DNA of 64,000 nt from a virus. The stretch spans positions 1 through 64,000 of the IMG/VR virus record IMGVR_UViG_3300014208_000033; one strand, written 5' to 3'. The notes under the pieces are model-generated. The model did no database searches and was not told where the DNA came from. It saw only the letters and a list, made by a program, of their open reading frames with translations. Below are positions 1 to 64,000 of the stretch, in pieces. Both the position numbers and the translations under genes were made by a program. How positions within the stretch are numbered: position 1 is the stretch's first letter; each line of letters opens with the position of its first letter.

Positions 1-23
1 CGAGCCGAGCCGAGCCGAGCCGA
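1..23. repeat. (CGAGC)n pentanucleotide tandem repeat at the window start
   Basis: cgagc x4 plus cga, read directly. Confidence 0.9.
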
Positions 24-151
24 CGCTCCAGGTAAGCGTATGAGACGCTCATGGTACCCTGGAGCGGTCGCACTAGGTCGCGACCTTGATACCTTGCCAT
101 AAGCGTATGGCAAGATTGCCATGCCTATCGGCATCCATCGACACATGGGCA

Positions 152-185
152 TAAAAAAACCCTTACGAAAATTCGTAAGGGTTTT
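152..185 (-). terminator. Hairpin/terminator whose apex is a copy of the 16-bp palindrome
   Basis: AAAACCC-TTACGAAAATTCGTAA-GGGTTTT, with a U-tract after the hairpin on the - strand, downstream of 206..403. Confidence 0.7.
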
Positions 186-205
186 GTCGCTTGCTACCCT
201 GGAGC

Positions 206-403
206 CTAGAACGGTATCGCCACCATGCGCCAAACATCGGCCACGAAAGCGGCGAGACAGATGCTACCAGAAACCAAACCAAGCAAACCAAGCAAAATGA
301 ACATGCCATGTACCATGCTATCGCCGGGCTCCCTCTCCGCACGAGCCCGATAGCAGTAGTCAAAACTTTGTGTCCTGGAACGTACCATCGACCGTAGCAC
401 CAT
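206..403 (-). CDS. Small membrane protein
   Basis: GGGAGG RBS 7 nt before ATG; hydrophobic C-terminal segment. Confidence 0.6.
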   Translation of the reverse strand: MVLRSMVRSRTQSFDYCYRARAEREPGDSMVHGMFILLGLLGLVSGSICLAAFVADVWRMVAIPF

Positions 404-444
404 ACGATTGCCTCCCGATTCTGAATCACTCTACACTAGATGCA

Positions 445-503
445 AAAACCCTGATACCTTGCATCGTATGATGGCATCATAGGATTGCAAGATATCAGGG
501 TTT
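445..503 (-). terminator. Long imperfect hairpin (terminator or RNase III-type processing stem)
   Basis: AAAACCCTGATACCTTGCA...TGCAAGATATCAGGGTTTT inverted repeat between two leftward genes. Confidence 0.65.
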
Positions 504-524
504 TACTCATTTGATTTGCTTTTG

Positions 525-1169
525 TTACTTACCCTTACCCTTATGCTCCTTCGGCTCCAGGGACGAAACCCGGAAGTCCCGGATCTGTACCGTCTGGACA
601 GGCGTGATACCGTCCTCCTGCGCAGGACCGTATCCCACGGCGTACATGCTACCATCGGACAGCTTGAGCACTCGGGCCGTGTCACCCGCACTCCCGACGA
701 GAACGACCGGCGCCGACATCGACGGAACGGCCACCTTGATCAACGTGGACACGTCCCGGCCCTTGCCGCGCTTCCGATACGTCATGGTTTCGTCGCACGG
801 GCTCCAGGACAGATGCAAGGCGCCAGCGACGATGTTACCGAGTACCGCCATGGCGTTTTGCAGCGCCCGATCCAGCAGCGTCCGTCCCTCGCGACCTTCG
901 GACTTCCTGAACGTCAGGTACGCGCGTACCGCTACTTCAGGACCGAAACCTGCATCCTTCGGAACGGCCACGATCATGTCGGGGCCAGCGGAGGCGATCA
1001 GCATCGTCGTCGCCGCCTTGCCCACGGCCAGTCCGTCCGTGACGCTGATTAGCGTCACGCGATCCTTGATCGATTCCCAGGTCTTGCGCGGCGCGCGATC
1101 CTTCTTTTCCTTGGTCGCGTCGTTCGTCGCGTCGTTCGTTTCCTGAGCCTGAGCCGTAATCTTAGCCAT
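525..1169 (-). CDS. Hypothetical protein, 214 aa, GC-rich codon usage
   Basis: Long ORF with a GGAAGGA RBS and natural-looking composition. Confidence 0.75.
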   Translation of the reverse strand: MAKITAQAQETNDATNDATKEKKDRAPRKTWESIKDRVTLISVTDGLAVGKAATTMLIASAGPDMIVAVPKDAGFGPEVAVRAYLTFRKSEGREGRTLLDRALQNAMAVLGNIVAGALHLSWSPCDETMTYRKRGKGRDVSTLIKVAVPSMSAPVVLVGSAGDTARVLKLSDGSMYAVGYGPAQEDGITPVQTVQIRDFRVSSLEPKEHKGKGK

Positions 1170-1240
1170 GTTCCACTATCCTTCCGTTCCGTTCGATTTA
1201 GTCGTTTTGCTAAATCGATTTACTCTCTCACATGATGCAA

Positions 1241-1269
1241 AAAACCAAGCTTAGATCAAGCTTGGTTTT
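1241..1269 (-). terminator. Hairpin AAAACCAAGCTT-AGATC-AAGCTTGGTTTT
   Basis: Perfect 12-bp stem with A/T tracts. Confidence 0.65.
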
Positions 1270-1837
1270 ATTGGTTTGGTTTACGGTACAGTCTACAATC
1301 GGCATCGACGGTCGATACCTCAGTAGACTTGATCTACCAGTAAACCTATTCGCATTTTCAATGATCCTTGCCTAGCCGTGCCGCCCCTCCAGGGGACATG
1401 CTCGGGTCGGACAGTCTTACTCTATCCAAGATGCATGCCAGATTCAGAATTTTCGTAATAACGGCTCCAGGAGCGCATCCATTACCCTGTTACCCTGGTA
1501 TGTTAGTCTCTTTTCATCCTATCTAACACGCAAAGTCTTTTTGCCCAAAGTCTATCCTCCGCTCCAGATGCCGATTCCACCTATGCATCGCTTTATCCTA
1601 GTCTCAAACCCTAACACGGTCGATTGATCCTATCACTCTACCCTATAGCCTATCCTGGAGCGCATCTAGCATCAGGCTCAAATTGTCCTACGTCTTACTT
1701 GCCGATACCCTTTGCGCCACTATGAGACTAGTCTAACACGATGCTAACATCGGCAGTTTTATTGTATCCTTTATCTTAAGAGACTCAAGCCCATGGCGTA
1801 GTATCCTCCGGCTCCAGGAAGCGCATCTAGCACCATA

Positions 1838-2007
1838 GTAACGTTCCGTTACCTCGTTTGTAACGATCCATGACTTCCTACATATATAGTAACGTTCCGT
1901 TACCTTGATCCTATCACATGTAACGTTCCATGACCTTACTTGTAACGATCCATGACCAACTGTTTCTTTTGTATTGTTCCGTTACTTGTCATGTCACGTT
2001 CCGTTAC
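1838..2007. repeat. Array of seven 15-bp repeats GTAACG(T/A)TCC(G/A)T(T/G)AC, iteron/operator-like
   Basis: Copies start at 1838, 1860, 1889, 1920, 1942, 1971 and 1993. Confidence 0.9.
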
Positions 2008-2553
2008 CTATCAAGTTTTGACTATCAATAGTTGACACTACCATCATTTTCTGATACCTAAGCTCATTTCTGGAGCCTACTTATCACGCAAAGACTCATG
2101 GCCATTCCTACCTCCGCTTATCAAATTTCGCTTGATCCTATCATGATTCTGGCATAGTTATTGAAACCCGCTTCACTACTGGATTCTTCTCCAGAATCGA
2201 TTATCTAGGGTGTCATGGTGTCCTAGTACCTTTGAGCCTGCTAATGCTTCTCAGTGTAACCTGGAGCGTTTACGGGCATGGCTTGCATGAATAGCGATTC
2301 TGATACTGATAGCATCACGCAAAGGTATCACTACTGCAACAATTCCGAATTTTCGTAATGTGGCATCACGTTTGCTTGCTACCCTTTGCGTGATTCTACA
2401 ACGGTAAGATTCTTGTGTGCTAGATTTTGAAAATAGTTGATCTATTTGATCAATTGTAATCCTGGAGCCTAATCTCAATACAACATGCGATCTAATTTCA
2501 ATGCCGAAACGCCACCCTATTGCGATTCACGCATAGAGTGGAGGTAGTTGAAA

Positions 2554-2646
2554 ATGAGCAAGCTGCTAGAGGCAATCGCAACTGGCGCCGCTCCTTGCAT
2601 CGGCATCCTGGTAGGTTACTGGATCGCTAACGGCTTTACGTTCTAA
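2554..2646 (+). CDS. 30-aa hydrophobic peptide MSKLLEAIATGAAPCIGILVGYWIANGFTF
   Basis: GGAGG RBS; below the ORF-track size cutoff. Confidence 0.55.
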   Translation: MSKLLEAIATGAAPCIGILVGYWIANGFTF

Positions 2647-2664
2647 CAGAGAGGCAAAGGCAAC

Positions 2665-2868
2665 ATGATCAAGGGTTACAAGCTCGTCACTAGCACTAGC
2701 ACCATAGTCTACTGCGCCGATGCGTCTATCGTGCGGCAGGCTCAGGCCGACGGCCTGCTAGGCGAGGTACAGAAGCATGGCGCCATGATAGGGTACGACA
2801 TACGCGCGCGCCGTCCCGTAGCAGTAGTGTGCGTCGGGGCAGATATCTATGTGAAGTATGGCCGATAG
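2665..2868 (+). CDS. Hypothetical protein, 67 aa
   Basis: GAGG/AAGG upstream; followed by a hairpin at ~2891-2918. Confidence 0.6.
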   Translation: MIKGYKLVTSTSTIVYCADASIVRQAQADGLLGEVQKHGAMIGYDIRARRPVAVVCVGADIYVKYGR

Positions 2869-3193
2869 ACTCTAGCACTCTACTACCCTGGAGCCCATGC
2901 CTACAGAGGCATGGGCTTCTTGCGTTCCAGGGACCAAGCAAGCGCAAGGGTACTAGCCATGCCTAGTGCTAGGTAGGTCGCGCCAACATGACGCTAGCGT
3001 GAGGCAACCTGGAGCGCGCAAGATGGTACGTCACGCGTAGGCTCCAGGGTACTAGCACCATGAGACGCTGGCCCATGGGCATGGCGTAGTGTCACGCGTG
3101 ACCCTGGAGCTGAGGTACGCCTAGCACCCATGCGTACCAGCCTAGCAAGTAACGAGCCATGATGGACTATTTCATGAACTAATGGACATGTGT

Positions 3194-3335
3194 GGAGGCA
3201 GGTGATCAACGCACAGTTTGGTTTTTTTTCGACTTTCCGAATCATTCGTAATCTATAGCGTTAAGGGTAAGGAAACAGGTTATCAGCGCACAGTTGAGTA
3301 AATTTTGGTTCTTCAGAAACGTTCGTAAACTGTAG
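3194..3335. repeat. Two imperfect direct repeats (period ~77 bp), each ending in a 17-bp variant of the dispersed palindrome
   Basis: CAGGT(G/T)ATCA(A/G)CGCACAGTT...TTCCGAATCATTCGTAA / TTCAGAAACGTTCGTAA. Confidence 0.75.
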
Positions 3336-3392
3336 AGATAAGGGTAGACTAATAGGATTTCGAGATGCGAGAAGTGAAATTTTTTTGGGTAT

Positions 3393-3431
3393 AAAAAACC
3401 CTCCGTTCCGAAAATTCGGAATACGGAGGGT
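3393..3431 (-). terminator. Rho-independent terminator of the leftward block, built around the palindrome
   Basis: - strand CCCTCCGTA-TTCCGAATTTTCGGAA-CGGAGGG followed by TTTTTT, just after the MTase stop. Confidence 0.8.
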
Positions 3432-3440
3432 GTATAGTAT

Positions 3441-4031
3441 CTAGCCCCATTGTGAAGCCATGGCATTTGCGATACCTTGGAAAGTTCTTGACCTGACTCT
3501 CTCTCTCTCAGCTTTTGGTAACTTGAACGATTGATTATACCAGGATTGCATACAAGCACCTGAGGAGAAGATTTCAGTCTTACCTTTGGAGACTATCTTA
3601 GTAGGGGTTAGGAGTGGAAGATTCTTGAGCCAGAGACAGGTACGCTTAGAGAATGGTTCACCAAACATGTAAGGATGAATGATTTGGTCGGGGCGGCGAT
3701 AGAGTCTGTTCATTATACCTACAGGGTTCTCTATAGCGATCTTGTGGCAAGGATGAGTAGTGAAGAGACGAAAGAATTTGATAGCGTCTATCTGAAGACG
3801 TTGTTTTGAGATGAACCATCTTGCGCCAGAGACAGCTAAGTGAGTGCATGGCGGGAAAGCGATTATGAGATCCCAGGAGATATGTAAGAGATCCTGAACT
3901 GGACCTTGATAATGCCACTCGGGATGAGATCCTGAGGTTGGGAGAAGATCACAGGAGTAGGCACGACGACCTCTCTTACGGAATGCTTCTGTTACACGTT
4001 GAGACTCTTCACATGCTATTAGGATTTTGAT
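3441..4031 (-). CDS. Phage-type C5 DNA cytosine methyltransferase with apparent ATC start
   Basis: Open frame IKILIACEESQ...AYSCDLLP...AFPPCTHL...IAIENPVG continues into track ORF 3441..3713 (KRTCLWLKNLP...RSRTFQGIANAMASQWG); TAAGGAGG lies 7 nt before ATC at 4031. Confidence 0.85.
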   Translation of the reverse strand: MKILIACEESQRVTEAFRKRGRRAYSCDLLPTSGSHPEWHYQGPVQDLLHISWDLIIAFPPCTHLAVSGARWFISKQRLQIDAIKFFRLFTTHPCHKIAIENPVGIMNRLYRRPDQIIHPYMFGEPFSKRTCLWLKNLPLLTPTKIVSKGKTEIFSSGACMQSWYNQSFKLPKAERERVRSRTFQGIANAMASQWG

Positions 4032-4156
4032 AGTGTAGCCTCCTTAGTTATAAAAAAGCCTCTCCAGGGGGAAAGGCTTTGTTACGGTTAGTAGGTGTGT
4101 CTCTTTCAGATGTTGGGCACACCATAACCTATGTAGAGTCTGATGATCAGTCAGAC

Positions 4157-4435
4157 TTAACACTCTTGCGATTGCTTCTTCGTGTAGAAAACGTGAACAG
4201 TAGCATGACGATCAGTTGGATCGACTTGCTTAGGGTCGAGAACGGCTATAAGGGTTCCGTCACCTGAGTCATCTACGAATAGCTTACCTGGACCATCATC
4301 CCAGCCTTCGTATACTTCATCTGGAGACTTGTAAGAGTCGATGAGAGTAAAGAGTTCATCGGTTGTGAGTTGATTGCCAGAGTGAGGGAGAAGAGAACGA
4401 AGTTCTTGCAGACGCTTCTTTGAGATTTTAGTCAT
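4157..4435 (-). CDS. Hypothetical protein
   Basis: Coupled to the upstream ORF. Confidence 0.65.
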   Translation of the reverse strand: MTKISKKRLQELRSLLPHSGNQLTTDELFTLIDSYKSPDEVYEGWDDGPGKLFVDDSGDGTLIAVLDPKQVDPTDRHATVHVFYTKKQSQEC

Positions 4436-4755
4436 TAGCTTGACCCTTTGCGAGTAAGTTCAAGATCGGTTTGAGTCTTGAGTAGAGCGGTAAGAGCGTT
4501 TTTGTAGAAGCTGTATTGATAGCCATAAGGATACATCGAAGAGACTCTTTCTTGAAGAGAGACGAGGAGACGCGGGAGAAAATAGCGCATACGCTGAACC
4601 TCAAGCTGTTCAGTCCAGTGTTCTCCTGTAGTGAAGAGGAGCGGGTCTTCTGGTTTAAGATGTGTAAATTCAGATAACCCACAGTCACACACCATCACTG
4701 GGCCACTTGAGAAGCCAGTCGATAGACTTCCGCATCTAGGGCATTGGATGATCAT
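4435..4755 (-). CDS. Zn-ribbon hypothetical protein
   Basis: CPRC...CDC; stop/start overlaps. Confidence 0.65.
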   Translation of the reverse strand: MIIQCPRCGSLSTGFSSGPVMVCDCGLSEFTHLKPEDPLLFTTGEHWTEQLEVQRMRYFLPRLLVSLQERVSSMYPYGYQYSFYKNALTALLKTQTDLELTRKGSS

Positions 4756-4929
4756 GAGTTAGAGTCCTTTGCGATTTTCCTGATGGTGAGGTCATAACCG
4801 GAGAAGCAGCCGCCTGCCCAACAGATAGCAGACCTCTTATCTATCTGAGGTAAGAGGTAGCACTCAGGTGTGACACCGGGAAGCTTGTGGGCTGCTGAGT
4901 ATTCACAGTTGATGCATTCGACCCACTGT

Positions 4930-5244
4930 TTACGCTTTGGCATTAGGTTTTGAGTCCTTGAGGTAGTGCAACCACTTGTTATAGAGAGTGTGAAGAGGGA
5001 TAGGAGCATAGTTGTATCTAGCAAGCATTTCGATAGACTGTTTGATCGTATTAGCCATCTCGGTTGCGATAGGGATGATGGCTTCCAGGTTGACCTTGTG
5101 CTGGCACTCAGGGCAGAAAGGAGACTCAGCTATTTTGGCTAAGGTGAGAAGAACTTGTGCGTCCTTAGATGAGATTTTTATCCAGTCACATTTAGATGCC
5201 TCAGTGAGTTTAGATATGAGCGACTTAGAGATTCTAGGATTCAT
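4930..5244 (-). CDS. Hypothetical protein with CxxC
   Basis: ATGA overlap with the upstream gene. Confidence 0.6.
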   Translation of the reverse strand: MNPRISKSLISKLTEASKCDWIKISSKDAQVLLTLAKIAESPFCPECQHKVNLEAIIPIATEMANTIKQSIEMLARYNYAPIPLHTLYNKWLHYLKDSKPNAKA

Positions 5245-5438
5245 TTTTCTAATCCTTCGTGTCTGATTTCGAGGAGACGTAAGCGGGCATGGAAATTTTG
5301 AACTTGCTCATTTCCTATTCGCTCATCTTGACGCACTCTTCGTTTGAGATCATCAACCTCACAAGAGGTCATTAGACAGTACATGATGAAAAATACTGCC
5401 ATGCATCCAATAGGATGATCGTGTTTCTCAACGCTCAT
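5241..5438 (-). CDS. Small membrane or lipoprotein-like protein
   Basis: Hydrophobic segment followed by a coiled region; overlaps neighbours. Confidence 0.55.
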   Translation of the reverse strand: MSVEKHDHPIGCMAVFFIMYCLMTSCEVDDLKRRVRQDERIGNEQVQNFHARLRLLEIRHEGLEK

Positions 5439-5665
5439 TTCTTATTCACTCTCTCTATGAACTTACACCAAGCAACGCCTTCGATCCAAGCTGTAGCTTC
5501 ATCGGCTGTATAGAATTGCTTGATTGGTCCTGAGGTGAGTTCGGGCCAATGACCATCAGCCTTAGCTATTGAGATATAGTGCCCGTCTATGTAAGCGGTG
5601 AAACCGTTATGCTCTGCTGTCTGCTTAAGACACTCATAAATGAAACAGTCCTTTGCGCTAGTCAT
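5435..5665 (-). CDS. Hypothetical protein
   Basis: ATGA overlap. Confidence 0.65.
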   Translation of the reverse strand: MTSAKDCFIYECLKQTAEHNGFTAYIDGHYISIAKADGHWPELTSGPIKQFYTADEATAWIEGVAWCKFIERVNKK

Positions 5666-6018
5666 TTCTTAACCTCATTGATTAGGCGCCTAACTACCTC
5701 GTTATGTCGATCACGGAACCACTTCAGAGCAGCGTCAATCTTTCGCTTAGTGGGCTCAAACATGAAAAGCCACCCCTCACCTTTGCGGTCAGGTCTTTCT
5801 TTTTCGTTGCGAATAGCGAGTTCTATTGAAGCAGAGGCGTCAAGCAACATGCCTAGCGCACCTGGGATATGTTTGAATACCATCTCAAGTGCTTCTTCAT
5901 CAGATCCAGCCGCATGTCCGTAGTAACCACAGTTGTCACATTGATATTGATGATGACCAGCAGAATAAGCAATTCGTGTTTCACCGCTCCAGCACACAGG
6001 GCACTGAGGTATAGTCAT
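5662..6018 (-). CDS. Zn-finger protein with a Lar (restriction alleviation)-like N-terminus
   Basis: PQCPVC...YQCDNCG...EEALE pattern. Confidence 0.5.
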   Translation of the reverse strand: MTIPQCPVCWSGETRIAYSAGHHQYQCDNCGYYGHAAGSDEEALEMVFKHIPGALGMLLDASASIELAIRNEKERPDRKGEGWLFMFEPTKRKIDAALKWFRDRHNEVVRRLINEVKK

Positions 6019-6329
6019 TCGTTACTCGCATATCCAGTTACGGTGACGTGAAGTTGATCGCCATAGTTCAATTTCTGTGTTAGAAGATAAGTGAAATTAG
6101 GATCATCGTCTTGACGAAGAACTTCTAAGATTGCATTTTCACAATCGAATGGATAACTAGGTTCTCGTTTACTTATTGTAATTTTACAACCGAATAGTTT
6201 ATGATCTTCTATTAGTTCTTTGGCTGAATTAAACATACTATCTAAAAGCTTAGGAAGAATATCTATATCAAAATCTTGAAGAGTTATATAACTATTGTAA
6301 GTCTTAAGTTCATGAAATTTCATCTGATC
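6015..6329 (-). other. Hypothetical protein region (track ORF 6015..6371; true start uncertain)
   Basis: ORF packed between neighbours; probable start MKFHEL near 6320. Confidence 0.45.
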
Positions 6330-6564
6330 CACCCTTACAAAGATCCTCATAGGTTTTGATAAGTGCTTCAAGTTGTTCTTTAGGAAGAGTATACCCGTAA
6401 ACTATATAGTGATTGAGTTGATCTCTCAGATCGTTAGCAGCTTTTTGTAGAGTGCGATAAGGACACGAATCCATGTTCTTAGGTTGCTCATCGCTTGTGA
6501 TCTCATCTAATGCTTTGCATTCAAACTCATAACAACAGCGTGACATGTCAGTATGTTTACTCAC
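6310..6564 (-). CDS. Hypothetical protein
   Basis: AAGGAG RBS before GTG. Confidence 0.6.
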   Translation of the reverse strand: MSKHTDMSRCCYEFECKALDEITSDEQPKNMDSCPYRTLQKAANDLRDQLNHYIVYGYTLPKEQLEALIKTYEDLCKGGSDEIS

Positions 6565-6789
6565 CTAGCACTCCTTAATGTGAGACTCTTCCTCTTTAAC
6601 AGCTTCAATGACTTCCTGCATGAGCTTTTGACATGTAACTAAGATAGTTGCTATACGAAACATCTTGGTAGTGTCACTCATATTAGGGGCATCTAGGCAA
6701 CCAACGTTAGTTGCCGAAGCCATGATTTCGTTAACTCCGTCAAGAGCAGAAGAAATAGATATACTCTGATTACCAAGCTTAATCTTCAT
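6565..6789 (-). CDS. Hypothetical protein
   Basis: AAGGA RBS; operon packing. Confidence 0.6.
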   Translation of the reverse strand: MKIKLGNQSISISSALDGVNEIMASATNVGCLDAPNMSDTTKMFRIATILVTCQKLMQEVIEAVKEEESHIKEC

Positions 6790-7096
6790 TTGTTTCCTTC
6801 TTCCTGTTCTTTTCTTCTAGTTCGAGTTTCTCTAAGCGGTACTTCTGAACCATGATATCTGGATTAATGTCATGGTAGTGAACAAGTGCTTCTCTCAATT
6901 CACCGTAAAGAACATTGAGAGATTCTGCACGTCTAACCTCGCTGTTGTACCAGTCGTACAATTTGTTCTTATCGTACTCACTAACTTTTTGCTGTTGTTC
7001 AGCGTAGTTAACATATTCATAACAAATTATTCCACATATGATAAATGGTCCGACATGAAGTAAGATGTTAATTGCTGCTTGAAGTTCAACGCTCAT
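6779..7096 (-). CDS. Membrane-anchored coiled-coil protein
   Basis: N-terminal hydrophobic segment. Confidence 0.6.
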   Translation of the reverse strand: MSVELQAAINILLHVGPFIICGIICYEYVNYAEQQQKVSEYDKNKLYDWYNSEVRRAESLNVLYGELREALVHYHDINPDIMVQKYRLEKLELEEKNRKKETNED

Positions 7097-7424
7097 GTGA
7101 AAGTCTCTCCTCCATGATCTTTAACCAACGATGAGCAGCCCGATTATAACAATACCACTTGTTCAGATCGATCATATAACCAGGACCGTAATACTCATCG
7201 TAATGTGGTTCACCTTCAAGTAGTTTTTTCATCAAGAATACATTAAACTTCTGTTGCCTGATTCTTCTACTAAGAATAACAGGATGCTGCCCAGTCCAAA
7301 AGTTTCCACATTTATTACAGTACCATATCCACATTCTTCTTAGGTTGTTATGTCTAGGAAGAGAGTGAACAGGTCTACCTAGATATGAACAGGTAGTGCA
7401 TATTTCAACTTCGTCTAGGATCAT
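7086..7424 (-). CDS. Zn-ribbon hypothetical protein
   Basis: CTTC...CNKC. Confidence 0.6.
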   Translation of the reverse strand: MILDEVEICTTCSYLGRPVHSLPRHNNLRRMWIWYCNKCGNFWTGQHPVILSRRIRQQKFNVFLMKKLLEGEPHYDEYYGPGYMIDLNKWYCYNRAAHRWLKIMEERLSHER

Positions 7425-7822
7425 TCTATCTCCTTCAAGAACTCTTCAATCTCATTTTGAAGAGAAGAAGTCATATCATTAGTTAGGCACCTAACTAACA
7501 AGTTCTTAGCTTTGGTTAACTTACTAGAATCGTCGAGTTCCCACTGGCAATCCATGTTTTTACGCTGCTCTGCTGTGTAAGTATCATCACTGTGGCAACA
7601 ATCAGTTCCGCTATTTGATTCATCTCTCATCTTGGAATAGTTACAGAAACCATCGCTAGCGTCGTTCCAATATTTGCAAAAACAACACGCATCGTCCTCA
7701 TGATTTTTACATTGCTTACGTTTGATGTTACGCTGGAACCACTGAACTTCCCAGTGTTTGCATTTGTGGTTTTCCGAAATTTCGGAACCACACTTATCGC
7801 ACTTTAAGATAGATACCACCAC
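7421..7822 (-). CDS. Cys-rich hypothetical protein
   Basis: Multiple CxxC motifs. Confidence 0.6.
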   Translation of the reverse strand: MVVSILKCDKCGSEISENHKCKHWEVQWFQRNIKRKQCKNHEDDACCFCKYWNDASDGFCNYSKMRDESNSGTDCCHSDDTYTAEQRKNMDCQWELDDSSKLTKAKNLLVRCLTNDMTSSLQNEIEEFLKEIE

Positions 7823-8078
7823 CTATATTCGATACTCCACAAGAGTTCTTAATCACATCACCAACTTTAGGAACGACACCGTAACCGATCTTCTTAGTCT
7901 CTTCCATGTAGTTAGCAACATCTTGAGTAGTTCTCATAGTAACACCACAGGATTGCATCTGCTCTAACCAAACTTTGTTAGTGTCGTTCTGTCCGTCCTT
8001 CATACCAAGAGAGTAACAGATCATGCATGCTACACAAGCAAGGCATATCAGCAACAAAAGCCTGTCGCCCTCGTTCAT
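7794..8078 (-). CDS. Membrane protein
   Basis: N-terminal hydrophobic segment; likely start MNEGD coupled to the upstream stop. Confidence 0.55.
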   Translation of the reverse strand: MNEGDRLLLLICLACVACMICYSLGMKDGQNDTNKVWLEQMQSCGVTMRTTQDVANYMEETKKIGYGVVPKVGDVIKNSCGVSNIGGGIYLKVR

Positions 8079-8329
8079 TGCTGTCCAACCTTTGCGAGAC
8101 AGCACTTCTTGAACTTCTTACCAGACCCACACAAGCACTTATCATTACGCCCAGGAAGAACGTTCTTGTGGTAAGTAGACTTATGATGAACTATCTTGAC
8201 GAGTCGGTGCTTCTTAGCTGATTCACTAGAAGGAATGATCTCAATATCGTTATCTTTCTTATCTTCCACGTTAGTATCCTTGTCTCTCTTTTCTGGAACG
8301 TGTGTAAGGTTACGAATGTCAGCGTCCAC
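8075..8329 (-). CDS. SEC-C motif protein
   Basis: GRNDKCLCGSGKKFKKCC. Confidence 0.8.
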   Translation of the reverse strand: MDADIRNLTHVPEKRDKDTNVEDKKDNDIEIIPSSESAKKHRLVKIVHHKSTYHKNVLPGRNDKCLCGSGKKFKKCCLAKVGQQ

Positions 8330-8528
8330 GAGAATTCACTTTCTTACTATTCGGTTGTGACTTAGCAGCGTTAATCAAAGCTTCTTCTGGTGTACGATTT
8401 CTAGCGGAGTGTCGCCAATGATCAGAGCTACCAGTTAGCGAGCACTCCCAGTTATACTCAACAGAGTGAGATATGTACACGTCGAATTTATGACGCTTGA
8501 TGAAGTTAAGAGCCTCAATGAGTGTCAT
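8319..8528 (-). CDS. Hypothetical protein
   Basis: ATGA overlap. Confidence 0.6.
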   Translation of the reverse strand: MTLIEALNFIKRHKFDVYISHSVEYNWECSLTGSSDHWRHSARNRTPEEALINAAKSQPNSKKVNSRGR

Positions 8529-8785
8529 ACGTCATATCTCTTAACCATCAGTGATTCATAATCACTAGACAGTTGACTTCTTTTCTTCTTCCATTCATTA
8601 TAAACGGCTTGATCTGCCAACTCTCTTCTATCAACTTTCTTAAGAAGGTCAAGAACGTCGGTGAGAAGAACAAAGTATTTTTCACTAAGCTGAAGTCGTT
8701 CTTGCAGCTTAGTAACGAACTCTAGTTTCGCTTCAAACTTACTCTTCGTGTCATAGATGTAATCATTCAACTCTTCGTCAGTCAT
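8525..8785 (-). CDS. Coiled-coil hypothetical protein
   Basis: ATGA overlap. Confidence 0.6.
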   Translation of the reverse strand: MTDEELNDYIYDTKSKFEAKLEFVTKLQERLQLSEKYFVLLTDVLDLLKKVDRRELADQAVYNEWKKKRSQLSSDYESLMVKRYDV

Positions 8786-9072
8786 GTTTTCTTCCTTGGT
8801 GCTATGTTGATAGGCGGTGGATTGTTAAACCAAATAGGGTCATTGTTACAGAACAGCCAACACAAGTCAGCCATTTTTTCTAACGGTGTACCTTCTACTA
8901 ATTTCTTGAACAGAGAAGGTTTATTCCTGATCCTCTCATCTTCTTCTGTGTGTATCCAACGGAGGTCGCAACACTCACACTTGTAGTTTATCACGTTATT
9001 ATCAGTGTGAAAATATATCGAGACATGATGCATACCACAGTTAGGGCATGAAGTTCTTCCGAACAAGCTCAC
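8782..9072 (-). CDS. Zn-ribbon hypothetical protein
   Basis: CPNC...CECC; AAGGAG RBS region. Confidence 0.6.
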   Translation of the reverse strand: MSLFGRTSCPNCGMHHVSIYFHTDNNVINYKCECCDLRWIHTEEDERIRNKPSLFKKLVEGTPLEKMADLCWLFCNNDPIWFNNPPPINIAPRKKT

Positions 9073-9413
9073 TCCTTTGCGTCAAGGATTTCCAATTCAG
9101 CGGTAGTAGGCTGATAGATACCAACAGAAACCTTATCACCACGAAGGTTCACAGGTGAAGTAGACCCGTAAGCATTAACGACATAGACGACACCGTTATG
9201 AACAATCAACTGACCACAAGAGAAACGAGTCTTAGCAACATAAGGGGTAGCTGTAGGAACAGGAGTAGAAGAAGGAGCGATCTCAGTTACAGTAGGATTG
9301 ACCTGAGTTGCAGGAGGAGTACAGAAACCAAAATAGTAAACGAGTCCACCGACGATAGGAAGGATAATGATAGCAAAGACCATTGAGAAGTTATTCTTCG
9401 TGTGACTGTGCAT
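9069..9413 (-). CDS. Membrane-anchored protein with a Pro/Thr-rich linker
   Basis: TM segment then TPPAT...STPVPTATP. Confidence 0.65.
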   Translation of the reverse strand: MHSHTKNNFSMVFAIIILPIVGGLVYYFGFCTPPATQVNPTVTEIAPSSTPVPTATPYVAKTRFSCGQLIVHNGVVYVVNAYGSTSPVNLRGDKVSVGIYQPTTAELEILDAKE

Positions 9414-9705
9414 CGTTAAACCTCTTCTTAATTTCGTCGTTAAAGAAAGTCTTACCCTTTTGTGTAACTACAAAACCCATTCCGTTATCTCCATGATAAA
9501 ACCTCTCGATGAAACCCTTACGAGCGAGAATGTAGAGTTTAGCATCGATGAGTTTAGTTGGAGCATCAGGAAACAGTCTTTGAATTTGTTCGATGTATAT
9601 GTAGTCCCTTTCATTAGTGAGTGAGAGAAGCTTTACAGTGTCGAGATCCTTAGCTTGCATTTCACCAACTCTTCTTTGCATTATCGATGATAACTCTTGA
9701 TCCAA
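9391..9705 (-). CDS. Possible winged-helix DNA-binding protein
   Basis: LYILARKGFIE...FVVTQKGK resembles a wHTH wing. Confidence 0.45.
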   Translation of the reverse strand: MDQELSSIMQRRVGEMQAKDLDTVKLLSLTNERDYIYIEQIQRLFPDAPTKLIDAKLYILARKGFIERFYHGDNGMGFVVTQKGKTFFNDEIKKRFNDAQSHEE

Positions 9706-9780
9706 AGTAACACATGCTAAGTATAGAAAAGAAAACGGCTAAACTTGTAAGCGTTGCTCTATAGCATTCACAACAATGTG

Positions 9781-10383
9781 TCATTTCTTCTCTTTCTTAT
9801 CCCATGATGCAGGATCCAGGAGTCCGGTTTTGATAACATTTTCTTTCATCCATGAATCATATTCTTTCAGAGTCGTTTTCATATTTTCTGAATTTTGAAG
9901 AAATTCCTGTTGATAAAAACTCGAAGGTCCAGTAGGAGATGAAATGTTTATGCTTCCTTTCCAAGCAGAAGCATGTCTACTGATATTCTCTTTCTTTGGT
10001 TTGTACTCAGCAGTTCTATGTCCATTGTTATCAGATGACACAATCGCTTCTGTGTTCTTGATCAAGATAGATTCACCGTCAGGAAAATCTATTACGATAT
10101 CAGAAGAAGCGGAGAAGAACTTGTTAAGTTCAAAATCTATATGACGTTGAAGCGTCTGCTCAAGATGCGGATCTCTTTTACCATCCTGATCGCTAATCCT
10201 AAGTTCAATTCGATACTTCGCTGGAGGGGTCTTGATATCGTCTAACTCTTTTTGAAGTTCCTCCGCTAATTCCTTAGGAAGTTCCTCAACCTTAGGTTCT
10301 TCTACCTCGGGTTCTTCAACTGGTTTCTCTAACCACTCTAACTTACCCTTAGGTCTAACTATAAGGTTTGGTCGTTCACGCAT
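9781..10383 (-). CDS. Hypothetical protein, 200 aa
   Basis: Long ORF, TAATG coupling. Confidence 0.7.
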   Translation of the reverse strand: MRERPNLIVRPKGKLEWLEKPVEEPEVEEPKVEELPKELAEELQKELDDIKTPPAKYRIELRISDQDGKRDPHLEQTLQRHIDFELNKFFSASSDIVIDFPDGESILIKNTEAIVSSDNNGHRTAEYKPKKENISRHASAWKGSINISSPTGPSSFYQQEFLQNSENMKTTLKEYDSWMKENVIKTGLLDPASWDKKEKK

Positions 10384-10844
10384 TAATGTATACCATACCT
10401 TGCACCGTTACCATCAATGCAGTTAACTTGCCCGTTGTTATAGTCAACGTAGAGTTGAACACCAGTAGTAGGACTGGTAGGAACACCGTAAGACCTATGG
10501 ATAGAATTTGAATACCCAAAAGATGTTTGTGGATAAGACGGTTGAAGTTTATATTCAATGATATTCTTACTAATCTTGAATATAGTTTCATTCTTGAAGT
10601 TTACCTTCAAGTAACCATCTTCTGAAGTTTCAATTTCCCAGCCGTTGCCGAGTTCTTTTTCAGTTGACTTATTCTCTAACTTAACTTCGTAGAACCATGA
10701 CTTACGTTCTGCTTGGTTCTTGTAGTTCAACAAAGTTTCAGATTGAATCTTGATTGTCAAGAACTGAGTGAAGATCATAACAACGGCAGCAATAGTTCCA
10801 AAAATCCACTTATCACCACCAGGACCATCTAAGTCAATTTTCAT
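10383..10844 (-). CDS. Membrane-anchored hypothetical protein
   Basis: GAGG RBS; N-terminal TM segment. Confidence 0.65.
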   Translation of the reverse strand: MKIDLDGPGGDKWIFGTIAAVVMIFTQFLTIKIQSETLLNYKNQAERKSWFYEVKLENKSTEKELGNGWEIETSEDGYLKVNFKNETIFKISKNIIEYKLQPSYPQTSFGYSNSIHRSYGVPTSPTTGVQLYVDYNNGQVNCIDGNGARYGIH

Positions 10845-10846
10845 GA

Positions 10847-11206
10847 CTACCTCTTAGCAATTCGCCAGTAAGAGTTATTCTCATCAACCCTGATAGGCTT
10901 ACTCTCAAGAACATAATGCTTACGAGCAACACGAATCTTATTATTAGCAGGATTTATAGTAGTTGTTTCCTTGATGATCCAACGACTGTCAGCATCAATC
11001 TCAGCAAGCATCTTTGGAGCTTCAACAATTCCATTATCATCGAGCATCACATGGAAGTTCCAACGACGACCGTTGTTACCAGTGTGATACGAATCCCAAA
11101 TAGTAGGATGCTGACGAGCGATACATTCGCACATCTGAGTGCGAGAAGTCATAGTGAAGTCAAGAGCAGAGAAATTCAGAGCAAGAGCAAGGATCATGTA
11201 ATTCAT
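10847..11206 (-). CDS. Putative exported protein
   Basis: AAGGA RBS; MNYMILALALNFSA signal-like N-terminus. Confidence 0.55.
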   Translation of the reverse strand: MNYMILALALNFSALDFTMTSRTQMCECIARQHPTIWDSYHTGNNGRRWNFHVMLDDNGIVEAPKMLAEIDADSRWIIKETTTINPANNKIRVARKHYVLESKPIRVDENNSYWRIAKR

Positions 11207-11217
11207 AGTGATTCCTT

Positions 11218-11346
11218 TCAACGATTGAAAATCTTGATGACACTACAGATAGTAAACGACACACAGGCGAACATGAAAATAGTAGCACAAATGGAAAAAA
11301 CAAACGCACAGAAAGCAAGGATCGGAGCGAAGGCTTCCTTCATCAT
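11218..11346 (-). CDS. 42-aa hydrophobic peptide
   Basis: AGGAGG RBS just downstream of a sigma70-like promoter. Confidence 0.55.
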   Translation of the reverse strand: MMKEAFAPILAFCAFVFSICATIFMFACVSFTICSVIKIFNR

Positions 11347-11363
11347 GTGTACCTCCTACATGT

Positions 11364-11392
11364 ATAATACTGTAGATCGTAGGAGGAATCAA
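11364..11392 (-). promoter_or_regulatory. sigma70-like promoter TTGATT-N17-TATTAT
   Basis: Read directly; -10 box flanked by the inverted repeat CCTCCTAC/GTAGGAGG. Confidence 0.7.
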
Positions 11393-11405
11393 ACGTTTTG
11401 ATCAA

Positions 11406-12026
11406 TTACCATTTAACCCATCGATGAAGAGTATCACCAGTATAGCCACGCTTCCACACAAACCAGTTATAGTCTTTCGTTCCACCGGCAGGCTTAGGTG
11501 TTCCATCGGGCCACAACTGAGGTCGAGTAGAACAAGAGTAGATCATGTAAGGTCTACCCCAATGATTATCCGATTTCGGAATTTTCGTAAACCCGTCGTA
11601 CCTGTACTGAGCACACTGGTATCCAAGCGGGAGAAAGAAGCAAATGTACTTAGTAGAAAACTTCTTTGACTTCGCAAGAAAAAGGTCTGCTCCTTTTTCC
11701 TTGTAGGGTGGGTTGGTGATCACAACTCCGAAACGCTTTGTGACTTTCTCAGGGTCAAGCTTGAGAAAATCAATCCCACCCTTACCATTCTCCCAAATGT
11801 TATCAGTTCGTATGTCAACACCGTAGACGTTCTTGTAACCAAGCTTAACCAGAACCTTTGCGAGTCTACCAGATCCGCAGGCGGGCTCAAGTATTTCTGT
11901 AGAGGCTCTTATCTCTTCTGAAGCGAAGAAGGATCTTACAAAAGCCTCAGTACAATCCTCTGGTGTTGAGTATACGTCATGACCAGTGAAAATCTTACGA
12001 CGTACAATTTCATTACCGTTACGCAT
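11406..12026 (-). CDS. N6-adenine DNA methyltransferase (small phage type)
   Basis: YSTP, EPACGSG (motif I), TNPPY (motif IV). Confidence 0.85.
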   Translation of the reverse strand: MRNGNEIVRRKIFTGHDVYSTPEDCTEAFVRSFFASEEIRASTEILEPACGSGRLAKVLVKLGYKNVYGVDIRTDNIWENGKGGIDFLKLDPEKVTKRFGVVITNPPYKEKGADLFLAKSKKFSTKYICFFLPLGYQCAQYRYDGFTKIPKSDNHWGRPYMIYSCSTRPQLWPDGTPKPAGGTKDYNWFVWKRGYTGDTLHRWVKW

Positions 12027-12241
12027 TAGTCCAGCTTAAGGAACATCTTGTAGATGTGATCGTTCAGCAATGAGAAAGCGTATATGTACTTCGGATGGTC
12101 GTCCATCAACTGATTATCTGGATCTAAATCCAAGATCCACTTGGGCTCTTTATGATCCTTGAAGTGACCATTTTCCTTATAGAACAGCATGTCTTTCAGA
12201 GCAGATTTGAGATCAGGAAGGCTTGGTGATTTTGCATTCAT
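12026..12241 (-). CDS. Hypothetical protein
   Basis: AAGGAG RBS before MNAKS. Confidence 0.55.
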   Translation of the reverse strand: MNAKSPSLPDLKSALKDMLFYKENGHFKDHKEPKWILDLDPDNQLMDDHPKYIYAFSLLNDHIYKMFLKLD

Positions 12242-12428
12242 AGGACTCCTTAGCGCAATGTTCGCAGTAAAACTTAGAAGGTGCTCCAGGCTCATTACTG
12301 TTGATCTGAACCCAACCCTCTTTCTTTATCCTGGTGAGAAATCTTTCAAGCTGTCTCGAATGTAGGCAATATTCAATGTCAGCTTCTACATCACCGCAAG
12401 AGAAGCAGCTAACACAATACTTGATCAT
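12213..12428 (-). CDS. Zn-binding small protein
   Basis: CFSC...CEHC. Confidence 0.6.
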   Translation of the reverse strand: MIKYCVSCFSCGDVEADIEYCLHSRQLERFLTRIKKEGWVQINSNEPGAPSKFYCEHCAKESYECKITKPS

Positions 12429-12970
12429 TCATCGGCCCCGATCATTATTGCAAACTCTTGGCATTCCTTGCAACGCTCGTCCTTCGGAGGAGATTCAGAA
12501 AATTCGTAATCTTCCACTCCGATGTAATACTTCCCGCAGGCAGAGTTACCCTTGACGAACAAGTGGAACCTCGACCTTTGCGATGGCATGATCCACCCGC
12601 TACCTTTTTCACCAAAGATATCGTTGTTGATCATGTCTGAGCTAGTTGATACGTTCAGAAGGAACTCACTGATGATCTCAGTGTAGATTCTCTTGAACGT
12701 TTTATTGTGCCTATGAGTCAGACCATCAGCAACATGAGCAAGCTCATGCGCGAGAGTATCAAGCTGAGTGAACAAAGGTAAAGTAGTGTCAATAGACACT
12801 ATGTAATAGTCTAAGTTTGGGAACTTGACAGTATAACCATATACACCTAATTTCTTTTTCAGATTGTCGTTATAAACTACCTTCACGTTTCGGTTCTTTA
12901 AGTTGTGCTTCTTTTCGTACTTGTAGTACGCATCACAGACTGTCTTATAGGGATCGAATATGTTGATCAT
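12425..12970 (-). CDS. HExxH zinc metallopeptidase-like protein (SprT/ImmA-like)
   Basis: DTLAHELAH...H..F motif. Confidence 0.7.
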   Translation of the reverse strand: MINIFDPYKTVCDAYYKYEKKHNLKNRNVKVVYNDNLKKKLGVYGYTVKFPNLDYYIVSIDTTLPLFTQLDTLAHELAHVADGLTHRHNKTFKRIYTEIISEFLLNVSTSSDMINNDIFGEKGSGWIMPSQRSRFHLFVKGNSACGKYYIGVEDYEFSESPPKDERCKECQEFAIMIGADE

Positions 12971-13143
12971 GTTCGATAGAATCTGCTGAACTTCAGCATA
13001 TCGAACTTGAAGGTTCCTGGAATCTTCACCATGTTACCAGTACACTTCTCACAAGGATGAATCTTATCATTAGAGTCCTTGCAAGACTCAAGAAAATCTG
13101 TCTTGAATCCACACTTAGGACACTCGAATACATAAACTGGCAT
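12967..13143 (-). CDS. FmdB-family zinc-ribbon protein, 58 aa
   Basis: MPVYVFECPKCG...CEKC..NMVKI; not in the ORF track. Confidence 0.75.
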   Translation of the reverse strand: MPVYVFECPKCGFKTDFLESCKDSNDKIHPCEKCTGNMVKIPGTFKFDMLKFSRFYRT

Positions 13144-13484
13144 TAGATTATCCCCATCCTTCCTTGCTTACGTTCATTCCTAGCATACTTGGTCCACTTG
13201 ATCATGAACTTAAGCATGTTATCAATATGCTTGTGATCGATAGGAAAATAGAACATGAACTGCACGCAAGGTATCGAGTTGTAACAGTGCATCTTACTGT
13301 TCCAGATTACTTTAGCTGTGAGGGTGCAGATACCTTTCTCTGCACCCCACATCGTACAAACGATTATCCTCTTGTTACCAAGATCCATGTGAGCCATGGT
13401 AACATCATCTTTGTTTACTTTCCTACCTAGCTCAAAGTGTCTGCTCTTAAGGTATTTCTTGAATATATCCTTAGTGATTATCAT
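13143..13484 (-). CDS. Hypothetical protein, paralog of the next gene
   Basis: Shares LK.R.FE...AK..WN.K...Y.S.P..QF.FY.PI.H.H.D..LK.MIKWTK.A. Confidence 0.75.
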   Translation of the reverse strand: MIITKDIFKKYLKSRHFELGRKVNKDDVTMAHMDLGNKRIIVCTMWGAEKGICTLTAKVIWNSKMHCYNSIPCVQFMFYFPIDHKHIDNMLKFMIKWTKYARNERKQGRMGII

Positions 13485-13493
13485 GTATCTCTT

Positions 13494-13832
13494 TCACAGC
13501 GTAAGACGTTTGTTCTTGTATTCCTCAAATGCAAACTTCGTCCACTTGATCATCATCTTGAGAATCTTGTCAACATGACTATGCTCAATTGGAAGATAGA
13601 AGTAGAACTGAATCATCGGAACTGAGTGATAGAACAAAGTCTTATCATTCCACTTCATCTTTGCTTCGAGTACAATCATGTTTTTGTAGTGACTAACGTC
13701 ACCGACCATCCCAAAGCCTATAACTCTGTTCTTTGAAAGCTTCAATTCAGCTTTGAGAGCGTTCTCTTCGTTCGTTATCTCAAACTTACGAGCTTTAAGC
13801 CATTTCCTTATGTTACTCCTGTCGAGGAGCAT
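13494..13832 (-). CDS. Hypothetical protein, paralog of the previous gene
   Basis: As above; probable start MLLDRS. Confidence 0.75.
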   Translation of the reverse strand: MLLDRSNIRKWLKARKFEITNEENALKAELKLSKNRVIGFGMVGDVSHYKNMIVLEAKMKWNDKTLFYHSVPMIQFYFYLPIEHSHVDKILKMMIKWTKFAFEEYKNKRLTL

Positions 13833-14382
13833 ATTCACGCCTTCCAAACGTGATAACGTAGAACCGATCATCAAAGTGCTTCTCAAGCATAGGCTTCACA
13901 GCAGCCCAGTCAAGCTCGCCATTACCGCAACCGGGGCGAACAGTAACAACCCTCTGCCATCCCATGCGATCAGTAAGCTTACGAATTCGGCTAGCACTAC
14001 GATCAATCAGATCAAAGTCAGCCTTGCACGCCCAACCTGGAACAAATCGACCATCATTAGCAAACTTGCTCTTGTACTTCTCCATGACGAGATGATCGAC
14101 TTCCTTGCAATACTTCACAAGGATAGGCTTCACCGGAAAAGTAACAACCGCGTAACGCTGATCGATGGTGAGGACAATAGGAGAGTTTCCGAAATTTCGG
14201 ATTTGTGCTCCAAGCAAACGAGGGAAATACGGCCACTTGTCAGCAGCAGCCTTAGCGCACCCGCGTCCCATCACAGCACAACCATCCTTGCGAACATATC
14301 CGTTGGTAGTAATGCAGATAGCGTCGAAATTACCAAGACCAAGCTGCTCCGGCTCGAAAAGATTACCATTGACTTCACGCAT
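13813..14382 (-). CDS. Macro-domain (ADP-ribose binding/hydrolase) protein
   Basis: GNLF...ITTNG...VMGRGCA...TFPVK...PGCGNGELDW..VK. Confidence 0.85.
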   Translation of the reverse strand: MREVNGNLFEPEQLGLGNFDAICITTNGYVRKDGCAVMGRGCAKAAADKWPYFPRLLGAQIRNFGNSPIVLTIDQRYAVVTFPVKPILVKYCKEVDHLVMEKYKSKFANDGRFVPGWACKADFDLIDRSASRIRKLTDRMGWQRVVTVRPGCGNGELDWAAVKPMLEKHFDDRFYVITFGRREYAPRQE

Positions 14383-14395
14383 TGTAGTCCCTTTC

Positions 14396-15226
14396 TCAGT
14401 AGTTGATAACGCACATCTCGTATGATTTATGTGCGTTACTTCCGTCCATTCGTAGATAGCGTTTAACCTTGATCCTAAAGATGCGGTTTCTAGGATCTTT
14501 CTTGTAGAGATTGAATGTCTCTTTCAAGTAGTTGTTAAACGCCATAACCATAACCCCTCTATCAGCTAGAGCACTCATCGTCTTTGCTAGTTTTTCTTGC
14601 TCATCAACTCCAAACCCGTCTCCGGTGTATGATGTGAAGTTTGCCGTGTTAGAGATCGGATAGTAAGGAGGATCAAGAACAACGAAGTCACCAGTCTTAG
14701 CAGTTTCAATTGCTAAGGACCAATCAACGCAAGAGATTTTGGTTCGGTTGAGCATGTGGTGGAGATCCATTATCGTCTCAAGCGTCGGAATCTTCCTATC
14801 CTCATGACCCTTTGCGTGGATTGGGGTGTTGAACCTACCGGATTTGTTGTAGCGGATTAATCCGTTGAAGCACTTAGAAGAGAGGTAGAGAAAGAGAGCA
14901 GATTGCATGATAGGATGGCAAGAGTGTTCGTTGAACCTGTCTCTAACACTATAATACAGTTCCTTGCTGTTAAGTACAGCAATTTTTCTTAATGAATTGA
15001 AAACTTCCTCTGGATACCATTTGATTTGTTCGTAACAGTTGATTAGATCAGAGTTCTTATCGTTGATGAACCAAGTGCGTTTATAGGATATATCTTTAAG
15101 GTAAAGAAATATAGCTCCACCACCTATGAATGGTTCATAGTAGTTCTTGAAGTCCGTTGGAAAGAGATGCTCAATCTTAGGGATTAAGCGTCTCTTACCT
15201 CCAACCCATTTGAGAAGTGGCTTCAT
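14396..15226 (-). CDS. dam: Dam-family DNA adenine methyltransferase
   Basis: LKWVGGK, YYEPFIGGG, FNGLIRYN, DPPY. Confidence 0.92.
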   Translation of the reverse strand: MKPLLKWVGGKRRLIPKIEHLFPTDFKNYYEPFIGGGAIFLYLKDISYKRTWFINDKNSDLINCYEQIKWYPEEVFNSLRKIAVLNSKELYYSVRDRFNEHSCHPIMQSALFLYLSSKCFNGLIRYNKSGRFNTPIHAKGHEDRKIPTLETIMDLHHMLNRTKISCVDWSLAIETAKTGDFVVLDPPYYPISNTANFTSYTGDGFGVDEQEKLAKTMSALADRGVMVMAFNNYLKETFNLYKKDPRNRIFRIKVKRYLRMDGSNAHKSYEMCVINY

Positions 15227-15408
15227 AATGGTTTTTTCAAATCTTCGTTCATCGGTGGGGTGATATCAATCTTGACTTCATTCAAGAACTTTCTAAATTT
15301 CACATCAATGTCTGAGTAAATAGCACCCCAATGATTGATGCATACATCACAGTCACCGAAAACTTTGATGTGATTCTGTAGTATATCTATAAGTTCACTA
15401 GATTTCAT
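15223..15408 (-). CDS. Hypothetical protein
   Basis: MKxSELIxxLQ...GD.DV is a common small phage ORF pattern. Confidence 0.6.
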   Translation of the reverse strand: MKSSELIDILQNHIKVFGDCDVCINHWGAIYSDIDVKFRKFLNEVKIDITPPMNEDLKKPL

Positions 15409-15853
15409 TCATTTTCTGCTTTCTCTTCTTCTCGATCATGTGTTTGAACTCTAACCAACCAGATAATGACTTGTCTCTGAGCTTCTGTTCTGATCCTTCT
15501 TCGTGTTTTCCGAAATTTCGTAACCAGTTGAGGTACTCTTCAAGCTTTGAGACTTCCTTGATGTGAATCCTAGAGAATTTCTCACCGATAGGGCTCCAGA
15601 AGAAGTTCATAAGGAAGATTGAGAAGTCTACGTTGCCTTGATGAAGCCTATCTATGAACAAAGTCTTGATTTTACGCCAAGACTTCTTCAAATCTGGTAA
15701 AGATATGTCAATTTTCTTCTTTTTGCACTTCTCTTTGACTAAAAACAGCATTTCTTTCTCAGTAGAGGAGAATTTGTTGATGTTTTTAGGCTGTAAGAAG
15801 TCCATTCTCTTCTCTTTAATGCGTCTTAACCACTGTAATTCGCGTTTTGTCAT
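15398..15853 (-). CDS. Hypothetical protein
   Basis: ATGA overlap. Confidence 0.65.
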   Translation of the reverse strand: MTKRELQWLRRIKEKRMDFLQPKNINKFSSTEKEMLFLVKEKCKKKKIDISLPDLKKSWRKIKTLFIDRLHQGNVDFSIFLMNFFWSPIGEKFSRIHIKEVSKLEEYLNWLRNFGKHEEGSEQKLRDKSLSGWLEFKHMIEKKRKQKMNEI

Positions 15854-16665
15854 ACTTTACCAACCAAAGTATGCTCAACACAGACTACATTATGGCCTTT
15901 TCTAATCAATAAAGTCTTGAAAAATGACGGTTTTAGCTCTCTTTCTATGTATCCAACAGGCTTAAACTTAGCAGAAATCATCATATTTGCTATGTTTTGG
16001 ACGAGCCCGACCTGCTTTCCCTTCCTAACATAGTCCTGTAAAATGATACAAATATGACCATTTTTGACTAAAGAAGCTCTACAGTTGTTCAAAATAGCTT
16101 CCATAAGAGGGTAAAAATGGTCTAAATTCTTCTGTTTTGCTAGGTCATAAGGGTTAGAAACACCGTAATCTTGACAAGAATAGAGGCTTTTCTCCATTGT
16201 GATAGAGGTTTGCTTCTTAGATGTACCAGTTGAGTGGTTCTGAAGCCCGTAAGGTGGAGAAAATAGGACTAAGTTAACTTCTTCTGAATAGTTCTTCTTC
16301 TTACAAGCATTACCAAGATAGACATTGCTTCTAGGGAAGTAATTAAGCTTGTGAGTGATGAAATCTATGCAAGTCTGAGTAAGAAGAACGTTCTTACTAT
16401 GAATATCGAACCCTCTGAAGAGTCTCTTGAGTTTGATCGCCTCAACTGCCGTAGTCCCTGATCCGCACATAGGGTCCAGGACGACTTGACCCTCCTCGGA
16501 GAACTCTTTAATAAGGAAGGAAGCCAGCTTCGTGGAGTTCTTGCTTGGGAAAAACTTGATCTTCTCTAACGGGTAGTCGTTCTTACGATCACCAACTGTA
16601 GAGACTGTGTAATAGACATTACACAACTTCTTAAATCCATCTACCTCGAATGTGTTAATCTTCAT
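15850..16665 (-). CDS. Amino (N4-C/N6-A) DNA methyltransferase
   Basis: VLDPMCGSGTT followed by FSPPY. Confidence 0.85.
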   Translation of the reverse strand: MKINTFEVDGFKKLCNVYYTVSTVGDRKNDYPLEKIKFFPSKNSTKLASFLIKEFSEEGQVVLDPMCGSGTTAVEAIKLKRLFRGFDIHSKNVLLTQTCIDFITHKLNYFPRSNVYLGNACKKKNYSEEVNLVLFSPPYGLQNHSTGTSKKQTSITMEKSLYSCQDYGVSNPYDLAKQKNLDHFYPLMEAILNNCRASLVKNGHICIILQDYVRKGKQVGLVQNIANMMISAKFKPVGYIERELKPSFFKTLLIRKGHNVVCVEHTLVGKV

Positions 16666-17050
16666 CTATCTCGTCCTCGACTTGCTTGATTTTCTTCTCA
16701 AGCTTCTTAGGTGGATTAAGATCGATCAGTCTAATCTTATTTCCTGTAGTTAGAAGTTTAGCAGTAACTTCCTTGATGATCTTGTAGAGCTTCTTCATAT
16801 TACTAAATCTAACATCATCTTCATCATGTCTCATATCCTTAGATATTATGATAGCACAATCGAAAGCTTCTCGTAATGCAGATCCGATAGAAGGATGCCA
16901 AGTAATTCTAGTTGATCCCTTGGTAATAGGATTACCATTCTTGTCATTCTTACGACCCTTAGACACCATACTTCTAGGATAAGTAACCTCAAGAGCAAAC
17001 GAGTTAGTGTCAGAGTACAGAAGGATACCAGGATACACTTCAATTGCCAT
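16655..17050 (-). CDS. Hypothetical protein
   Basis: Start MAIEVY with a GAAAGG RBS; the longer track ORF overlaps the terminase. Confidence 0.65.
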   Translation of the reverse strand: MAIEVYPGILLYSDTNSFALEVTYPRSMVSKGRKNDKNGNPITKGSTRITWHPSIGSALREAFDCAIIISKDMRHDEDDVRFSNMKKLYKIIKEVTAKLLTTGNKIRLIDLNPPKKLEKKIKQVEDEIDED

Positions 17051-17139
17051 ATACACCAGCCTTTCTACATATATAATACTACTCTTTTCAAATGCAGTAA
17101 ACACTATTAAGGTGTACTGATGGTTTAAGTATGAGCCTC

Positions 17140-17151
17140 CTATTATATAAG
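17140..17151 (+). promoter_or_regulatory. Putative late promoter box CTATTATATAA
   Basis: The same motif precedes the protease (21550) and tail tube (27053) genes. Confidence 0.6.
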
Positions 17152-17173
17152 TAGATGAAAACGGGGTGTTCTC

Positions 17174-18574
17174 ATGTCCAAAGTTTTGGAGTCTTTGGTT
17201 CCTGATGTTGTAAAGTACAAGTACGACATTTTCAAACAGTTCGGTTATGTCCCTCATCGTGGGCAAGATAAAGTGCATCGCTCAATGGCTCGTTACAGAT
17301 TTTGGGCGGCTGCTGCCCGCGTTGGTAAGACATACATGGCCGCGAACGAAGCACTTCCCTACATTATAGATCCTAGAGGTAACATCATATGGATCGTTGC
17401 CCCTACTTATGCTCTTACTGAAAAGATATTCAGAGTCATCTGGCATATCTTATGTGAACAGTATCCTTTTCCGGTTACTAGAAAGTCATGGAGAGAGAAG
17501 TTTATCTTTCTAGCTAATGGAACACAGATATATGGTAAATCTTGTGAGAAGCCTCAAGGTTTACTAGGTGAAGGTGTTAACTTCATGATCTGTGATGAGA
17601 TGAGTCGAATTTCAGAAGAAGTATTCGACCAGTATCTCAGACAGAGACTTATTACCTTCAGTGGAGACTTTCTTGGAATCTCCACCCCTTGCGGTAGAGG
17701 TAATCTTTTCCATAAGCAATGGTTGCATGGCAAGTCTGGTGATCCGAGATATGCTAACTATGAATCTTTCCATTCTACTCTCTACGATAATCCACTTGTT
17801 CCTAGAGATGAAATCAGAGAACTTCGCAATACGTTAGGTGTTACATCACCTGCATCGTATAAGCAAGAAATTCTCGGAATGTTCATATCTACTGGAGGTT
17901 CAGTCTTTCCTAACTGGCATCCAGAAGTGTTCGTGCAAGATGTTCCAGCAATTGAAGGAAAAAATGTAGAGGCTACTATAGACTTTGGTGTTAGAAATCC
18001 ATTCTCTTGTTTGTTCCTTCAGAAGTCTGGTCGGCAGGTTAGATTTTTCAAGGAACTTTACCGTCCAGGTTACAGTACGTTAGATAACGCTAAGTTCATT
18101 AAGCCGTACTTTGAGAAGTATAACGTCAAGCGTTGTGTGTGTGACCCCGAAGAGTTGGATCAGAGACTCATACTTAAACAACTTTTGCCAGGGTGTACGT
18201 TTGTTCCTGGAATAAACGACATTAGTGCAGGTCTTGAAGTTCTTCGTGACCACATGACAGTTGATCCTCTTAATAATGAACCTTTGTTGCTGATTGATAG
18301 AAGCATGAAAAACACCACATTTGAATTTGAGGTTGCTAAGTATCCGAAGGGTGAAAATGAAATACCCATCGATGCTAACAACCATAGCATTGCAGCTATG
18401 AGGTATTACATGATGAAATACTGCAATGATCTTAAGCGTGTGAATAAGAACGCTTATTACTCAGGTGGCGAACGACTTACTGGTTTAGATGATGGTGATT
18501 CGGATCATTCAATAATAGACGTTTACAATAAAGATCAAGAACTTTGGATGGGAGACAACGGGAATGAAGGCTAA
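17174..18574 (+). CDS. terL: Terminase large subunit
   Basis: AAARVGKT Walker A, IVAPTY, ICDE Walker B, STPCG, IDFG nuclease motif, DANNH. Confidence 0.95.
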   Translation: MSKVLESLVPDVVKYKYDIFKQFGYVPHRGQDKVHRSMARYRFWAAAARVGKTYMAANEALPYIIDPRGNIIWIVAPTYALTEKIFRVIWHILCEQYPFPVTRKSWREKFIFLANGTQIYGKSCEKPQGLLGEGVNFMICDEMSRISEEVFDQYLRQRLITFSGDFLGISTPCGRGNLFHKQWLHGKSGDPRYANYESFHSTLYDNPLVPRDEIRELRNTLGVTSPASYKQEILGMFISTGGSVFPNWHPEVFVQDVPAIEGKNVEATIDFGVRNPFSCLFLQKSGRQVRFFKELYRPGYSTLDNAKFIKPYFEKYNVKRCVCDPEELDQRLILKQLLPGCTFVPGINDISAGLEVLRDHMTVDPLNNEPLLLIDRSMKNTTFEFEVAKYPKGENEIPIDANNHSIAAMRYYMMKYCNDLKRVNKNAYYSGGERLTGLDDGDSDHSIIDVYNKDQELWMGDNGNEG

Positions 18575-20045
18575 GAATTTCATAACTAAGTCAAATGAAA
18601 AGTCGTCTTTTGCTGTCAATGCTAAGTTAAAGGGTTTGGCTACAAAAGAAGATTCGATGGACGCTACTGCTGCCAATACTCAGATTGGAGCAGTTACTTC
18701 TTCTGATAAGAATGGTGAGTATGAAGGGTATGCTCAGAACCCCGACTTGCTCATTCAGAAGAAAGGTCTTAGCGTTTATGACTACATGATGACTGACGAT
18801 CAGGTATTCATTTCTAGTGCCATTAAGAAGATCGCTCGTTTGTCAACTGACTTTGACGTGTACCCAAATGGAAAAGACGCTATCGATAAAGAGATTTCTG
18901 ATTTCGTCCGTTACAGTCTTTTCGAGAGCATGGATATCACGATCAGAGAGTTGATCTTCAACTTGATGACCGCACTTGATTACGGCTATGCAATTGCTGA
19001 GAAGGTTTGGAAGTACGAAGAGGTTGGTCCTTACAAGGGTAAGGTAGTCTTTAAGACTATCGCTCCTAAAGATCCTAAGGGTTTCCTTTTCGATAGAGAA
19101 GAGACTGGCGAACTGAAGAAGAACGGTATTGTTCAGAACACAGGTTGTCTTGTTTTCGGTAACTGGTCACAGGACCGAGACAAGATGAAGATGATGCCTC
19201 ATTATCCTACTGATAAGTTTGTCGTGTTCAGTTACAACTCAAAGTTCCGAAACCCTTATGGTATCTCTGACTTCCGTTCCGGTTATCGAGCGTGGATCTC
19301 CAAGGATATCATCTCTAAGATTTGGAATATGTATCTTGAGAATTACGGCTCACCTATTGCGATGTGTGAAGTTCCTGCCGGTGCTGATAGTGAAGACATT
19401 ACGAAAATGCAATCTGTTCTGAGTTCATTGCAGCATCGTTCTTCGTTTACTTATCCTGCGGGTTTCAAGCCTGGATTTATGGAGTCAATGCGTCCTGCTA
19501 CTCCTGGATTTGAGAAGAAGATCGGTATTGAAAATGGAGCACTTGTTCGTTCCTCTGCTCTACCTGAGTTGCTGGGTTTTTCTGGCGGTTTTGGTACTGG
19601 TGGATCTTACGGATTAGGTAAGACACAGTATGATATGTTCATTATGTTACTGGACTTCATTGGTCTGATTATCGAAGAGACGATCTTTGAGAAGCAGATC
19701 ATCAAGCCGTTAGTTGATATGAACTTTCCTGATGTTAAGCGTTATCCGATATTCAAGTTCTCTTCGATGAAGCGTGAGACTCGCAAGGACAGGGCTCAGA
19801 TCCTTCAGATACTTACTTCATCTGGTATTATTACTCATCGCGCTCCGTGGATGCTTGGTTTCGTTGATCTTCCTATTCAGCAGGAAGAGTTCCACGGTTC
19901 TGGTGAGGAGATAATCCTTCCTGGTAAGGGTCAGCAAGATCCTATTGGCTCAACCGATGGATTACCGGATGAACGCGGTGCTACTAGAAGTGGTAGTGAT
20001 GAACAGTCAATAACCGACGATAGTAACCCGAACGTTAAGGATTGA
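18564..20045 (+). CDS. Portal protein (Mu gp29/DUF935-like)
   Basis: Follows terL; ALDYGYAIAEKVW, NPYG.S, YLENYGSP, IIKPLVDMNF. Confidence 0.9.
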   Translation: MKAKNFITKSNEKSSFAVNAKLKGLATKEDSMDATAANTQIGAVTSSDKNGEYEGYAQNPDLLIQKKGLSVYDYMMTDDQVFISSAIKKIARLSTDFDVYPNGKDAIDKEISDFVRYSLFESMDITIRELIFNLMTALDYGYAIAEKVWKYEEVGPYKGKVVFKTIAPKDPKGFLFDREETGELKKNGIVQNTGCLVFGNWSQDRDKMKMMPHYPTDKFVVFSYNSKFRNPYGISDFRSGYRAWISKDIISKIWNMYLENYGSPIAMCEVPAGADSEDITKMQSVLSSLQHRSSFTYPAGFKPGFMESMRPATPGFEKKIGIENGALVRSSALPELLGFSGGFGTGGSYGLGKTQYDMFIMLLDFIGLIIEETIFEKQIIKPLVDMNFPDVKRYPIFKFSSMKRETRKDRAQILQILTSSGIITHRAPWMLGFVDLPIQQEEFHGSGEEIILPGKGQQDPIGSTDGLPDERGATRSGSDEQSITDDSNPNVKD

Positions 20046-20046
20046 T

Positions 20047-20238
20047 ATGAAAAAGGTCAGAAGCAACAATACCAATAACATCAAGTATATGGATGCTATT
20101 TGTGTTAAGTTAGCTGAGATGATGAAAGAGGGGGAGTATAAAGAACTCCACTTCTGTATCAAGTTTGCTGACGGGGTTATCCAGTCAGCAAGCATTAAGC
20201 CTTTCGCAAAAGGTGACGCTATAAGGATCGAGATATGA
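20047..20238 (+). CDS. Hypothetical protein
   Basis: AAGGA RBS; ATGA-coupled to purB. Confidence 0.55.
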   Translation: MKKVRSNNTNNIKYMDAICVKLAEMMKEGEYKELHFCIKFADGVIQSASIKPFAKGDAIRIEI

Positions 20239-21524
20239 TCGACAGGTATTGCACAGAGCGAATGAGGTTAGTGTGGTCTGAGAAATCTAAGTACGACACC
20301 TGGCTTTCAATCGAGTTAGCGTTAGTCAGAGCATTGAAGAAGATGGGTAAGCTCTCTCAGGAAGAGTTAGAAGTCATTGAGCGTCGTGCAAGTTACGAAA
20401 TTTCGGAAATCGTAACCTTAGAGAAAGAACTAAGGCACGATGTTGCTGCATTCGTTAGAAACGTTGAAGAGAGAATCAACACATCTGAAAAGCTTGGTCG
20501 TTTCATTCATTACGGGATTACTTCTTCTGATGTTGTTGACACAGCTAACGCCGTCCTTTGCGTGAAGTCTCTGAATATTCTCATTGGCTCAATCGATAAA
20601 GCGATGATTCTTCTAAAGGCTCTCGCTTGCAATTACATTCACGATAAGATGATGGGGAGAACGCATGGGCAGCATGCTGTTCCCATTACCTTCGGTCTTA
20701 AAGTCGGATCTTGGTTCACCTTCTTAAAGCGTTCACGCCAGCGCGTCATAAACGCTAAGAATGAAATTGCTGTTGGTAAACTTTCTGGTCCTGTTGGTTC
20801 GTGTTGCTACCTTCCTCCTAGTATGGAGGGTGAAGTTCTTTCTGAGTTCTGCTTGACTCCAGAGCCTATTGCTACTCAAGTCGTCGCAAGAGATCGTTAC
20901 GCCTCGTTAGTATCATCTCTCGCTATTATGGCCTCATCGATTGAGAAAATCTGCACTGACATTCGTTCCTTAGCTCGTTCCGAAATTTCGGAACTCTCAG
21001 AGGGTTATGGGGTTAACCAGCGCGGCTCGTCGTGCATGTCACACAAGAAAAACCCCATCTCTTGCGAGCAGCTTTGTGGGTTAGCCAGGATAATGAGGTC
21101 TTACGTCAATGTTTCGATGGAAAACATTGTTCTTTGTGATGAGAGAGATATCAGTAACTCTTCTGTTGAACGCATTATGCTTCCTGATGTGTTTAACCTC
21201 TCTCATTATATGCTTGACTCTTTTTCATCGATAATTGAAAACCTCACTGTTAACACCTACGCTATGAATTACAACTGTGGTGAAGGCGAAGCTAAGTGGT
21301 CAAGCGGTGCTATCCTTCTCAAGCTCATTGATTACGGGTTCTCACGGGATGAAGCTCATAAACTTGTGCAAAGTTCATTGGAGATGTACGGCTCATTCGA
21401 TCCTTCATCTTGTCTTGACTCATTTGATAAGGATGATTTTGAGAAGTGCTGTGATGTTGGTATGCATATCAGATTTATAGAGCTTATCTTGAACAGAGGT
21501 GGGATCGACACCAAATTAAGGTGA
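20235..21524 (+). CDS. purB: Adenylosuccinate lyase
   Basis: MIDRY, RHDV, HYGITSSD, GRTHGQHA, GSSCMSHKKNP, ERDISNSSVER. Confidence 0.95.
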   Translation: MIDRYCTERMRLVWSEKSKYDTWLSIELALVRALKKMGKLSQEELEVIERRASYEISEIVTLEKELRHDVAAFVRNVEERINTSEKLGRFIHYGITSSDVVDTANAVLCVKSLNILIGSIDKAMILLKALACNYIHDKMMGRTHGQHAVPITFGLKVGSWFTFLKRSRQRVINAKNEIAVGKLSGPVGSCCYLPPSMEGEVLSEFCLTPEPIATQVVARDRYASLVSSLAIMASSIEKICTDIRSLARSEISELSEGYGVNQRGSSCMSHKKNPISCEQLCGLARIMRSYVNVSMENIVLCDERDISNSSVERIMLPDVFNLSHYMLDSFSSIIENLTVNTYAMNYNCGEGEAKWSSGAILLKLIDYGFSRDEAHKLVQSSLEMYGSFDPSSCLDSFDKDDFEKCCDVGMHIRFIELILNRGGIDTKLR

Positions 21525-21549
21525 GTAAACACTAAAGAAATACTGATAC

Positions 21550-21560
21550 CTATTATATAA
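21550..21560 (+). promoter_or_regulatory. Putative late promoter box CTATTATATAA
   Basis: Repeat of the 17140 motif. Confidence 0.55.
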
Positions 21561-21648
21561 TGTAGGTATCTGAGAAAGTAGTTCTTTACCCGTTTCTTAC
21601 TATATTCTCTCAGAGCCTTCTTACTAAGATTTAGAAACGAGGAAGTTA

Positions 21649-23184
21649 ATGAACTCAACTTATGAATACTATGAACGTATTTATAATAGAGTTAAGATAG
21701 GTCATCTTAAGTACATCGTACTTCCGTATGAGTCTCCACTTAAGATTAACCTAAAGTGTAATAAGTATAACGAGGACTTGTTTGTTGATCTTCAGTTTCA
21801 TATGCCAGCAAAGCCTTGGAGTTTTTCAAACTATCAACATCTTCACTCTGTAACTGAAGATATAAGAGCTAAGTTATTTCCAGGTGTTTCTGATTATTTT
21901 ATATATCAGATTAAGAAAGTGAGTAACAAAATGGCGGCTTCAATGAAGATGATCTCCCGTGAGAGAATCTTCAGAACAGGAACTTGGAAAGGTCAAAAGT
22001 ACACTCTTAATGATCTTGATGATATGATTGAGAACTTCAATGATCTCAAAGACACCTATCAGCCTTCTCTGAAGTGTGGTCACGACGACACTTCTAAAGA
22101 GGAAGCACTTGGTTGGGTCACTGATCTGTATAAAGAAGATGAGTGGTTGTTAGGGGATTTCTCATTCCCCATTGATATATTTGAGTCACATATAAAGACT
22201 CAGAAACTTCGTTTCAAGTCTTGTGAGATTGTTAGAAATTCTGAGTATGCTGGTAAGAAGCGTAAGAACTTTCTTACTGCTGTGGCTCTGTTAGGTGTTA
22301 ATCCCCCTTGTGTCTCTGGCCTCAAATCTATTCATTTTTCAGATTCAACTAAAGCCGAATTTATAAACAAGTTTGATTTCGACACAGAGTTAGAAAAAGA
22401 AATGGAAGATACTACAGATAAGAAAGGAAATGTAATGGCTGAGGTTATCAAGACTGATGAAGTGAAACCTGATACTTCAGAGGTGAAGATTGAGACTCCT
22501 GTGGTTACTCCTGAGGTGAAGGTTGAAACTCCCGTTGTTCCCGCTCCTGTTGTTGAAGCTAAGGTTGAGACTCCTGCTGAGGTTCCAGCTCCTGTTGTTG
22601 AGACTAAGCTTGAGGTTCCCGTTCTGGATACTTTCAAGGCTAAGTTTGATGAGATGAAGATGGCTTCTGATACTGAGATTGCTAAACTTAGGGCTGACTT
22701 AGACGCGGCTAATAAACTTGCTGCTGATAACGCCACCAAGGTTGAGCTTTTCAAGTATCAGGCTATGCTTGGTGATATTTCTAATTTCACTGAGAATCTT
22801 GTTCGCAATGGTAATCTGATGCCTAAGAATAAGGCTCAGGTTGTTGCAGTTCTTGAGGCTCTTACTGTTAGTGCTCAGAAGGTTAAGTTCTCTGAGAAAG
22901 AGACTCCTGCTTTGGATATCTTCAAGGCTTTCCTTGGTGGTATCAAGCAGGTTGAGTTCAAGGAACTCGCTTCTGATACTTCAGTGAAGGATGATCCTAT
23001 TAGTCCTCCTTCGATGACTGAGCCTAAGAAATACATGAAGATCGGTGAGCACGATTATAGCATTGAGAATGCTGCTATTGCCGAGAAGGCTAAGATGTTA
23101 GTTGATGAAGCTACTAAGTCTGGTAAGAAGATCGATCTTGAAGAGGCTTTCGTTCAGGCCGAACGCGAAGTCAATAAGAAGTAA
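21649..23184 (+). CDS. Prohead protease/scaffold (Mu gpI-like)
   Basis: IFRTGTW, LKCGH, ALGWV, S.EI, LTAVALLG..PP.V.GL, then a Pro/Glu-rich scaffold; alternative start at 21931. Confidence 0.85.
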   Translation: MNSTYEYYERIYNRVKIGHLKYIVLPYESPLKINLKCNKYNEDLFVDLQFHMPAKPWSFSNYQHLHSVTEDIRAKLFPGVSDYFIYQIKKVSNKMAASMKMISRERIFRTGTWKGQKYTLNDLDDMIENFNDLKDTYQPSLKCGHDDTSKEEALGWVTDLYKEDEWLLGDFSFPIDIFESHIKTQKLRFKSCEIVRNSEYAGKKRKNFLTAVALLGVNPPCVSGLKSIHFSDSTKAEFINKFDFDTELEKEMEDTTDKKGNVMAEVIKTDEVKPDTSEVKIETPVVTPEVKVETPVVPAPVVEAKVETPAEVPAPVVETKLEVPVLDTFKAKFDEMKMASDTEIAKLRADLDAANKLAADNATKVELFKYQAMLGDISNFTENLVRNGNLMPKNKAQVVAVLEALTVSAQKVKFSEKETPALDIFKAFLGGIKQVEFKELASDTSVKDDPISPPSMTEPKKYMKIGEHDYSIENAAIAEKAKMLVDEATKSGKKIDLEEAFVQAEREVNKK

Positions 23185-23201
23185 GAAAGGGAGATTCTAA
23201 A

Positions 23202-23600
23202 ATGGCTGGCGAGTCAACTGCCAAGGCTACTGTTATCTCGATGAAGTGTCAGACGGCTGACATTACGAAGAAGTATCTGCTCAAGATTAACCCCGCTGCT
23301 CCTGATTACGTTCTGCATCCTTCTGCCGTTGGTGAGTGCTGCATCGGTATCGCTATGGACGGCGCCGACATTTCCGAAGGCGATATCCATGTTCCCGTTG
23401 GTCTGTTAACTGGTGGCGGTACGTTTGTTGGTCTGTCGTCAACTGACATTACCGCTGGTGCGCTTCTGATGACGGATGCCGTTGGTAAGCTGATTACTTA
23501 CGCTTCGTCAGGCACACGCTATATCGTTGGAATTGCTATGGAGACTGTTACTGGCGCCGATAAAGACGTTCTGTTTGCTCCGTTTGTTCAGAAAGCCTAA
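23202..23600 (+). CDS. Capsid cement/decoration protein (DUF2190-like), copy 1
   Basis: Lies before the MCP; IGIA, ITAG.LLMTD.VG, IVGIA.E. Confidence 0.75.
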   Translation: MAGESTAKATVISMKCQTADITKKYLLKINPAAPDYVLHPSAVGECCIGIAMDGADISEGDIHVPVGLLTGGGTFVGLSSTDITAGALLMTDAVGKLITYASSGTRYIVGIAMETVTGADKDVLFAPFVQKA

Positions 23601-23635
23601 TTCATTGTAACTGTTTCAGAAAGAGGTGATATAAC

Positions 23636-24034
23636 TTGGCCGGTGAATCAACTGCTAAAGCTACTGTTATTTCGATGTGTTGCTCTACTGCTATTACTAA
23701 GGGTTACTTACTGTGGCTGAAAACTGCTACTCCTGATTACGTCAAAGCCGCTTCGGCTGCTGGCGCTCAGTGTATCGGTTTGGCTATGGACTCAGCTACT
23801 ACTGATGACGCTACCGTTCCCGTTGCTCTGTTAAACGGTGGCGGTACTCTTTGCGGCGTCGTTGGTGCTGCCATTACTGCTGGTGGCGTCCTGATGACGG
23901 ATAACGTTGGTAGGCTGACACCTTGGGTTAACGGCGGCGGTACTGTGTACATCGTTGGTATCGCTCTCGAAAGCTCAAGCACAGTTGGTGCTAGTCTGCT
24001 CTTTGCTCCTATGATCCAGGTCACTGTTGTTTAA
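23636..24034 (+). CDS. Capsid cement/decoration protein (DUF2190-like), copy 2, TTG start
   Basis: 132-aa paralog; first 14 residues identical to copy 1. Confidence 0.75.
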   Translation: MAGESTAKATVISMCCSTAITKGYLLWLKTATPDYVKAASAAGAQCIGLAMDSATTDDATVPVALLNGGGTLCGVVGAAITAGGVLMTDNVGRLTPWVNGGGTVYIVGIALESSSTVGASLLFAPMIQVTVV

Positions 24035-24079
24035 GTTTTCCGAAAATTCGTAATTTAGAAAGAGAAAGGTGCTTTCAGC

Positions 24080-25018
24080 ATGTCAGTGATGAAAGATGTT
24101 CATGTTGATGCTGCGTTAACTAACTTCGCCCTTCAGCTTCCCGCCGAGCAGGATTTTATTGCGGATCTCGTTTGCCCGATTATCCCCGTCATGAAGGAGT
24201 CGGACAAGTATTACAAGTTCAATCGTGAGGAACTGAAGCCCGTTGATACCTATCGTGCCGATGGCGCTGAGGCTAAGGAATTCAGTTGGACTCAGACGAC
24301 TGATACCTATTCCTGTTCAGAGCATGCTCTGAAGGCTCACGTTACGGATCGTCGAATTGCTAATAGCGACTCCGCTATTCGCCCTCGCACCCGCACCGTG
24401 ACCAAGCTCTCCCGCGCCCTCAGGCTCGCGCGTGAGCGCCGCGTTCAGACCCTCATGCAGACTGGCGCTAACTGGGCCGCTTCCGCTCATCCGTCGAATC
24501 ACTGGGATGAGGCTTCGGCTGATCCTGAGGCTGACGTGCATTCGGCTCGTTCAGCGTTTCTGCTCCAGGCTGGCGTGTATCCTAACACGATCATCATCAA
24601 TGATGTTGTTCGTGATACGGTTGTGCGCTGGCTCAAGGCTCAGGCTGATGGTATCACGCTGATGGAGTTCATGGCTGCTGACGCTAATGTTATCGGCAAG
24701 CAGAGTTCGTTCTTCAAGGGCCTCTTTGGTATTCCTAACTGGATCGTTGGCTCGTCAGTGTACGATAGCGCCGCCCTCGGCGTTGCCACTGAGTCAATGG
24801 CTCGCGTGTGGAACGACTCGGCTGTGCTCCTCTATGTTGATCCCAATCCCGACATGGAGACGGCTTCGGCTGCTTATACGTTCCAGTCCCGCAATTCAAT
24901 CGTCAAGGCTTGGCGCGACGAGTCCCGCAACCTGGAGTGGATCGAGACTTCCCACGTTCTCACTGAGGAGATCGTGTCCAACCTTTGCGGCTATATGATC
25001 TATAACGTTAACGGCTAA
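24080..25018 (+). CDS. Major capsid protein
   Basis: Position, strongly biased codon usage, HVDAALTN...FIAD.VCP.IPV.K..DKYY pattern. Confidence 0.88.
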   Translation: MSVMKDVHVDAALTNFALQLPAEQDFIADLVCPIIPVMKESDKYYKFNREELKPVDTYRADGAEAKEFSWTQTTDTYSCSEHALKAHVTDRRIANSDSAIRPRTRTVTKLSRALRLARERRVQTLMQTGANWAASAHPSNHWDEASADPEADVHSARSAFLLQAGVYPNTIIINDVVRDTVVRWLKAQADGITLMEFMAADANVIGKQSSFFKGLFGIPNWIVGSSVYDSAALGVATESMARVWNDSAVLLYVDPNPDMETASAAYTFQSRNSIVKAWRDESRNLEWIETSHVLTEEIVSNLCGYMIYNVNG

Positions 25019-25027
25019 GAGTAACTA

Positions 25028-25055
25028 ACTGGCGGGGGAAAAATCCCCCGCCAGT
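25028..25055 (+). terminator. Hairpin after the MCP gene
   Basis: ACTGGCGGGGGA-AAAA-TCCCCCGCCAGT. Confidence 0.8.
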
Positions 25056-25092
25056 ATTATGTACTGGTCTATCAATAGAATACGGGGAAACA

Positions 25093-25494
25093 ATGTATAA
25101 GTATTTCAGATTTGTTAGTAATACCATTTACAAGGGTACTATCTATAAGAAGGGCACTTGCATGAAGGAGTGCCACAATGATAATGATCTCAAGTATATG
25201 TGCTTCTATAAGAGTGTCGGTTGTGAAGAAGATTCAAATGCTGTTGAGATAACTGAAGCTGATTATCTCAAGTTCAAGAATGTTGTTAAGGCTAATCTTC
25301 CCCCTCCTGTTGAGACTAAGAATGTTAATCTTATTCAGGTTCTTGAAGTTCCTAAGGATATCGTTAAGTCAGAAGTAGAGTTTGATGAAGACAATTTAGA
25401 GGAAAACGATCAGGTTTTAGTTCCTGCTGATGTTCCTTCATCCGAACCAGAAGATGAAGAGGAAAAGCCTGTTAAAGCTAAAAGGAAGAAGTAA
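25093..25494 (+). CDS. Hypothetical protein (post-capsid)
   Basis: GGGG RBS; acidic then basic tail. Confidence 0.7.
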   Translation: MYKYFRFVSNTIYKGTIYKKGTCMKECHNDNDLKYMCFYKSVGCEEDSNAVEITEADYLKFKNVVKANLPPPVETKNVNLIQVLEVPKDIVKSEVEFDEDNLEENDQVLVPADVPSSEPEDEEEKPVKAKRKK

Positions 25495-25995
25495 ATGTCT
25501 TATATAGCTGTTGCTAGTGTTCGTAGAGCTATGGGCGGTATAGCTTCAGCTTCAATTCCTGATAGTACAATTTCAGCTAATATCGAATATGCTGATAGTG
25601 AGATTGACAACTATCTTTGTAATAGGTACGCTACTCCTCTTAATCCTATTCCTAAGGTGATTGCCAACTTCTCTAAGATAATGTCAGTGTATTACATTGT
25701 TGCTGAAGCGTTTGCTACTGGTACTGTTCCTGTTGCTTGGGACACTATCAAAGATCAGTATGACAGAGTTATCAAGCGACTTATTTCTATTTCAGAAGGT
25801 AAACTTTCAATAGCTACTGCCGTTAAGCTCGCCTCAACAGCTTCCAAGATTCGTTCATCTACTGAAGATATCAGAAAGACGTTTGATCTTGATGATGAAC
25901 TTAACTGGGGTGTTGATGGTATTGATCTTGACAGAGTGGCTGATGAAAGAGATGATAGAGAATCAAGACTTTCACAAGAGTCCGGTGATGACTGA
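25495..25995 (+). CDS. Head-tail adaptor (Mu gp36/DUF1320-like)
   Basis: A.SEIDNYL..RY.TPL...Y..VIK.L..IS.GK. Confidence 0.8.
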   Translation: MSYIAVASVRRAMGGIASASIPDSTISANIEYADSEIDNYLCNRYATPLNPIPKVIANFSKIMSVYYIVAEAFATGTVPVAWDTIKDQYDRVIKRLISISEGKLSIATAVKLASTASKIRSSTEDIRKTFDLDDELNWGVDGIDLDRVADERDDRESRLSQESGDD

Positions 25996-26543
25996 TGATG
26001 ATATCTAGGTCAAGTCTATATGGTTTCAAGGTTGACATAAGTAATGCAGACCTTCTAAAACCTTTGACCAAGGATATGACCTATGATCTAACTCAGCCAT
26101 TTGAAAAAATCCGTACTATGATGTATGCTATGATCAACTCTCATTTTCAAAATGAGATGAATCCAATTGGTGCTTGGAACGCATTAAAACCAAACACTCT
26201 GATGTTGAAGTCTCTTGGTATCGCTAGATTAGGAACTAAGAGAGGCGGCTTTAAGCCTAACTTATACGGGATGAAAGCCATGATGGGTAGTGGAAGTTAC
26301 TACAACAGCTTACAGAAGTCTGGAAATCCACTACACAAGTTCAACGCTGTTGGAAATAGAAAGATGATCTCAATTGGAAGTAATGATCCTGCTGTGAGTA
26401 ATGAGTGGGGTAAGATAAACGCTTCTAAGATATTCAGAGGAGCGTATGTACCTCAGCGTTCAGTTCTTTGGTTTGATGAGATGTTCGTTGAAAACGCTGC
26501 TGAAGTGCTGATAGATCATTTCAATGAGATATTGGAGGTTTAG
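25995..26543 (+). CDS. Virion morphogenesis protein (Mu gpG-like)
   Basis: F..E..P...W..L...T, IGSN, VPQR motifs and position. Confidence 0.7.
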   Translation: MMISRSSLYGFKVDISNADLLKPLTKDMTYDLTQPFEKIRTMMYAMINSHFQNEMNPIGAWNALKPNTLMLKSLGIARLGTKRGGFKPNLYGMKAMMGSGSYYNSLQKSGNPLHKFNAVGNRKMISIGSNDPAVSNEWGKINASKIFRGAYVPQRSVLWFDEMFVENAAEVLIDHFNEILEV

Positions 26544-27014
26544 ATGCCAACACCTGAGGTTGGTAACTTAAAGAGAATCATAGATCAACTTGAGACTATC
26601 TTAAAGACTATCACTACCTCCAACAGTTATAATACTAATGTTGGTGGTGTGTTTACAAAGATATCTCAATGGTTGACGTTCAATGATTGTCCTGCTATCT
26701 ACTTAGACTATGAAACTGGTGATGATGAACTCTACCCTGGCGAGCATTCTAAGATAGAGGACGGTTTCAAGCTCTATGTTAAGTTCCGCGAAACACTTGA
26801 AACTGATATGGATTTCAATAGCCAAATGGCTAAGTTCTTAAGAGACTTAAGAACATTGCTCTATAAGAACAATCCAACTCTTAAAGAAACTGCTACTGGA
26901 ACTGCTCTTGTTAGTAGAATGAAAATAGGTAAGAGAGACACAAACAAGACAGACTTTCAACCATTTGGAATTCTTACAGTAAACGTTGAAGTTACTTACT
27001 GTGAAGACTTCTAA
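26544..27014 (+). CDS. Tail terminator-like protein
   Basis: Position before the tube gene; L.TI...N.Y.T, PAIY. Confidence 0.65.
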   Translation: MPTPEVGNLKRIIDQLETILKTITTSNSYNTNVGGVFTKISQWLTFNDCPAIYLDYETGDDELYPGEHSKIEDGFKLYVKFRETLETDMDFNSQMAKFLRDLRTLLYKNNPTLKETATGTALVSRMKIGKRDTNKTDFQPFGILTVNVEVTYCEDF

Positions 27015-27052
27015 TCATTATGGTGGATTAACACCTGGACGCAAGGATCTCG

Positions 27053-27063
27053 CTATTATATAA
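27053..27063 (+). promoter_or_regulatory. Putative late promoter box CTATTATATAA
   Basis: Third copy of the motif. Confidence 0.55.
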
Positions 27064-27092
27064 GTGGTGTTGACGAATAGAAAGAGGTTAAA

Positions 27093-28247
27093 ATGTCGGT
27101 TGGAAATCTCGGTGTCCCTGCTGGGTCACAGGAAGGTGTATACGTTAGTCCCGAAACAGTTTTCGGTACTTTCGTTAAGCCGACCACAGCCCACGGCCTC
27201 AGAGTTAAGAAATCAGTGTTTACTTGTACTCAGGAGAGAGTTAATCGACTTGATAAGAAACTCTCTCGATCAATTAACGAGCGCATCACTAGAAGGAAGA
27301 AAGCTGAGTGGTCTTTAACACTTTACGCTTGTCCTTCTGGTTCAGCCGGTGTCGCGGCTGATGACGATCAGTTAATTGAGTGTGTTCTTGGTGCTAAGGC
27401 TACTTCTGCTTCCACACATGTTCTGTATACTCCTTCTCTGACTTATGATACATCAGTTACTCTTCATCGTATCTGTGGTGATTACGCTCAGTCTCTTCCC
27501 GGTTCGATTGTGACCAAGATGGAAGTTCGCGTTAAGGGTGAGGATGAAGTTGAGATTGAGTATAGCGGCGAGTCTGCTGATTATATTCACACTCAGTCAA
27601 CTGTTACTTCAGCTTCAGCCGCTTCCGGCGCTTCTGCTATTACCGTTGCTGACGCGCATGACTATCTGATGGCTAATAGCATTATCAAGCTCGGAACTAA
27701 TGATAATGCTGGTGCTGGTTATACAGTCGTTTCTGTTTCTGGAACTACTGTGAATCTCGGCTCCGCTCTTACTGGTAACATCGCTTTAGCTGCTACAGTT
27801 GTTCCTTTCTTCGCCGCTAGCACAACTCATGGTGTTCCTCTTGGTTGTTTCCCTGGCACTATCAAGCTCGATACTGTGGAACACAAGTTCCGTGAGCTTA
27901 CCATCTCGATTGATAACAAGGCTAATATCCGTCGAGATACTTACGGCTCTGCTTCTGCTGATGGTTATACCGCCACTGACTTCCGTGAGATTACCGTTAA
28001 CGGCACTACTCACGCTCGCGCTGCTTACGGTAAGTGGATTGGTAAGTCTCAGCAGTTTGATGATGTTGCTATGGAAGTCACATTAGGTGATACCGCTGGT
28101 GCTCGTATCGTCATCACGATGCCTTATTGCGAGTTTGACGTTATTCCTATTGAGATCCCTGAGACGGATCTTTGTACGTTAACGTTCAAGGGTATCGCAA
28201 AGGCTACTGTTGCTGGTGAGAACGAAATCTCGATCAAGTACAACTAA
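27093..28247 (+). CDS. Major tail tube protein with an inserted beta-rich domain
   Basis: E..FG, terminal ENEISIKY, position before the chaperone and tape measure genes. Confidence 0.8.
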   Translation: MSVGNLGVPAGSQEGVYVSPETVFGTFVKPTTAHGLRVKKSVFTCTQERVNRLDKKLSRSINERITRRKKAEWSLTLYACPSGSAGVAADDDQLIECVLGAKATSASTHVLYTPSLTYDTSVTLHRICGDYAQSLPGSIVTKMEVRVKGEDEVEIEYSGESADYIHTQSTVTSASAASGASAITVADAHDYLMANSIIKLGTNDNAGAGYTVVSVSGTTVNLGSALTGNIALAATVVPFFAASTTHGVPLGCFPGTIKLDTVEHKFRELTISIDNKANIRRDTYGSASADGYTATDFREITVNGTTHARAAYGKWIGKSQQFDDVAMEVTLGDTAGARIVITMPYCEFDVIPIEIPETDLCTLTFKGIAKATVAGENEISIKYN

Positions 28248-28280
28248 CATTCATTAACCAGAAAGAAACGGGTACAGAAA

Positions 28281-28673
28281 ATGCTTATCACTCGCTACGA
28301 GGTCGGCCAGACAGTTGAGTATGTTCCTGACTATTGCGGTAATCGTGACCTCCCTAAAGAGGATCAGATGATCGCTGTTATCAAGCCTTTCTCGAATCAG
28401 GATGCCCAGCAGTATAAGAAGCTTCTGAAAGTCTATCCTGCTAAGAAGAAGGATGACGGTATTCAGACTAACAGCCAGGAAGTTCAGAAAATCATAGCTA
28501 TCAATCATATCGTTACGATCAAGAACTTCTCCTGGCAGGCTGCTGACGGTACTGTTGTTGCCTTCAAGGACGTTGCTGATTTCTACGATACCGCTCCTCC
28601 TGAGTTGGTTGAGGATATCCTTGAGGCGATCCAGAATCGGTCGCACCTCGACGAAGGTAAAAAAAAGGCTTAA
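28281..28673 (+). CDS. Tail assembly chaperone (G)
   Basis: Position; ends in slippery A AAA AAG. Confidence 0.8.
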   Translation: MLITRYEVGQTVEYVPDYCGNRDLPKEDQMIAVIKPFSNQDAQQYKKLLKVYPAKKKDDGIQTNSQEVQKIIAINHIVTIKNFSWQAADGTVVAFKDVADFYDTAPPELVEDILEAIQNRSHLDEGKKKA

Positions 28674-29155
28674 AGGCGTTAATCCTACTCAACTTAGCTG
28701 AATTGAAGGATAAGGACTACGAAGAGAAATACAACTGTGAGACTTGTACGAAGAATCGGAAGCTAGAGCGGTATTGCGAATTTTCGGAAGATGACCAGCC
28801 GCCTCCCGAAGAACGACAAGTCTATATAGATACGACCTTACCTTGGTCGTATGTAGATAGGTGCCCAATCGCATTGATTACAGAGGACGTTCTTGAACTA
28901 TGGGAGGACTTCCTTACATTCAATGCGATTGGGCATCTCCCATTTCCAGGGGGATCGAAAGATCAGCCTAATATCTTGATCGAAACATTCATGTATTGCA
29001 AATCATTAGTTGATAAATTGACAATGGACCCTCTCTACATAAAGAAAGCTCAGAAGCAGTACGAAGAACGGTCTAAGATAGCGGAAGAGGCTAGTGGTCC
29101 TGTAACTCTTGGAGACATAGTAAGGAATCGAGATGGCAAACCAAAGAGAAGTTAA
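28659..29155 (+). CDS. Tail assembly chaperone -1 frameshift extension (GT)
   Basis: The -1 frame from the A8 run is open into ORF 28703..29155; LPFPGG..DQP motif. Confidence 0.8.
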
Positions 29156-32100
29156 AGTTGTTTTCAACTTTTTGAATAAAGGTGGAAAAGAAGTAGCTGA
29201 ACAGGCTAATCAGCTTGAAAAGTTGCTTCAGAAGATCGTTGACTCGAATAAGAAAGCCGCTACTCAGCAAGCTAATGATATTGCTGCTATCAATAAGCAA
29301 ATTGATAAAGAGATGAAAGTTGAGTTAGCTAAGAGACTAAGCTACATAGATAAAGAGACAAAAGCTAGAGAAGCAGCAGTTAAGAAAAATGCTGCTATTA
29401 ACGCTTCTATTATTGCACAAATTGATAAAGAGATGCAGAAAGAATATGAAATCAGAGTAAATGCTGCAAAGAAGATAAACGATCAGTTAACCAAAGATAA
29501 GATCGAAGCAGCTAAAAAAGAAGCTAAATTCATAAGCGATATTGATAAAGCAATGGCTACTGCAATTAAAGCTGCTGAAAAAGAGAAGTATAAAGAACTC
29601 AACTCAATGCTTAAAGAGACTTCCGATACTGCTAAACCTGTTCTTACCTTTTGGGAATCTCTTTCAGTTGTCATGTCTGGTGTTAATGCAGCACTTGAAA
29701 TAGTTGGTAAAGCATGGGACGCCTTTGTTGTAGTTATGAAGGCTGTCTATAATGCAGTTTCTTATGTTCTTGGGAAGCTCTACGATCTTGCTTCATTCTT
29801 AGCTGGTGAACTTTACGACGCTACTTTGAAATATGCTGAAGTAATTGGTAAGGTTTCTACTGCTGCTGTCATTCTTGGAACTACAAATGATGAAGTAATG
29901 AAGTTTGCTCGTAACATGGCTCCGATGGGTAAGTCTATATCTGAAGTTGCTTCTGGTCTTGAAGAATTAGGTCGTGCTGGTTTCAAAGCTACTGAAGCAA
30001 TGAAGATGTATCCTATCATCTCAGCATTCGCTACTGCTCAGAACGTCTCGCTTTCAGAAGCAGCCACAATGACTATTGGCGCTATGAAAGCATATAACAT
30101 GACAGCTAAAGATACTTACTGGATTACTAATCAGTTATCAAATGCTCTGAATGACTCAATTATCAACTTTGAAGGTCTGAAAGTCGCCTTCGGATATGCT
30201 GGTGCTGAAGGTGCTGTGTACGGTCAAAGCTTAGAGCAGACTCTTTCAATGATTGGTGCCTATAAAGATATCGGTAGAATGGCATCTCAAGCTGGTACGG
30301 CTCCTCGCGGAGTTATGTCAACGATGGGCGGTTCCGTTACTGGTGATAAGAAGAAAGTCTTAACTGAATTAGGTCTTACTCCTAATGACATAGTTATATC
30401 AGTTGGTCGTTCAGTTGGTGAAGCTTTCCAAATTCTTGCTGATAAGGGTATGGGAGTCGATCAAGCTAAACGATACTTTGGTAAACTGTTTGCTGGTCCT
30501 TCGTTCTCAATCATTCAATACATGAAGAGTGTTAAGGGTAAAGATGGGCTTAACTTCATTGATCAAAAAGCTTATGACATGCTCCAGCGTCAGAATACTG
30601 CTCTTGATATGTACGTTGCTAAGATTTCCAACCTTAAGGGTTACATTGATATTCTGAAGTCTCAGTGGGAAGCGTTCTGGACTGGTATTTATGAGAAGAG
30701 TGCTTCTCCTACTATCACTGGAATAGTTTTACTTCTCGATTTGGCTGCATTGAAGATAAATCAGTATCTTGGTTTAGTGGATTCTGCTGGAAAAGCATCA
30801 AAAGACATTAAACCGATGGATATAAAGACAATGGAAAAAGGTATCATTGATTCAGCAAAAGGTGTTCTTGATACCTTAGATAACACATTTAATGCTGTAA
30901 AAAAAGGATTAGCAGCAGCAGGGGCATACATTAAGGATTTGTTTAAGTCCATATTCGGTGAATTTGATTTAGGTGAATGGTTAAAAGACGAGTTAGAAAA
31001 AACTAATATTATGACAACTTGGGTTAAAGATTTCATTGTTGTCATAATGAAGATTCCTTTTGTGTTTGGTTCTATTTCTCAAAAAGTATCTAAAGCATTT
31101 CCAGAAGCAATTAAAGCAACATTGAGTCTAGTTAAAGATTTACTTGTTAACTTTGTTAAAACAATAGTTCTAACTGGTGATGCTTTAATTACTTATCTTG
31201 TGAAAAATCCAATTAATTATTTAAGAGGATTACCATCTGAAACAGTTGATATGCAAAAGTATGATTTTAGTATTGATCCAAAGTATTACAATAAAATGAA
31301 AGAACTTTGGAATGAAAGAACAATGTATGATGGGTTGAATGAAAGTATCGATAAAGGTTCCCAGATTATGCAAACTGGGATCGATAAGATATTCAACTTC
31401 TCAACATACGATAAAGCAGCAAACGCTGTAAAAAACGGACTTGGTAAAGTAAACACAGCCATAACCGATGGGTTAGTTCAAGCAAAAGTTATTCTTAAAG
31501 AAAATGAACATACATTTTCTGGATTCCTTGAAAGAGTCGTTTCTCCTCAAAGAGATCGAGATAAGTATAACAAGGATATGGCTGAAACTTTATTATGGCA
31601 GAATCAGGGATTACCAGAATATAAGAAGAGTACAACTGGTTATAACGTAGATACAACATCTAAGAACTATGCTGATATTAATGCAATGAGAGCATTCGGT
31701 AAGGCTAATGGTCCGAATGACTTCATGACTGACTTAGTAATGCAGGGTTCTAATCCTGCATTAGATAGACAGTATGGAGCCGTCGCCCTTCAGAAGTACG
31801 GAAATCGTTTTACTCAGTCAGAGAGAAATCAGCTACGCTCCGGTCAGATGAGTCTTGGTGATATAGCAGCAACTACAGCAAATGTTGTTGGTGCTACATC
31901 TAAAGATGGTAAAGTAACTGGTGGATCTCTTGATGTTGATAGGACCATGATCAAGGATATCGAGAAGCTTGGTAAAGCTAGGGCTAGACTTGGTAAAGAG
32001 TCTAAGCTTATGAAGCAGCAGTTCAAAGAGTACATGGGTGGGTTAGTTGACTCACTCTCTGGTAAGATCGCAACTGATCTTGTTAATGGTACTCTGAAGC

Positions 32101-32618
32101 TCAAAGATATCTTCAAGCAGTTCGTTAAGGATATGATTGCTGAAGCTATCAAGCTTTTCATCATCAAGCAAATCCTTGGTGGTCTTGGCGGGTTATTCGG
32201 TGGTGGATCTGCTGTTGGTGGCGCTGGTTCTGTTGGTAAGGATTTCGGTGGTGCTGAAAAGATGGGTTCTAAATTCGCTTTTGGTTCACTTATGAAAGGT
32301 GTTATCAAAGCTGCTGGTGGTTCACCTTCATCTGGTTTTGGTGGTGGGTATCAAGGTTCAGATTCAGTTCACGCATTACTTAAGCCTGATGAAATCGTTC
32401 TGAACTCATCTGCTTCTCAGATGTTCAGAAACATGGCTCTGAACGGTGGTTCACTTGGTGGCGGCGGAACTACAGTTCAATTGAACGTTACTACGATGGA
32501 CGCTAATAGCTTCAAGCAGAATTACAACTCAATGATCAGACCTCTCATTCAAGGTGACTTCAAGAAAAACGCTACGTTCAGACGTACTGCACAAGAGTCA
32601 ATAGAAGGAAAGATTTAA
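29133..32618 (+). CDS. Tape measure protein (TP901-type core)
   Basis: 1161 aa, helical; LGRAGF...A.QAGT; C-terminal GG...DSV.ALL.P.E.VLN. Confidence 0.93.
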   Translation: MANQREVKVVFNFLNKGGKEVAEQANQLEKLLQKIVDSNKKAATQQANDIAAINKQIDKEMKVELAKRLSYIDKETKAREAAVKKNAAINASIIAQIDKEMQKEYEIRVNAAKKINDQLTKDKIEAAKKEAKFISDIDKAMATAIKAAEKEKYKELNSMLKETSDTAKPVLTFWESLSVVMSGVNAALEIVGKAWDAFVVVMKAVYNAVSYVLGKLYDLASFLAGELYDATLKYAEVIGKVSTAAVILGTTNDEVMKFARNMAPMGKSISEVASGLEELGRAGFKATEAMKMYPIISAFATAQNVSLSEAATMTIGAMKAYNMTAKDTYWITNQLSNALNDSIINFEGLKVAFGYAGAEGAVYGQSLEQTLSMIGAYKDIGRMASQAGTAPRGVMSTMGGSVTGDKKKVLTELGLTPNDIVISVGRSVGEAFQILADKGMGVDQAKRYFGKLFAGPSFSIIQYMKSVKGKDGLNFIDQKAYDMLQRQNTALDMYVAKISNLKGYIDILKSQWEAFWTGIYEKSASPTITGIVLLLDLAALKINQYLGLVDSAGKASKDIKPMDIKTMEKGIIDSAKGVLDTLDNTFNAVKKGLAAAGAYIKDLFKSIFGEFDLGEWLKDELEKTNIMTTWVKDFIVVIMKIPFVFGSISQKVSKAFPEAIKATLSLVKDLLVNFVKTIVLTGDALITYLVKNPINYLRGLPSETVDMQKYDFSIDPKYYNKMKELWNERTMYDGLNESIDKGSQIMQTGIDKIFNFSTYDKAANAVKNGLGKVNTAITDGLVQAKVILKENEHTFSGFLERVVSPQRDRDKYNKDMAETLLWQNQGLPEYKKSTTGYNVDTTSKNYADINAMRAFGKANGPNDFMTDLVMQGSNPALDRQYGAVALQKYGNRFTQSERNQLRSGQMSLGDIAATTANVVGATSKDGKVTGGSLDVDRTMIKDIEKLGKARARLGKESKLMKQQFKEYMGGLVDSLSGKIATDLVNGTLKLKDIFKQFVKDMIAEAIKLFIIKQILGGLGGLFGGGSAVGGAGSVGKDFGGAEKMGSKFAFGSLMKGVIKAAGGSPSSGFGGGYQGSDSVHALLKPDEIVLNSSASQMFRNMALNGGSLGGGGTTVQLNVTTMDANSFKQNYNSMIRPLIQGDFKKNATFRRTAQESIEGKI

Positions 32619-33430
32619 TGACTAATGCAGCTTATATAATCGATTACGGTAGTTATAGCGCCGGCTTTAACAAGCTGGCGCACTCTTCTTGTTCTGCTAC
32701 GTTGAACAATGAGAACACTACATACCCATTTGAAAATCTGATAGATCAAATGGCTAGTAAGCCATGCAGGTTCACATCTAAGAACGACAACATAATCAAC
32801 ATTGACTTCGTTACATCTCAAGAGTGTGATTACGTCGGTATCATCGGGCATAACTTAACATCGTCTGCTAGTATCACACTCGAAAATGACACAACTGACG
32901 TTTACGGTGTTCCTGACCTTGACGTTACGATACCATACTCATCTGATGAGATACACTATCTGATAACTGGAAATGACACAAATAGATATTGGAGACTCAC
33001 TATAAGTGATCCGAATAATCCAACTCTTCCGTTCGTTGGAGAGATCATCTTAGGTAAGCTAGTGTATCTCACTCAGAACTTCAATTGGAATGTGGTGTTT
33101 GGTGAAGAGTACAAGAACGTTCATCACACTACAGACTACGGTAACGTATGGTCATACTATTTAGCTAGAACTCGCTCAGTGAATGGTATGGACTTCGTTA
33201 ACATATCGAACACAACTGCTGAAGAAATCTCTCTAATGTATAAGGGGACAATGGGAGGCCGGTTCCCATTGGTGATGTTATGGGATATAGACACTTATCC
33301 AGACAAGTCAGTATTCGGTAGGTTAGCAGATCAGGTAGGTCGAGCCCTTGCGTTCGTGAATGTGAATACGGTTCAAGGAATGTCAGTACAGGGGTTGCCG
33401 TACTGTAAAGAAATAGATGATACGGAGTAA
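32618..33430 (+). CDS. Distal tail/baseplate protein
   Basis: Follows the TMP; GHNL...RYWRLTI.D...GEI.LG. Confidence 0.7.
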   Translation: MTNAAYIIDYGSYSAGFNKLAHSSCSATLNNENTTYPFENLIDQMASKPCRFTSKNDNIINIDFVTSQECDYVGIIGHNLTSSASITLENDTTDVYGVPDLDVTIPYSSDEIHYLITGNDTNRYWRLTISDPNNPTLPFVGEIILGKLVYLTQNFNWNVVFGEEYKNVHHTTDYGNVWSYYLARTRSVNGMDFVNISNTTAEEISLMYKGTMGGRFPLVMLWDIDTYPDKSVFGRLADQVGRALAFVNVNTVQGMSVQGLPYCKEIDDTE

Positions 33431-33432
33431 AG

Positions 33433-36400
33433 ATGTTCGCTTGGGATGGATACTTCAACGCTTCTGCTGAACCTGATGCATCCACCCCCGTCTGGACTAA
33501 GACGGGGGTGGATCATGTCACAGCTAGCGCGAATACGTTAGTGTTCGCTAACTGTGGTACAGACCAGTGTTACTATGAGAGAACCTTTACACTCAGAGAT
33601 GATTCATTCTTCCTGTTAGACTTCAAAGCTAAGGTTGAAACTGGTCTTGTTACTAGACAAGTATGCTCATTCAACATAGTCAACTTGTTCAATCAGTTCG
33701 TTGTATTAGACATAGTTGATGGTAAGATTTTCGTCAACAGGACCGATGAGACAGTTGAGTGGTTTGAAGATGAGATCGCTTACGACACAACTTCAGACTA
33801 TGTTCACTTCCAGATAAAGTTCCTGTACACTGGTGAGTATTATGTGTTCATTGAAAACCAGTTGTTCGTAACAGGTAAGAGTACATATCAAACTCCATTC
33901 TATACAGCAAACAGAGTATTTTTCGGTAAGGTAAGCACTACAAGTGAAAATCATGAGTTCTTCATAGATGAAGTCAAATACGCTACTGTAAGTGATATCG
34001 GTGATGTGTCATCTACCTTTGCCGTTGAGGTAGATAAGACTGGTAATGAGCCTATCATAGCTATTGAGGCTCAGTTAGACTCTTCAGTTGTGAAAGAGTC
34101 ATTCGACAGTCATACGAACTTCACAGCTTATGGGAGTGCTGATACTTTATCAACTGATATAGTTACTAAAGAGCAAGGTGCTGGTGCAGTAAAGTTCAAT
34201 AAAGCAACTTCATCTGCATTAGTGAATGATGTTGTATATGATGGAGTAGCATTACCGGGTTCCTCTACACCATCATGGACTGTTGTAGGAACAGAATCAG
34301 CAAGTGTAGGAAGTGGTACATTAACTATAGCTGATTGTGGAATAGATCAGTGCATTTACAGTAAAACTATTACTCCTCTAGTAGACGGTGAAAGCTATTG
34401 GTTGAAAGCAAGAGTTTTTGTGGATGGTGGTGCCGGAAGCAATGAGAAACATTGTATTCGTTTAGGATCTTCTAAAGAAGTTGTCGTTACATTATACTGG
34501 AGTAGATTGTACATTTCTGGTACAACTGAATTAGATTATTCGGCTAACTTATCCTCAGACTTTGTTATAATCATAATAAGAGTAAAATACGATGGAACGT
34601 ACTATGTGTATCTGAATGACACTTTAATTAGAACCGGAGCCGGTCATGATCTAGCGTCCCCTGCTGTTTCATTTGGAAAATCCAAAACAGGAGTTGCACC
34701 TGCTGGTCCGGTTCCGTTTTTTATAGACTATATTGAGTACAGCAAATTAAAAGATTCGATATATTCTTCATTGAATATGTACAACGGTGCTTACTCCGGT
34801 CTTACTCGAACTAACCACTTACAGCTTACAGACTTCAACAGAGGCCGCACCTCATTCTATATCCCCGCTGTTGATCTCGCAAAGGTTTCTAAGCTGCATG
34901 TTGTGTTGGATGAGAGTACAGACCTTAGTAAGTATTCACACTATGAGAAAACGACTGGTCTTGTAGCTGGATGGAACCACTTTGACTACACCTTAGCTTC
35001 ACCTGATAATGTAGTCGGGACTCCTACAAGAGATGATATCTTGAGGTCGTTCTACTATTACGAATTTTCGCAATCTAGCGACACCTCTACTGGACTCATC
35101 ATCGACAACAACAAATACTTCTACTTTGCGGATGATACTGCTAGGTGGGCTAAGACTGATATCTTAGGGTACACCAACAACCACTTTTGGGAAGGTAGAG
35201 TCTTATCATTTGGAGCAGTTGAGCGTTCACTATCTGAGAGACGAGGGCTCTTTGACATTGGTGGTCTGTCAATCGTATTAGCTAACACAGATAAGAACTT
35301 CTTAACTAAGTACAATAAGTATGGTAGAGCCCCAGGCTTTAAGAACAAGACTATCTCAGTCAAATTGGGTTATCGTAACATTCCGTATTCTCAGTGGGAA
35401 AAGATATATGAAGGAGTCATCGAAGAGATAGGTATTGCTGGTAGGTGCTTTACTATTGATGTAGCCGACTACACCAAGATGTATTTTGATCGTGTTCCGA
35501 AGAACTTATTAGATCCTGTTGACTTTACTGCAATAGATGAAGGTGACAAATACACACCTGCACCAATAATTTATGGTGCTATTAGTGCTACGGGTGGCGC
35601 GCTTCCTACTATATATGTAGGTGAGCATGTACACACAAAGCATTACTACATCATTGCAGGTCACTATTGCAAGTCAGGAACATGCGAACTTTACGTCGAT
35701 GAGCAACTTTTTGCTTCTGGCGGAACACTCTTATATGGAGAAGGTGTAGACGAAGTAGCCATAGCTGTTTCATTCGTCGTTGACTACGATTACACGATCA
35801 ACGGCAAGAACTACTGTGTAATCGTTGTCGATGAGATAGACAATCCTGATTATGATCCAGGTACAGAAGGAAGTTTAGAACACATCAATCCGTTTGATGG
35901 TCGTGATATCACTGTTAACATCAGTGGTAAGACGATTGATGGTACTTCTGCTGGAACTCTTCTCACTGACGTAGTTGATTCGTTCTACGATTTTCTCACT
36001 GTTGAAAATCTTGTACCTGTTGCTCTTATTGACACGGTTTCATTTGCTGCAACTAAAGTGATCTTGAATCAACGAAATCAGATCATGGCAGGTGCGGTAG
36101 TTGCAGATAAATCAACTGAAGATGTTATCGAGGAAATATGTGTTTCTCATAACATCGACTTTTACTTCACTAAAGAAGGAAAGTTTGCTATAAGCACTTT
36201 CAATCCAGCTAAGTCTGACGTTACTACGAAAATAGTAACTGACGAAAGTGATATTCTTCAAAGCTCGTTCAAGATCAATCCAGGTGTTTCGATCCTTGTG
36301 AATAGAATCAGATTCCGGTATGACTACAATTACGTTAAAGAAACATGGGAGGGGTCGAATAAGTCTGAACGTCAAGAGTCAATTGATAAAGCTGGTCAGA

Positions 36401-36861
36401 TACATGATTGGCCCAACGGCTATTATGACTTCTATTGGGCTAGAACATATACTCCATGCAATAACGTCATATCTAAGCAGTTAGATAAGTTCAGTAATGG
36501 TCGTTTCACAGTAGAGATGGATCTTCCTCTCTCGATCTACGACAAAGACCTTACTGATAAAGTCAAGGTATCTAATGCTGAAGCTCCTCCTTCATTGGAC
36601 TCTGGTGCTAACGCTGATCCAGGTTGGACTGAACACCTTTGCGTTATTAGAAGGATGAGCCTGGACTTAGACAACCTCAAGGCTAATGTAAGCATGGAGA
36701 ACGTTCAAGACTTAGCTCAAGCATGTTTCTACTTCGGTGATCGAGATACATATACACCACTATGGGTAAATGCTTCTACAGAAGAGAAACTTCATGGTTA
36801 TTTGTGTGATAGATCAACAGGTCAATTCAGTAACAACGATGCAGGTATTAAACTCTGTTAG
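33433..36861 (+). CDS. Large tail/baseplate hub protein with repeated lectin-like N-terminal domains
   Basis: 1142 aa; two similar N-terminal modules (STP.WT..G...CG.DQC.Y); PIIYG hub motif. Confidence 0.7.
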   Translation: MFAWDGYFNASAEPDASTPVWTKTGVDHVTASANTLVFANCGTDQCYYERTFTLRDDSFFLLDFKAKVETGLVTRQVCSFNIVNLFNQFVVLDIVDGKIFVNRTDETVEWFEDEIAYDTTSDYVHFQIKFLYTGEYYVFIENQLFVTGKSTYQTPFYTANRVFFGKVSTTSENHEFFIDEVKYATVSDIGDVSSTFAVEVDKTGNEPIIAIEAQLDSSVVKESFDSHTNFTAYGSADTLSTDIVTKEQGAGAVKFNKATSSALVNDVVYDGVALPGSSTPSWTVVGTESASVGSGTLTIADCGIDQCIYSKTITPLVDGESYWLKARVFVDGGAGSNEKHCIRLGSSKEVVVTLYWSRLYISGTTELDYSANLSSDFVIIIIRVKYDGTYYVYLNDTLIRTGAGHDLASPAVSFGKSKTGVAPAGPVPFFIDYIEYSKLKDSIYSSLNMYNGAYSGLTRTNHLQLTDFNRGRTSFYIPAVDLAKVSKLHVVLDESTDLSKYSHYEKTTGLVAGWNHFDYTLASPDNVVGTPTRDDILRSFYYYEFSQSSDTSTGLIIDNNKYFYFADDTARWAKTDILGYTNNHFWEGRVLSFGAVERSLSERRGLFDIGGLSIVLANTDKNFLTKYNKYGRAPGFKNKTISVKLGYRNIPYSQWEKIYEGVIEEIGIAGRCFTIDVADYTKMYFDRVPKNLLDPVDFTAIDEGDKYTPAPIIYGAISATGGALPTIYVGEHVHTKHYYIIAGHYCKSGTCELYVDEQLFASGGTLLYGEGVDEVAIAVSFVVDYDYTINGKNYCVIVVDEIDNPDYDPGTEGSLEHINPFDGRDITVNISGKTIDGTSAGTLLTDVVDSFYDFLTVENLVPVALIDTVSFAATKVILNQRNQIMAGAVVADKSTEDVIEEICVSHNIDFYFTKEGKFAISTFNPAKSDVTTKIVTDESDILQSSFKINPGVSILVNRIRFRYDYNYVKETWEGSNKSERQESIDKAGQIHDWPNGYYDFYWARTYTPCNNVISKQLDKFSNGRFTVEMDLPLSIYDKDLTDKVKVSNAEAPPSLDSGANADPGWTEHLCVIRRMSLDLDNLKANVSMENVQDLAQACFYFGDRDTYTPLWVNASTEEKLHGYLCDRSTGQFSNNDAGIKLC

Positions 36862-36864
36862 GAA

Positions 36865-38199
36865 GTGACAATGACCTATCCTATATTCACAGACATAGCT
36901 GATTATGTGCTTGATCAGCTATACGGTTATCAGGATGCGAATGAGAACATTCATAATGCTATCAGACTTAGAGACGCATTTGACGTAGAGCATACATGGT
37001 CAAACACTGACGATACAGCTTTAGGTACTCATAACTTAGGGACTATGGCTGCTGGTTATCTTAAGACAAGTACATCAACAGGGGCAGTTTCGGCTTCTAA
37101 TTGGGGTACTAGAATTTCTATTACTACAGAATATTCGTTTAATCCAACTATGAAAGTATCTGCAACTAGCGGTCATGAAATGTATATTGTAAGCGGTTAT
37201 ATCTCTAATGATTACCATCCTGCTTATGGTGTAACTGCTTTGTTAGGAAAAGATACTTCTGGTGGAATGTCAACTTCTGTATATAACACATTTATAACAT
37301 TTGCTTATGATGGAGGAACGTCTTATTATATCTGGCGTTATGTTACAGCTTCTCCTCCTCATAATCTTGGTGAAATTGAAAACTGGGGTCAATTCGTTTA
37401 TGTTCATAGAAAAAAATCAGATGGTAAACTAATACAAATAGCTACTTTCGATGATGCTATATGGGCTTCTGGTAAAATCGGTTTACCGAAAAATCATCCT
37501 TATAGAATTAAGTTCTGTCCTAATCCTTGGCCTGAGTTAGTTCTTGCTGAAGACGAAGAAATAATATTACTTGATCTTCGTCATCTTAATGTCAAGGAAC
37601 AGTTCTTACGAGAGAAGTTCCTTTACGATAAACTTGTGTCTGAACATCAAATGTTCTTAGACTCAGGTATCTCTGAAGCTGATGTAATGAAGTTTGAAAA
37701 TGCACAGTTAGAAAAAGTTCGTAAAGAAACTCTTCAGATCTCTAAAGCACAGAATGACAATCATAACGTCGCTGATGAAAAAGAAAAAGCTTTAAGAAAA
37801 CTGAAGAAGAAAGATCTCTCAGAAGATGACATGTTCTTAGCTGCTAAGATCACTGATGATATTTTCAATCGTCTTCAGACAAAGATTGATCGTCGTCTCA
37901 AGTTCATGAGTAAAATCGATATCATCAAAGAAGCTTGTGATAGAAATGAAACGTCACTTGCTGAAGAGATAATGAACGGAAATCTTTCTGAAGTGAATGC
38001 AGAACATGAACTGAGTGACAAGCACTTACTTCCTCAGGTGGAAGAGTTCACAAAATCAGTGAGAGTTCTTTGTTCAAGTAAGAACACTGATATCAATGAC
38101 TTCAAAACAAAAGCTCTTTTATCGGTTGATCGTCTGAAGAAAAATCCTGTAATTCCCAGTGAAGAACCTAAACCTCCCAAGGAAGAAGGGAAAGTCTAA
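36865..38199 (+). CDS. Tail-associated protein with a charged helical C-terminus
   Basis: Position; probable start ATG at 36871. Confidence 0.6.
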   Translation: MTMTYPIFTDIADYVLDQLYGYQDANENIHNAIRLRDAFDVEHTWSNTDDTALGTHNLGTMAAGYLKTSTSTGAVSASNWGTRISITTEYSFNPTMKVSATSGHEMYIVSGYISNDYHPAYGVTALLGKDTSGGMSTSVYNTFITFAYDGGTSYYIWRYVTASPPHNLGEIENWGQFVYVHRKKSDGKLIQIATFDDAIWASGKIGLPKNHPYRIKFCPNPWPELVLAEDEEIILLDLRHLNVKEQFLREKFLYDKLVSEHQMFLDSGISEADVMKFENAQLEKVRKETLQISKAQNDNHNVADEKEKALRKLKKKDLSEDDMFLAAKITDDIFNRLQTKIDRRLKFMSKIDIIKEACDRNETSLAEEIMNGNLSEVNAEHELSDKHLLPQVEEFTKSVRVLCSSKNTDINDFKTKALLSVDRLKKNPVIPSEEPKPPKEEGKV

Positions 38200-38642
38200 T
38201 GAACCGTCTGTTTATGTTCCTGTTGGCTATGTGTTTTTTCTGCTCATCATTATTTGCTACAGTCTCTATCACTGATATTCGTGAAAAAGGATACATGACT
38301 GTTCTCGGTTCTGCAACTGCTGTTGCTAGTACCGCTACAGTTTACACTGACCCTATTTCTGTTATGGGTACAGAATATCATGGTGTCTATTTCAAACTGA
38401 ACGGCACTACTCCTAGCGTAAAGGTTTACATTCAGTCTTCATATTGCACCACATCAGCTACTTTTGGAGATATCAACACTAACTCCCTTTGCGCCACTAT
38501 TGCTAGCTCAACGGTTCCTTTCATTGACAACATCACTATCCCTGCTATGGGCTACATTCGCTTCAAGATCGTCGGTCAGGCTGGTAATGGTGCTGGTACT
38601 ACATTCGATGGCGTGATCTATCGAGACTCGAAGGTGAAGTAA
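38199..38642 (+). CDS. Signal-peptide-bearing beta-rich protein
   Basis: MNRLFMFLLAMCFFCSSLFA|. Confidence 0.75.
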   Translation: MNRLFMFLLAMCFFCSSLFATVSITDIREKGYMTVLGSATAVASTATVYTDPISVMGTEYHGVYFKLNGTTPSVKVYIQSSYCTTSATFGDINTNSLCATIASSTVPFIDNITIPAMGYIRFKIVGQAGNGAGTTFDGVIYRDSKVK

Positions 38643-38643
38643 C

Positions 38644-39780
38644 ATGTTACGAATTTTCGTAATCGTGGCGCTCCTCTGTGCTTGCACAGCGGAAGCGTCC
38701 TTCAACAAAGACACTTTCACTACTCCCACAGGTGTTGCGCCTATTGGCAACGGCTGGACGATGGACACCTCGTCTGGTAACTTAGTGTTCAAATACAATG
38801 ACGTTGAGAAAGGTTCTCTTACTCAAGCGGGTGTCTTTACCGCTGCTACCGTTACAGCTAGCACCGCTCTTAATGCCGCTGCTGTTCGTGATGCTGCTGG
38901 TACTGGTGCGGTTGCATTAACAAATGGAGCCGTCGTTTCCGCGAGCAAGGGCGTGCTGTTCACTGGTGGAGCCGCGCCTACAGCACCAACTACCGGAATC
39001 ATGATCTACGGTGGCACTCTTGCTAATCAATGTGTAGAGATTCAAGGTGCGAGCGGTGCTAAGTCTGGTCTTTCGGCTACTAGGCTCGCCCTCGGCCCGG
39101 CGGGGTCGGCGTTGCCGAGCTACGTCGGGTGCTACAAGGGGTATCCGACGTGGACCGATGGCGCCGTTGAGGCCATAGACGTTTCCGGGTCTGGCGTTGG
39201 CGGCACCGGAGATTTCTATGTAAAGGGCACCGGTAGCGGATTTGGATTCGCGTCAAGCGGGGACACGTCGTTTACGGCTACTCAAATAGGATCAGACGGC
39301 TTTAGGAGCAAGGCATTAACTGCCCCCGCTCCGCTAACCTACGGCCTCACCCTCCCCGGCAGCGCCGCCCCCTCCGCTCCGACGACGGGCGTCGTGCTCT
39401 ACGCGGATCTCGTCGGCGCTGGCGTGAACCCGACGGTATATGCGCTCAAGGCCACGTCTGGCTACTCGAATATCCAAGCGGGGGTCGTTTCTGGATCAAC
39501 CGTCTTTGGGTCAACCGTCAAGGGCACCAATTTTTATGGTGGTTCCTCCGCTAGCGGAGCGGGAACCGCAGTTCCGCTTAGTATCGGCGCTTACACGCCG
39601 ACAGGCTACGGCATCGGCATCGGCGTTGCCGCTCCGACGTTCAACGGGCTCAGGATACTCAAGGGGACGAACCCGTTGGTGGGGTATGCGGATACTGCTG
39701 CTATTTATACAGACTCAGCTTCAGAGAGTTTAATCTGTACGTTTGACACTGGTGCTGTTACAGCCGTCACGCATCCATAG
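38644..39780 (+). CDS. Signal-peptide-bearing Gly/Ala/Thr-rich fibre-like protein
   Basis: MLRIFVIVALLCACTAEA|; AAP.APTTG repeats. Confidence 0.75.
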   Translation: MLRIFVIVALLCACTAEASFNKDTFTTPTGVAPIGNGWTMDTSSGNLVFKYNDVEKGSLTQAGVFTAATVTASTALNAAAVRDAAGTGAVALTNGAVVSASKGVLFTGGAAPTAPTTGIMIYGGTLANQCVEIQGASGAKSGLSATRLALGPAGSALPSYVGCYKGYPTWTDGAVEAIDVSGSGVGGTGDFYVKGTGSGFGFASSGDTSFTATQIGSDGFRSKALTAPAPLTYGLTLPGSAAPSAPTTGVVLYADLVGAGVNPTVYALKATSGYSNIQAGVVSGSTVFGSTVKGTNFYGGSSASGAGTAVPLSIGAYTPTGYGIGIGVAAPTFNGLRILKGTNPLVGYADTAAIYTDSASESLICTFDTGAVTAVTHP

Positions 39781-39791
39781 TGTTAACTTAA

Positions 39792-39828
39792 TCTCACCTA
39801 GATACGTTCAACTCGTATCTAGGTGAGA
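39792..39828 (+). terminator. Hairpin TCTCACCTAGATACG...CGTATCTAGGTGAGA
   Basis: 15-bp perfect stem between genes. Confidence 0.7.
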
Positions 39829-39845
39829 GCCTATAAAGGAGGGCA

Positions 39846-40526
39846 ATGTATCATTTAATCTTTTTCTTATTATTAGCAAATACCTTATTTGCTTCTGCTC
39901 CAGCTAACTTATCTGAGAACACATATCTCCCAGCAAATCATATCATTGAACAAGTTATTTTGTGGCCTGCTAAAGCTAAAGGACTTCAAGACCTCGGTCC
40001 TGATTGGCCTGATGCAGAACAACGAACACTTGGTAGTGGGATATTGTTACAGGTTTATGCTTTCAGCCCATCTGCTGTAGAAACTTATTATGGAACTTGG
40101 CATCCACTTCATCACACAACTAGATCAGGTCAGTGCTATTTTGATTTGCATTATAAGATGAACTCAGCAGATACAGGTACAGTTAGGATGACAGCTTCAT
40201 TTTGGACATGTCATCCTGGGACTGACTTAGCCGCACTTGGTGCTGCTACAGCTACAACATCTTGGACAATTGACCCTAGAGACACAGCAGCTTATGACGA
40301 TGCCAACTTCTATGCTATTGCGTATTCTGGCACTGTTAATGGTGGTCAGATGGGGCAGATCAACATAGCTGATCTTGGTCTTACGTCAATTCAAGATGAA
40401 GTAATTTACATGCTTAGGCGAGATGCAACAGACGGAACAAATGATACTCATACAGGTGATCTTGACTTAATTAGACTTGAAGCGCATTATGCTGTGTACG
40501 GACAAATCTTAAGCATAGGAGAGTAG
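39846..40526 (+). CDS. Signal-peptide-bearing beta-sandwich-like protein
   Basis: MYHLIFFLLLANTLFA|; R.A....DT.TGD..L C-terminus. Confidence 0.75.
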   Translation: MYHLIFFLLLANTLFASAPANLSENTYLPANHIIEQVILWPAKAKGLQDLGPDWPDAEQRTLGSGILLQVYAFSPSAVETYYGTWHPLHHTTRSGQCYFDLHYKMNSADTGTVRMTASFWTCHPGTDLAALGAATATTSWTIDPRDTAAYDDANFYAIAYSGTVNGGQMGQINIADLGLTSIQDEVIYMLRRDATDGTNDTHTGDLDLIRLEAHYAVYGQILSIGE

Positions 40527-41591
40527 ATGACTAAGTATTTGATCTTAGCACTTGCAATTATTGTTGGAGGGTGGTGGTTAACACCACTTGAGGCACAGTT
40601 AACTCCTTCAAGAGAGACGGGCGTGTTGAACTGGGATTCTAACAAGTTTCAATTTAGCGTTAGCGGAACACCTGTTCTTACTGTAGCTTCTACTGGTGAT
40701 ATAACTTCTAAAACATTAATAATTGAAAAACAAAATCCTGGGATTGATCCAACTCCATCTACTTCTGGTTATATTTCATGGGTAGATTTAAATGGAATTG
40801 CCTGTTATCCGGTTATGCATATTGTTGGAAACGGAAGTAATTTGGCAATTGGAAGTTCTGCTCTTAAATCAAACACTACAGGAAAAGATAATTTAGCAGT
40901 AGGAACTCAGGCTTTATATTCAAACACAACAGGAAGTTATAACCTAGCCGTTGGAATCTATTCATTAGATGCTAATACAACAGGAAATAATAACTTAGCT
41001 GTTGGGTATAATTCCATGACTCGTAATACCACAGGGTATTCTAATTTAACAGTTGGAGATTCGACAGCGATATATAGTACAACCGGGAATAGCAATTTAA
41101 GTGTTGGTTATAAATCAAGTTACTATAGAACAACTGGAAGTAATAATTTATCAGTTGGCCGATTTTCGAGTTATTATGGAACAACCGGAAGTGACAACGT
41201 AGCAATAGGTGGTTATTCTTTAGAAAATGTTTCTTATGGTATAGGAAATATAGCTATTGGTTATTGTGCAGCAGAAAGTTCTTTAGTTGATGAAGATGAG
41301 GACATAGGTTCTTCGGTTAATAACATTATTGCTTTAGGTGCATATTCTTGTCGTGATGTACCAAATGACGCTAGTAACATCATATCATTAGGTTATTGTA
41401 GTGGGACAACTCCGGTTAGTAATAATGTGTATATCGGCGGTTTCCAAGATGGGGTTCAATATCCTCTTCATCATAACTGGGAAGTCCCTGCTGCTGATGT
41501 TACCGCTGCTGTTGCTACCGCTAGCACTACCAAATTGAAGATCACAATCAATCGGGTAGATTACTATATACTTATGACAACTGTTCCCTAA
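40527..41591 (+). CDS. Signal-peptide-bearing adhesin/fibre with YadA-head-like repeats
   Basis: MTKYLILALAIIVGGWWLTPLEA|; 16-aa NTTG..NLAVG..AL repeats. Confidence 0.8.
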   Translation: MTKYLILALAIIVGGWWLTPLEAQLTPSRETGVLNWDSNKFQFSVSGTPVLTVASTGDITSKTLIIEKQNPGIDPTPSTSGYISWVDLNGIACYPVMHIVGNGSNLAIGSSALKSNTTGKDNLAVGTQALYSNTTGSYNLAVGIYSLDANTTGNNNLAVGYNSMTRNTTGYSNLTVGDSTAIYSTTGNSNLSVGYKSSYYRTTGSNNLSVGRFSSYYGTTGSDNVAIGGYSLENVSYGIGNIAIGYCAAESSLVDEDEDIGSSVNNIIALGAYSCRDVPNDASNIISLGYCSGTTPVSNNVYIGGFQDGVQYPLHHNWEVPAADVTAAVATASTTKLKITINRVDYYILMTTVP

Positions 41592-41603
41592 AGAAAGGAT
41601 TCG

Positions 41604-43853
41604 ATGATGCGTAACTTACTGTTCTTTCTGTTAGTGATCTGTTTTGTTTCTACTGGTTTCTGTGCAGAGAAGCGACCTGATTATCTCGGTGTTAATAAGA
41701 CTGTGCTGAATGCTCAGTCTGTTCCTCCTGTTATTCTTTCAACTCCTGAGGGTATGCTTTGGTGGGATAGCGGTACTCATTCACTCAAAGGCTGGAACGG
41801 TTCAGCCTGGAAGTTAGGCAGCACCGGAACATTCAGTGATATCGAGTTATCAACCATTAGCGCGGCTGATGGTACTCTCGCTTTAACTCTCAGTAATTCA
41901 ACTGCTCTCGCTACTTTTGCTGGTGTGATTGACGTTAGCGATGTTGAAGCTGCCACCGTTTCCGCCCGCGACGGCACCCTGGCCCTGACCCTGACGAACA
42001 GCACCGGGGTCGTGGCCTTCTCCGCTACGCCCACCGGCACCAACCTGGACTTTTCCGGGACGTTGTACGGGCATACCGTCAAGGCCGACCACATCGCAGA
42101 TGAAGCCGGGACCGGCGGGCCGTCGCTCACCAACGGCGCCACGTTCGCGGGCGACCTCCTGGCGGCGACCGACAACGCTCGGGACATCGGCGTCTCAGGC
42201 ACCGAGTTCAAGACTGCATGGGTGCAGAACCTTGACGACGGGGACGGCACGGTCAGCGTGACGGCCATCCTGGCGCCCGACAGCATCGTGAGCCCCGGCA
42301 GCATCCACGGGCACGCCATCGACTCGACCGGCGACGTAACCGCTTCGGTCAACGTCGTGGCGCTGGGCGAGGTGCGGTCGAACGACTACAAGGACGATAC
42401 CGGCCACGGCGGCATGGTGCTCGACGCCGCTGGTGACGCCACGTTCCACAACAACGTGGCCGTCACGACCATGCTCGACACGCCAGACATCGAGACGGCC
42501 ACCGTGAGCGCCCGTGACGGCACCCTGGCCCTGACCCTGACGAACAGCACCGGCAACGTGGCCTTCTCCGCTACGCCCACCGGCACCAACCTGGACTTTT
42601 CCGGGACGCTGTACGCCCACACTGTGCAGGCCGACCACCTGACGAACGAGGCGGGCAACGGCGCACCGTCGAGTAACTTTAGCGGCGGGACCGGCAACGA
42701 GTTCTGGGGGGATACGGCCGGGTTGTCCTCGACAGCAGTCTACAGTACCGCGCTTGGTGGCTATGCGCTTAGGTCAACGAACGGCGACCACAACACTGCC
42801 GTTGGGCACCAATCCCTCAATGCGTCTGACGGCTCCTACAATTCGGCATTCGGCCGGATGGCACTTGAGTCGTCGCCGGGTAGCAACAACACCGCTGCCG
42901 GCTACTACGCGCTGCGTGACTCCACCGGCAGCGACAACACCTGTTTCGGCGTAAACTCCGGGACATCGGTGGTCGGTTCCAGCAACTCTAGCGTGGGCAG
43001 GTATGCGCTCAACAAGGTGACGGGAAGCGAAAACACCGCCCTGGGCTGGGGGGCCCTTTCGGAGTCAAACGGCAGCTACAACGTGGCGGCCGGCTCAAGT
43101 GCGATGAACACCTCGCCCGGTTCCAACAACGTCTCCATAGGCACGAAGTCCCTTTACTTCGCCGCAGGCAGCAACAACGTAGCCGTCGGGCACAGGGCAC
43201 TGGAGAAGGCCCCCGGGAGTAACAACACGGTCGTCGGGTACCATGTGGCAGAGCCGGCATACCGTACCGTCAACTACCTAGCCGCCCTGGGCTCGATGGC
43301 ACTGGAGGACGTCACCACCGGGGCGAGCAACCTTGCTGCCCTGGGCTACATGGCTGGCCACACCGCTACCAACCAGACCAACCAACTCTACCTCGGCGGC
43401 TGGGATGGCGGCACGCAGTACCCCCTGACGCTCAACTGGGAAACGACTGCCGTGAGCGCGAGCCTCGGTGTGCGTGTGTTCGTGAATCGCACCGAGTACA
43501 TACTTCCGCTGATGAGCACCGCAGGAACGCTTACGACCACGGGGCAGTTCGTCACGCCGAAGAAATCCGACCTCACCATCGCCACCGCTGCGATCACCGT
43601 GACCGGCGCATACCACACGATAGCGGCAGAGGGCGGCGTGGCTGACACGCTGAGCACCATCAACGGCGGCGTGGACGGCTCGCGCGTGCTGCTGCGCGGC
43701 GCGGCGGCGGTGGCTATCACGGTGGACGAGGCGGGGAACATCCTCGTGCCGGGGGCGTCCATCACCATCGACAACACGGGAGATACGGCAGAGTTCATCT
43801 ACTCGGGCGGGATTACCAAGTGGGTCATGATCAGCGCAGCGGATAACAACTAG
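41604..43853 (+). CDS. Signal-peptide-bearing long fibre/adhesin with YadA-head-like repeats
   Basis: MMRNLLFFLLVICFVSTGFCA|; 15-aa GS.NTA.G..AL repeats. Confidence 0.8.
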   Translation: MMRNLLFFLLVICFVSTGFCAEKRPDYLGVNKTVLNAQSVPPVILSTPEGMLWWDSGTHSLKGWNGSAWKLGSTGTFSDIELSTISAADGTLALTLSNSTALATFAGVIDVSDVEAATVSARDGTLALTLTNSTGVVAFSATPTGTNLDFSGTLYGHTVKADHIADEAGTGGPSLTNGATFAGDLLAATDNARDIGVSGTEFKTAWVQNLDDGDGTVSVTAILAPDSIVSPGSIHGHAIDSTGDVTASVNVVALGEVRSNDYKDDTGHGGMVLDAAGDATFHNNVAVTTMLDTPDIETATVSARDGTLALTLTNSTGNVAFSATPTGTNLDFSGTLYAHTVQADHLTNEAGNGAPSSNFSGGTGNEFWGDTAGLSSTAVYSTALGGYALRSTNGDHNTAVGHQSLNASDGSYNSAFGRMALESSPGSNNTAAGYYALRDSTGSDNTCFGVNSGTSVVGSSNSSVGRYALNKVTGSENTALGWGALSESNGSYNVAAGSSAMNTSPGSNNVSIGTKSLYFAAGSNNVAVGHRALEKAPGSNNTVVGYHVAEPAYRTVNYLAALGSMALEDVTTGASNLAALGYMAGHTATNQTNQLYLGGWDGGTQYPLTLNWETTAVSASLGVRVFVNRTEYILPLMSTAGTLTTTGQFVTPKKSDLTIATAAITVTGAYHTIAAEGGVADTLSTINGGVDGSRVLLRGAAAVAITVDEAGNILVPGASITIDNTGDTAEFIYSGGITKWVMISAADNN
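41952..42638 (+). repeat. ~140-bp intragenic direct repeat (41952-42092 and 42498-42638)
   Basis: ATVSARDGTLALTLTNSTG.VAFSATPTGTNLDFSGTLY.HTV.ADH occurs twice, near-identical DNA. Confidence 0.9.
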
Positions 43854-43974
43854 CCCCCAACGAGGGGAACGCATCTGTAAGATCGTAACGGATGACCGTT
43901 GCTGAGATTACGAATTTTCGGAATGTGGTAAGAAATGGGAACACATTAAAAGCGTAACTGATAAGGAGATCAAA

Positions 43975-44079
43975 ATGAGTGTTGTTGATCATGGCTCGCA
44001 GGGTATCGTGAAGTTCGTTGTGGTCGTGTTGGCTGTTATGGCTTGTCTCTATTTCTACTTCGGCTATCTTCCTAAGTAG
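43975..44079 (+). CDS. 34-aa single-TM peptide
   Basis: AAGGAG RBS; MSVVDHGSQGIVKFVVVVLAVMACLYFYFGYLPK. Confidence 0.6.
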   Translation: MSVVDHGSQGIVKFVVVVLAVMACLYFYFGYLPK

Positions 44080-44097
44080 TTAGTAGAACATTAAACA

Positions 44098-44127
44098 TCT
44101 CCCGGTAGGACTAACACTACCGGGAGA
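44098..44127 (+). terminator. Hairpin TCTCCCGGTAG...CTACCGGGAGA
   Basis: 11-bp stem. Confidence 0.6.
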
Positions 44128-44146
44128 AGTAGAAAGGTAAAAGGAG

Positions 44147-44515
44147 ATGATAGACCAAGAAGTAATTAGTCTAATAAACACTTTCATGAATAGATTAGAA
44201 AAAATGAATGATCGATTTGCAGAAGATGATAAAGTGATGGCTGAAAAAATAGCTGATATTAGTAAGAACTCAGCTTTAACTGCACAAGCTCTTGCTGTTA
44301 TGCAGACAACTCATGTTAGTTGCATGGCGTTAAGAGAAAAAGAAGCTATCGCTAAAGCAGCGGCAGAAAAAGATAAAGCTGAAGAAGATAAGAAGAATAC
44401 TGACTTCAGAGAGAAACATGAATTGTATGGATCATTGAAAATGAAGTTTGTGAACATTGCTGGTTCACTTGTTCTTATGGTTATTGGTGCGCTACTTGGA
44501 AAGTATCTTGGATGA
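44147..44515 (+). CDS. Coiled-coil protein with C-terminal TM (XhlA/holin-like)
   Basis: Architecture and position in the lysis region. Confidence 0.55.
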   Translation: MIDQEVISLINTFMNRLEKMNDRFAEDDKVMAEKIADISKNSALTAQALAVMQTTHVSCMALREKEAIAKAAAEKDKAEEDKKNTDFREKHELYGSLKMKFVNIAGSLVLMVIGALLGKYLG

Positions 44516-45375
44516 TAGAAGAAAAAGCACCCTCACTTGACCAAATGATTGATGGTCTTGATAAGACAAAAGAACTACATGAGTCCATCGAGAAACGACC
44601 TGTCCACTTTGAGATTTACGAAAAATCGGAACAGGCTATATGGATTTTCTTATCTGACTTACACCTTGGCGCAAGAGGGGTGGATTACAAATACTTCAAG
44701 TCGATAGTAACTCTCTTGCGGAAGAACCTTAATATTAAGGTAGCTATGGTTGGAGACTTGTATGATAACTTCCTTCATTTCGTGTCTTTACGAGGAGCTA
44801 ATGACTCTGTTGCCCCTCCTTCAGTTCAGATAGATATGATAATGTCTTTTCTTGAGGAACTTGATGCTAGAGATCAGCTTCGTATAGTTGGTCTTGGTAA
44901 TCATGATTTGATCCGAGAAGAAAAAGCAGTTGGGTATTCAGTCATAAAGAAGATATCAGATTCATCGATTAGATCGAAGATACTTGAGGGTAAAGGCAGA
45001 ATAGCTCTTTCAGTTGGTAAAGATAAGAAGTCTGCTGAGTTGTATCAGATCATCATGACTCATCAAGCTGCTGGTCATTCGATTTATAACCCAGTTCATG
45101 GCGCGATGAGAATTGCTAGAATGGAAGGGCACCCTGACGTAGTAGTTACTGCCCATACTCATAATCCAGCTATGATGATCTACAAAGAAGCTGGTAAAGA
45201 TATCATAGCCATTAAGTGCGGAACGTTCAAGACTAAAGACGCCTACTCTGAGTATTTCTATTGTAACGGTAAGATCGGCATACCGTGCATTGTGTTCTGT
45301 TCACATGAGCATAAGATGATACCGTTTGGAAACCCCGAAGACTTATTGGTTTATATGAGGGGAATGAAGAAATGA
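44512..45375 (+). CDS. Calcineurin-like metallophosphoesterase
   Basis: SDLHLG, GDLYD, GNHD, HTH. Confidence 0.88.
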   Translation: MIEEKAPSLDQMIDGLDKTKELHESIEKRPVHFEIYEKSEQAIWIFLSDLHLGARGVDYKYFKSIVTLLRKNLNIKVAMVGDLYDNFLHFVSLRGANDSVAPPSVQIDMIMSFLEELDARDQLRIVGLGNHDLIREEKAVGYSVIKKISDSSIRSKILEGKGRIALSVGKDKKSAELYQIIMTHQAAGHSIYNPVHGAMRIARMEGHPDVVVTAHTHNPAMMIYKEAGKDIIAIKCGTFKTKDAYSEYFYCNGKIGIPCIVFCSHEHKMIPFGNPEDLLVYMRGMKK

Positions 45376-45866
45376 AATTCATGGAGATCAAGGAGATTGA
45401 AGAAACTTACGGTAAAATCGAATATGATAATCTTGATGGTGGTTGGGTTAGAATAACTAACTCATTTGAGAAGCTTAACATCATCAGGAAAGACTTCCCG
45501 TTGGTTGGTAAGAAAGCAGTTCATAAACTGATAGTTCCTGCATTGAACAAAGCGTTGCATGTCATAGAGCGAAGTTCGATGTTCGATACTAACTTTGAGT
45601 ACATCGTAGATTTCCAGACATTCGCTCCTAGACATGTGATGAATAACCCTAAAGCTAGATTATCCTGCCACTCATACGGTATAGCCTTTGATATCAACCC
45701 TAGCGAAAATATGCCGGGGGTGAAAGACTATAAGATACCTAAAGTCATCGTAGATACATTTGAGAATGTTGGGTTCATATGGGGTGGCAGAATGAAAATA
45801 AAAGACTGGATGCATTTTGAGGTGTCCAGAGAGTTCATTGATTTTGCTGAACGTTGGAAAGGCTGA
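45372..45866 (+). CDS. Endolysin, M15 family peptidase
   Basis: R...LSCHSYGIAFDINP...WGG...DWMHFE. Confidence 0.88.
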   Translation: MKFMEIKEIEETYGKIEYDNLDGGWVRITNSFEKLNIIRKDFPLVGKKAVHKLIVPALNKALHVIERSSMFDTNFEYIVDFQTFAPRHVMNNPKARLSCHSYGIAFDINPSENMPGVKDYKIPKVIVDTFENVGFIWGGRMKIKDWMHFEVSREFIDFAERWKG

Positions 45867-45870
45867 TTTA

Positions 45871-46188
45871 ATGGGCTTCCGTGATATCTACGTTCAGTTC
45901 ATGGAAGAGAAACGAAAAAAGACTGAGATAGCTAAGAAGAAGAATCAAGAGAACACATTAGAAAAGATACGCAATGAAAGTAATACCAAAAAGAAGGAGG
46001 ATCAAAACAAGAGGTTAGAGAAAAGTAGAGGAACGGGTAAACAGAAAAAGAAGAAGCGAAAGATGATCGAGTGCTTTGAGTGTGGTGGCTCTGGTGTTGG
46101 TGACAACGAAGTGATCTGTCAAGAATGTGGCGGGTCTGGTCTGAACAAAGAAAGGGTTGAAGAAAATGGATTGGCAGAAAATCGCTGA
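45871..46188 (+). CDS. Basic protein with DnaJ-type CxxCxGxG zinc finger
   Basis: CFECGGSG...CQECGGSG. Confidence 0.65.
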   Translation: MGFRDIYVQFMEEKRKKTEIAKKKNQENTLEKIRNESNTKKKEDQNKRLEKSRGTGKQKKKKRKMIECFECGGSGVGDNEVICQECGGSGLNKERVEENGLAENR

Positions 46189-46636
46189 GTATTTTCTCCC
46201 GGCGCTTCTGGCACTTGTGTATACTCTTGCTGCCAAGTATGCTAGTGGTGCTGTTGGCAATTTACTTGAGAAGGTTGTTGAGCTTCTGATTAGCGCAAAG
46301 ATGAAGGTTAATGAGAACAAAGTCCTTGCGTTCACGAAGTTCGATGATTATATCTTCGATAAGATTAGTTCAGTGGTGCTCGCGGTGAAAGACTCTTATG
46401 TTGACGATATCAAGGCGGCTTCGGCTGATGGGAAACTCACTGAGGTCGAGGCTAAGGCAATTACTGAGAAAGCCATTGAGATGTTCAAGGCGTCACTCAC
46501 TAAGGACGAGTTGAAGAATCTCCAGAGTGTTGTCGGTGACGATATCAAGGCTTATCTCGCTAGCAAAATTCCTCAGGTGTACTCACAGGTTAAGTCGGCT
46601 ATGAAGGCTGATGTTCCTGTGGTCCCTCAGGCGTAG
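46166..46636 (+). CDS. Holin-like protein
   Basis: N-terminal TM segment; YVD.IK....DGKLT..E pattern seen in phage holin-region proteins. Confidence 0.6.
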   Translation: MDWQKIAEYFLPALLALVYTLAAKYASGAVGNLLEKVVELLISAKMKVNENKVLAFTKFDDYIFDKISSVVLAVKDSYVDDIKAASADGKLTEVEAKAITEKAIEMFKASLTKDELKNLQSVVGDDIKAYLASKIPQVYSQVKSAMKADVPVVPQA

Positions 46637-46662
46637 CAACGGTTGGGGGCGCCGCGTTACAA

Positions 46663-46971
46663 GTGGCGGCTGCTGTTGCTACTACAGCCCTTGAGGATAG
46701 AGACTTAGTAGGTGAGTTCAAAAATAGGTTATCTACTAAAACTGCTGAGTATAGGCAGAACATCAAAACTGGAAAAGGTATGACCGGAGCTATCATTGAT
46801 GCTGCAACTGGTATCCCTGCTTCGATAGGTAAAGTCAGGTCAGCCCCGAAGAAGCACAGACCCTTAGTTGCCTTACGCGAGGCTGGTAGACTTTACGGGA
46901 GAATTCAGTTAGGCCCTTTGTGGTTTTTAGGTGAAGCGATTACTAAAGCTCTCAGAAAAAAACGTCGGTAA
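46663..46971 (+). CDS. Hypothetical protein
   Basis: Last ORF before the terminator; start uncertain. Confidence 0.45.
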   Translation: MAAAVATTALEDRDLVGEFKNRLSTKTAEYRQNIKTGKGMTGAIIDAATGIPASIGKVRSAPKKHRPLVALREAGRLYGRIQLGPLWFLGEAITKALRKKRR

Positions 46972-47013
46972 AAAATTAACCCCCCAGGCCATTCGGCTGC
47001 CTGGGGGGTTTTT
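46970..47013. terminator. Bidirectional terminator between convergent blocks
   Basis: AAAAA..AACCCCCCAGGC...GCCTGGGGGGTTTTT. Confidence 0.85.
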
Positions 47014-47014
47014 C

Positions 47015-47272
47015 TTACGTCTTACGCTCTTTGTCATATTCTCTTATGACGAGCATCATTCTCTTACCGCACTTGGTACAGTCCTTACGCTCTATCTTCG
47101 TCATAAGAGTATCTAGGCTTTCCTTGAGGCTACGCACCTTACACTTACGGCACACATGAAAGTAGTCTATGACGTAGCGCCGCTTGGTGATGTTTTTACG
47201 AATTTTCGGAGCGGCTGAAAGTGATGGAACAGTCTCAAACTTGGTGCGCTTCGTGAGTTTGTTCTTCTTCAA
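47015..47272 (-). CDS. Basic Zn-ribbon protein
   Basis: CRKC...CTKC. Confidence 0.6.
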   Translation of the reverse strand: MKKNKLTKRTKFETVPSLSAAPKIRKNITKRRYVIDYFHVCRKCKVRSLKESLDTLMTKIERKDCTKCGKRMMLVIREYDKERKT

Positions 47273-48588
47273 GTAGTTGCCGCCTTAGCCATGAGCATTC
47301 CAGTTACAGCAGCAGAAACTATTGACCCCGAAAGTCCAGCACCGTCACCGATGAAGTAATACCCCTTAGCGATCTTCGATTCAAAGTTCTTATCAACGTC
47401 GAGCTTAAGAGCCTGGAATTTGATCTCAGGTCCGTAGAGTAAAGTGTTGTTACCATCGTTAATCCCAGGAGCAAGATGATCAAGACGAGAGAGGTAATCT
47501 TCGATAGCTGACGTGATGGGATGATGAAACCCTAAGTGAATATCTCCAGGTATGCAGTTCTTGAAAGTGCGCTTCACATTTGAGAGATTCAACCTGTAAG
47601 TGTTAGTCCTCTTACGGTTACGGAAATCCTCTAACCTCTGCACGATTGGAGAGCCACCACCAAGGATATCAAACAGCTTCGCAATACCCTTTGCGTATTC
47701 GGTCGTGTTACTGCATGGCTTAGTAAGAGCCATCTTTACAAGAATAGCGAAATTACAGTTCTTGCTTTTCTTGTTAGCACAAGCATGACCGTTGACAAGA
47801 TTGAATCCATCGTGACGTTCGTTAACAACAAAACCGAGAGGATTAACACAATAAGACCTGACGTTATAATCACCGTACTGAGATGAAATCTTGAAGCAGT
47901 ATTGGATATCAGTAAGTGGTTTGGTGATTTCATCAAGAGTCTCTAACCTGATTCCCATGTCAATAGGTCGATGAGTGCCAGTAACAAGATTATCGCATAT
48001 TGCATAATCAATAGTCTTGAAACCGCACCGACCAACAGCATAGACTGTTTTCTTAGCGAATTCTCTAGTTTGAGTACACAATGAATTGTTGTTAAATAAC
48101 ATAGTAACACCAAGAGACTTCAACTCTTCTTCAGCGTTCTTCATGGTGTTGACCATCTTATCAGAACCAATGTGCATCTCATTGAACGTCGTGAGCTTCA
48201 TCCCATACTTCAAGCAGTTATACGCAAGAGTTTCCTTGGCTTGGGATGACTCAACGATTGGAGTTACACCAGACCATTCAATGAATTGGCGCTTCACTTC
48301 TGAGATACATTCGTTGATCGTTTTCTCATCAGCGTATTCGTAAAGGTCACAGCCACTCTGTGCTGAGAAGATAAGTTTACCGTCTGACTTACCACCAGCA
48401 CCACCGAACCCGCTCAAGATGTTACAAGGGTTACACTTACATTCAGAATTTTCTGAACCCTTGTGGCAGATACGCTTATCGATTGGATTACCCTTGTCGA
48501 TGATTATGACTGACTTACCGGCTCTTGCTAAGTGTAATGCAGCAAAGATACCAGCAGGACCAGCACCAACGATACAATAGTCTTTCAT
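47269..48588 (-). CDS. FAD-dependent oxidoreductase (COG2509-like)
   Basis: IVGAGPAG, GFGGAG..SDGKL, HIGSD, VRSYC.NP.G.V, VNGH, YGPEIKF, GDGAG. Confidence 0.88.
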   Translation of the reverse strand: MKDYCIVGAGPAGIFAALHLARAGKSVIIIDKGNPIDKRICHKGSENSECKCNPCNILSGFGGAGGKSDGKLIFSAQSGCDLYEYADEKTINECISEVKRQFIEWSGVTPIVESSQAKETLAYNCLKYGMKLTTFNEMHIGSDKMVNTMKNAEEELKSLGVTMLFNNNSLCTQTREFAKKTVYAVGRCGFKTIDYAICDNLVTGTHRPIDMGIRLETLDEITKPLTDIQYCFKISSQYGDYNVRSYCVNPLGFVVNERHDGFNLVNGHACANKKSKNCNFAILVKMALTKPCSNTTEYAKGIAKLFDILGGGSPIVQRLEDFRNRKRTNTYRLNLSNVKRTFKNCIPGDIHLGFHHPITSAIEDYLSRLDHLAPGINDGNNTLLYGPEIKFQALKLDVDKNFESKIAKGYYFIGDGAGLSGSIVSAAVTGMLMAKAATT

Positions 48589-48591
48589 TGT

Positions 48592-48816
48592 TTAATCGCA
48601 ATCTTCAGTAATTACTAATTGGTATTTGAAACCATGTTCTCTACAGATTTTTACTATCTGAGAGATTTTGTAATCCTTCGTTTGTATCTTCCTTAAGTTG
48701 AACTTGTTTATATCCTCACTGAAGTCTAACTTCATTTTCTCAATCCAATACTCATCGGTACTCTCGGCTTCCTCTTGTAATTTCTTGAATGACTTGTAAT
48801 CGAATTTCTTTTTCAT
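48592..48816 (-). CDS. Hypothetical protein
   Basis: TGATG coupling. Confidence 0.55.
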   Translation of the reverse strand: MKKKFDYKSFKKLQEEAESTDEYWIEKMKLDFSEDINKFNLRKIQTKDYKISQIVKICREHGFKYQLVITEDCD

Positions 48817-48995
48817 CAGTATTCATACCACCAGTCTTTACCTTTTAGGATGCCTTTAAGGAAAGCAACTTGTTCTTCCAGTGTCTTAAAGTTTCCAATC
48901 AATTCACGAACTTGATTTCTGAACTCATCAACGAACGGGAAGTTTCTATTTGATGGAGAATTGGCTTCTGCAATCTGATCTATCAACTCTTTCAT
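48816..48995 (-). CDS. Hypothetical protein, 59 aa (MKELIDQIAE...)
   Basis: Fills the gap with ATGA and TGATG overlaps. Confidence 0.55.
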   Translation of the reverse strand: MKELIDQIAEANSPSNRNFPFVDEFRNQVRELIGNFKTLEEQVAFLKGILKGKDWWYEY

Positions 48996-49822
48996 TTGCT
49001 TCCATCACATGTCTGTCTCGGGAACAACTCAGGGTATTTCTTCTTCATCTTTATGTTAGCGTTTCGCCAGTAATCCTCGGCGTTATTCGGCAAGTCATTA
49101 GCAGTAACATGCTTTGTGTGCCATATGAAATTACTCTGATCTATCCAGACACCATAACCCTTCTCACCAGCCCGATAACAATAGTCGATATCTTCACCTG
49201 AGAGTGGGAACTCTTTGTCATCGAGTAACCCAACCTCTTTCAGACAATCGTTGCTGATGAACATAGCAAATCCTGTAATCCATAACACCCTACGAGGGAT
49301 TACTTTGTTCATTCCCCACGAATACCCAAAGCACTCCTGCATAGCCGTTCGTGTCTGCATCTTCGTGAGGTCTTTAGCGTCACAGATATGTGTCTGCTGC
49401 AAGCCAGCAGCCCGATTAGTCATCGGCCCAACTATCCCAACCTTTGCGTATCGCTTGATGATGTTATACTGCTTGACGATCTTGGTTAAGAAGTGGTCAT
49501 GAACAATTACGTCGTTGTTCAGTAACAACACATCTTCGTTAGTAACTTCTTTGAGAACTTTGTTATTACCCTTAGCGAACATCAAGTTCTCTTCGCTACG
49601 GATAACCTCTACATTATACTGACGAGGTGGCATGTCAGTCAACTTAGTGTTGTAAGTGAACTTCTCTTTTGAACCGTTGTCAAGAATACTGAGTTGAACT
49701 TTGTTGTAGTACAAAGTGTTCTTGAGAAGTTCGTTGATAGCGAAGTGAAGTGAGTATAACATCTTGTCTGTATCTTCAAAGTGGTTGCAGACAAGAGTAA
49801 TGATTTTGAGTCTGTTTGACAT
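48992..49822 (-). CDS. Glycosyltransferase, GT2 family
   Basis: DNGS, N..FAKGNN, LLNND, EDIDYCYR, H. Confidence 0.9.
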   Translation of the reverse strand: MSNRLKIITLVCNHFEDTDKMLYSLHFAINELLKNTLYYNKVQLSILDNGSKEKFTYNTKLTDMPPRQYNVEVIRSEENLMFAKGNNKVLKEVTNEDVLLLNNDVIVHDHFLTKIVKQYNIIKRYAKVGIVGPMTNRAAGLQQTHICDAKDLTKMQTRTAMQECFGYSWGMNKVIPRRVLWITGFAMFISNDCLKEVGLLDDKEFPLSGEDIDYCYRAGEKGYGVWIDQSNFIWHTKHVTANDLPNNAEDYWRNANIKMKKKYPELFPRQTCDGSK

Positions 49823-49829
49823 GTTTTCC

Positions 49830-50723
49830 TTAGAGTAAAAAGTCGAATGAGAGTATAATGGACAGAACTTTCTTTACTGTGTTGATTGTAATCTCTTCAA
49901 TTGGAAGAAGGATATTCTTCTTTATGTTCTGCAACTGCTTAGGAAACCAAGCTTCAATTGGATTAGCGTTTTCCCATGTCTTATCGAATAGAAACACCGT
50001 AGGTGTCTTAGACAAGAAACCGATGTTCTTGAGTCCGTTATCGAAACAGAAGAAAATCTTAGCTTTGTCAATGATGGAGTTAACTTCAATTAGAGAAGTC
50101 TGACCACAAAGATTGATGAGTCTAAAACTCTTGAAGTTAAGTTTATCAAACTCTTCCTTCTTACCACCTAAGAAGAGTATTGGTAAGTCCGTTTCATGAA
50201 GAAGAATATTGATCAAGAGTTTGAACTTATCCTTTGACTTCTCATGTTGAAAACTCTTGTTAGAGTTACCAGTGAGTGATACACAAATATACTCTTTGAA
50301 TGGAAGATCAATTTCCTGAGTCTTAAGATGAATTGAAGTGTAGTCTATAGGATCATTGAGCTTAAGTACATTATCAGCATCATGAATCTTTAACTCGTAT
50401 TCGTCCTTGTAAACATGATTAAGTATCATGTCAGGTAAACGGTTAAAGAAATGGACACACTGTTCTTTCATCTTATCTGTGATGATGTTCTTGTTATTTG
50501 AAACGTCATCAAAGTCAATCTTGAGAATTCGTTGAACTTTGTGATTCAGACCAAGGATGAGATCAGTAAGTTCAAGAACCTTCTTAGGCTGTAACGGGCC
50601 TGAGTAGATTAAGTTCACCCCATCAAAAGTTGGGAACTCTTGATTGAGATATTGTTTCATTATCGGGAACAGTATGAGGAGATCGCCTACTGCCCCTCGC
50701 ATCCACACTATAGGATTATTCAT
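49830..50723 (-). CDS. Glycosyltransferase, GT9 (heptosyltransferase-like)
   Basis: GAVGDL...P, NLCGQTSL.E, D.G...TPTV.LF. Confidence 0.8.
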   Translation of the reverse strand: MNNPIVWMRGAVGDLLILFPIMKQYLNQEFPTFDGVNLIYSGPLQPKKVLELTDLILGLNHKVQRILKIDFDDVSNNKNIITDKMKEQCVHFFNRLPDMILNHVYKDEYELKIHDADNVLKLNDPIDYTSIHLKTQEIDLPFKEYICVSLTGNSNKSFQHEKSKDKFKLLINILLHETDLPILFLGGKKEEFDKLNFKSFRLINLCGQTSLIEVNSIIDKAKIFFCFDNGLKNIGFLSKTPTVFLFDKTWENANPIEAWFPKQLQNIKKNILLPIEEITINTVKKVLSIILSFDFLL

Positions 50724-51591
50724 GATCTAGAATATGTGTGTTATAAAACGACGATAAGAACATTTCATCATCATGATATCTATCAGAAACTTCACAGAAA
50801 GAAGCAGAAGGTGTATCAATAATTCTAGGTGCTTCAGAAGGGTGATACTTCCAAGGTTCTTTTGAATTCGACATAACATAAGTCTTATACCACTGGAAAT
50901 ACCAATCAAGGTACTTAGAATAAGTCGGATGATCTTTTCGGATCTCACTGAAGAACAATGACTTCAAAAACACCTGATTATCATCAACGTAGCAGAAATG
51001 ATCACAAAGAGGATGACCAATGATAGAAGCAGGACGTGAGTATTGCTCTTTCTCATTACCAATAGCGGGAGGTCGATGATCTAAGAAATTCCAATTCTCG
51101 TTAACCTTGAAAATCCTAGCAGGGTGATCTTCCCAAACCCCACCGTAAAGCCTCTTGTAATTAATCCAATACTTATTCTGCTTGATTGGAGCGATGTTAG
51201 GCTGAACAGCCTTAACCATCTGCTTGATCTCTAACATCGCTTCATCGGTGTACCACTCGTCTGCATCAATCTGCATGAGGTAATCCATGCCATCATAAGC
51301 AGCTTCAGCATATGCAGCTTGACACATCTCAAGCTTCTCTGAGAAGTACCCTTCGGTTAATTGCATAATAGTGCATGTTCCACCTTCAAGATTTTTGTAT
51401 GGCATAGTCTTAGGTTCAGTGTACTTAACCGGGACGACTATACCAAAATGATCATGAAGTGCTTTAATCTGAGGCTCAACAAATCCATAGACGACATACC
51501 ACTTATCAAAGTGTTTATGAAGGCGATTGTAATTTCTTGTGAACCACTCTATCGTAGCTGGATACACAAGTGAGAAAGCTGAGAACTTCAT
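50716..51591 (-). CDS. Glycosyltransferase (GT-A fold)
   Basis: QIDADEW DxD motif, RIFK, H. Confidence 0.75.
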   Translation of the reverse strand: MKFSAFSLVYPATIEWFTRNYNRLHKHFDKWYVVYGFVEPQIKALHDHFGIVVPVKYTEPKTMPYKNLEGGTCTIMQLTEGYFSEKLEMCQAAYAEAAYDGMDYLMQIDADEWYTDEAMLEIKQMVKAVQPNIAPIKQNKYWINYKRLYGGVWEDHPARIFKVNENWNFLDHRPPAIGNEKEQYSRPASIIGHPLCDHFCYVDDNQVFLKSLFFSEIRKDHPTYSKYLDWYFQWYKTYVMSNSKEPWKYHPSEAPRIIDTPSASFCEVSDRYHDDEMFLSSFYNTHILDHE

Positions 51592-52451
51592 ATCATATAC
51601 CTTTCACAAGTACAACAGTGTTCGATGTGTTCTTGCTTAGTCATTCTATTTCGGATCTCATTCATTCTAACCCCATTGAAAGCTTCATAGATATTCCCAT
51701 AGAAAGGAGCATCAAAGAAGTCTCCAAAGGTACACTTAGCATTCAAATCAGCACAGCACTTACCAACTTGCCAGTTAGAATACAGAACGAGTGTATTGAA
51801 AGGGAACGAACACTGTTTCGGGTACTGATAGTTACAATTATCAGTAGGTCCATTATCCCAATTATGAGTCTTACGAACATATGTTCGAGAATTGAGAAAC
51901 ATTATTTCATTATACGCTTGAATTAAATTCACATCTGGAACATCATACATTATTCCATTAGGAATGATAGACTGAATAACGGTCTTAATGTTCTTAGACT
52001 CATACACTCTCTCGCAATGGTCCTTGATCCTAAGAGCTATATTTCCACGGTTCCTGATACCGCGCGTAAGCTCATAAGTATTCTCATCGTAACCGTCGAG
52101 AGAGAAGCTAATAGTGGTTACAGATTTGTCGTTAGGGAGCGACTTGAGGTGTTCCGAAAATTCGGAACGCCACAGAGAGCCGTTAGTGTGAACTAAGCAG
52201 TTATAACCTAAGATGTTACAGATTGAAATGAACTTCAAGAAATCAGGATGGGTTGTAGGCTCACCAGAAAGAAACAGTCTAATCTCAGGAAGATTCTCAG
52301 GGTGCTCGATCTTATATCGCTCAAGCACCTCATGAAAAATCTCAGGGTCCATAAAATGAACTAGTCGCTTTTTCTCGTCACCACAGATACGGCAGTTGTA
52401 ATTACAGCCGTTAGTGATCTCAAAGTTGACTACCTGTAACTGAGACTTCAC
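51588..52451 (-). CDS. Radical SAM protein with a SPASM/twitch domain
   Basis: EITNGCNYNCRIC, GEP, TNG, SLDG, C..P...CC.D...C..C. Confidence 0.9.
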   Translation of the reverse strand: MKSQLQVVNFEITNGCNYNCRICGDEKKRLVHFMDPEIFHEVLERYKIEHPENLPEIRLFLSGEPTTHPDFLKFISICNILGYNCLVHTNGSLWRSEFSEHLKSLPNDKSVTTISFSLDGYDENTYELTRGIRNRGNIALRIKDHCERVYESKNIKTVIQSIIPNGIMYDVPDVNLIQAYNEIMFLNSRTYVRKTHNWDNGPTDNCNYQYPKQCSFPFNTLVLYSNWQVGKCCADLNAKCTFGDFFDAPFYGNIYEAFNGVRMNEIRNRMTKQEHIEHCCTCERYMI

Positions 52452-53038
52452 AACTTCACCGCTTCAATCCTGAAACAAGGCTCATCCTTTGCGTGATAGT
52501 CTGTTCCATCAGAGACGTTAGTGACCTTGAGATTAAGCTTTCCAAACATTTCGATGAGTTCCCACCGGCTGAATCCCCAGGTATGAACATCACCGATGTT
52601 ACGGTCAAGTCCGTAGAAGTGCTTCTTCAAATTCCATGTAGCCTTAGTATCGTTGTAAGCGCATGCATCATAATACTTATAGACCAACTTATCGAAATCA
52701 GGAACTTCGATAACAAGAGTTCCTCCTACCTTCAAGAACTTAATCCACTTGATCAGGATATCTTCAGTACAGGTGTTGTACTGGCTCTGACAGTTGTTAC
52801 GCGGGCGCCCAAGATGCTCAAGTGCATGATAAGACGAAATCTCATCAGCCACTTCATAGTCCCTCTGGAAGAACTTATAGAGGTTTTTGAGTGTAGTGAT
52901 GTTGTCACAGAGGAAATAGTTAGGTGGCTTCATATCAGCCAACATAGGCTTAATGTCCACGTTCACATAACCGTTCATGTAACAGGCACCAGAGCCGAAG
53001 TTAAACTTTCGCGGGACGGTTCGCAATAACTCGTTCAT
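52448..53038 (-). CDS. Class I SAM-dependent methyltransferase-like protein
   Basis: NFGSG...GYVNVD, HALEH, LKVGG.L.IEVPD. Confidence 0.85.
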   Translation of the reverse strand: MNELLRTVPRKFNFGSGACYMNGYVNVDIKPMLADMKPPNYFLCDNITTLKNLYKFFQRDYEVADEISSYHALEHLGRPRNNCQSQYNTCTEDILIKWIKFLKVGGTLVIEVPDFDKLVYKYYDACAYNDTKATWNLKKHFYGLDRNIGDVHTWGFSRWELIEMFGKLNLKVTNVSDGTDYHAKDEPCFRIEAVKL

Positions 53039-53819
53039 TTTTACCAAATCTCTCTTCAAACTCTTTTGACCACTTATTGTAGAGTTTCTGCTTGTTACGC
53101 TCAAAGTCTTCCACTACTGTAATTCGGTTCTTCCTCTTGAAGTCATCGTAGAACGACAAGAAAATCGGAAACGACAAATAGTGAAAGTTCTTGTGGAAGT
53201 GAGTAAGGATATAATCCCAGTCAACCAATCGAGTGAACTGTTCATCAAATCTGATATCAGACTTAGAGAAGAAACACTGATTCAAGTCAATTCGATTACT
53301 CTGCAACTCAGCCTTAAAGTCCAGGTTAGGCTCAACCCTAAACCCAACGTGGAACAATCCTGGACTGTTGTGGTAATGCTTCTGCTGCCTGATAACAGCC
53401 TGCCCCACGCAAAGGAGGAGTCGTTGAGTAAGAGGCTCAAGCTGAGGATACTGCTTCATCAGCTTAATGTGGTCAGTGACTTTCTTCAACGCCTCGATAT
53501 GATACCAGTTATCACAGTCAAGGAACCCGACGTATGAGCCTGCAACATTCTCAAGGCCAACGTTCCTACTGTAGCTCACACCTTTGCGTTTGTTGTTTAC
53601 GATTATTCGGATTCTTGGATCAGCTAATGCTGCATGCATTTCATCTCTGAGACAACCCTGAGACTTTTTACCGTCAAAGATGATATTCCACATGAAGTTC
53701 GTGTGAGTCTGTGCAAGCATGTTCGTAACACAGACTTGAAAGAGTTCATGGTTTGGCTTGTATACAGGTGTGATGATAGTGATCTTATCATCTAAGTGTT
53801 GCTTAAGATCGACGATCAT
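53001..53819 (-). CDS. Glycosyltransferase, GT2 family
   Basis: IITPVY, SRN.GL, FLDCD, DWD. Confidence 0.88.
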   Translation of the reverse strand: MIVDLKQHLDDKITIITPVYKPNHELFQVCVTNMLAQTHTNFMWNIIFDGKKSQGCLRDEMHAALADPRIRIIVNNKRKGVSYSRNVGLENVAGSYVGFLDCDNWYHIEALKKVTDHIKLMKQYPQLEPLTQRLLLCVGQAVIRQQKHYHNSPGLFHVGFRVEPNLDFKAELQSNRIDLNQCFFSKSDIRFDEQFTRLVDWDYILTHFHKNFHYLSFPIFLSFYDDFKRKNRITVVEDFERNKQKLYNKWSKEFEERFGKNERVIANRPAKV

Positions 53820-55035
53820 TTCGCTTCACAATTCCTTCCGCTGTGAAAAAGTATTTCTTGTCCTTGAGTGAGAGTTTGTGCTCTGAGATCATGTTAGTAA
53901 GTCTCTCAGCCTGGATAGAGTCTCTGATCTCACGCTCGTAGTCAGCCTTCTCATCCTCATCGATGTTATAGCTGAACGTCTTACTTCGCTCACTGAGATG
54001 ATTAAGCACACTCATCCACTTAGGAGCCATCTTGTTAATGTGATAATTTTCCATCACATATTTATAAGCAGCCTTGCCAACCTCAGTGATCTTTGAACGG
54101 TTTTCAATCAGCGACTCAAGAATACCAGGAAAATCCTCAATCTTATCAGCCAAGAAACCATTCTCACCATTGACGATATCTTTGTTCCAAAGCTGACAAT
54201 TAGAACCAACGAAACACCGCTTGAACATACCAGTCTCAAGGAACTTGATATTCGACTTGCACACCGAGAACTCATTTTCCACCAGCGGGGCAATGCAGAT
54301 ATCGAAGTCGAGACTGAACAGCATATCGTAGAAGTTGTTTGAGTTAACCCACGGGAACAACTGAACCATTCCAGTTTTCATCAAATTCAGCGGAGCCCAA
54401 CCAAGGAAACAGAAATCGACCTTATCGTAATACTTCTTAACTAGTGGAACAAGCAAGTCATCAAGGACTTTCCAGTCCTCTTGATGGTGCATTCCACCCC
54501 ACCAGCCGACAGAGATTTTTCGCTTAGAAATGAAAGAAGAACGCTGACTATCGATCTCAGATTCGCTATGAGATTGATATATCGCGTTCGGTATAACAAC
54601 TATGTTTTCAGTTCTACCAGTAGCCTTAGTCACAGCCTCTTTCAACTGAGGTGTCGTAGTGGTGATGATCTCAATCTTAGACAGCGCGAGCTTATGAGTA
54701 TCGATAGGGTCTTTCTTGGAAGTCCTCTTATACTCAAGCAGATCCCAATAGCAAGGGTTATGTGACGGCAGGGCGAAGAAGTTATCATCAATATCAACGT
54801 ATGAAATTGACTTAAACCTATTCACTCTGTTCATCATCTCATCGCCCATTGGACGCTGGAACCCAATCACATCAAATTTGTGGTTCTCCCTACCAAACCA
54901 CTCATAGTCAAGAATAACATCAGAGCCACATGCATCAATCTGATCTAAGTCATTCAAGTGGGCGAGAGGAATATATCCACGGTAAAAATAACACCCACCG
55001 TTATCAGGAGCCAGAAACAGAGGTCTTGGTTTCAT
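53803..55035 (-). CDS. Glycosyltransferase, GT4-like (GT-B fold)
   Basis: GC.FYR...P, DIDD, VIPNAI, GW.G...H..D, IAPL..N.F..CKSNIKFLE. Confidence 0.88.
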   Translation of the reverse strand: MKPRPLFLAPDNGGCYFYRGYIPLAHLNDLDQIDACGSDVILDYEWFGRENHKFDVIGFQRPMGDEMMNRVNRFKSISYVDIDDNFFALPSHNPCYWDLLEYKRTSKKDPIDTHKLALSKIEIITTTTPQLKEAVTKATGRTENIVVIPNAIYQSHSESEIDSQRSSFISKRKISVGWWGGMHHQEDWKVLDDLLVPLVKKYYDKVDFCFLGWAPLNLMKTGMVQLFPWVNSNNFYDMLFSLDFDICIAPLVENEFSVCKSNIKFLETGMFKRCFVGSNCQLWNKDIVNGENGFLADKIEDFPGILESLIENRSKITEVGKAAYKYVMENYHINKMAPKWMSVLNHLSERSKTFSYNIDEDEKADYEREIRDSIQAERLTNMISEHKLSLKDKKYFFTAEGIVKRNDRRS

Positions 55036-55207
55036 TATTCTCCACCTTTGCGAAAAGCATTGCAGTATTGAGGAAAGCAAGTGCAGTAAAGACACCACCA
55101 ATTACGTTATACCAGAAGAACACATGGTTAAGCATGAATGCAGAGAAAGCAAGTTCAGCAGCAACTACGATAGATTGTGCTGTAGCCTTACTAGATGAGT
55201 GAGTCAT
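55004..55207 (-). CDS. Small two-TM membrane protein
   Basis: AAGGA RBS before MTHSS; two hydrophobic segments. Confidence 0.55.
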   Translation of the reverse strand: MTHSSSKATAQSIVVAAELAFSAFMLNHVFFWYNVIGGVFTALAFLNTAMLFAKVENNETKTSVSGS

Positions 55208-55220
55208 TGTTAATCCTTTT

Positions 55221-55297
55221 TGGTGGGCGTAGCAGGGTTCAAACCTGCAACTAAACGGGTAGAGGCCGTTTTCTCTATTCATTTGAGTTATACGCCC
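55221..55297 (-). tRNA. Atypical tRNA, Arg(UCU)-like
   Basis: GGGCGTA/TACGCCC acceptor stem plus ACCA; anticodon arm AACGG-CCTCTAC-CCGTT; T arm GCAGG-TTTGAAC-CCTGC. Confidence 0.7.
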
Positions 55298-55306
55298 AGT
55301 AAATTG

Positions 55307-55873
55307 TTACTTCTTCAACTTCAAGAAAATCTCAGTAGGGATGATTCGGCTCAACTGCTTGAAGTCAGCCTTATGAGTCTCAAAGGTCGGGAGTTCATTC
55401 AGAGGCTCGTACTTCTCACCACAGAGATTCTTGATAGCAGTAAGATAGCCGATGTGCTTATCATCAGCATCATTTCGAGCCTGAAGAGCAAAAGCGTAAC
55501 GCCAGTAATACTGCTCACCAATACTCATGAACTCAGCAGCAAGGCTAATTGCTCGACTATTGCTATTAACGATCTTGTTGATCCTATCCTTCAGATTAGA
55601 TAGCACTATTTCATTAAGCAGCCTCGACTTCTTCATCGCATCATATCCACGCTGAAGGTCAATGATGAAATGAATAGTGCTAGGAAGTCCAGCAATCCTA
55701 CCGTAACGACGAGTCCTAGAAGTGAAGAGCCCAAAGTAGAAACGACTCTCTTGATTGCGATTATTCGTAGTACCGAACTCATCATCACTGTCAATGGGCT
55801 TGAAGTAGTCTCCACGAAGTTGAACCTTATAGAAGTCATCATCATTACTACGAAGCTTTTCAAGCTTATTCAT
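55307..55873 (-). CDS. Hypothetical protein
   Basis: Long ORF; probable start MNKLEK. Confidence 0.65.
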   Translation of the reverse strand: MNKLEKLRSNDDDFYKVQLRGDYFKPIDSDDEFGTTNNRNQESRFYFGLFTSRTRRYGRIAGLPSTIHFIIDLQRGYDAMKKSRLLNEIVLSNLKDRINKIVNSNSRAISLAAEFMSIGEQYYWRYAFALQARNDADDKHIGYLTAIKNLCGEKYEPLNELPTFETHKADFKQLSRIIPTEIFLKLKK

Positions 55874-55907
55874 GATCCTACCACTGTACAGCATATCTAA
55901 CCTTTCT

Positions 55908-57056
55908 TTACATTGTTCTGATGGTTCCGTCAGTTGCTACACCAATGAGAGCACCTTTAGTAAGTTCATAAGTTCCAGTACCCCAAGTAACAGGAACAAA
56001 TCCAGATTCGATCATCTGGTGTCGTTCAGGACCACTACCAAACAAAACACAGGGGGTAGTTAGGTTGTTCTTCATAAAAGAAGAAAAAGCTTCAAAATTC
56101 TTAATTAAGTGCCCACCCCACTTGGAATAAACCCTAAATCCATCAATCTTTTCAATCATATCAGTTTTAGTGAAGCAAAGACCTGTGACTCCAGCCAACT
56201 CAATGACATACTTCAACTCTTCAATATCCAACCACCCAAGCACCATCGGTCGATTATTTGGATCACCGTATTCGTACTCCATTCCAATAGTACGAATAGT
56301 TTCAATTGTCTTACTAAATTCAACTGGTCGGCCCATTCGACCTGCACCAGTACGGGTGTTATATATCTTGCTAATTCCAAGAATCTCAAGATCACGAAGT
56401 TCTTGCCTCATACCAAATGAAGTAAGAACATTGGCAGGCATTGTTCGTTGACTAACAAAAGGATAATCACCGTGAACAAGATCAAGCTGAACACTCTGAG
56501 AACCTTCAAAGAGAACTCGTTTACCGTTGGAAATGAGATCATTAACAAGATCGAAAGTATTTACAATGAACACACCTTCAATAGAACTAAGAGTTTCATT
56601 TCCAAGAACAGTCATAGCAGTTCGATTAGCTCGTCGTGCAGCGGCGGGGCCAATACCTTTACCAGTAGTTAAAAGGCCGTCGTTAGGATGATCAGCCTTG
56701 ATATCTTCATCGGTAATTACGATACACTTCTTATCGATGTAGAGATCAAACTTCACATCAGGATTAGTCTTACGAACGTAATCAATCTCGATTTCGAGAG
56801 TCTTGGGATTTACATAGCACTCAGGTCCAATGATGCACATCTTACCAGAAGCACAACCAGAAGGAAGGTGATTAAGTTCAAGCCGAATCTTATCATTGAT
56901 CTTGATTCCGTGTCCAGCATTAGGACCACCGGTAAATCGAACAACTGCATCGTAGTTCTTGTTAGAAGCAAGATAGTCAATAACTTTACCCTTGCCTTCG
57001 TCTCCATGTGTAATACCAACGACACAGAGGCATTGACGATCAAACATCTTCTTCAC
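55908..57056 (-). CDS. purA: Adenylosuccinate synthetase-like protein (short form, divergent Asp loop)
   Basis: GDEGKGK, GGPNAGH, LPSG, TTGKGIGPA, EGSQ, GDYPFV, GWLD, TK.D, GP.R. Confidence 0.9.
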   Translation of the reverse strand: MKKMFDRQCLCVVGITHGDEGKGKVIDYLASNKNYDAVVRFTGGPNAGHGIKINDKIRLELNHLPSGCASGKMCIIGPECYVNPKTLEIEIDYVRKTNPDVKFDLYIDKKCIVITDEDIKADHPNDGLLTTGKGIGPAAARRANRTAMTVLGNETLSSIEGVFIVNTFDLVNDLISNGKRVLFEGSQSVQLDLVHGDYPFVSQRTMPANVLTSFGMRQELRDLEILGISKIYNTRTGAGRMGRPVEFSKTIETIRTIGMEYEYGDPNNRPMVLGWLDIEELKYVIELAGVTGLCFTKTDMIEKIDGFRVYSKWGGHLIKNFEAFSSFMKNNLTTPCVLFGSGPERHQMIESGFVPVTWGTGTYELTKGALIGVATDGTIRTM

Positions 57057-57288
57057 CTTTCACTGTAATTGAGTTAGCAACGTTAGGAAGAACTGACATT
57101 CTAGTTGACATTGAAACGATCTCGATGCCTTTATTGTATTTATCAATCTTCAAATTGAAATTTCCAAACTTAGTCTTTATGATGAAGTTATCAGATATGA
57201 CAACATAACTTTCTTGTGGAAGTGATTTATAGTAACCAACCTTAGACTTCTTCAACTTACATCTTATTTCTTCAAAGTAAATCTTCAT
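57040..57288 (-). CDS. Hypothetical protein
   Basis: AGGAG RBS. Confidence 0.6.
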   Translation of the reverse strand: MKIYFEEIRCKLKKSKVGYYKSLPQESYVVISDNFIIKTKFGNFNLKIDKYNKGIEIVSMSTRMSVLPNVANSITVKGEEDV

Positions 57289-57309
57289 CGTTTCTCCTAA
57301 GATATAAAT

Positions 57310-57498
57310 GTTCTCACCGGCTAGAGTTTCTTACTCTAGTTCTTCCAAACTTTCATAGCTTAAAGATTACTGTTGGGCTACCCATGCAATTTCGCGGTAA
57401 TGGGTTAGTTGAGTGGAACGCCTAGTTCTCAACTATTACAGAATCTTTAACTGAAAGACTAATGGCTGTTTTAGACTCATGAAACTAACGGTGAGAAC
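57310..57498 (-). ncRNA. Structured ncRNA, 6S RNA-like rod (~189 nt)
   Basis: Terminal pairing GTTCTCACCG/CGGTGAGAAC, central bubble, CTTTCA/TGAAAG, TTAAAGATT/AATCTTTAA, two apical hairpins. Confidence 0.6.
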
Positions 57499-57512
57499 AA
57501 GAAAATTGACTA

Positions 57513-57600
57513 TGGCGGATGCTGTAGGATTTGAACCCACGAATGGTTTCCCATTGCCGCATTTCAAGTGCGGTGCCATCAGCCGCTCGGCCAAGCATCC
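57513..57600 (-). tRNA. tRNA-Ser(UGA)
   Basis: CCGCA-CTTGAAA-TGCGG, long variable arm, G discriminator plus CCA. Confidence 0.95.
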
Positions 57601-57603
57601 AGT

Positions 57604-57678
57604 TGGAGCCGACGATTGGATTTGAACCAACAACTTACTGATTACAAATCAGTTACGCTACCGTTGCGTCACGCCGGC
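57604..57678 (-). tRNA. tRNA-Thr(UGU)
   Basis: GCCGGCG acceptor stem, ACTGA-TTTGTAA-TCAGT, CCA end. Confidence 0.93.
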
Positions 57679-57700
57679 TCGTTCTACCTCTTACACATGT

Positions 57701-57729
57701 ATAATACTCTAATCTTCAACTGGAGCCAA
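57701..57729 (-). promoter_or_regulatory. sigma70-like promoter TTGGCT-N17-TATTAT upstream of the tRNA/ncRNA cluster
   Basis: Same GTATTATACATGT core as the promoter at 11364. Confidence 0.65.
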
Positions 57730-58122
57730 CAATATCTTATGGTTGAATTTGATAGTCCCATCTTCATCTATTACTATAAGAAGTTTGTTCTTCTTCTTAG
57801 CCCAGTTTATCGAGTTGAGTGTTCCATGAGACTTCAAATCCCAAAAGGCTACACATATGTCACAGTCATCTACTATCTTTTCGTTTCTGATGAAGCCGGC
57901 GGCCTTACCTAATGTCTTCCAATCTGGCTTGTAAATCTTAGTTGGAACAGAACACATACTAGCTATGTTCTCAGCACACTTATCAACACCGTTAGCACCA
58001 CCCGAAACAACAATACAGTTCTCAGGAAGATGTTTAACGAAGTTCTCCACTAACTTGAGATTACCGTAATCCCTAGACCCGACTATCGCTATTCGGAGTT
58101 TCTTTGGAGACTTGTTTTTCAT
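57709..58122 (-). CDS. SLOG-family protein (DUF2493/YspA-like)
   Basis: IAIVGSRDY, VSGGANGVD, AGFIRN, AFWD..S.GT. Confidence 0.85.
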   Translation of the reverse strand: MKNKSPKKLRIAIVGSRDYGNLKLVENFVKHLPENCIVVSGGANGVDKCAENIASMCSVPTKIYKPDWKTLGKAAGFIRNEKIVDDCDICVAFWDLKSHGTLNSINWAKKKNKLLIVIDEDGTIKFNHKILLAPVED

Positions 58123-58264
58123 AATGATACCCACACTTACAATGTACTAGCACGGTTTCTGATTTCCATGTTGGTAATTCTATTTCATCAACATGAAAAG
58201 CATCAAAGTTACCGCACCTTGAACAGTAATACTTTGTTCCATAACATTTGTGTTTAATACTCAT
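58073..58264 (-). CDS. Zn-ribbon protein
   Basis: CSRC...CKCG. Confidence 0.6.
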   Translation of the reverse strand: MSIKHKCYGTKYYCSRCGNFDAFHVDEIELPTWKSETVLVHCKCGYHYEKQVSKETPNSDSRV

Positions 58265-58662
58265 AGTTTCTTAAAATGACACCCGTTCTCATCTCTATGA
58301 ATATTGAATATCCATTTACCTATATCACCTGCCCCGGTTGTAGCAAATGGGTCTGTTCCAAATTTTACTTCTTCTGAAGTATCTGGATTACAACTAAAAC
58401 CGTAAGGTTCTTCAGAACTGTTTGAAGGAAACACGATCAGTGTAGTTCGTGTTTTGTTTATCCACTCTGCTCGTATATCTCCATCAGGAGACGGTACAAG
58501 CCAGGGAACTTCTATATCGTAAAAAGCTAAAGCACCTTCTATGTAACAACTGACTCGATCTATGTGTTCTTTCGTAAAAGCTTTTCCGTCACCATCAAAC
58601 CAACCGTCTTCCAAACCGGCTATCTTGTTTAACTCTTGCTGTAACTTTTCATTCATACACAT
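58261..58662 (-). CDS. Hypothetical protein
   Basis: L.DGW.DG.G...P.PDG.I..EW pattern. Confidence 0.65.
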   Translation of the reverse strand: MCMNEKLQQELNKIAGLEDGWFDGDGKAFTKEHIDRVSCYIEGALAFYDIEVPWLVPSPDGDIRAEWINKTRTTLIVFPSNSSEEPYGFSCNPDTSEEVKFGTDPFATTGAGDIGKWIFNIHRDENGCHFKKL

Positions 58663-59554
58663 ACTCTCTTTTCAGACTCTTCCAGAGTTTGTAGGATTTG
58701 ATATCACAAGGGTCACAGCCTTCGGGGAGGTAGATGCGGTTGAGGTCAACTAAACCTCTCAGTTGACTTGCTAGGAGTTTGGTGCCTGCTTCCCCGGCCT
58801 CGTCTGAGTCGAGACAGAGGTAGACTTTGGACCAGTGTTTGAGTATTAGGTTGATTTGTTCTGTAGAGGGCTTTGATCCAGATAATGATACTGATGGTTC
58901 TCCGTGTTGTAATACACGCCAGGTATCTCTCGGACCTTCACAAATGATGACATAAGGTTTTGATTTGGATATATCGATTCCGTAAAGGTAATGCTTTTTG
59001 GGGAACTCATATTTGTACTTTCCATGAAGATATTTGAGAGCATAGCCAACACAGCGATCATTATGCATGTATGGAAGGATAAGAGAATCAGAGTGCAGAA
59101 AGTTTCCCATAGGATCTTTTGCAAGATCGATACCGACACCAAGAGTATGAAGTACGTCAACATCGAATTTGTTCTCCAAGACGTGAGGATGGTTGTACGG
59201 TATCAATTTGTAAGTCTTAGGAAGTTTAACTTCCTGTTCCACGAACTTAAAGTTCTCGACTGGATCATCAGCAAACACATCAGTCGGATCATAGTGGAAC
59301 TTATTGGTTAGAATATACTTAGCTCTGTCGTAAGTAACTTCAGCTATGAGCGTTACGAACTTAGTGATTGTCCCTGATTGCCCACAGTCAGCAGAGTAGC
59401 AATGCCACTTACCAGTTCGCGCATTGATTGAAGAGTTATGCTTTTGATGGCCTGAGGATTGGTGAAACGGGCAGAGGTACTTTAACTCGTCGTCACATCG
59501 ATGCACAATTGGTACATCGTAGTAGTTAAAGACTTCTTCGACGGGAGGACGCAT
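58649..59554 (-). CDS. DNA primase (CHC2 zinc finger plus TOPRIM)
   Basis: CPFH, WHCY...C, ICEG..D, LDSDEAG, D.CD. Confidence 0.9.
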   Translation of the reverse strand: MRPPVEEVFNYYDVPIVHRCDDELKYLCPFHQSSGHQKHNSSINARTGKWHCYSADCGQSGTITKFVTLIAEVTYDRAKYILTNKFHYDPTDVFADDPVENFKFVEQEVKLPKTYKLIPYNHPHVLENKFDVDVLHTLGVGIDLAKDPMGNFLHSDSLILPYMHNDRCVGYALKYLHGKYKYEFPKKHYLYGIDISKSKPYVIICEGPRDTWRVLQHGEPSVSLSGSKPSTEQINLILKHWSKVYLCLDSDEAGEAGTKLLASQLRGLVDLNRIYLPEGCDPCDIKSYKLWKSLKREYVYE

Positions 59555-59776
59555 AATACTCTCGTATATCCTCAGGAGTCCAGAGTTCACCTGTTTGAAA
59601 GTCCAAGATATTTTGGTCGTTCTTATCAAGAAAATACTCGCAAAGGAGGCTGTGAAATCTGACCTTTGATAAGGACGAATAATCATCGGAAGTCAGTTCT
59701 ACTCCATGAGGAAACACCCTCATTTTACTTCCACCTATGATTGGAACAAATTGAATGCAGAAGAACACACCACAAC

Positions 59777-60394
59777 TCATGGTAAGTACCTCATAAACAG
59801 TTTAGTCAAGTGACAAGAGGTTTCAATCTCGCTAAGAGTCCAGAAGTTCTTTCCCTTAACGTAGTCAATGTACTGCTTTTTGATTAGATGCCTAATCACA
59901 TTGTTGATCCTGGTAGTGGAGAAAACGAATTCCGAATATTCGGAAAGCAGCGCCGAGTCTTTGCAGGCGATGAGATTTTCTCCGACAAGTAAAACCGAAA
60001 CATCTGACGGATTCTTAATCTGCTTGAAGAAGGAGCCAACCTTTGCGAAGAGTTGCTTTCGTGATTGCAGAAATCGGTCAACGTAAACAGAGAAAATCGA
60101 AGCATAGATCCCCCCTATGCTCAGAACAACATTCTTCACTTCATCGAGTCCTCTATCGTCAGTATCAACTGAGTAGTTGATGTTATAGTCTCTGAACAGG
60201 TTGAACCAATACTGCTTACCAAGCTTCTTCTTCAAGATGTAGTTACGCTCTGGATTCTTGGAGTTCCAGTAGTTGAAGATCAACGGTAAGCACTTGATGG
60301 AGAATGTAGGATTGACGAGATTAAGATCCTTCACTCTCCAAGTTTCCAGGGTATCTCGTCTAACAAATCGTCGGTCACTGAAGGATCGTGGCAT
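59777..60394 (-). CDS. Hypothetical protein
   Basis: 205-aa ORF. Confidence 0.65.
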   Translation of the reverse strand: MPRSFSDRRFVRRDTLETWRVKDLNLVNPTFSIKCLPLIFNYWNSKNPERNYILKKKLGKQYWFNLFRDYNINYSVDTDDRGLDEVKNVVLSIGGIYASIFSVYVDRFLQSRKQLFAKVGSFFKQIKNPSDVSVLLVGENLIACKDSALLSEYSEFVFSTTRINNVIRHLIKKQYIDYVKGKNFWTLSEIETSCHLTKLFMRYLP

Positions 60395-60738
60395 TTGATG
60401 ACTCCGATGATCTTATGCAAATTATCATAAGTGCTTTCAAGGATATGACCTATATCTAAGTGAAGTCCATCATCATCGGTCTTGAACGCAAAGGAGGGTT
60501 TGATGATGCCTAAGCCTGAGACGTTGAAGTTTTTCTTGTGAAGAAGTGTCTCAAAGAAACACTGTTGGAAAATCTCATAGAGTGAGTCAAGTGTCGGCTC
60601 GTCTAGGTTAGTGAAGCGGAGCAATTTCTTGAAGATGTTTTTGTTGAAGTTGAATGTCTCATGATCTTTAGTGTGCTCTTGTTTGAGCCATGAGTCAATT
60701 TTGTAGTTGCTGCCGTATTTCTTACGACTTGGGTTCAT
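60331..60738 (-). CDS. Possible HU/IHF-like DNA-binding protein
   Basis: TNL....L...YEIF...F.ETL.....FNVSGLG.I resembles the HU fold. Confidence 0.45.
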   Translation of the reverse strand: MNPSRKKYGSNYKIDSWLKQEHTKDHETFNFNKNIFKKLLRFTNLDEPTLDSLYEIFQQCFFETLLHKKNFNVSGLGIIKPSFAFKTDDDGLHLDIGHILESTYDNLHKIIGVIKCHDPSVTDDLLDEIPWKLGE

Positions 60739-61351
60739 TGAATATCACATCAGATCGAGTCTTAACAATGTCTAACATCTTCTGAAGCATCTCTTTGATT
60801 TCCCACTGAGCGCCGTCTTTCCAGAGACGAAGCTTCAGAACGTGAAGAAGAGTTCTAGCATTCCAGGTGACAAGAATTGAGGTCTTAGCTGCACCTGGAA
60901 GTAAGTAACGGGCGTCCTCAAGTGGAATACCCTTGTCAATCATCTCATTGTATACGTCATACAGATCATTCACACAATCAAGATATTTCAAACCAAGTTC
61001 AGGATTATCGAAAATGGATTGAGGAACAATAGGATCGTTTTCTTGTTTGCAATACCTCATCGACAACTGATGGTATGAAGCTATTCGGTGCCTAACTAAC
61101 TGATGAGAACAACACCGTGAGATACCTTCAACTAAGAAGGTGAACGAGTGATGCTCAAGCAAGCTTGAGTGATCCATGTCGATCACGAACTTCTTAATGA
61201 ACCTGGAGACTTTTTCAAGTTCCGAATTTTCGGAACCGTCATGCTTATTATGACAAATCTTTGCAGCGTAGTAAGTAAGTTTCTCTAAGTCTGTATCACT
61301 ATATTCATTGAGCTTGAGAAACTTCGTCTCAGCTATCAGTTCTACTTTCAC
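60722..61351 (-). CDS. thyX: FAD-dependent thymidylate synthase
   Basis: HSSLLEH, SR..SHQLVRHR.ASY.Q.S.RY, EDARYLLP, AQWEI. Confidence 0.95.
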   Translation of the reverse strand: MKVELIAETKFLKLNEYSDTDLEKLTYYAAKICHNKHDGSENSELEKVSRFIKKFVIDMDHSSLLEHHSFTFLVEGISRCCSHQLVRHRIASYHQLSMRYCKQENDPIVPQSIFDNPELGLKYLDCVNDLYDVYNEMIDKGIPLEDARYLLPGAAKTSILVTWNARTLLHVLKLRLWKDGAQWEIKEMLQKMLDIVKTRSDVIFNEPKS

Positions 61352-62021
61352 TCTTCACCTTTGTTTTTCCATCTTCTATGTAAAATTGGTGTATCTGTTC
61401 GATTTCATCGATGTACTCAGGCTCATGCGAGATCATGATGATCTGAATATTGAACTGCTCACACAAGTTCTTGAAGAACAGGAAGAAACGAGTTCGTAAA
61501 TCCCTTGAGAGGTTCTTGAGAGGTTCATCCAAGAACAAGATACGTTGGTTCTTAGGACACCTCTGAAGTATCAGGACTCTCATGATAAGGTCAACAACAT
61601 CTTTGAGCCCACCAGCAGTATTCTGAATGGGTATCAGATAATCTTGACCTTCACGATTTTCAATCTTGTAGATGTAAATCTCTTGCTGATTACGATTGAT
61701 CTTTCGGAAGAAGGTGAAGTTCAGATTATCATCTTCAAAGAGCCCCTTCATAATCTCTGAAAGGACCACTTCAATCTTCTTACGAATGCTGAACTGTTCA
61801 TACACAGCAGAGATATCATTGAGAACATTCAATGCTCTACGCTGTAAGTTCTCATTCTTCTCTAAGTCAACTATCTTAGACTTCTTCTTCTCTAATTCAT
61901 CTTGCTTACTCTTCAAGCTCCACTTGCTTGAGTTGTAAATCTCTCGTTTCTTGTTTAACTCCTGCTTCAGAGTTCCGATTGCATCCTGCAACCGTTGGCT
62001 TTCTTCAGAAAATAACATCTT
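61329..62021 (-). CDS. Rad50/SbcC-like ABC ATPase, C-terminal half
   Basis: Coiled coil, TAGG signature, LFLDEP Walker B, MISH; no Walker A. Confidence 0.8.
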   Translation of the reverse strand, partial: KMLFSEESQRLQDAIGTLKQELNKKREIYNSSKWSLKSKQDELEKKKSKIVDLEKNENLQRRALNVLNDISAVYEQFSIRKKIEVVLSEIMKGLFEDDNLNFTFFRKINRNQQEIYIYKIENREGQDYLIPIQNTAGGLKDVVDLIMRVLILQRCPKNQRILFLDEPLKNLSRDLRTRFFLFFKNLCEQFNIQIIMISHEPEYIDEIEQIHQFYIEDGKTKVKSESRTDS

Positions 62022-62463
62022 TTGAAAGCTCCATTTCCATGATGTACTTCTGAATCTTTTCAAGCTCCTTCTGGAACATCGTAAGAAGGACTAGATTTTT
62101 CGAGTACCTATCACCGTTAATCTTGAACCAATGCATGAAGAAACTAAATCGAGTAAGTGCGATCCTAGCATCATCAGCCTTCTTCAACGCTTCACCAAAG
62201 AAAACCATAGCTTGAAGGAAGTCGTTGTTATTAGTACGTCGATGCTGAACTTTCAGTTCAGTGTTCAGATTAACGCCGCACCAACAGCACTTAATAGTGT
62301 CATCTTCACCAATGAAACAAAGGTGACGAGGATCATAGATCAGATTAACGTTCTTGAACCACTCTTCCTGAGGATTAGAAACAAATCGAACACCCTCTTT
62401 CTTACATCGAGGGCACTCGATATAGTACACGCTAAGGTCAGAGCACTTGTAATCAATACCCAT
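62005..62463 (-). CDS. Zn-binding hypothetical protein
   Basis: CPRC...CCWC. Confidence 0.6.
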   Translation of the reverse strand: MGIDYKCSDLSVYYIECPRCKKEGVRFVSNPQEEWFKNVNLIYDPRHLCFIGEDDTIKCCWCGVNLNTELKVQHRRTNNNDFLQAMVFFGEALKKADDARIALTRFSFFMHWFKINGDRYSKNLVLLTMFQKELEKIQKYIMEMELSKDVIF

Positions 62464-62662
62464 CAGTCACGTCTCCATCCGAAAACATAGCGAAAAGGAA
62501 ACAGAGAACCGTGATAGGCCATGCAATCGTAAAGAAAAGATGCTCCTCGTTGGTCATCTTCTCAAGTTCTTCCATCTTAGTATCAACATAATTGAGATAC
62601 ATATGAGTAACGATGATCATAGTAGCGTACATGAAACAGAAGTAGAACATGTTCTCACTCAT
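62453..62662 (-). CDS. Small two-TM protein
   Basis: Hydrophobic segments, AWPI. Confidence 0.6.
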   Translation of the reverse strand: MSENMFYFCFMYATMIIVTHMYLNYVDTKMEELEKMTNEEHLFFTIAWPITVLCFLFAMFSDGDVTDGY

Positions 62663-62910
62663 TAGATATCTTCACTCTCTTCCTCTAACTCAATGTTAAG
62701 TAAACTCTTCAACTCATTCTCAACGGTTTCAATTGTGTTCTTCAATTCTTCAGTTGAACCGATCTGATACTCGTTATTCAACTCATCAAGAATCTCCTTC
62801 TTATTCTTCTCAAGAGACTTGATCTCCCAAGTAAGCTTTTGCTTCTTCTCACTGAGATCCTTCTGCATCTTGATAATCGACTTAGCCTTATCGATGACGA
62901 GAGTATTCAC
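62662..62910 (-). CDS. Coiled-coil protein
   Basis: AGGAGG RBS. Confidence 0.65.
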   Translation of the reverse strand: MNTLVIDKAKSIIKMQKDLSEKKQKLTWEIKSLEKNKKEILDELNNEYQIGSTEELKNTIETVENELKSLLNIELEEESEDI

Positions 62911-62923
62911 CCTTCCTCCTTAT

Positions 62924-62952
62924 ATAATACGTATTTACTCTTCAGTTAGCAA
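62924..62952 (-). promoter_or_regulatory. sigma70-like promoter TTGCTA-N17-TATTAT
   Basis: Read directly. Confidence 0.6.
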
Positions 62953-63819
62953 AGGTTTTTCTGTGTAAAGTTTCTCTAAGTAGTTGAACACATCTTCTTC
63001 GATCTTGTCATCTGACTTAAGTGAGGTTAAGAGCTTATCGAAGTCAAACACCTTGATCTCAAAGTCTTTCAGATTTTTCTTAACGTAGTCAACTAGCGCA
63101 TTCGTTCTCTCTTCCATGTTCATAGGAGACGACTTCTCTTTGAACGGAGAGTCTTGAATGTTCTTAAGCTCGATCATCTCGCAAGAGAGTTTTTCGTCTA
63201 CTGTGATCAGAGCGAAGCATGGCTTACGGTCGATATTCCGCTCAGACCCAATACCCCTTGCGAGAGATCCAGGACTGATGAAGTGTACTCCAGGCTTATA
63301 GGACTTGAAACCCTGAGGCTGATGATAGTGAGATATCAGGTACACATCATTTTTCTCTGAGTGATCAACTAACTCACTATAGAGTTTGTGATCCCATGGA
63401 ACAGATTTCTCTACGACTGTCTCATGCATCAGGATAAAGTTGTAACCACCGATTTTGAGATTAGCTGGATCTTTATAGACTTTCATCAAGCCCATTTTTT
63501 GAAGTGTGAGTAGTCCAGACTTCTCGATAGCTGTATCGTAGTTACCCTTGATAGTATGATTACCTGAGATACAACGGATGATCTTCTGAGTTCCCTTGAG
63601 TGGTTCTAAGACTTTGGCTACTTTGTTTATCAGGTCACAGTTCTGAGTAGGTGAGTCAAAGAAATCACCACCAGAGATCCAGTAGTCGATATCATTCGCT
63701 AAGACGTAATCAACAACTTCCTTGAGCTTAGTGAGCATTGACTCAAGATAGTCATCAGTCCTAATTCGTGGCTGACGATTTGTGATATGCTCGTCAGTGG
63801 TGTAGAGGATTTTTTTCAT
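62935..63819 (-). CDS. Mre11/SbcD-like nuclease
   Basis: TDEH, GGDFFD, GNH, SHYH, SPGSL.R. Confidence 0.88.
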   Translation of the reverse strand: MKKILYTTDEHITNRQPRIRTDDYLESMLTKLKEVVDYVLANDIDYWISGGDFFDSPTQNCDLINKVAKVLEPLKGTQKIIRCISGNHTIKGNYDTAIEKSGLLTLQKMGLMKVYKDPANLKIGGYNFILMHETVVEKSVPWDHKLYSELVDHSEKNDVYLISHYHQPQGFKSYKPGVHFISPGSLARGIGSERNIDRKPCFALITVDEKLSCEMIELKNIQDSPFKEKSSPMNMEERTNALVDYVKKNLKDFEIKVFDFDKLLTSLKSDDKIEEDVFNYLEKLYTEKPLLTEE

Positions 63820-64000
63820 TACCTTTTAAGCCATTCGTTAAACTTACTAAATCTTTCATGATTATGATTTACGAAATTAAATTTGAAATAGTCAATTACG
63901 TCAAAACGTTGTTTATCATACACACACAACCAAAAGGAACTTTCGTCTACAAGATCCGCTTCACACTTAACACCTTCATCGAAAATCTTAGCGATTCTAT

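Follow-up and report, generated by a model that had tools for sequence, protein, structure and literature searches.

A dispersed palindrome within and between genes

In the 107,668-bp (~108-kb) record of an uncultivated phage from groundwater, a single 16-base palindrome is repeated about 40 times, for the most part inside unrelated genes. In the window, i.e. the whole 64,000-bp stretch analysed here, TTMCGAAWWTTCGKAA is present in 13 exact copies compared to 0.00 expected from 100 dinucleotide-preserving shuffles, and tolerating up to two mismatches brings the count to 23 (0.31 expected, shuffle maximum 3; Table 1). The whole record contains 20 exact copies, 37 with at most one mismatch and 44 with at most two. 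The loose form TTNNGAANNTTCNNAA was found in 33 copies compared to 0.43 in third-order Markov simulations. The palindrome coordinates listed in a preliminary description of this DNA all hold, as does its statement that the copies lie far above chance in 64 kb.

Table 1. Palindrome copies and candidate binding proteins in the window
Feature	Position	Strand	Context
TTACGAAAATTCGTAA, exact	163..178	.	tip of - strand intrinsic terminator; 28-mer hairpin -16.3 kcal/mol, then T run
1-mismatch copy	1443..1458	.	GC-rich left end, apparently non-coding
exact copy	2343..2358	.	GC-rich left end, apparently non-coding
17-bp variant, 3-bp spacer	3235..3251	.	unit 1 of 77-bp tandem duplication
17-bp variant, 3-bp spacer	3312..3328	.	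unit 2 of 77-bp tandem duplication
exact copy	3406..3421	.	tip of - strand intrinsic terminator
exact copy	7772..7787	.	within ORF 7421-7822 (-), reads GSEISEN
weak candidate binder: small winged-helix protein, MarR/HTH_45/HxlR-like fold	9391..9705	-	ESM Atlas model, TM 0.68-0.80
1-mismatch copy	11575..11590	.	within weak methyltransferase-like ORF 11406-12026 (-)
1-mismatch copy	12494..12509	.	within SprT-like ORF 12425-12970 (-)
1-mismatch copy	14187..14202	.	within ORF 13813-14382 (-)
exact copy	15508..15523	.	basic ORF 15398-15853 (-), flanked by two DNA methyltransferase genes
exact copy	20393..20408	.	adenylosuccinate-lyase gene 20235-21524 (+), reads SYEISE
exact copy	20978..20993	.	adenylosuccinate-lyase gene 20235-21524 (+), reads RSEISEL; aligns to RTEVLEV of solved PurB, no indels
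exact intergenic copy	24038..24053	.	26 bp upstream of major head gene start
1-mismatch copy	28774..28789	.	ORF 28703-29155 (+)
1-mismatch copy	35058..35073	.	1142-aa tail ORF 33433-36861 (+)
exact copy	38647..38662	.	starts at codon 2 of ORF 38644-39780 (+)
exact copy	43908..43923	.	gap, tail-fibre block to next + strand block
1-mismatch copy	44616..44631	.	metallophosphatase gene 44512-45375 (+)
1-mismatch copy	47196..47211	.	basic zinc-ribbon ORF 47015-47272 (-)
TTCAGAATTTTCTGAA, 2 mismatches	48442..48457	.	FAD-protein gene 47269-48588 (-)
exact copy	52152..52167	.	radical SAM gene 51588-52451 (-)
2-mismatch copy	53597..53612	.	ORF 53001-53819 (-)
exact copy	59930..59945	.	ORF 59777-60394 (-)
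possible HU-HIG-like protein, lead only	60331..60738	-	feature score 0.84, TM ~0.5
exact copy	61220..61235	.	thyX gene 60722-61351 (-), reads GSENSEL

Gene positions, taken from a simple ORF caller and not from a trained gene finder, placed copies in the genes for adenylosuccinate lyase (two copies), ThyX and a radical SAM protein named in the preliminary description, and also in genes coding for a FAD protein and a metallophosphatase. The methyltransferase assigned there corresponds to a weak match, and the ORF called a macro domain (13813-14382) has no Pfam match at E ≤ 0.001. Copies in confident coding sequences fall in all three frames (18, 7 and 5 copies) of genes on both strands, and their translations include SEISE, YEFSE, SENSE, LRNFG, LRIFV and PKIRK, as previously listed. 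Frame 2, which reads Ser-Glu-x-Ser-Glu, is favoured (18 of 30).

In 200 synonymous-codon shuffles, which preserve the proteins and codon usage, a mean of 2.2 exact copies (maximum 4) and 6.0 loose copies (maximum 10) were left, a loss of about 90% of the copies. Furthermore, both copies in the PurB-like gene align without indels, at variable residues, to a solved adenylosuccinate lyase, showing that they arose by substitution and not by insertion. Because the copies are lost in codon shuffles, occur in three frames and on both strands and bring no indels relative to solved PurB, the earlier proposal that selection targets the DNA and not the protein is supported.

Non-coding DNA, 13% of the genome, holds 9 of the 20 exact copies, more than its share (P = 4e-4), and four copies in the whole record form the tips of intrinsic terminators. 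The two end regions, made up of small ORFs, carry the palindrome at 2-3 times the density found elsewhere (0.53-0.63 compared to 0.17-0.27 per kb, P = 0.016). The idea that the genome is coated at ~3-kb intervals stood for the mean spacing (~2.5-3.0 kb) but hardly for its regularity, as the intervals are just a little more regular than in random placement (CV 0.71 compared to 0.97, P ~0.01-0.03) and evenness is not significant for the set with at most one mismatch (P = 0.14).

Architecture of the site

Each copy consists of two 7-bp half-sites, TT[C/A][C/A]GAA, separated by an A/T dinucleotide, with 9 bp from centre to centre. Of 22 paired half-sites, 21 have the 2-bp spacer, and half-sites were not seen in any different arrangement; by themselves they are barely enriched. 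Information stops sharply at 16 bp, leaving uninformative flanks. Like halves were found in 15 of 33 copies compared to 11.5 ± 2.4 expected under independence (P = 0.11), and the TTCAGAA-type half, present in nine copies, is compensated by the other half in only one of them (48442). The minimum free energy (MFE) of the core RNA ranges from 0 to -5.9 kcal/mol across copies. Outside the terminators it is 0.0 for 13 of 40 copies and, for most of the rest, no stronger than -1.4; many copies are unable to form a hairpin, and a hairpin is not required. Since the halves are independent, the spacer fixed, the flanks uninformative and hairpins dispensable, the sequence fits a double-stranded DNA site that would be read by a symmetric dimer, in agreement with the earlier suggestion of two half-sites for a dimeric protein.

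Candidate binding proteins and alternative explanations

Two ORFs had previously been put forward as binders. The protein encoded at 9391-9705 has a predicted winged-helix fold, but it has no Pfam or PHROG match and no homologues, and its gene sits in a block that is replaced in X9, a relative ~85% identical; it remains a weak candidate. Replacement in X9 of the segment holding this sole clear winged-helix candidate counts against the explanation that we favour below. For the ORF at 60331-60738, the HU-HIG resemblance is a weak lead and a Pfam Bac_DNA_binding match is absent. No regulator was found among ~70 proteins scanned against Pfam or PHROGs, and six-frame searches of 107.7 kb detected no ParB_N, HTH_3 or Bac_DNA_binding domain; these negative results likewise speak against the favoured explanation. 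The record, which is ~71% complete, yielded no Cro/CI-type HTH protein or canonical HU, and no integrase, resolvase/invertase or tyrosine recombinase. The lack of an integrase or resolvase leaves nothing pointing to a plasmid or prophage lifestyle.

That the sites bind a host regulator, for instance a CodY-like winged-helix protein on two overlapping sites, which the phage would recruit or titrate, seems rather unlikely. The phage host is probably no Firmicute; MAGs that contain distant capsid relatives belong to Desulfobacterota, Acidobacteriota and other phyla, which are not known to have CodY. The CodY resemblance raised in the preliminary description held for the geometry, as the 16-mer matches the inner part of overlapping CodY operators, in that two TTC-N-GAA cores (TTCWGAA in CodY) share an AAWWTT middle and are centred at a distance of 9 nt (PMC10415144). 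In Firmicutes, such operators comprise two 15-nt AATTTTCWGAAAATT sites with 6 nt in common; winged-helix domains read them, and some lie within genes (PMC10415144). The lack of a phage binder among the scanned proteins is likewise compatible with a host protein. However, where CodY has A/T at the core centre, 55 of 66 half-sites have C/G and 10 the CodY-type base; the outer AATT arms of the CodY consensus are absent from the uninformative flanks; and the phage copies are near-invariant, unlike the degenerate CodY sites, which are recognised through DNA shape (PMC10415144). It is improbable that the palindromes are recombination sites, either as targets of a phage nuclease or recombinase or as short identities for block swaps between co-infecting relatives. 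The phage encodes RecA-like and SbcC-like proteins, and a site built of two 7-bp arms flanking an A/T centre of 2 bp recalls serine-recombinase crossover sites. In addition, two alignment blocks shared with X9 pick up again right at the left edge of a site (12494 and 24037), beside replaced segments (~0.13 such coincidences expected among 54 joint ends), and deletions and insertions in Cluster O mycobacteriophages are bounded by a dyad repeat (PMC4351075). Nevertheless, the searches of the record revealed neither a resolvase/invertase nor a tyrosine recombinase, a genome with 44 active sites would be scrambled or deleted, and only two junctions were seen; where a diverged block ends, a conserved island would look alike without any role in recombination.

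Loading of a ParB/KorB-type CTP clamp on parS or OB analogues, from which it would spread for segregation, silencing or condensation, is quite improbable. A dispersed and partly intragenic 16-bp palindrome does resemble chromosomal parS and the 12 KorB operators of RK2 (PMC11790492), and a ParB gene could be missing since the record is incomplete. Yet the parS/ParB system, the lead idea of the preliminary description, found no counterpart in the ParB_N search, whose controls matched in 11 of 14 genomes; no ParA-type ATPase was matched by the proteins scanned against Pfam or PHROGs, and searches of the record gave no repressor. Moreover, no plasmid or prophage sign was found, the palindrome fits neither the parS consensus TGTTNCACGTGAAACA nor OB TTTAGCSGCTAAA, and 44 sites are far denser than a sliding clamp requires. 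A nucleic-acid hairpin, be it a DNA cruciform or an RNA stem-loop that serves processing, stability or termination, would profit from the palindrome yielding identical RNA from either transcribed strand, from the terminators tipped by four copies and from long extended stems at some coding copies (e.g. -17.2 kcal/mol at 52152 and -13.1 kcal/mol at 7772). We consider it highly improbable, given that the pairing positions lack covariation, with unlike halves in 18 of 33 copies as independence predicts and compensation nearly absent, that the 2-nt centre is below loop size, that the core MFE is so often close to zero and that the flanks do not consistently extend the stem. Finally, the favoured Ser-Glu-x-Ser-Glu frame could be taken to mean that the palindrome has no function and results from peptide repeats, codon bias or a small mobile insertion. 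In our view, the codon shuffles and the PurB alignment refute this reading; a length of 16 is not divisible by three, and the palindrome also appears in all three frames, on both strands and in non-coding DNA.

Proposed role and comparison with known systems

Our best explanation, to which we give an even chance, is that a symmetric, homodimeric protein, in all probability the phage's own, binds the 16-mers specifically and with high affinity as duplex DNA, one subunit per half-site. The phage would maintain one site per ~2.5 kb, placing it in non-coding DNA where possible, including self-complementary tips of terminator hairpins, and elsewhere writing it into genes through the choice of codons and amino acids, mostly in the Ser-Glu-x-Ser-Glu frame. 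A classical operator role does not fit since most sites are far from promoters and gene ends. Tentatively, genome-wide transcription control in a lytic phage could result, bound dimers acting as roadblocks or reinforcing terminators mainly in early-type regions. General marking or organising of the chromosome would be an alternative role.

A working model of the possible effects of such a dispersed array comes from the stoperators of Cluster A mycobacteriophages, at which a phage protein halts transcription elongation (PMC9283540). These sites, bound by the L5 gp71-type repressor, are similar in number (20-35 copies genome-wide) and density (~1 per 2 kb) (PMC9283540). In contrast to the palindrome, stoperators are asymmetric 13-mers, bound by monomers and oriented with transcription; they are found chiefly in short gaps between genes and function in lysogeny, whereas the phage copies are mostly within genes and searches of the record found no repressor or integrase. 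Because it is symmetric, the site cannot show the orientation bias that backs the stoperator roadblock model. The operators of KorB on plasmid RK2 and ParB-parS sites are also 13-16-bp palindromes dispersed over a replicon, some of them intragenic, and act at a distance on many promoters (PMC11790492), but they require a ParB-family CTPase, none of which was found in the phage record, their consensus differs and the phage sites are far more numerous and denser.

The closest precedent is the 17-bp dyad repeat of Cluster O mycobacteriophages, present in more than 30 copies within and between genes (PMC4351075) and reading TGTTCGGNNNCCGAACA in Corndog and its relatives (Cresawn et al. 2015, PMC4351075). 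Its discoverers propose that it provides sites for a dimeric protein with a role not yet known, and saw recombination between copies (PMC4351075). In both repeats, two 7-bp arms in inverted orientation flank a short A/T-rich spacer; the whole genome is dotted with thirty to forty copies, in and between genes, with no clear orientation relative to transcription, mostly away from promoters and with recombination between copies. However, the sequences are unrelated, the spacer is 2 bp here compared to 3 in Cluster O, the arms are degenerate at two positions here and invariant in Corndog, about two thirds of the copies are coding compared to about one third, phage lineage and habitat are unrelated, and some of the copies described here are built into terminators. 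As a side effect of the proposed protein-binding array, identical 16-mers may serve as junctions for the exchange of gene blocks between related phages; at least two sites are retained in X9.

Enrichment and anatomy of the dispersed palindrome

The consensus TTMCGAAWWTTCGKAA occurs 13 times without mismatch in the window, compared to 0.00 expected, and 23 times when up to two mismatches are allowed (0.31 expected). Over the whole 107,668-bp record we counted 20 exact copies, 37 with at most one mismatch and 44 with at most two, and the looser form TTNNGAANNTTCNNAA was found 33 times versus 0.43 times in third-order Markov simulations. All copy coordinates in the preliminary description of this DNA were correct, and the codon-preserving control that it proposed bore out the excess: when synonymous codons were permuted within each gene, thereby leaving proteins and codon usage unchanged, 2.2 exact and 6.0 loose copies remained (n = 200 shuffles, maxima 4 and 10), about two of the exact survivors being intergenic copies that were never shuffled. 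The loss of the other copies indicates selection on the DNA word itself. The array is thus a real, statistically overwhelming signal at the level of DNA, and that it has no function is hardly credible.

The information in the site is confined to 16 bp with a sharp edge, flanking positions carrying at most 0.1 bit. Its half-sites are TTCCGAA (32), TTACGAA (21), TTCAGAA (9) and four rarer forms. Inverted halves are separated by 2 bp in 21 cases and by 3 bp in one, direct or everted arrangements do not occur, and isolated half-sites are barely above their expected number. The central dinucleotide is A/T (TT 14, AA 7, AT 5, TA 5, TC 2) and, when read on the coding strand (AA 13, TT 8, AT 5, TA 2), has no bias with respect to transcription. 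The two halves behave independently (alike in 15 of 33 copies, compared to 11.5 ± 2.4 expected under independence, P = 0.11); among the nine copies with a TTCAGAA-type half, the change is matched in the other half in one (48442) and uncompensated in eight; and the 16-mer as RNA folds weakly or not at all (0 to −5.9 kcal/mol, unfolded in 13 of the 40 non-terminator copies). The hairpin is therefore not what is conserved, and we consider it very improbable that the element acts as a nucleic-acid hairpin. The pattern fits a site in double-stranded DNA whose half-site centres are spaced by 9 bp and to which a symmetric dimer would putatively bind, and it supports the earlier proposal of a dimeric protein reading two half-sites.

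Of the 44 copies, 30 are within confident coding sequences, in genes on both strands, and 14 are outside, according to gene coordinates from a simple ORF caller and a hand-curated version rather than a trained gene finder. Frame 2, which reads x-Ser-Glu-x-Ser-Glu, accounts for 18 of the coding copies, frame 1 for seven and frame 0 for five. SYEISE and RSEISEL of the adenylosuccinate lyase (PurB) have gap-free alignments with KIDVEL and RTEVLEV in the Thermotoga enzyme of known structure (1c3u, 1c3c), and the word therefore arose by substitution at tolerant positions and not by insertion. A REP/MITE-like mobile palindrome was rejected because most copies are inside genes, the PurB copies are gap-free against both structures and 16 bp is no multiple of three.

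Exact copies are in excess in non-coding DNA, which holds 9 of the 20 versus about 13% of the genome by our own judgement (P = 4×10−4). Four of these nine form the tips of intrinsic terminators. A palindromic terminator is a cheap place for keeping a palindromic site, and the copies in or beside terminators are listed in the table. The two end regions, rich in small ORFs, have 0.53 and 0.63 copies per kb, more than the structural block (0.27) and the replication/metabolism block (0.17; P = 0.016 for the contrast). The mean gap between copies is 2.5–3.0 kb, and spacing is somewhat more even than random in two of three site sets (CV 0.71 versus 0.97, P = 0.01–0.03; third set, P = 0.14).

Proposed role and search for the binding protein

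We give about an even chance to the sites being docking places for a symmetric, sequence-specific DNA-binding dimer, which would most probably be encoded by the phage itself. The consequence we favour is genome-wide transcription control, which such a protein may exert as a roadblock or by reinforcing terminators, as modelled by the stoperators of Cluster A mycobacteriophages (PMC9283540). The lytic look of the phage, the lack of partition genes in the ~71%-complete record, the densest sites in early-type regions and the copies in or beside terminators all point to this reading; a general role in marking or organising the genome comes second. Conceivable but doubtful is the broader claim that a lytic-type phage without ParB or a repressor labels its entire chromosome with one palindrome that a new kind of protein recognises, the array being one case of a class that is widespread, though undescribed, among large uncultured phages. 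If such a class were real, its arrays could organise the genome, silence it or distinguish it from host DNA, and would have influenced which codons, and even which amino acids, dozens of unrelated genes use.

A six-frame search of the 107.7-kb record, which is about 71% complete, gave no match to ParB_N (PF02195) at E ≤ 1, with controls positive in 11 of 14 genomes. Phage_integrase, Resolvase and HTH_3 were likewise without match in this record, in which no tyrosine integrase, serine recombinase or Cro/CI-type helix-turn-helix protein was found, and comparison of about 70 phage proteins with Pfam or PHROGs yielded no regulator. The preliminary description had named two candidate binders. For ORF 9391-9705, its winged-helix call holds as to fold, since an ESM Atlas model matches MarR/HTH_45/HxlR-like winged-helix folds (TM 0.68–0.80); the AlphaFold single-sequence model (pLDDT 50) was too poor for structure search, and no homologues were found in 5.8 billion proteins. 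The segment containing this ORF is replaced by 488 other bases in X9, a relative about 85% identical, which is unexpected for a protein with 44 conserved sites; we regard the modelled protein as a weak candidate. The HU-like label of ORF 60331-60738 gained an HU-HIG lead, but this lead is weak and six-frame searches of the record revealed no canonical HU domain. Read by eye and with weak Pfam hints, two further weak candidates are a 103-aa protein with two AT-hooks (GRP cores) and a 240-aa sigma-factor-like protein with region 2-like and region 4-like stretches and a weak HTH_6 match. The binder may also be encoded outside the record, in the roughly 29% of the genome that is missing, or be a host protein.

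Alternative readings, relatives and known arrays

That the sites bind a host regulator is unlikely. Copy 48442 had been likened to overlapping CodY sites, and the geometry of this resemblance stands, as such sites contain two TTCWGAA cores 9 nt apart (PMC10415144). The sequence does not follow: the 15-nt CodY site AATTTTCWGAAAATT has an A/T centre and AT-rich outer arms, whereas the half-sites here have a C/G core centre (C in 55 of 66, A in 10) and the AATT arms are absent, flank positions −4 to −1 carrying at most 0.1 bit. Loading sites of the ParB/KorB type are decidedly improbable. With parS (TGTTNCACGTGAAACA; PMC12409273) and OB (TTTAGCSGCTAAA; PMC11790492) the site has length and symmetry alone in common, and this difference in consensus, together with the absence of a ParB match from the ~71%-complete record, argues against a ParB/KorB system and leaves the initial parS-like reading unsupported.

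The relatives bear on whether the palindromes are recombination sites. Logan contigs over positions 7500–27499 hold relatives at 85–99% identity in four public runs from wastewater and freshwater, with 2617 variant places. In X9, the most divergent of them, two alignment blocks start up again precisely at 12494 and 24037, the left edges of motif copies 12494 and 24038, each preceded by DNA that is replaced or cannot be aligned; about 0.13 such coincidences are expected by chance among 54 joint ends. These two, of the eight copies in that stretch, thus appear to have kept their position at the borders of blocks that were exchanged or have diverged. Exchange of blocks with the identical 16-mers as junctions probably comes about as a by-product, as in the Cluster O mycobacteriophages (PMC4351075), and that recombination is what the sites are for is quite unlikely.

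Other candidates were rejected on the properties of the site: a Chi-like signal because half-sites alone are not enriched, a promoter because the site is symmetric and inside genes, and a T5-like nick site because a symmetric site would yield double-strand cuts. Targets of restriction or modification are normally avoided in genomes, and the enriched motif was discarded as such a target for this reason.

Among known systems, the 17-bp dyad repeat of Cluster O mycobacteriophages comes closest. It has 7-bp arms and an A/T-rich 3-bp spacer, is present in 34 copies in Corndog, lies in and between genes, mostly away from promoters, and has copies that recombined with each other (PMC4351075). These genome-wide palindrome arrays have been known since 2015, and their function has not been found (PMC4351075). 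The array described here has the same design, namely tens of copies (44 in 107.7 kb) of one dyad in the 15–20-bp range with an A/T spacer, which are spread genome-wide, both within genes and outside them, and are missing from unrelated phages, here 113 loci of distant capsid relatives. In contrast to Cluster O, its sequence is unrelated, its spacer is 2 bp, its arm positions are degenerate, more of its copies are in coding sequence and the phage is an unrelated one. Cluster A stoperators are asymmetric and oriented with transcription, whereas the site here is palindromic with an unbiased central dinucleotide, and the temperate phages that have them carry an immunity repressor and integrase or partition genes, none of which was matched in the ~71%-complete record. 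A symmetric site with neither repressor nor integrase found argues against a stoperator system.

The array is a known but unexplained sort of phage feature in a new form, and a statistically very clean case, in an unrelated, uncultivated and apparently lytic 108-kb phage with copies mostly within genes. It therefore shows that a signal in the DNA can prevail over the choice of codons and amino acids in enzymes such as PurB, ThyX, the radical SAM protein and ribonucleotide reductase. The site is short and defined, and a TTCCGAATTTTCGGAA duplex could serve directly in DNA pull-down. Such arrays mark mosaic junctions and could mislead codon-based or motif-based host prediction.

Near-identity megablast of the phage collection returned no match to the record, the capsid protein had no close relative in IMG/VR, and the PurB-like protein had no match in JGI metagenomes. 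Among distant capsid relatives (80 IMG/VR loci and 33 bacterial or archaeal MAG loci, about 1.45 Mb, at most 41% identity), the motif is not enriched and no comparable palindrome of their own was found. Matches to the 16-mer in the rest of IMG/VR are mostly single and at chance level, except in one family of high-GC viral contigs (L031, IMG/VR 3300048836_001083; L007, L009, L018 and L032). There the 16-mer occurs solely within tandem 9-bp arrays (TTCCGAAAT/TTCGGAAAT), which are confined to a single region of some 600 bp next to a helix-turn-helix gene (L031 5820-6310) and translate as SEISEISE in overlapping ORFs, an architecture different from the genome-wide array.

The phage and other features of its genome

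The window makes up the first 64 kb of the 107,668-bp record, which is linear (IMG/VR class) and about 71% complete (CheckV). The public runs holding it are groundwater metagenomes, with no certain RNA run among those listed. The phage looks lytic, and no partition genes were found in this incomplete record. It is a tailed phage, encoding a terminase, portal, head protease and major head protein, replication proteins (family B DNA polymerase, DnaB-type helicase, primase, RecA-like protein and SNF2 helicase), a ribonucleotide reductase containing an intein, ThyX, a radical SAM protein, glycosyltransferases, a PurA/PurZ-like ligase and two to three DNA methyltransferases. No GenBank phage has a terminase more than 28% identical to that of this phage, and its capsid protein is at most 44% identical to anything else among 5.8 billion proteins. 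MAG matches to the capsid fall in many phyla and point to no single host.

Each of the three SprT-like metalloprotease paralogues has a motif copy inside or directly beside it, which may be due to chance since all three lie in motif-dense regions. The GC-rich ORF-free stretch with two motif copies could be a large structured RNA; it lies in divergent orientation to the gene of an orphan protein that matched neither Pfam nor PHROGs. Of the 18 genomic occurrences of the octamer CCTGGAGC or its complement, 16 are at the two contig ends; this end region is GC-rich (50% versus 42%), is almost devoid of ORFs, and may represent the terminal or first-entry part of the genome or a group of promoters specific to the phage. 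A conserved tail comes after the strong minus-strand terminators in the small-ORF regions, which suggests terminator-promoter cassettes bounding many short transcription units. Taken together, the ligase and the lyase are a hint that purine metabolism, or a base in the DNA, is modified. The pentapeptide-repeat protein may be a DNA mimic.

Coordinates of genome features (L095, L096 and L097 are later stretches of the record)
Feature	Position in window or stretch	Position in genome	Remark
Motif copies at terminator tips, minus strand		163, 3406, 101882, 105502	Long hairpins followed by T runs (intrinsic terminators)
Motif copy beside terminator		95259	10 bp from strong bidirectional terminator
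103-aa AT-hook protein	L095 15199-15510	75,199-75,510	
240-aa sigma-factor-like protein	L095 16741-17463	76,741-77,463	
SprT-like paralogue	window 12425-12970		Motif copy 12494
SprT-like paralogue	L097 1774-2241		Motif copy 92194
SprT-like paralogue	L097 11272-11622		Motif copy 101882
ORF-free stretch	L097 2240-3440	92,240-93,440	About 1.2 kb
Orphan protein	L097 3471-4664		397 aa, basic
Contig ends	window 1-3200; L097 17389-17668	107,389-107,668 (second end)	(CGAGC)n pentamer runs
Repeats of 37-66 nt	window 1838-2007		Made of GTAACGTTCCGTTAC hairpins
Strong minus-strand terminators	window 434-451, 1229-1246; L097 14367-14396, 15497-15522, 16856-16887, 17476-17507		Tail TTTTTGCATCA (TGATGCAAAAA on plus strand)
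PurA/PurZ-like ligase	window 55908-57056		PHROG 1211 (adenylosuccinate-synthetase-type label); first in glycosyltransferase block
Full adenylosuccinate lyase	window 20235-21524		Within head-gene module
Group I intron / ribonucleotide reductase with intein	L096 3568-4263 and 4982-8242	81,568-82,263 and 82,982-86,242	Intron (Rfam, 58.9 bits) adjoins HNH-like ORF and tRNA
Pentapeptide-repeat protein	L097 14404-14952	104,404-104,952	ANLYGANLSGANL...
Five consecutive tail-fibre-position ORFs	window 38199-43853		Signal-peptide-like N-termini

Follow-up and report, generated by a model that had tools for sequence, protein, structure and literature searches.

In the textbook account of tailed-phage morphogenesis, all structural proteins are found in the cytoplasm. 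Phage proteins that leave this compartment, and that need not be particle parts, include T5 Llp, T1/phi80 Cor and lambda Lom/Bor, encoded beside fibre or lysis genes. In PBSX, the late protein XepA undergoes export and does not occur in particles (PMC6834076), and Porphyromonas phages carry Sec-signal genes of unknown function that have been read as envelope modifiers (Matrishin et al., 2023; PMC10367356). Secreted binding proteins with phage-like fibre bodies are also encoded by cells, as in the MAT fibres of Bdellovibrio bacteriovorus, where the signal peptide is directly followed by a beta-rich, conserved ~130-aa domain (Caulton et al., 2024; PMC10769870), and the Bacteroidota 'tail fiber domain-containing proteins' (PF26696/PF13884).

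The window analysed here comprises positions 1 to 64,000 (64,000 nucleotides) of IMG/VR virus record IMGVR_UViG_3300014208_000033, a record of 107,668 bp from an uncultured, siphovirus-type (long-tailed) phage. Five consecutive late genes, encoding 1,854 aa combined, occupy positions 38199-43853 of the + strand, and each is predicted to begin with a signal peptide. All five reading frames, with the N-termini quoted in the first-pass annotation, were found where that annotation had placed them:

33433-38199, + strand: upstream context, tail-tip protein (1142 aa, Tal-like by position only) and 444-aa protein
38199-38642, + strand: protein 1 (147 aa), predicted signal peptide 38199-38258, then a small beta-sandwich body
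38644-39780, + strand: protein 2 (378 aa), predicted signal peptide 38644-38697, then a G/A/T-rich body with two related modules
39846-40526, + strand: protein 3 (226 aa), predicted signal peptide 39846-39893, then a putative CBM6/35/36-like jelly roll
40527-41591, + strand: protein 4 (354 aa), predicted signal peptide 40527-40595
40839-41297, + strand: nine 17-aa repeats of protein 4, NLAVG..AL.SNTTG
41421-41576, + strand: C-module of protein 4, common to protein 5
41604-43853, + strand: protein 5 (749 aa), predicted signal peptide 41604-41666
41946-42149 and 42492-42695, + strand: two copies of a ~65-aa unit of protein 5
42744-43271, + strand: about eleven 16-aa repeats of protein 5
43380-43514, + strand: C-module of protein 5, common to protein 4
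43548-43850, + strand: C-terminal ~100-aa domain of protein 5
43975-45866, + strand: downstream lysis region, 34-aa membrane ORF, 122-aa C-terminally anchored coiled-coil protein, metallophosphoesterase and M15 endolysin

The block had been described as lying after the hub and before lysis; an M15 endolysin is indeed found downstream, and 'hub' is an assignment by position only. Family support in the tail and lysis context is limited to the tape measure and the M15 endolysin, and no recognisable lipoprotein spanin was found.

In all five genes the annotated ATG is the first start codon past an in-frame stop, and a purine-rich SD-like motif lies 4-12 nt upstream of it, as in other late genes. 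At gene 1 the ATG and the stop codon of the preceding 444-aa gene overlap (TAATG), and gene 4 directly abuts gene 3, which bears out the earlier appeal to ribosome-binding sites and tight packing in support of these starts. The possibility that the true starts lie behind the hydrophobic segments was also examined, and no consistent SD-backed alternative was found in the five genes. Our own hydropathy and rule-based scans over all 164 non-overlapping ORFs of the record flagged eight, among which these five form the only run; a run of at least five occurred in 14 of 1,000,000 shuffles (p ~1e-5). The same rule-based scan reproduced the signal-peptide-like anatomy proposed for all five N-termini, namely an n-region, a hydrophobic core and Ala at -1. 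The predicted signal peptides of proteins 1-5 measure 20, 18, 16, 23 and 21 aa. Their n-regions hold 0-1 Lys/Arg (one within the first 5 residues in four of the five, His only in protein 3), and from residue 3-5 onward there is an uncharged core, 11-17 residues long, with a mean Kyte-Doolittle value of 2.8-3.7 over 8 residues. The predicted cuts, marked by a slash, are MNRLFMFLLAMCFFCSSLFA/T in protein 1, ...CTAEA/SFNKDTF in protein 2, ...NTLFA/SAP in protein 3, ...TPLEA/QLT in protein 4 and ...STGFCA/EKR in protein 5, with L, A, L, L and F, respectively, at -3. By inspection there is no canonical lipobox ([LVI][ASTVI][GAS]C), the L-C-A-C of protein 2 being borderline. The upstream 1142-aa and 444-aa proteins both lack a hydrophobic N-terminus; with its core tail proteins devoid of a signal, the core of the particle should therefore be cytoplasmic as usual.

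The homologous repeat/shaft region of tail fibres and tailspikes (phrog_4636, phrog_23837) is confined to proteins 4 and 5, so that the initial view of five tail fibres holds for these two and fails for proteins 1-3. The repeat region of both is homologous to that of fibres and tailspikes with N..G..AL-type repeats (phrog_23837, phrog_6002, phrog_4636; E down to 1e-30), at 33-45% identity to phage fibres and spikes, examples being Pelagibacter phage HTVC111P gp52, Roseobacter phage CRP-7 gp48 and Bacillus phage SPO1 gp2.52. Protein 4 itself matches phrog_23837 (E 1.4e-30), phrog_6002 and the tail spike family phrog_4636, and in tblastn the tail fibres or spikes of HTVC111P, CRP-7, SPO1 and Venkman. 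Other elements noted in the first-pass annotation are likewise present: the N.A.G-type repeats (nine of 17 aa and about eleven of 16 aa, N..[AV]G), the D.AGTG...LTNGA motif (protein 2, aa 83; protein 5, aa 166) and the C-terminal module of the last two genes. A short motif just behind the signal is common to proteins 2, 4 and 5 and to P0007, a metagenomic protein with a signal-like N-terminus of its own, to which the C-terminal domain of protein 5 (model pLDDT 35) is 78% identical. No PDB sequence relatives of proteins 2, 4 and 5 were found. Pfam and NCBIfam searches gave no match to an autotransporter barrel in the five proteins, in agreement with the first-pass annotation, nor to a YadA anchor, YadA head/stalk, S74 chaperone or T9SS sorting domain (TIGR04183/PF18962), and the C-terminal intramolecular chaperone PF13884 had no Pfam match in any of the five.

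The remaining three proteins are of other kinds. In the ESM Atlas, protein 1 structurally resembles small beta-sandwich proteins of viruses, the TM values against CBM_4_9, PPC and XepA-type models being 0.58-0.66; its match to phrog_28213 is weak, and tblastn against cultured phages gave none. Protein 2 has no assignable fold, and only three homologues of it (P0122-P0124) were found among 5.8 billion proteins. Protein 3, with 14 relatives among 1.84 billion representatives, yielded an AF2 model of pLDDT 87 that resembles many CBM6/35/36 structures (Z 9.4-8.8, rmsd 2.7-3.4 A, 118-133 residues aligned), the best being 2cdo_A (Z 9.4, rmsd 3.2, 129 aligned), these values being only moderately above a background Z of 7-8. 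We model it as a stand-alone CBM6/35-like jelly roll; no Pfam CBM family matched above threshold. His/Asp residues are conserved across the protein 3 family; the cysteines of protein 3 vary within it, which gives no basis for a disulfide argument. The fold look-alikes of proteins 1 and 3 are viral.

The suggested check of whether homologues keep the signal peptide came out positive for the closest ones of proteins 2, 3 and 5, and negative for the distant relatives of protein 3 and the fibres of cultured phages. Despite sequence drift, a predicted signal is kept in P0007, P0122-P0124 and P0127-P0132: all three homologues of protein 2 have hydrophobic N-termini, and P0123 has the same cut position as protein 2 (AGA/SFNPNTF), while signal-like N-termini occur on the five closest relatives of protein 3 and are absent from four distant members of ~200 aa. 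The homologous tail fibres and spikes of four cultured phages have hydrophilic N-termini without a signal, and the phage-type 'MASTYVNDLRL...' homologues of protein 5 also lack one. The predicted signals, present in close and not in distant or cultured-phage homologues, are therefore additions that at least three unrelated folds gained in this lineage. The encoding contigs measure 44.8 kb for P0007 and 20.1 kb for P0126, the only Tal homologue. No related loci were found in IMG/VR, whether the queries were proteins 5 and 2, the 444-aa and the Tal-like protein, or family alignments (for protein 3, for protein 2 and for the C-terminal domain common to protein 5 and P0007); nor in GTDB genomes (protein-3 family and purB) or JGI metagenome contigs (C-terminal domain alignment). 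The five-gene region had no nucleotide match.

Composition is uneven along the block. GC3 is 0.565 in gene 2, with a high-GC patch at ~39050-39650, and 0.77 in gene 5 from about 41850 onward, against ~0.25 in the neighbours, whereas native composition is seen in genes 1, 3 and 4 and where genes 2 and 5 begin, at their 5' ends. The signal codons of gene 2 include the genome's own dispersed palindrome, and in gene 5 a native 5' end is joined to a foreign body, which makes it a mosaic. Promoters or terminators are not enriched around the five genes, which lie close together and show coupling to the tail genes.

The block thus resembles tail fibre and tailspike genes in its location after tail-tip genes and in its mosaic, module-swapping design. 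It differs from the cultured-phage fibres examined in its signals, and proteins 4 and 5 are without the PF13884 chaperone and the 'GTG..SG.WG' N-terminal anchor of many homologues. With the MAT fibres and the Bacteroidota proteins it shares a signal peptide, a conserved segment behind it, a phage-like fibre body and swapped distal binding domains, but those proteins are cell-encoded and not part of a phage late operon, and the Bacteroidota ones obey a Gln(+1) rule to which only protein 4 conforms here. XepA, Llp, Cor and Lom/Bor are similarly phage-encoded, leave the cytoplasm and have genes near tail or lysis genes; they are single, mostly small proteins without fibre homology, whereas here five genes are consecutive and two encode true fibre bodies, and no sequence relation of the five to any of them was found. 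Among the signal genes of Porphyromonas phages no tail parts are named and no fibre-like block occurs, and the host is one of the Bacteroidota, where the Q rule applies. YadA-family trimeric autotransporter adhesins likewise combine a signal peptide with head-like short repeats of a conserved Asn/Gly pattern, but membership of that family was rejected, as anchor barrel and head/stalk matches are lacking.

We consider it likely that the five proteins are exported, because their sequence anatomy and also the conservation of signal and predicted cut position in the closest homologues support it; their probable site of action would then lie outside the cytoplasm, the compartment of phage particle assembly. 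The reading that we favour, at a probability of about 0.45, is that they are binding proteins acting in the envelope of the infected cell, and a non-virion role is at least as likely as one in the virion. We infer the following course for export, cleavage, location, binding targets and masking. The five late genes would share transcription, and in part translational coupling, with the tail genes. Each pre-protein, bearing a short Sec/signal-peptidase-I-type signal, would be threaded through SecYEG, trimmed after the Ala at -1 and folded beyond the cytoplasmic membrane. The mature proteins would be binding modules rather than enzymes (two repeat-built fibre bodies, a CBM6/35-like lectin module, a beta-sandwich and a G/A/T-rich protein) that are not built into the particle within the cytoplasm and instead act jointly in the envelope as exported copies of receptor-binding modules. 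Binding of envelope glycans or receptors may mask them, so that superinfection is blocked and progeny are not lost on debris, with a masking logic like that of T5 Llp or T1 Cor and with the late timing and export of PBSX XepA. The CBM-type fold of protein 3 is typical of extracellular modules and counts for this reading; the repeat fold of proteins 4 and 5 is widespread, with signal peptides, in secreted cell-surface proteins of Bacteroidota and is used likewise in the Bdellovibrio MAT fibres, and the upstream 1142-aa tail-tip protein alone could supply the adsorption functions. Counting against it, a Sec-exported protein in a diderm host reaches the periplasm only, and not the outer face on which most receptors are exposed. 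Nothing homologous to a known superinfection-exclusion protein was found.

The whole peripheral receptor-binding apparatus could instead be Sec-exported and reach its folded state in the periplasm or outside. It would attach to particles that are complete except for fibres, either when the action of holin and endolysin joins the compartments or following release, a possibility to which we give clearly less weight than to envelope action. Such a course would agree with the canonical fibre slot and the coupling to tail genes, with proteins 4 and 5 having tail fibres, spikes and 'virion structural proteins' as homologues, and with a signal on every member of the block, as expected if they meet in one compartment. 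That the five genes fill the whole slot usual for receptor-binding proteins, with no other fibre gene visible in the 107.7-kb record, speaks for virion fibres and against the envelope reading alike, as does gene 5, in which a native 5' end, a swapped distal part and the shared post-signal motif make up a classical virion-anchored fibre design. Proteins 1 and 3, however, are single small domains in which neither shaft nor anchor is recognisable, a docking partner was not found, and to our knowledge no tailed phage assembles virion parts outside the cytoplasm; the literature on tailed-phage tail fibres yielded no description of any with signal peptides.

Retention of the hydrophobic N-termini seems unlikely, whether as signal-anchors that hold the proteins at the cytoplasmic membrane or as helices for hydrophobic assembly: the uncharged stretch of about 17 residues in protein 1, the Phe at -3 of protein 5 (unusual for signal peptidase I) and the absence of Lys/Arg from the n-region of protein 3 would suit it, but the cores of proteins 2-5, at 11-15 residues, are too short for a stable membrane span, Ala stands at -1 throughout, and protein 2 and P0123 share their predicted cut relative to the mature sequence. 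Still less probable is that these are cargo ('moron') adhesins of cellular origin, captured by the phage, that are expressed apart from the late operon (in a lysogen, for instance) and decorate the host surface. The raised GC3 of genes 2 and 5 and the many signal-bearing cellular homologues of the repeat region are what cargo would show, yet the native composition elsewhere in the block, the palindrome within the signal codons of gene 2, the tight packing onto tail genes and the viral look-alikes of proteins 1 and 3 all point the other way, and no integrase was noted in the window. As for chance hydrophobic N-termini or mis-called starts, the signal prediction is purely heuristic, but the rarity of such a run, the five first-possible, SD-preceded starts and the conservation of the feature in homologues leave this explanation close to refuted.

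A late block of fibre-type and lectin-type genes with export signals throughout is unusual, and especially so since unrelated folds gained their signals independently and relatives have kept them. Either phages may routinely export soluble receptor-binding modules onto the infected-cell envelope, an unrecognised late accessory class, or part of the adsorption apparatus matures beyond the cytoplasm, which would amount to a two-compartment morphogenesis, a route undescribed for any tailed phage. Both outcomes bear on the annotation of receptor-binding proteins in metagenomic phages and on their expression for structural and host-range work, where periplasmic folding may be needed.

With regard to the host, the nearest cultured phages, at <=27% identity in capsid and terminase, are spread over many phyla. 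A Bacteroidota host is unlikely, because SD motifs are consistent and the Gln(+1) rule is not followed, and a GT9-family gene hints weakly at an LPS-bearing host.

The whole record is linear, 107,668 bp long and free of rRNA; its first 64 kb, covered by the window, hold the following late genes.

17 to 46 kb, + strand: siphovirus-type late module, with large terminase, portal, prohead protease and major capsid protein first
Tail part of the module, + strand: phrog_290-matching tail protein, 1161-aa tape measure protein and 270-aa protein
After the 270-aa protein, + strand: 1142-aa and 444-aa proteins, neither with a family match
End of the module, + strand: genes 1-5 (38199..38642, 38644..39780, 39846..40526, 40527..41591 and 41604..43853), then the lysis region with an M15 peptidase endolysin

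The capsid and terminase are at most 27% identical to those of cultured phages, whose hosts are spread over many phyla, and a search for nucleotide-level matches to the region found none. The 1142-aa protein is called the 'hub' from its gene position alone; a search of 5.8 billion proteins gave it one homologue, P0126, which is 1997 aa long. Note also that within the 1142-aa protein (33433-36861) an N-terminal segment is duplicated internally (about aa 16-50 and 277-311), with the pattern ..STP.WT..G......S..TL..A.CG.DQC.Y..T... Immediately upstream of the major capsid gene, at 23202-23600 and 23636-24034, lie tandem 132-aa paralogues, each beginning MAGESTAKATVIS, possibly a duplicated gene for head decoration or scaffolding.

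The first-pass annotation had described genes 1-5 as five consecutive genes whose products all start with Sec-type signals. Re-reading of the sequence returned the same five ORFs and N-termini, and the claimed ribosome-binding-site support for the starts is borne out by SD-like motifs (AAGG, AAGGTGA, AGGAGG, AGGAG and AGGA before genes 1 to 5, respectively), which are of the same kind as in the remaining late genes. The annotated ATG is in all five cases the earliest start codon behind an in-frame stop; the stop codon of the 444-aa gene and the ATG of gene 1 overlap, and no gap separates genes 3 and 4. Start codons downstream of the hydrophobic segments of genes 1-5 lack a consistent SD motif. 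Each predicted signal, of 16-23 residues, has a very short n-region (one Lys or Arg in four of the five proteins, just His in protein 3), then 11-17 uncharged residues as its core, and Ala at position -1 of the predicted cut. A canonical lipobox is absent from all five N-termini, the LCAC of protein 2 being borderline. A hydropathy scan and a second scan with stricter rules covered the 164 non-overlapping ORFs of the complete record and flagged genes 1-5 as the only run; the three further flagged ORFs are weak and scattered, and 14 of 1,000,000 shuffles gave a run of five. The observed series of five predicted signals is upheld. The five proteins probably leave the cytoplasm via Sec (probability about 0.8), and cleavage of the signal is somewhat less probable than export.

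The expectation that homologues keep the signal holds for the closest relatives, but not for more distant ones or for fibres of cultured phages. Protein 2 has only three homologues, each with a hydrophobic N-terminal segment, and in one of these metagenomic proteins, P0123, the predicted cut aligns at the same place (AEA/SFNKDTF in protein 2 vs AGA/SFNPNTF, slash at the cut), while the cores differ in sequence. Of the 14 relatives that protein 3 has in a set of 1.84 billion representatives, the closest five (229-257 aa) all carry N-termini that look like signals but are of unrelated sequence, whereas in four distant ones (~200 aa) the domain begins directly at the N-terminus and the signal is absent. 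The metagenomic protein P0007, the closest partial relative of protein 5 (78% identical over the C-terminal ~100 residues), likewise has a signal-like start, and behind it a motif resembling that of protein 2. Homologues of the repeat regions of proteins 4 and 5 fall into two groups, one phage-type with the N-terminus 'MASTYVNDLRL..GTGD.SG.WG' and no signal, the other composed of signal-bearing 'tail fiber domain-containing proteins', for the most part from Bacteroidota genomes. Among cultured phages, HTVC111P (Pelagibacter), CRP-7 (Roseobacter), SPO1 (Bacillus) and Venkman (Methylophilales) have proteins annotated as tail fibres or spikes that match protein 4, and all of these have hydrophilic N-termini. 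The predicted signal is thus a conserved, lineage-specific addition: since near homologues keep it and distant and cultured-phage ones lack it, at least three unrelated protein families gained it in this lineage, for which there is hardly an explanation unless export is the property under selection.

To call all five products tail fibres was an overstatement, as the block is made up of two fibre bodies, proteins 4 and 5, and binding modules. Protein 4 contains nine 17-residue repeats (NLAVG..AL.SNTTG..) and protein 5 about eleven 16-residue repeats, a duplicated unit of ~65 residues and a C-terminal domain; both hit phage PHROGs labelled 'virion structural protein' and 'tail spike' and have in common the C-module ..Y.GG..G.QYPL..NWE...NR..Y. 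Protein 3 is confidently predicted to be a jelly roll (pLDDT 87). Its best counterparts among solved structures are carbohydrate-binding modules of the CBM6/35/36 type (Z 9.4-8.8, rmsd about 3 A over about 120-130 residues, only moderately above background); on the viral side, terminal domains from collagen-like fibre proteins match best. In the alignment of its family, H86, H89, D100, H102, D200, H202 and E212 are invariant or nearly so, with a 'DTHTG' motif; this His/Asp/Glu set suggests a metal site in this CBM-like jelly roll. For protein 1 the look-alikes are small beta-sandwich proteins of viruses (leads only), and protein 2 consists of two related G/A/T-rich modules, to which the fold search could assign no fold. 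A domain-family search of all five proteins found no autotransporter barrel, in agreement with the first-pass annotation, and neither an S74 chaperone nor a T9SS sorting domain.

GC3 reaches 0.77 in gene 5 and 0.565 in gene 2, whereas genes 3 and 4 and the genes around them lie at 0.22-0.27. Sharp high-GC patches occupy 39050-39650 (gene 2) and 41850-43853 (gene 5), while native composition is seen at the 5' ends of both genes, over the signal and the first ~60 mature residues. The dispersed 16-bp palindrome TTACGAATTTTCGTAA occurs nine times in the record at no more than one mismatch; the copy at 38647-38662 lies within the signal codons of gene 2 (M-L-R-I-F-V-I) and, with the copy at 43908-43923 just past gene 5, flanks genes 2-5. 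The composition points to recent import of the distal modules of genes 2 and 5 from a high-GC source into this ~40% GC phage, and the native 5' ends, together with the palindrome in the signal codons, indicate that the signal-plus-N-terminus is resident. A resident N-terminal part with imported distal parts is also the design of virion-anchored fibres. The same design is found in the MAT fibres of Bdellovibrio bacteriovorus, which are encoded by cells (PMC10769870).

If exported, the proteins may act on the envelope, outside the virion, a reading that we favour tentatively and at slightly under even odds. It is supported by the lack of signals on core tail proteins and by cytoplasmic assembly in all known tailed phages; secreted cellular proteins of the same fibre fold are common, and in evolution a duplicate binding module could easily be fitted with a signal. 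A precedent is XepA of PBSX, a late phage protein that is exported yet not found in particles (PMC6834076). Alternatively, the products could be virion fibres that are exported and join the particles at lysis, as would fit the occupation of the whole receptor-binding slot by genes 1-5, their coupling to the tail genes, the signal on every protein and the mosaic layout; we consider this rather unlikely.

That the hydrophobic N-termini, each with Ala before its predicted cut, serve as uncleaved anchors is distinctly improbable, and that the proteins are cargo adhesins, despite the signal-bearing Bacteroidota homologues, is more improbable still; an artefact, given the shuffles, is barely credible. 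A literature search found no description of tailed-phage tail fibres with signal peptides; the related printed work comprises, besides XepA and the MAT fibres, signal peptides on genes of unknown function in Porphyromonas phages (PMC10367356).

On the - strand, 48992-55101 holds a glycan-building cassette with two GT2 genes, a GT9-family gene (30.2 bits; cut-off 22) and radical SAM genes, adjoined by a FAD-dependent protein. GT9-like heptosyltransferases glycosylate the AIDA-I and TibA adhesins, and protein 4 has many NTT, NLS and NLT triplets; by analogy, proteins 4 and 5 might receive sugars from the cassette enzymes on their Ser/Thr/Asn-rich repeats before they are exported. We also would like to mention that the lysis region (43975-46636) is atypical, with no recognisable lipoprotein spanin. 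It includes a 34-aa membrane ORF and a 122-aa coiled-coil protein anchored in the membrane by its C-terminus; a metallophosphoesterase sits between these two and the M15 endolysin, which is followed by a CxxCxGxG zinc-finger protein and an N-terminally anchored coiled-coil protein.

What the first reader, a model, noticed from the sequence alone, without database searches (positions are those of the whole stretch)
57310..57498. Phage-encoded 6S-RNA-like structured RNA downstream of tRNA-Thr and tRNA-Ser
Seen on the - strand, starting 14 nt after the tRNA-Ser CCA: a 189-nt stretch folds as a rod. The closing stem GTTCTCACCG/CGGTGAGAAC extends through TTAG-TTTC/GAAA-CTAG and TCTA/TAGA. A central bubble follows (AAACAGCCATTAGT opposite TTTGGAAGAAC), then CTTTCA/TGAAAG, TTAAAGATT/AATCTTTAA, CTGT/ACAG and two apical hairpins (TAGTTGAG/CTCAACTA and ACCCAT/ATGGGT). 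The 3' strand can alternatively form CTAGAGT-AAGAA-ACTCTAG. Established: 6S RNAs are ~180-200-nt rods with a central bubble that mimic an open promoter, sequester housekeeping-sigma RNA polymerase and refold a 3' hairpin after pRNA synthesis. Inference: a phage decoy RNA that could titrate host RNA polymerase during takeover.
Basis: partly seen in the sequence, partly recalled or inferred. Interest (0 to 1): 0.78.

Follow-up and report, generated by a model that had tools for sequence, protein, structure and literature searches.

The report
New tRNA-linked structured phage RNA
A 191-nt stretch just after two tRNA genes in an uncultured phage is a real folded RNA with a second, diverged copy behind another tRNA in the same genome, but its conserved shape is branched and does not look like a 6S RNA, and its job is unknown.

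Summary
The sequence features are real. Window 57309-57499 (- strand) folds far better than shuffles (z -5.2) and starts 13-14 nt after tRNA-Ser. No Rfam family matches, 6S included, even at E<=10.

A paralogue lies at genome 82318-82500 (- strand), 15 nt after tRNA-Lys. An earlier scan note pointed to it, and I verified it. A covariance model built from copy 1 alone finds it as the top hit, full length (23.4 bits, E 2e-4). The two copies share 46 consensus pairs, 16 with changes on both sides.

A natural variant from a wastewater run has 11 substitutions. One pair of them is compensatory, two give G.U pairs, and none breaks a consensus helix.

The conserved fold is an 11-bp closing helix, a long arm capped by a three-way junction with two hairpins, and a 3' hairpin next to the closing helix. 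It is not a 6S-type rod.

The best reading is a new family of tRNA-cotranscribed structured phage RNA. The nearest analogues by position are T4 RNAC and RNAD, whose roles are also unknown.

No expression data and no homologues outside this rare lineage could be obtained.

The parts
57701..57729 (-). sigma-70-like promoter (TTGGCT-17-TATTAT) upstream of tRNA-Thr; putative start of the tRNA-Thr / tRNA-Ser / element transcript
   Evidence: Consensus scan, 9 of 12 matches. It is a consensus match only. The equivalent unit of copy 2 has an 11 of 12 promoter with an extended -10 TG.
57604..57678 (-). tRNA-Thr(UGU)
   Evidence: ARAGORN; Rfam tRNA, 67.5 bits.
57513..57600 (-). tRNA-Ser(UGA), with an encoded CCA ending at 57513
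   Evidence: ARAGORN; Rfam tRNA, 53.5 bits; sequence read.
57500..57512 (-). 13-nt spacer UAGUCAAUUUUCU; its CAAUU(0-2 nt)CU end is shared with the 15-nt spacer of copy 2; candidate processing site
   Evidence: Sequences, aligned. The processing role is inference.
57309..57499 (-). Structured RNA element, copy 1 (191 nt)
   Evidence: z -5.2. No Rfam match. A model built from it finds copy 2 at E 2e-4. 46 consensus pairs, 16 compensatory.
57489..57499 (-). P1 5' strand UGUUCUCACCG. It pairs with 57309-57319 (CGGUGAGAACA) to form an 11-bp closing helix.
   Evidence: 11 of 11 pairs are kept in copy 2 (UGUUUGCACUA/UAGUGCAAACA), 4 of them changed on both sides.
57458..57488 (-). 5' joining region (about 30 nt), not conserved in sequence or pairing.
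   Evidence: The natural variant UC>AG at element positions 25-26 breaks the predicted pairings. Copy 2 has different content here.
57357..57452 (-). P3 long arm (57438-57452 pairs with 57357-57373), capped by a three-way junction
   Evidence: 15 consensus pairs: 6 changed on both sides and 3 on one side between the copies. Coordinates. The variant A>G at position 127 gives a G.U pair.
57406..57435 (-). Apical hairpin A (UAGUUGA.../...UCAACUA)
   Evidence: 7 consensus pairs, 4 changed on both sides in copy 2.
57380..57405 (-). Apical hairpin B (ACCCAU/AUGGGU) with a variable loop
   Evidence: Variant U100>G plus A115>C is a compensatory U-A to G-C change. Three substitutions and the 2-nt deletion fall in its loop. 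5 consensus pairs with copy 2.
57321..57339 (-). P4 3' hairpin (CUAGA.../...UCUAG), 1 nt from the 3' strand of P1
   Evidence: The 5 pairs are identical in copy 2, where the hairpin abuts P1 directly. It forms in the MFE of the natural variant and of copy 2.
57040..57288 (-). Downstream 82-aa ORF with a Shine-Dalgarno AGGAG; its ATG is 20 nt after the element. No terminator lies in between.
   Evidence: ORF list, sequence, terminator scan. No Pfam or PHROG match.

Best explanation
The element is one of two paralogous copies of a previously undescribed structured non-coding RNA of this phage, read from the - strand.

Shown:
- Each copy lies 13-15 nt behind a tRNA.
- Both share a fold: an 11-bp closing helix P1 that pairs the two ends, a variable 5' joining region, a long arm P3 capped by a three-way junction with two hairpins, and a 3' hairpin P4 that abuts the 3' strand of P1.
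- The helices are maintained by compensatory and G.U-compatible changes.

Inferred:
- Each copy is made as part of a tRNA precursor from a sigma-70-type promoter.
- Its 5' end is set free when the tRNA 3' end is processed (RNase Z, RNase E or an exonuclease route).
- P1 seals both termini against exonucleases, so the RNA accumulates as a stable species.
- It then acts in trans as a scaffold or decoy for a protein or RNA partner, as is assumed for the T4 tRNA-cluster RNAs RNAC and RNAD.
- The partner and the biological role are not known.
For: - Folding: copy 1 has z -5.2 and copy 2 has z -6.1. The region after the third tRNA has z +1.4.
- Paralogy: a covariance model built from copy 1 alone, with filters off, finds copy 2 as the top hit in 20 kb, full length with exact ends (23.4 bits, E 2.2e-4; next best 12 bits).
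- Covariation in the model-fitted alignment: 99% of cells paired and 17 pairs changed on both sides. Sliding the partners by 1-3 columns gives 31-43% paired and 0-2 such pairs.
- RNAalifold on that same model-fitted alignment keeps 46 pairs, 16 of them compensatory.
- A natural variant from a wastewater run has 11 substitutions and a 2-nt deletion. One substitution pair is compensatory, two are A>G changes giving G.U, and none breaks a consensus helix.
- Only 1 of the 11 substitutions falls on the 48% of positions that are consensus-paired. Binomial P is about 0.008 (my calculation).
- Strand: G.U pairs (1 in copy 1, 4 in copy 2, 2 more in the variant) fit only the - strand RNA. Copy 2 is 5.4 kcal/mol more stable on the - strand.
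- Context: both copies follow a tRNA with a similar spacer, sit behind sigma-70-like promoters and have no terminator after them. That argues against a gene-specific riboswitch.
- Precedent: T4 has tRNA-Arg followed directly by rnaD and rnaC, whose roles are unknown (PMC3014915, PMC9697503). GOLLD and ROOL RNAs are often near tRNAs in prophages (PMC5737381).
Against: - There is no evidence of expression, ends or stability. No RNA run could be used, and the laid runs are contigs and probably DNA.
- Only two paralogues and one near-identical variant are known.
- The c1/c2 alignment was fitted to the model, which inflates the pair counts.
- There is no terminator after either copy, so the RNA could remain the 5' part of the downstream mRNA.
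- The model's E-values are rough because calibration was shortened.
- For copy 1 alone the + strand folds as well as the - strand.
Confidence: 0.5

Rival explanations
1. Cis-acting 5' module of the downstream message. After the tRNAs are cut out, the element stays on the mRNA as a base-paired 5' end. It then protects the mRNA from 5'-end-dependent decay (RNase J or RNase E), or it insulates tRNA processing from translation of the next gene.
For: There is no terminator between the element and the next gene. The Shine-Dalgarno sequence and ATG of the 82-aa ORF follow 20 nt after P1. P1 pairs the very 5' end that tRNA 3' processing would create.
Against: A simple hairpin would be enough for protection, yet both copies keep a three-way junction and P4 through many compensatory changes. 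Copy 2 is followed not by an ordinary gene start but by an orphan tRNA-like half running into a 156-aa ORF. No anti-Shine-Dalgarno sequence occurs in the element (sequence).
Confidence: 0.25
2. tRNA-related decoy or processing mimic. The coaxial P1-P4 stack imitates the acceptor/T-arm stack of a tRNA. It would engage a host enzyme that handles tRNAs (RNase P or Z, a modification enzyme, or a tRNA-cleaving defence nuclease).
For: P4 abuts the 3' strand of P1 with a 0-1 nt linker, as the T arm abuts the acceptor stem. T4 RNAC, the positional analogue, carries a canonical T arm GGGUUCGAAUCCC next to its closing strand. The P4 loop of copy 2, UGAAAAU, has 7 nt with U at position 1 and A at position 5, which could form a T-loop-like fold (sequence; structural knowledge, not tested).
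Against: ARAGORN and the Rfam tRNA and tmRNA models do not match the element (only a 13-bit, E 1.8 permuted-tmRNA hit that spans the real tRNA-Lys). P1 is 11 bp, not 7. The P4 loop of copy 1 differs (AAGAA, or a 9-nt loop). No CCA follows P1. No RNA-repair or CCA-adding genes are in the contig.
Confidence: 0.1
3. 6S-like decoy of host RNA polymerase. The closing helix mimics downstream DNA, the joining regions mimic the open bubble and P3 mimics upstream DNA.
For: The length is about 190 nt. The topology is closing helix, then a large asymmetric internal region with a hairpin on its 3' side, then a long arm. 6S RNAs are diverse in sequence.
Against: No 6S family matches at E<=10 for either copy. 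The rod extension and bubble are not conserved and are broken in a natural variant. The closing helix is only 11 bp. In its predicted MFE fold, the arm of copy 2 branches 8 bp from the 'bubble' and its 3' side has no single-stranded nucleotides. The phage appears to use sigma-70-type promoters itself.
Confidence: 0.05
4. DNA-level element: a miniature transposon with terminal inverted repeats, a cruciform, or an origin or packaging signal. The RNA fold would then be incidental.
For: There is a perfect 11-bp terminal inverted repeat. Copy 1 folds equally well on both strands. The CTAG palindrome is enriched: 3 and 6 copies against 0.4 expected.
Against: The inverted repeats differ between the copies by four compensatory changes. 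That is expected for base pairing, not for a shared transposase site. No target duplication is present. The G.U-type changes would be A.C mismatches in a + strand or DNA hairpin. There are only two copies, both in the sense direction right after tRNAs. No further significant copy exists in the 107.7-kb contig.
Confidence: 0.05

Closest known systems
Bacteriophage T4 small stable RNAs RNAC (species 1, 139 nt) and RNAD (species 2, 119 nt)
   Same: Both are phage-encoded and lie directly behind a tRNA inside a tRNA transcription unit (T4: tRNA-Arg, 1 nt, rnaD, 6 nt, rnaC). Both come as two RNAs per genome. In T4 RNAC the ends are paired with a hairpin next to the 3' closing strand. The biological role is unknown (PMC3014915, PMC9697503).
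   Different: There is no detectable homology: the two-copy model R2 gives nothing on rnaC or rnaD. RNAC has a canonical T arm and the present RNAs do not. The T4 RNAs are adjacent to each other, whereas these are 25 kb apart behind different tRNAs. These are longer (183-191 nt) and have a three-way junction.
6S RNA (Rfam RF00013 and related 6S families)
   Same: Similar length. The ends are paired in a closing helix. A large internal unpaired region carries a hairpin on its 3' side, followed by a long arm.
   Different: No model match. The conserved fold is branched, not a rod. The closing helix is short and perfect (11 bp) rather than long and bulged. The bubble sequence and size are not conserved between the copies.
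GOLLD and ROOL large ornate RNAs
   Same: These are structured RNAs of phages and prophages that are often next to tRNAs and possibly co-transcribed with them (PMC5737381). Their function is unknown.
   Different: They are three to four times larger (ROOL averages 581 nt). No Rfam match was found here. Nothing here indicates multimer formation; the enriched CUAG palindromes are only a hint.
Bacterial Y RNA / YrlA with Ro (Rsr)
   Same: A paired 5'/3' stem plus a branched module; some are phage-encoded.
   Different: No Rfam match. No TROVE/Ro gene in the contig. P1 has no bulged Ro-binding helix.

Membership tests
6S RNA | Scores against the curated 6S covariance models (RF00013 and the other 6S-type families of Rfam 15) | tested here: not met
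   cmscan with permissive filters and E<=10 on 521-nt stretches around both copies lists only tRNA-related hits. The gathering-threshold scan of the whole contig also gave none.
6S RNA | A conserved unbranched rod: a long interrupted closing stem, one large central bubble and a terminal stem | tested here: not met
   The rod extension is broken by natural variant positions 25-26 and is absent from copy 2. The consensus is P1 (11 bp), a branched P3 and P4.
6S RNA | Binds the housekeeping RNA polymerase holoenzyme and templates pRNA synthesis | not testable with these tools
   Needs biochemistry or small-RNA sequencing of infected cells.
T4 RNAC/RNAD-type tRNA-cluster stable RNAs | Encoded immediately downstream of a tRNA within the tRNA transcription unit of a phage | tested here: met
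   13 nt after tRNA-Ser and 15 nt after tRNA-Lys, with promoters upstream of the tRNAs and no terminator in between. T4 layout.
T4 RNAC/RNAD-type tRNA-cluster stable RNAs | Sequence and structure homology to rnaC or rnaD | tested here: not met
   Model R2 with filters off on the T4 tRNA region gave no hit on rnaC or rnaD. The only hit was 10.6 bits, E 0.38, elsewhere in the region.
T4 RNAC/RNAD-type tRNA-cluster stable RNAs | Accumulates as a discrete stable RNA in infection | not testable with these tools
   No usable RNA run. The laid runs are contigs.
tRNA / tmRNA-like RNAs | Recognised by ARAGORN or the Rfam tRNA or tmRNA models; canonical T loop and a 7-bp acceptor stem | tested here: not met
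   ARAGORN finds only the 4 true tRNAs in the contig. There is one 13-bit (E 1.8, gathering score 47) permuted-tmRNA hit that includes the real tRNA-Lys T arm.
Y RNA / YrlA | Match to Y RNA models and a linked Ro (TROVE) protein | tested here: not met
   No Rfam hit. PF05731 is absent from the contig, which is 71% complete.
Miniature inverted-repeat transposable element | Several copies with the same terminal inverted repeats, flanked by target-site duplications | tested here: not met
   Two copies whose terminal repeats differ by compensatory changes. No duplication is present. No further significant copy was found.

The most novel reading that the evidence does not exclude
The two RNAs may found a new class of small ornate phage RNA that is made as a tRNA-precursor by-product and works as a decoy or scaffold during takeover. 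Three versions are open:
- It sequesters a host enzyme that handles tRNAs, or a tRNA-cleaving defence nuclease.
- It sequesters RNA polymerase in a way not related to 6S RNA.
- It self-assembles through its palindromic CUAG elements, as larger tRNA-linked RNAs (GOLLD, ROOL) are now known to do.
Probability: 0.15. Interest if true: 0.8.

Novelty: new variant of a known kind. Interest (0 to 1): 0.45.

Why it matters
Phage non-coding RNAs are poorly charted, and the T4 tRNA-cluster RNAs have had no known function for decades. A second, unrelated case would be informative: a structured RNA placed exactly behind tRNAs, kept in two diverged copies with compensatory changes. It would suggest that riding on tRNA precursors is a recurrent way for phages to make stable RNAs. 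It would also give a small, well-defined fold (P1, three-way junction, P4) for probing, pull-downs and structure work. The practical limit is that the lineage is rare and its host is unknown.

Tried and rejected
- **Rfam.** Gathering-threshold scans of the whole contig and E<=10 scans around both copies gave only tRNAs and one group I intron.
- **Cultured phages.** blastn in distant mode matched only the tRNAs. The major capsid protein is at most 27% identical to any cultured phage. The 82-aa neighbour has no match.
- **Pattern scans for the P1/P4 frame.** Viral contigs gave 3 hits, all coding with no tRNA, so chance. Metagenome contigs gave 0. Genome contigs gave 0.
- **tRNA-plus-spacer pattern in viral contigs.** 27 loci were returned; none has the element by model R2 with default filters.
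- **Relatives through proteins.**
  - The PurA-like protein and the capsid protein, used as single queries in viral contigs, found nothing.
  - P0004 in metagenome contigs found nothing.
  - The large terminase has only 4 relatives, at 37-53% identity and on short contigs, among 5.8 billion proteins.
- **Expression.** No RNA holder is listed for the stretch. The four laid runs are contigs, and X3 is labelled RNA-Seq but is probably DNA, so nothing can be said about transcripts or ends.
- **Third copy.** R2 with filters off gave only borderline hits: L007 1476-1599 (16 bits, E 0.018) and window 7723-7860 (14.5 bits, E 0.054).
- **Antisense targets in the phage genome.** The longest perfect complements are 13 and 14 nt, near chance expectation. 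One lies on the non-coding strand and the other is broken by the natural variant.
- **Other readings.**
  - Small ORFs inside the element: a 14-codon ORF without a Shine-Dalgarno sequence, changed non-synonymously in the variant; rejected.
  - Purine-riboswitch-like three-way junction upstream of the PurA-like gene: rejected, because there is no Rfam hit, the junction lengths differ, and copy 2 is not near purine genes.
  - RNA repair, CCA-adding, Ro and sigma genes were not found in the contig. The RNAP search had no working control.

Full report
**What is there**

The window is the first 64 kb of a 107,668-bp IMG/VR viral contig, estimated 71% complete. On the - strand, tRNA-Thr(UGU) lies at 57604-57678 and tRNA-Ser(UGA) at 57513-57600. 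They are followed by a 13-nt spacer and then a 191-nt stretch, 57499-57309. The ends of that stretch pair perfectly over 11 bp (UGUUCUCACCG / CGGUGAGAACA).

The + strand folds equally well. The stretch after the third tRNA of the window (tRNA-Arg) does not fold better than shuffles (z +1.4) and is in fact the start of an ORF. A good fold is therefore not a general property of tRNA trailers here.

The element ends 20 nt before the ATG of an 82-aa ORF with a strong Shine-Dalgarno sequence. No terminator-like site follows it. A sigma-70-like promoter lies at 57729-57701, just upstream of tRNA-Thr.

**No known family**

Rfam 15 gives only the tRNAs in the window at gathering thresholds. An E<=10 scan of 57200-57720 gives nothing on the element. 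In particular there is no 6S, SRP, tmRNA, Y RNA, riboswitch or ribozyme family. blastn against 50,697 phage records matches only the tRNA genes.

**A second copy**

ARAGORN on the whole contig finds a fourth tRNA, tRNA-Lys(UUU), at 82516-82588 (-). Fifteen nt downstream lies a 183-nt stretch (82318-82500) with these features:
- Its ends pair over 11 bp (UGUUUGCACUA / UAGUGCAAACA).
- Its 5' flank ends in the same UUCU before UGUU.
- A hairpin GCUAGA-UGAAAAU-UCUAGC directly abuts the 3' closing strand.

It folds with z -6.1 on the - strand (-61.5 kcal/mol), against -56.1 kcal/mol on the + strand. Its tRNA sits behind an 11 of 12 sigma-70 promoter with an extended -10 TG, and again no terminator follows. 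Rfam has no match for it. The only item is a 13-bit permuted-tmRNA hit (E 1.8, gathering score 47) that spans the real tRNA-Lys T arm.

**Test of paralogy and of the fold**

I built a covariance model from copy 1 alone, using the fold that includes the 3' hairpin. With default filters it missed copy 2. With filters off it found copy 2 as the best hit in 20 kb on both strands, aligned end to end with the exact boundaries 18318-18500 of L005 (23.4 bits, E 2.2e-4). The next hit scored 12 bits.

On the resulting alignment:
- 99% of the pair cells are standard pairs and 17 pairs are changed on both sides.
- When every 3' partner is slid by 1-3 columns, only 31-43% of cells pair and 0-2 pairs are changed on both sides.

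This alignment was fitted to the model, so the figures lean towards the structure. RNAalifold, run on that same fitted alignment, still keeps 46 pairs, 16 of them compensatory:

| Helix | Consensus pairs | Changed on both sides |
|---|---|---|
| P1 | 11 | 4 |
| Long arm P3 | 15 | 6 |
| Hairpin A | 7 | 4 |
| Hairpin B | 5 | 1 |
| P4 | 5 | 0 (invariant) |
| Three extra pairs | 3 | 2 |

**A natural variant**

Public runs that hold the stretch come from groundwater, wastewater and freshwater metagenomes. In one wastewater run (X3) a 351-nt contig covers 57298-57508 with 11 substitutions and a 2-nt deletion. Mapped on the RNA:
- U100>G with A115>C turns a U-A pair of hairpin B into G-C.
- A127>G and A147>G turn U-A pairs into U.G. 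The second of these is also seen in a freshwater run (X7).
- Three substitutions and the deletion fall in the loop of hairpin B.
- One substitution falls in a bulge.
- UC>AG at positions 25-26 falls in the 5' joining region.

None of the 11 breaks a consensus helix. Only one falls on the 48% of positions that are consensus-paired, and it keeps the pair (binomial P about 0.008, my calculation). The G.U-type changes, and the G.U pairs already present (1 in copy 1, 4 in copy 2), would be A.C mismatches on the + strand or in DNA. The functional strand is therefore the - strand RNA, the same sense as the tRNAs.

The block of likeness in that contig (57298-57508) brackets the element within about 10 nt on each side. 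One boundary is a contig end and the other a switch to unlike sequence. This fits a discrete module but proves little.

**Why it is not a rod**

That extension competes with the 3' hairpin CUAGAGU/ACUCUAG.
- In copy 1 the two folds differ by only 0.7 kcal/mol.
- The UC>AG variant destroys UCUA/UAGA, and its MFE forms the 3' hairpin.
- Copy 2 has no equivalent of the extension, and its MFE also forms the 3' hairpin.

The conserved architecture is:
- P1, 11 bp.
- A variable 5' joining region: about 30 nt in copy 1; a small hairpin, 12 nt and an extra hairpin in copy 2.
- P3, capped by a three-way junction (5'-UGUAA, hairpin A, hairpin B, 6-7 nt, ACAGUA-3').
- P4, 0-1 nt from the 3' strand of P1, so that P4 can stack on P1.

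**What it most likely is**

The data show a strand-specific, selectively maintained RNA structure present in two diverged copies, each placed 13-15 nt behind a tRNA with a similar spacer.

The downstream neighbours differ. Copy 1 is followed by the 82-aa ORF and a PurA-like gene. Copy 2 is followed by an orphan tRNA-like half running into a 156-aa ORF, then a tRNA-Leu with a group I intron. That speaks against a riboswitch-type control of one pathway.

My best reading (confidence 0.5) is an RNA gene product made from tRNA precursors:
- tRNA 3'-end processing frees its 5' end.
- P1 protects both ends.
- The RNA acts in trans through a partner that remains unknown.

All steps after 'conserved structure behind tRNAs' are inference.

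The main rival (0.25) is a cis-acting, base-paired 5' end that stabilises or insulates the downstream message. It fits the lack of a terminator, but not the elaborate conserved junction or the context of copy 2. A tRNA-stack mimic or decoy (0.1), a 6S-like decoy (0.05) and a DNA-level element (0.05) are less likely, for the reasons listed with each rival.

**Comparison with the known**

The closest analogue by position is T4. There tRNA-Arg is followed after 1 nt by rnaD (119 nt) and after 6 more nt by rnaC (139 nt), with a homing endonuclease gene in the same tRNA cluster. Their roles are still unknown (PMC3014915; PMC9697503, which confirms RNAC by Northern blot and classes RNAC and RNAD as late RNAs). 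T4 RNAC folds with paired ends and a canonical T arm next to the 3' closing strand. This is the same topological place as P4 here. However, the two-copy model finds nothing in the T4 region, and P4 has no T-loop consensus. The resemblance is one of layout, not of family.

GOLLD and ROOL RNAs are also often near tRNAs in prophages, perhaps through co-transcription (PMC5737381). They are far larger and do not match.

For 6S RNA, both testable defining features (model match, conserved rod) were tested and not met. RNAP binding could not be tested.

**Lineage and limits**

The phage is very poorly sampled:
- Its large terminase has only four relatives (37-53% identity) among 5.8 billion proteins.
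- Its capsid protein is at most 27% identical to cultured phages.
- Pattern scans for the RNA frame found nothing real in IMG/VR, JGI metagenomes or GTDB genomes.
- A tRNA-plus-spacer scan also found nothing.

There is no evidence on expression. The family therefore rests on two paralogues and one close variant.

**Verdict**

The element is best described as a new, lineage-restricted family of tRNA-linked structured phage RNA of unknown function. The scan had noted this same stretch and its paralogue before, on overlapping windows of the same genome.

Noticed in passing
genome 82318-82500 (- strand) = L005:18318-18500, outside the window: Second copy of the RNA, 15 nt after tRNA-Lys(UUU) (82516-82588). 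Between its strong promoter (82715-82687) and the tRNA lies a leader of roughly 100 nt with a perfect 12-bp hairpin, CCUCCUGGUAGC-UCU-GCUACCAGGAGG.
   Followed up: yes
genome 105476-105599 (- strand) = L007:1476-1599: Borderline hit of the two-copy model (16 bits, E 0.018). UGUUCUCAU...CUAGUGAGAACA forms a 9-bp closing stem nearly identical to P1 of copy 1 (z -4.5). However, it overlaps a 44-aa membrane-like ORF and contains an intrinsic terminator. It could be a degenerate third copy or chance.
   Followed up: partly
window 55908-57056 (- strand): PurA-like adenylosuccinate synthetase homologue (Pfam E 1e-63), two genes downstream of the element. It has one 94%-identical relative; all others are 43% identical or less. 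Earlier notes describe a rebuilt aspartate-binding loop, which I did not examine.
   Followed up: partly
window 2343, 7769, 15505, 20975, 24035, 35058, 38647, 43908, 52149, 59930, 61217 and L007:~1500-1530: A palindromic motif, TTCCGAAA(T)TTTCGGAA, recurs at least 11 times. In L007 it forms the stem of a canonical terminator (ACCCATTCCGAATATTCGGAATGGGTTTTTT). The motif may therefore mark terminators or a regulator site.
   Followed up: partly
window 1700-2250: A stretch with no ORF of 40 aa or more, carrying direct repeats of GTAACGTTCCGTTAC-like units (repeat families D6 and D8). It is a candidate origin or iteron region. A nearby window, about 2870-3150, is as CTAG-dense as copy 2.
   Followed up: no
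   Followed up: partly
L009:2483-5743 (genome 82982-86242, - strand): A 1086-aa ribonucleotide reductase with an intein splicing domain and a TSCPD domain lies directly upstream of the tRNA-Lys unit.
   Followed up: no
whole contig: CTAG is depleted genome-wide (232 seen, 397 expected from base composition) but enriched in the two RNAs. Copy 1 has 3 and copy 2 has 6, against 0.4 expected each. Most sit in palindromic stems such as P4.
   Followed up: partly
window 55030-55297 (- strand): tRNA-Arg(UCU) is not followed by a structured element (z +1.4). A small ORF with a Shine-Dalgarno sequence starts 15 nt after it.
   Followed up: yes
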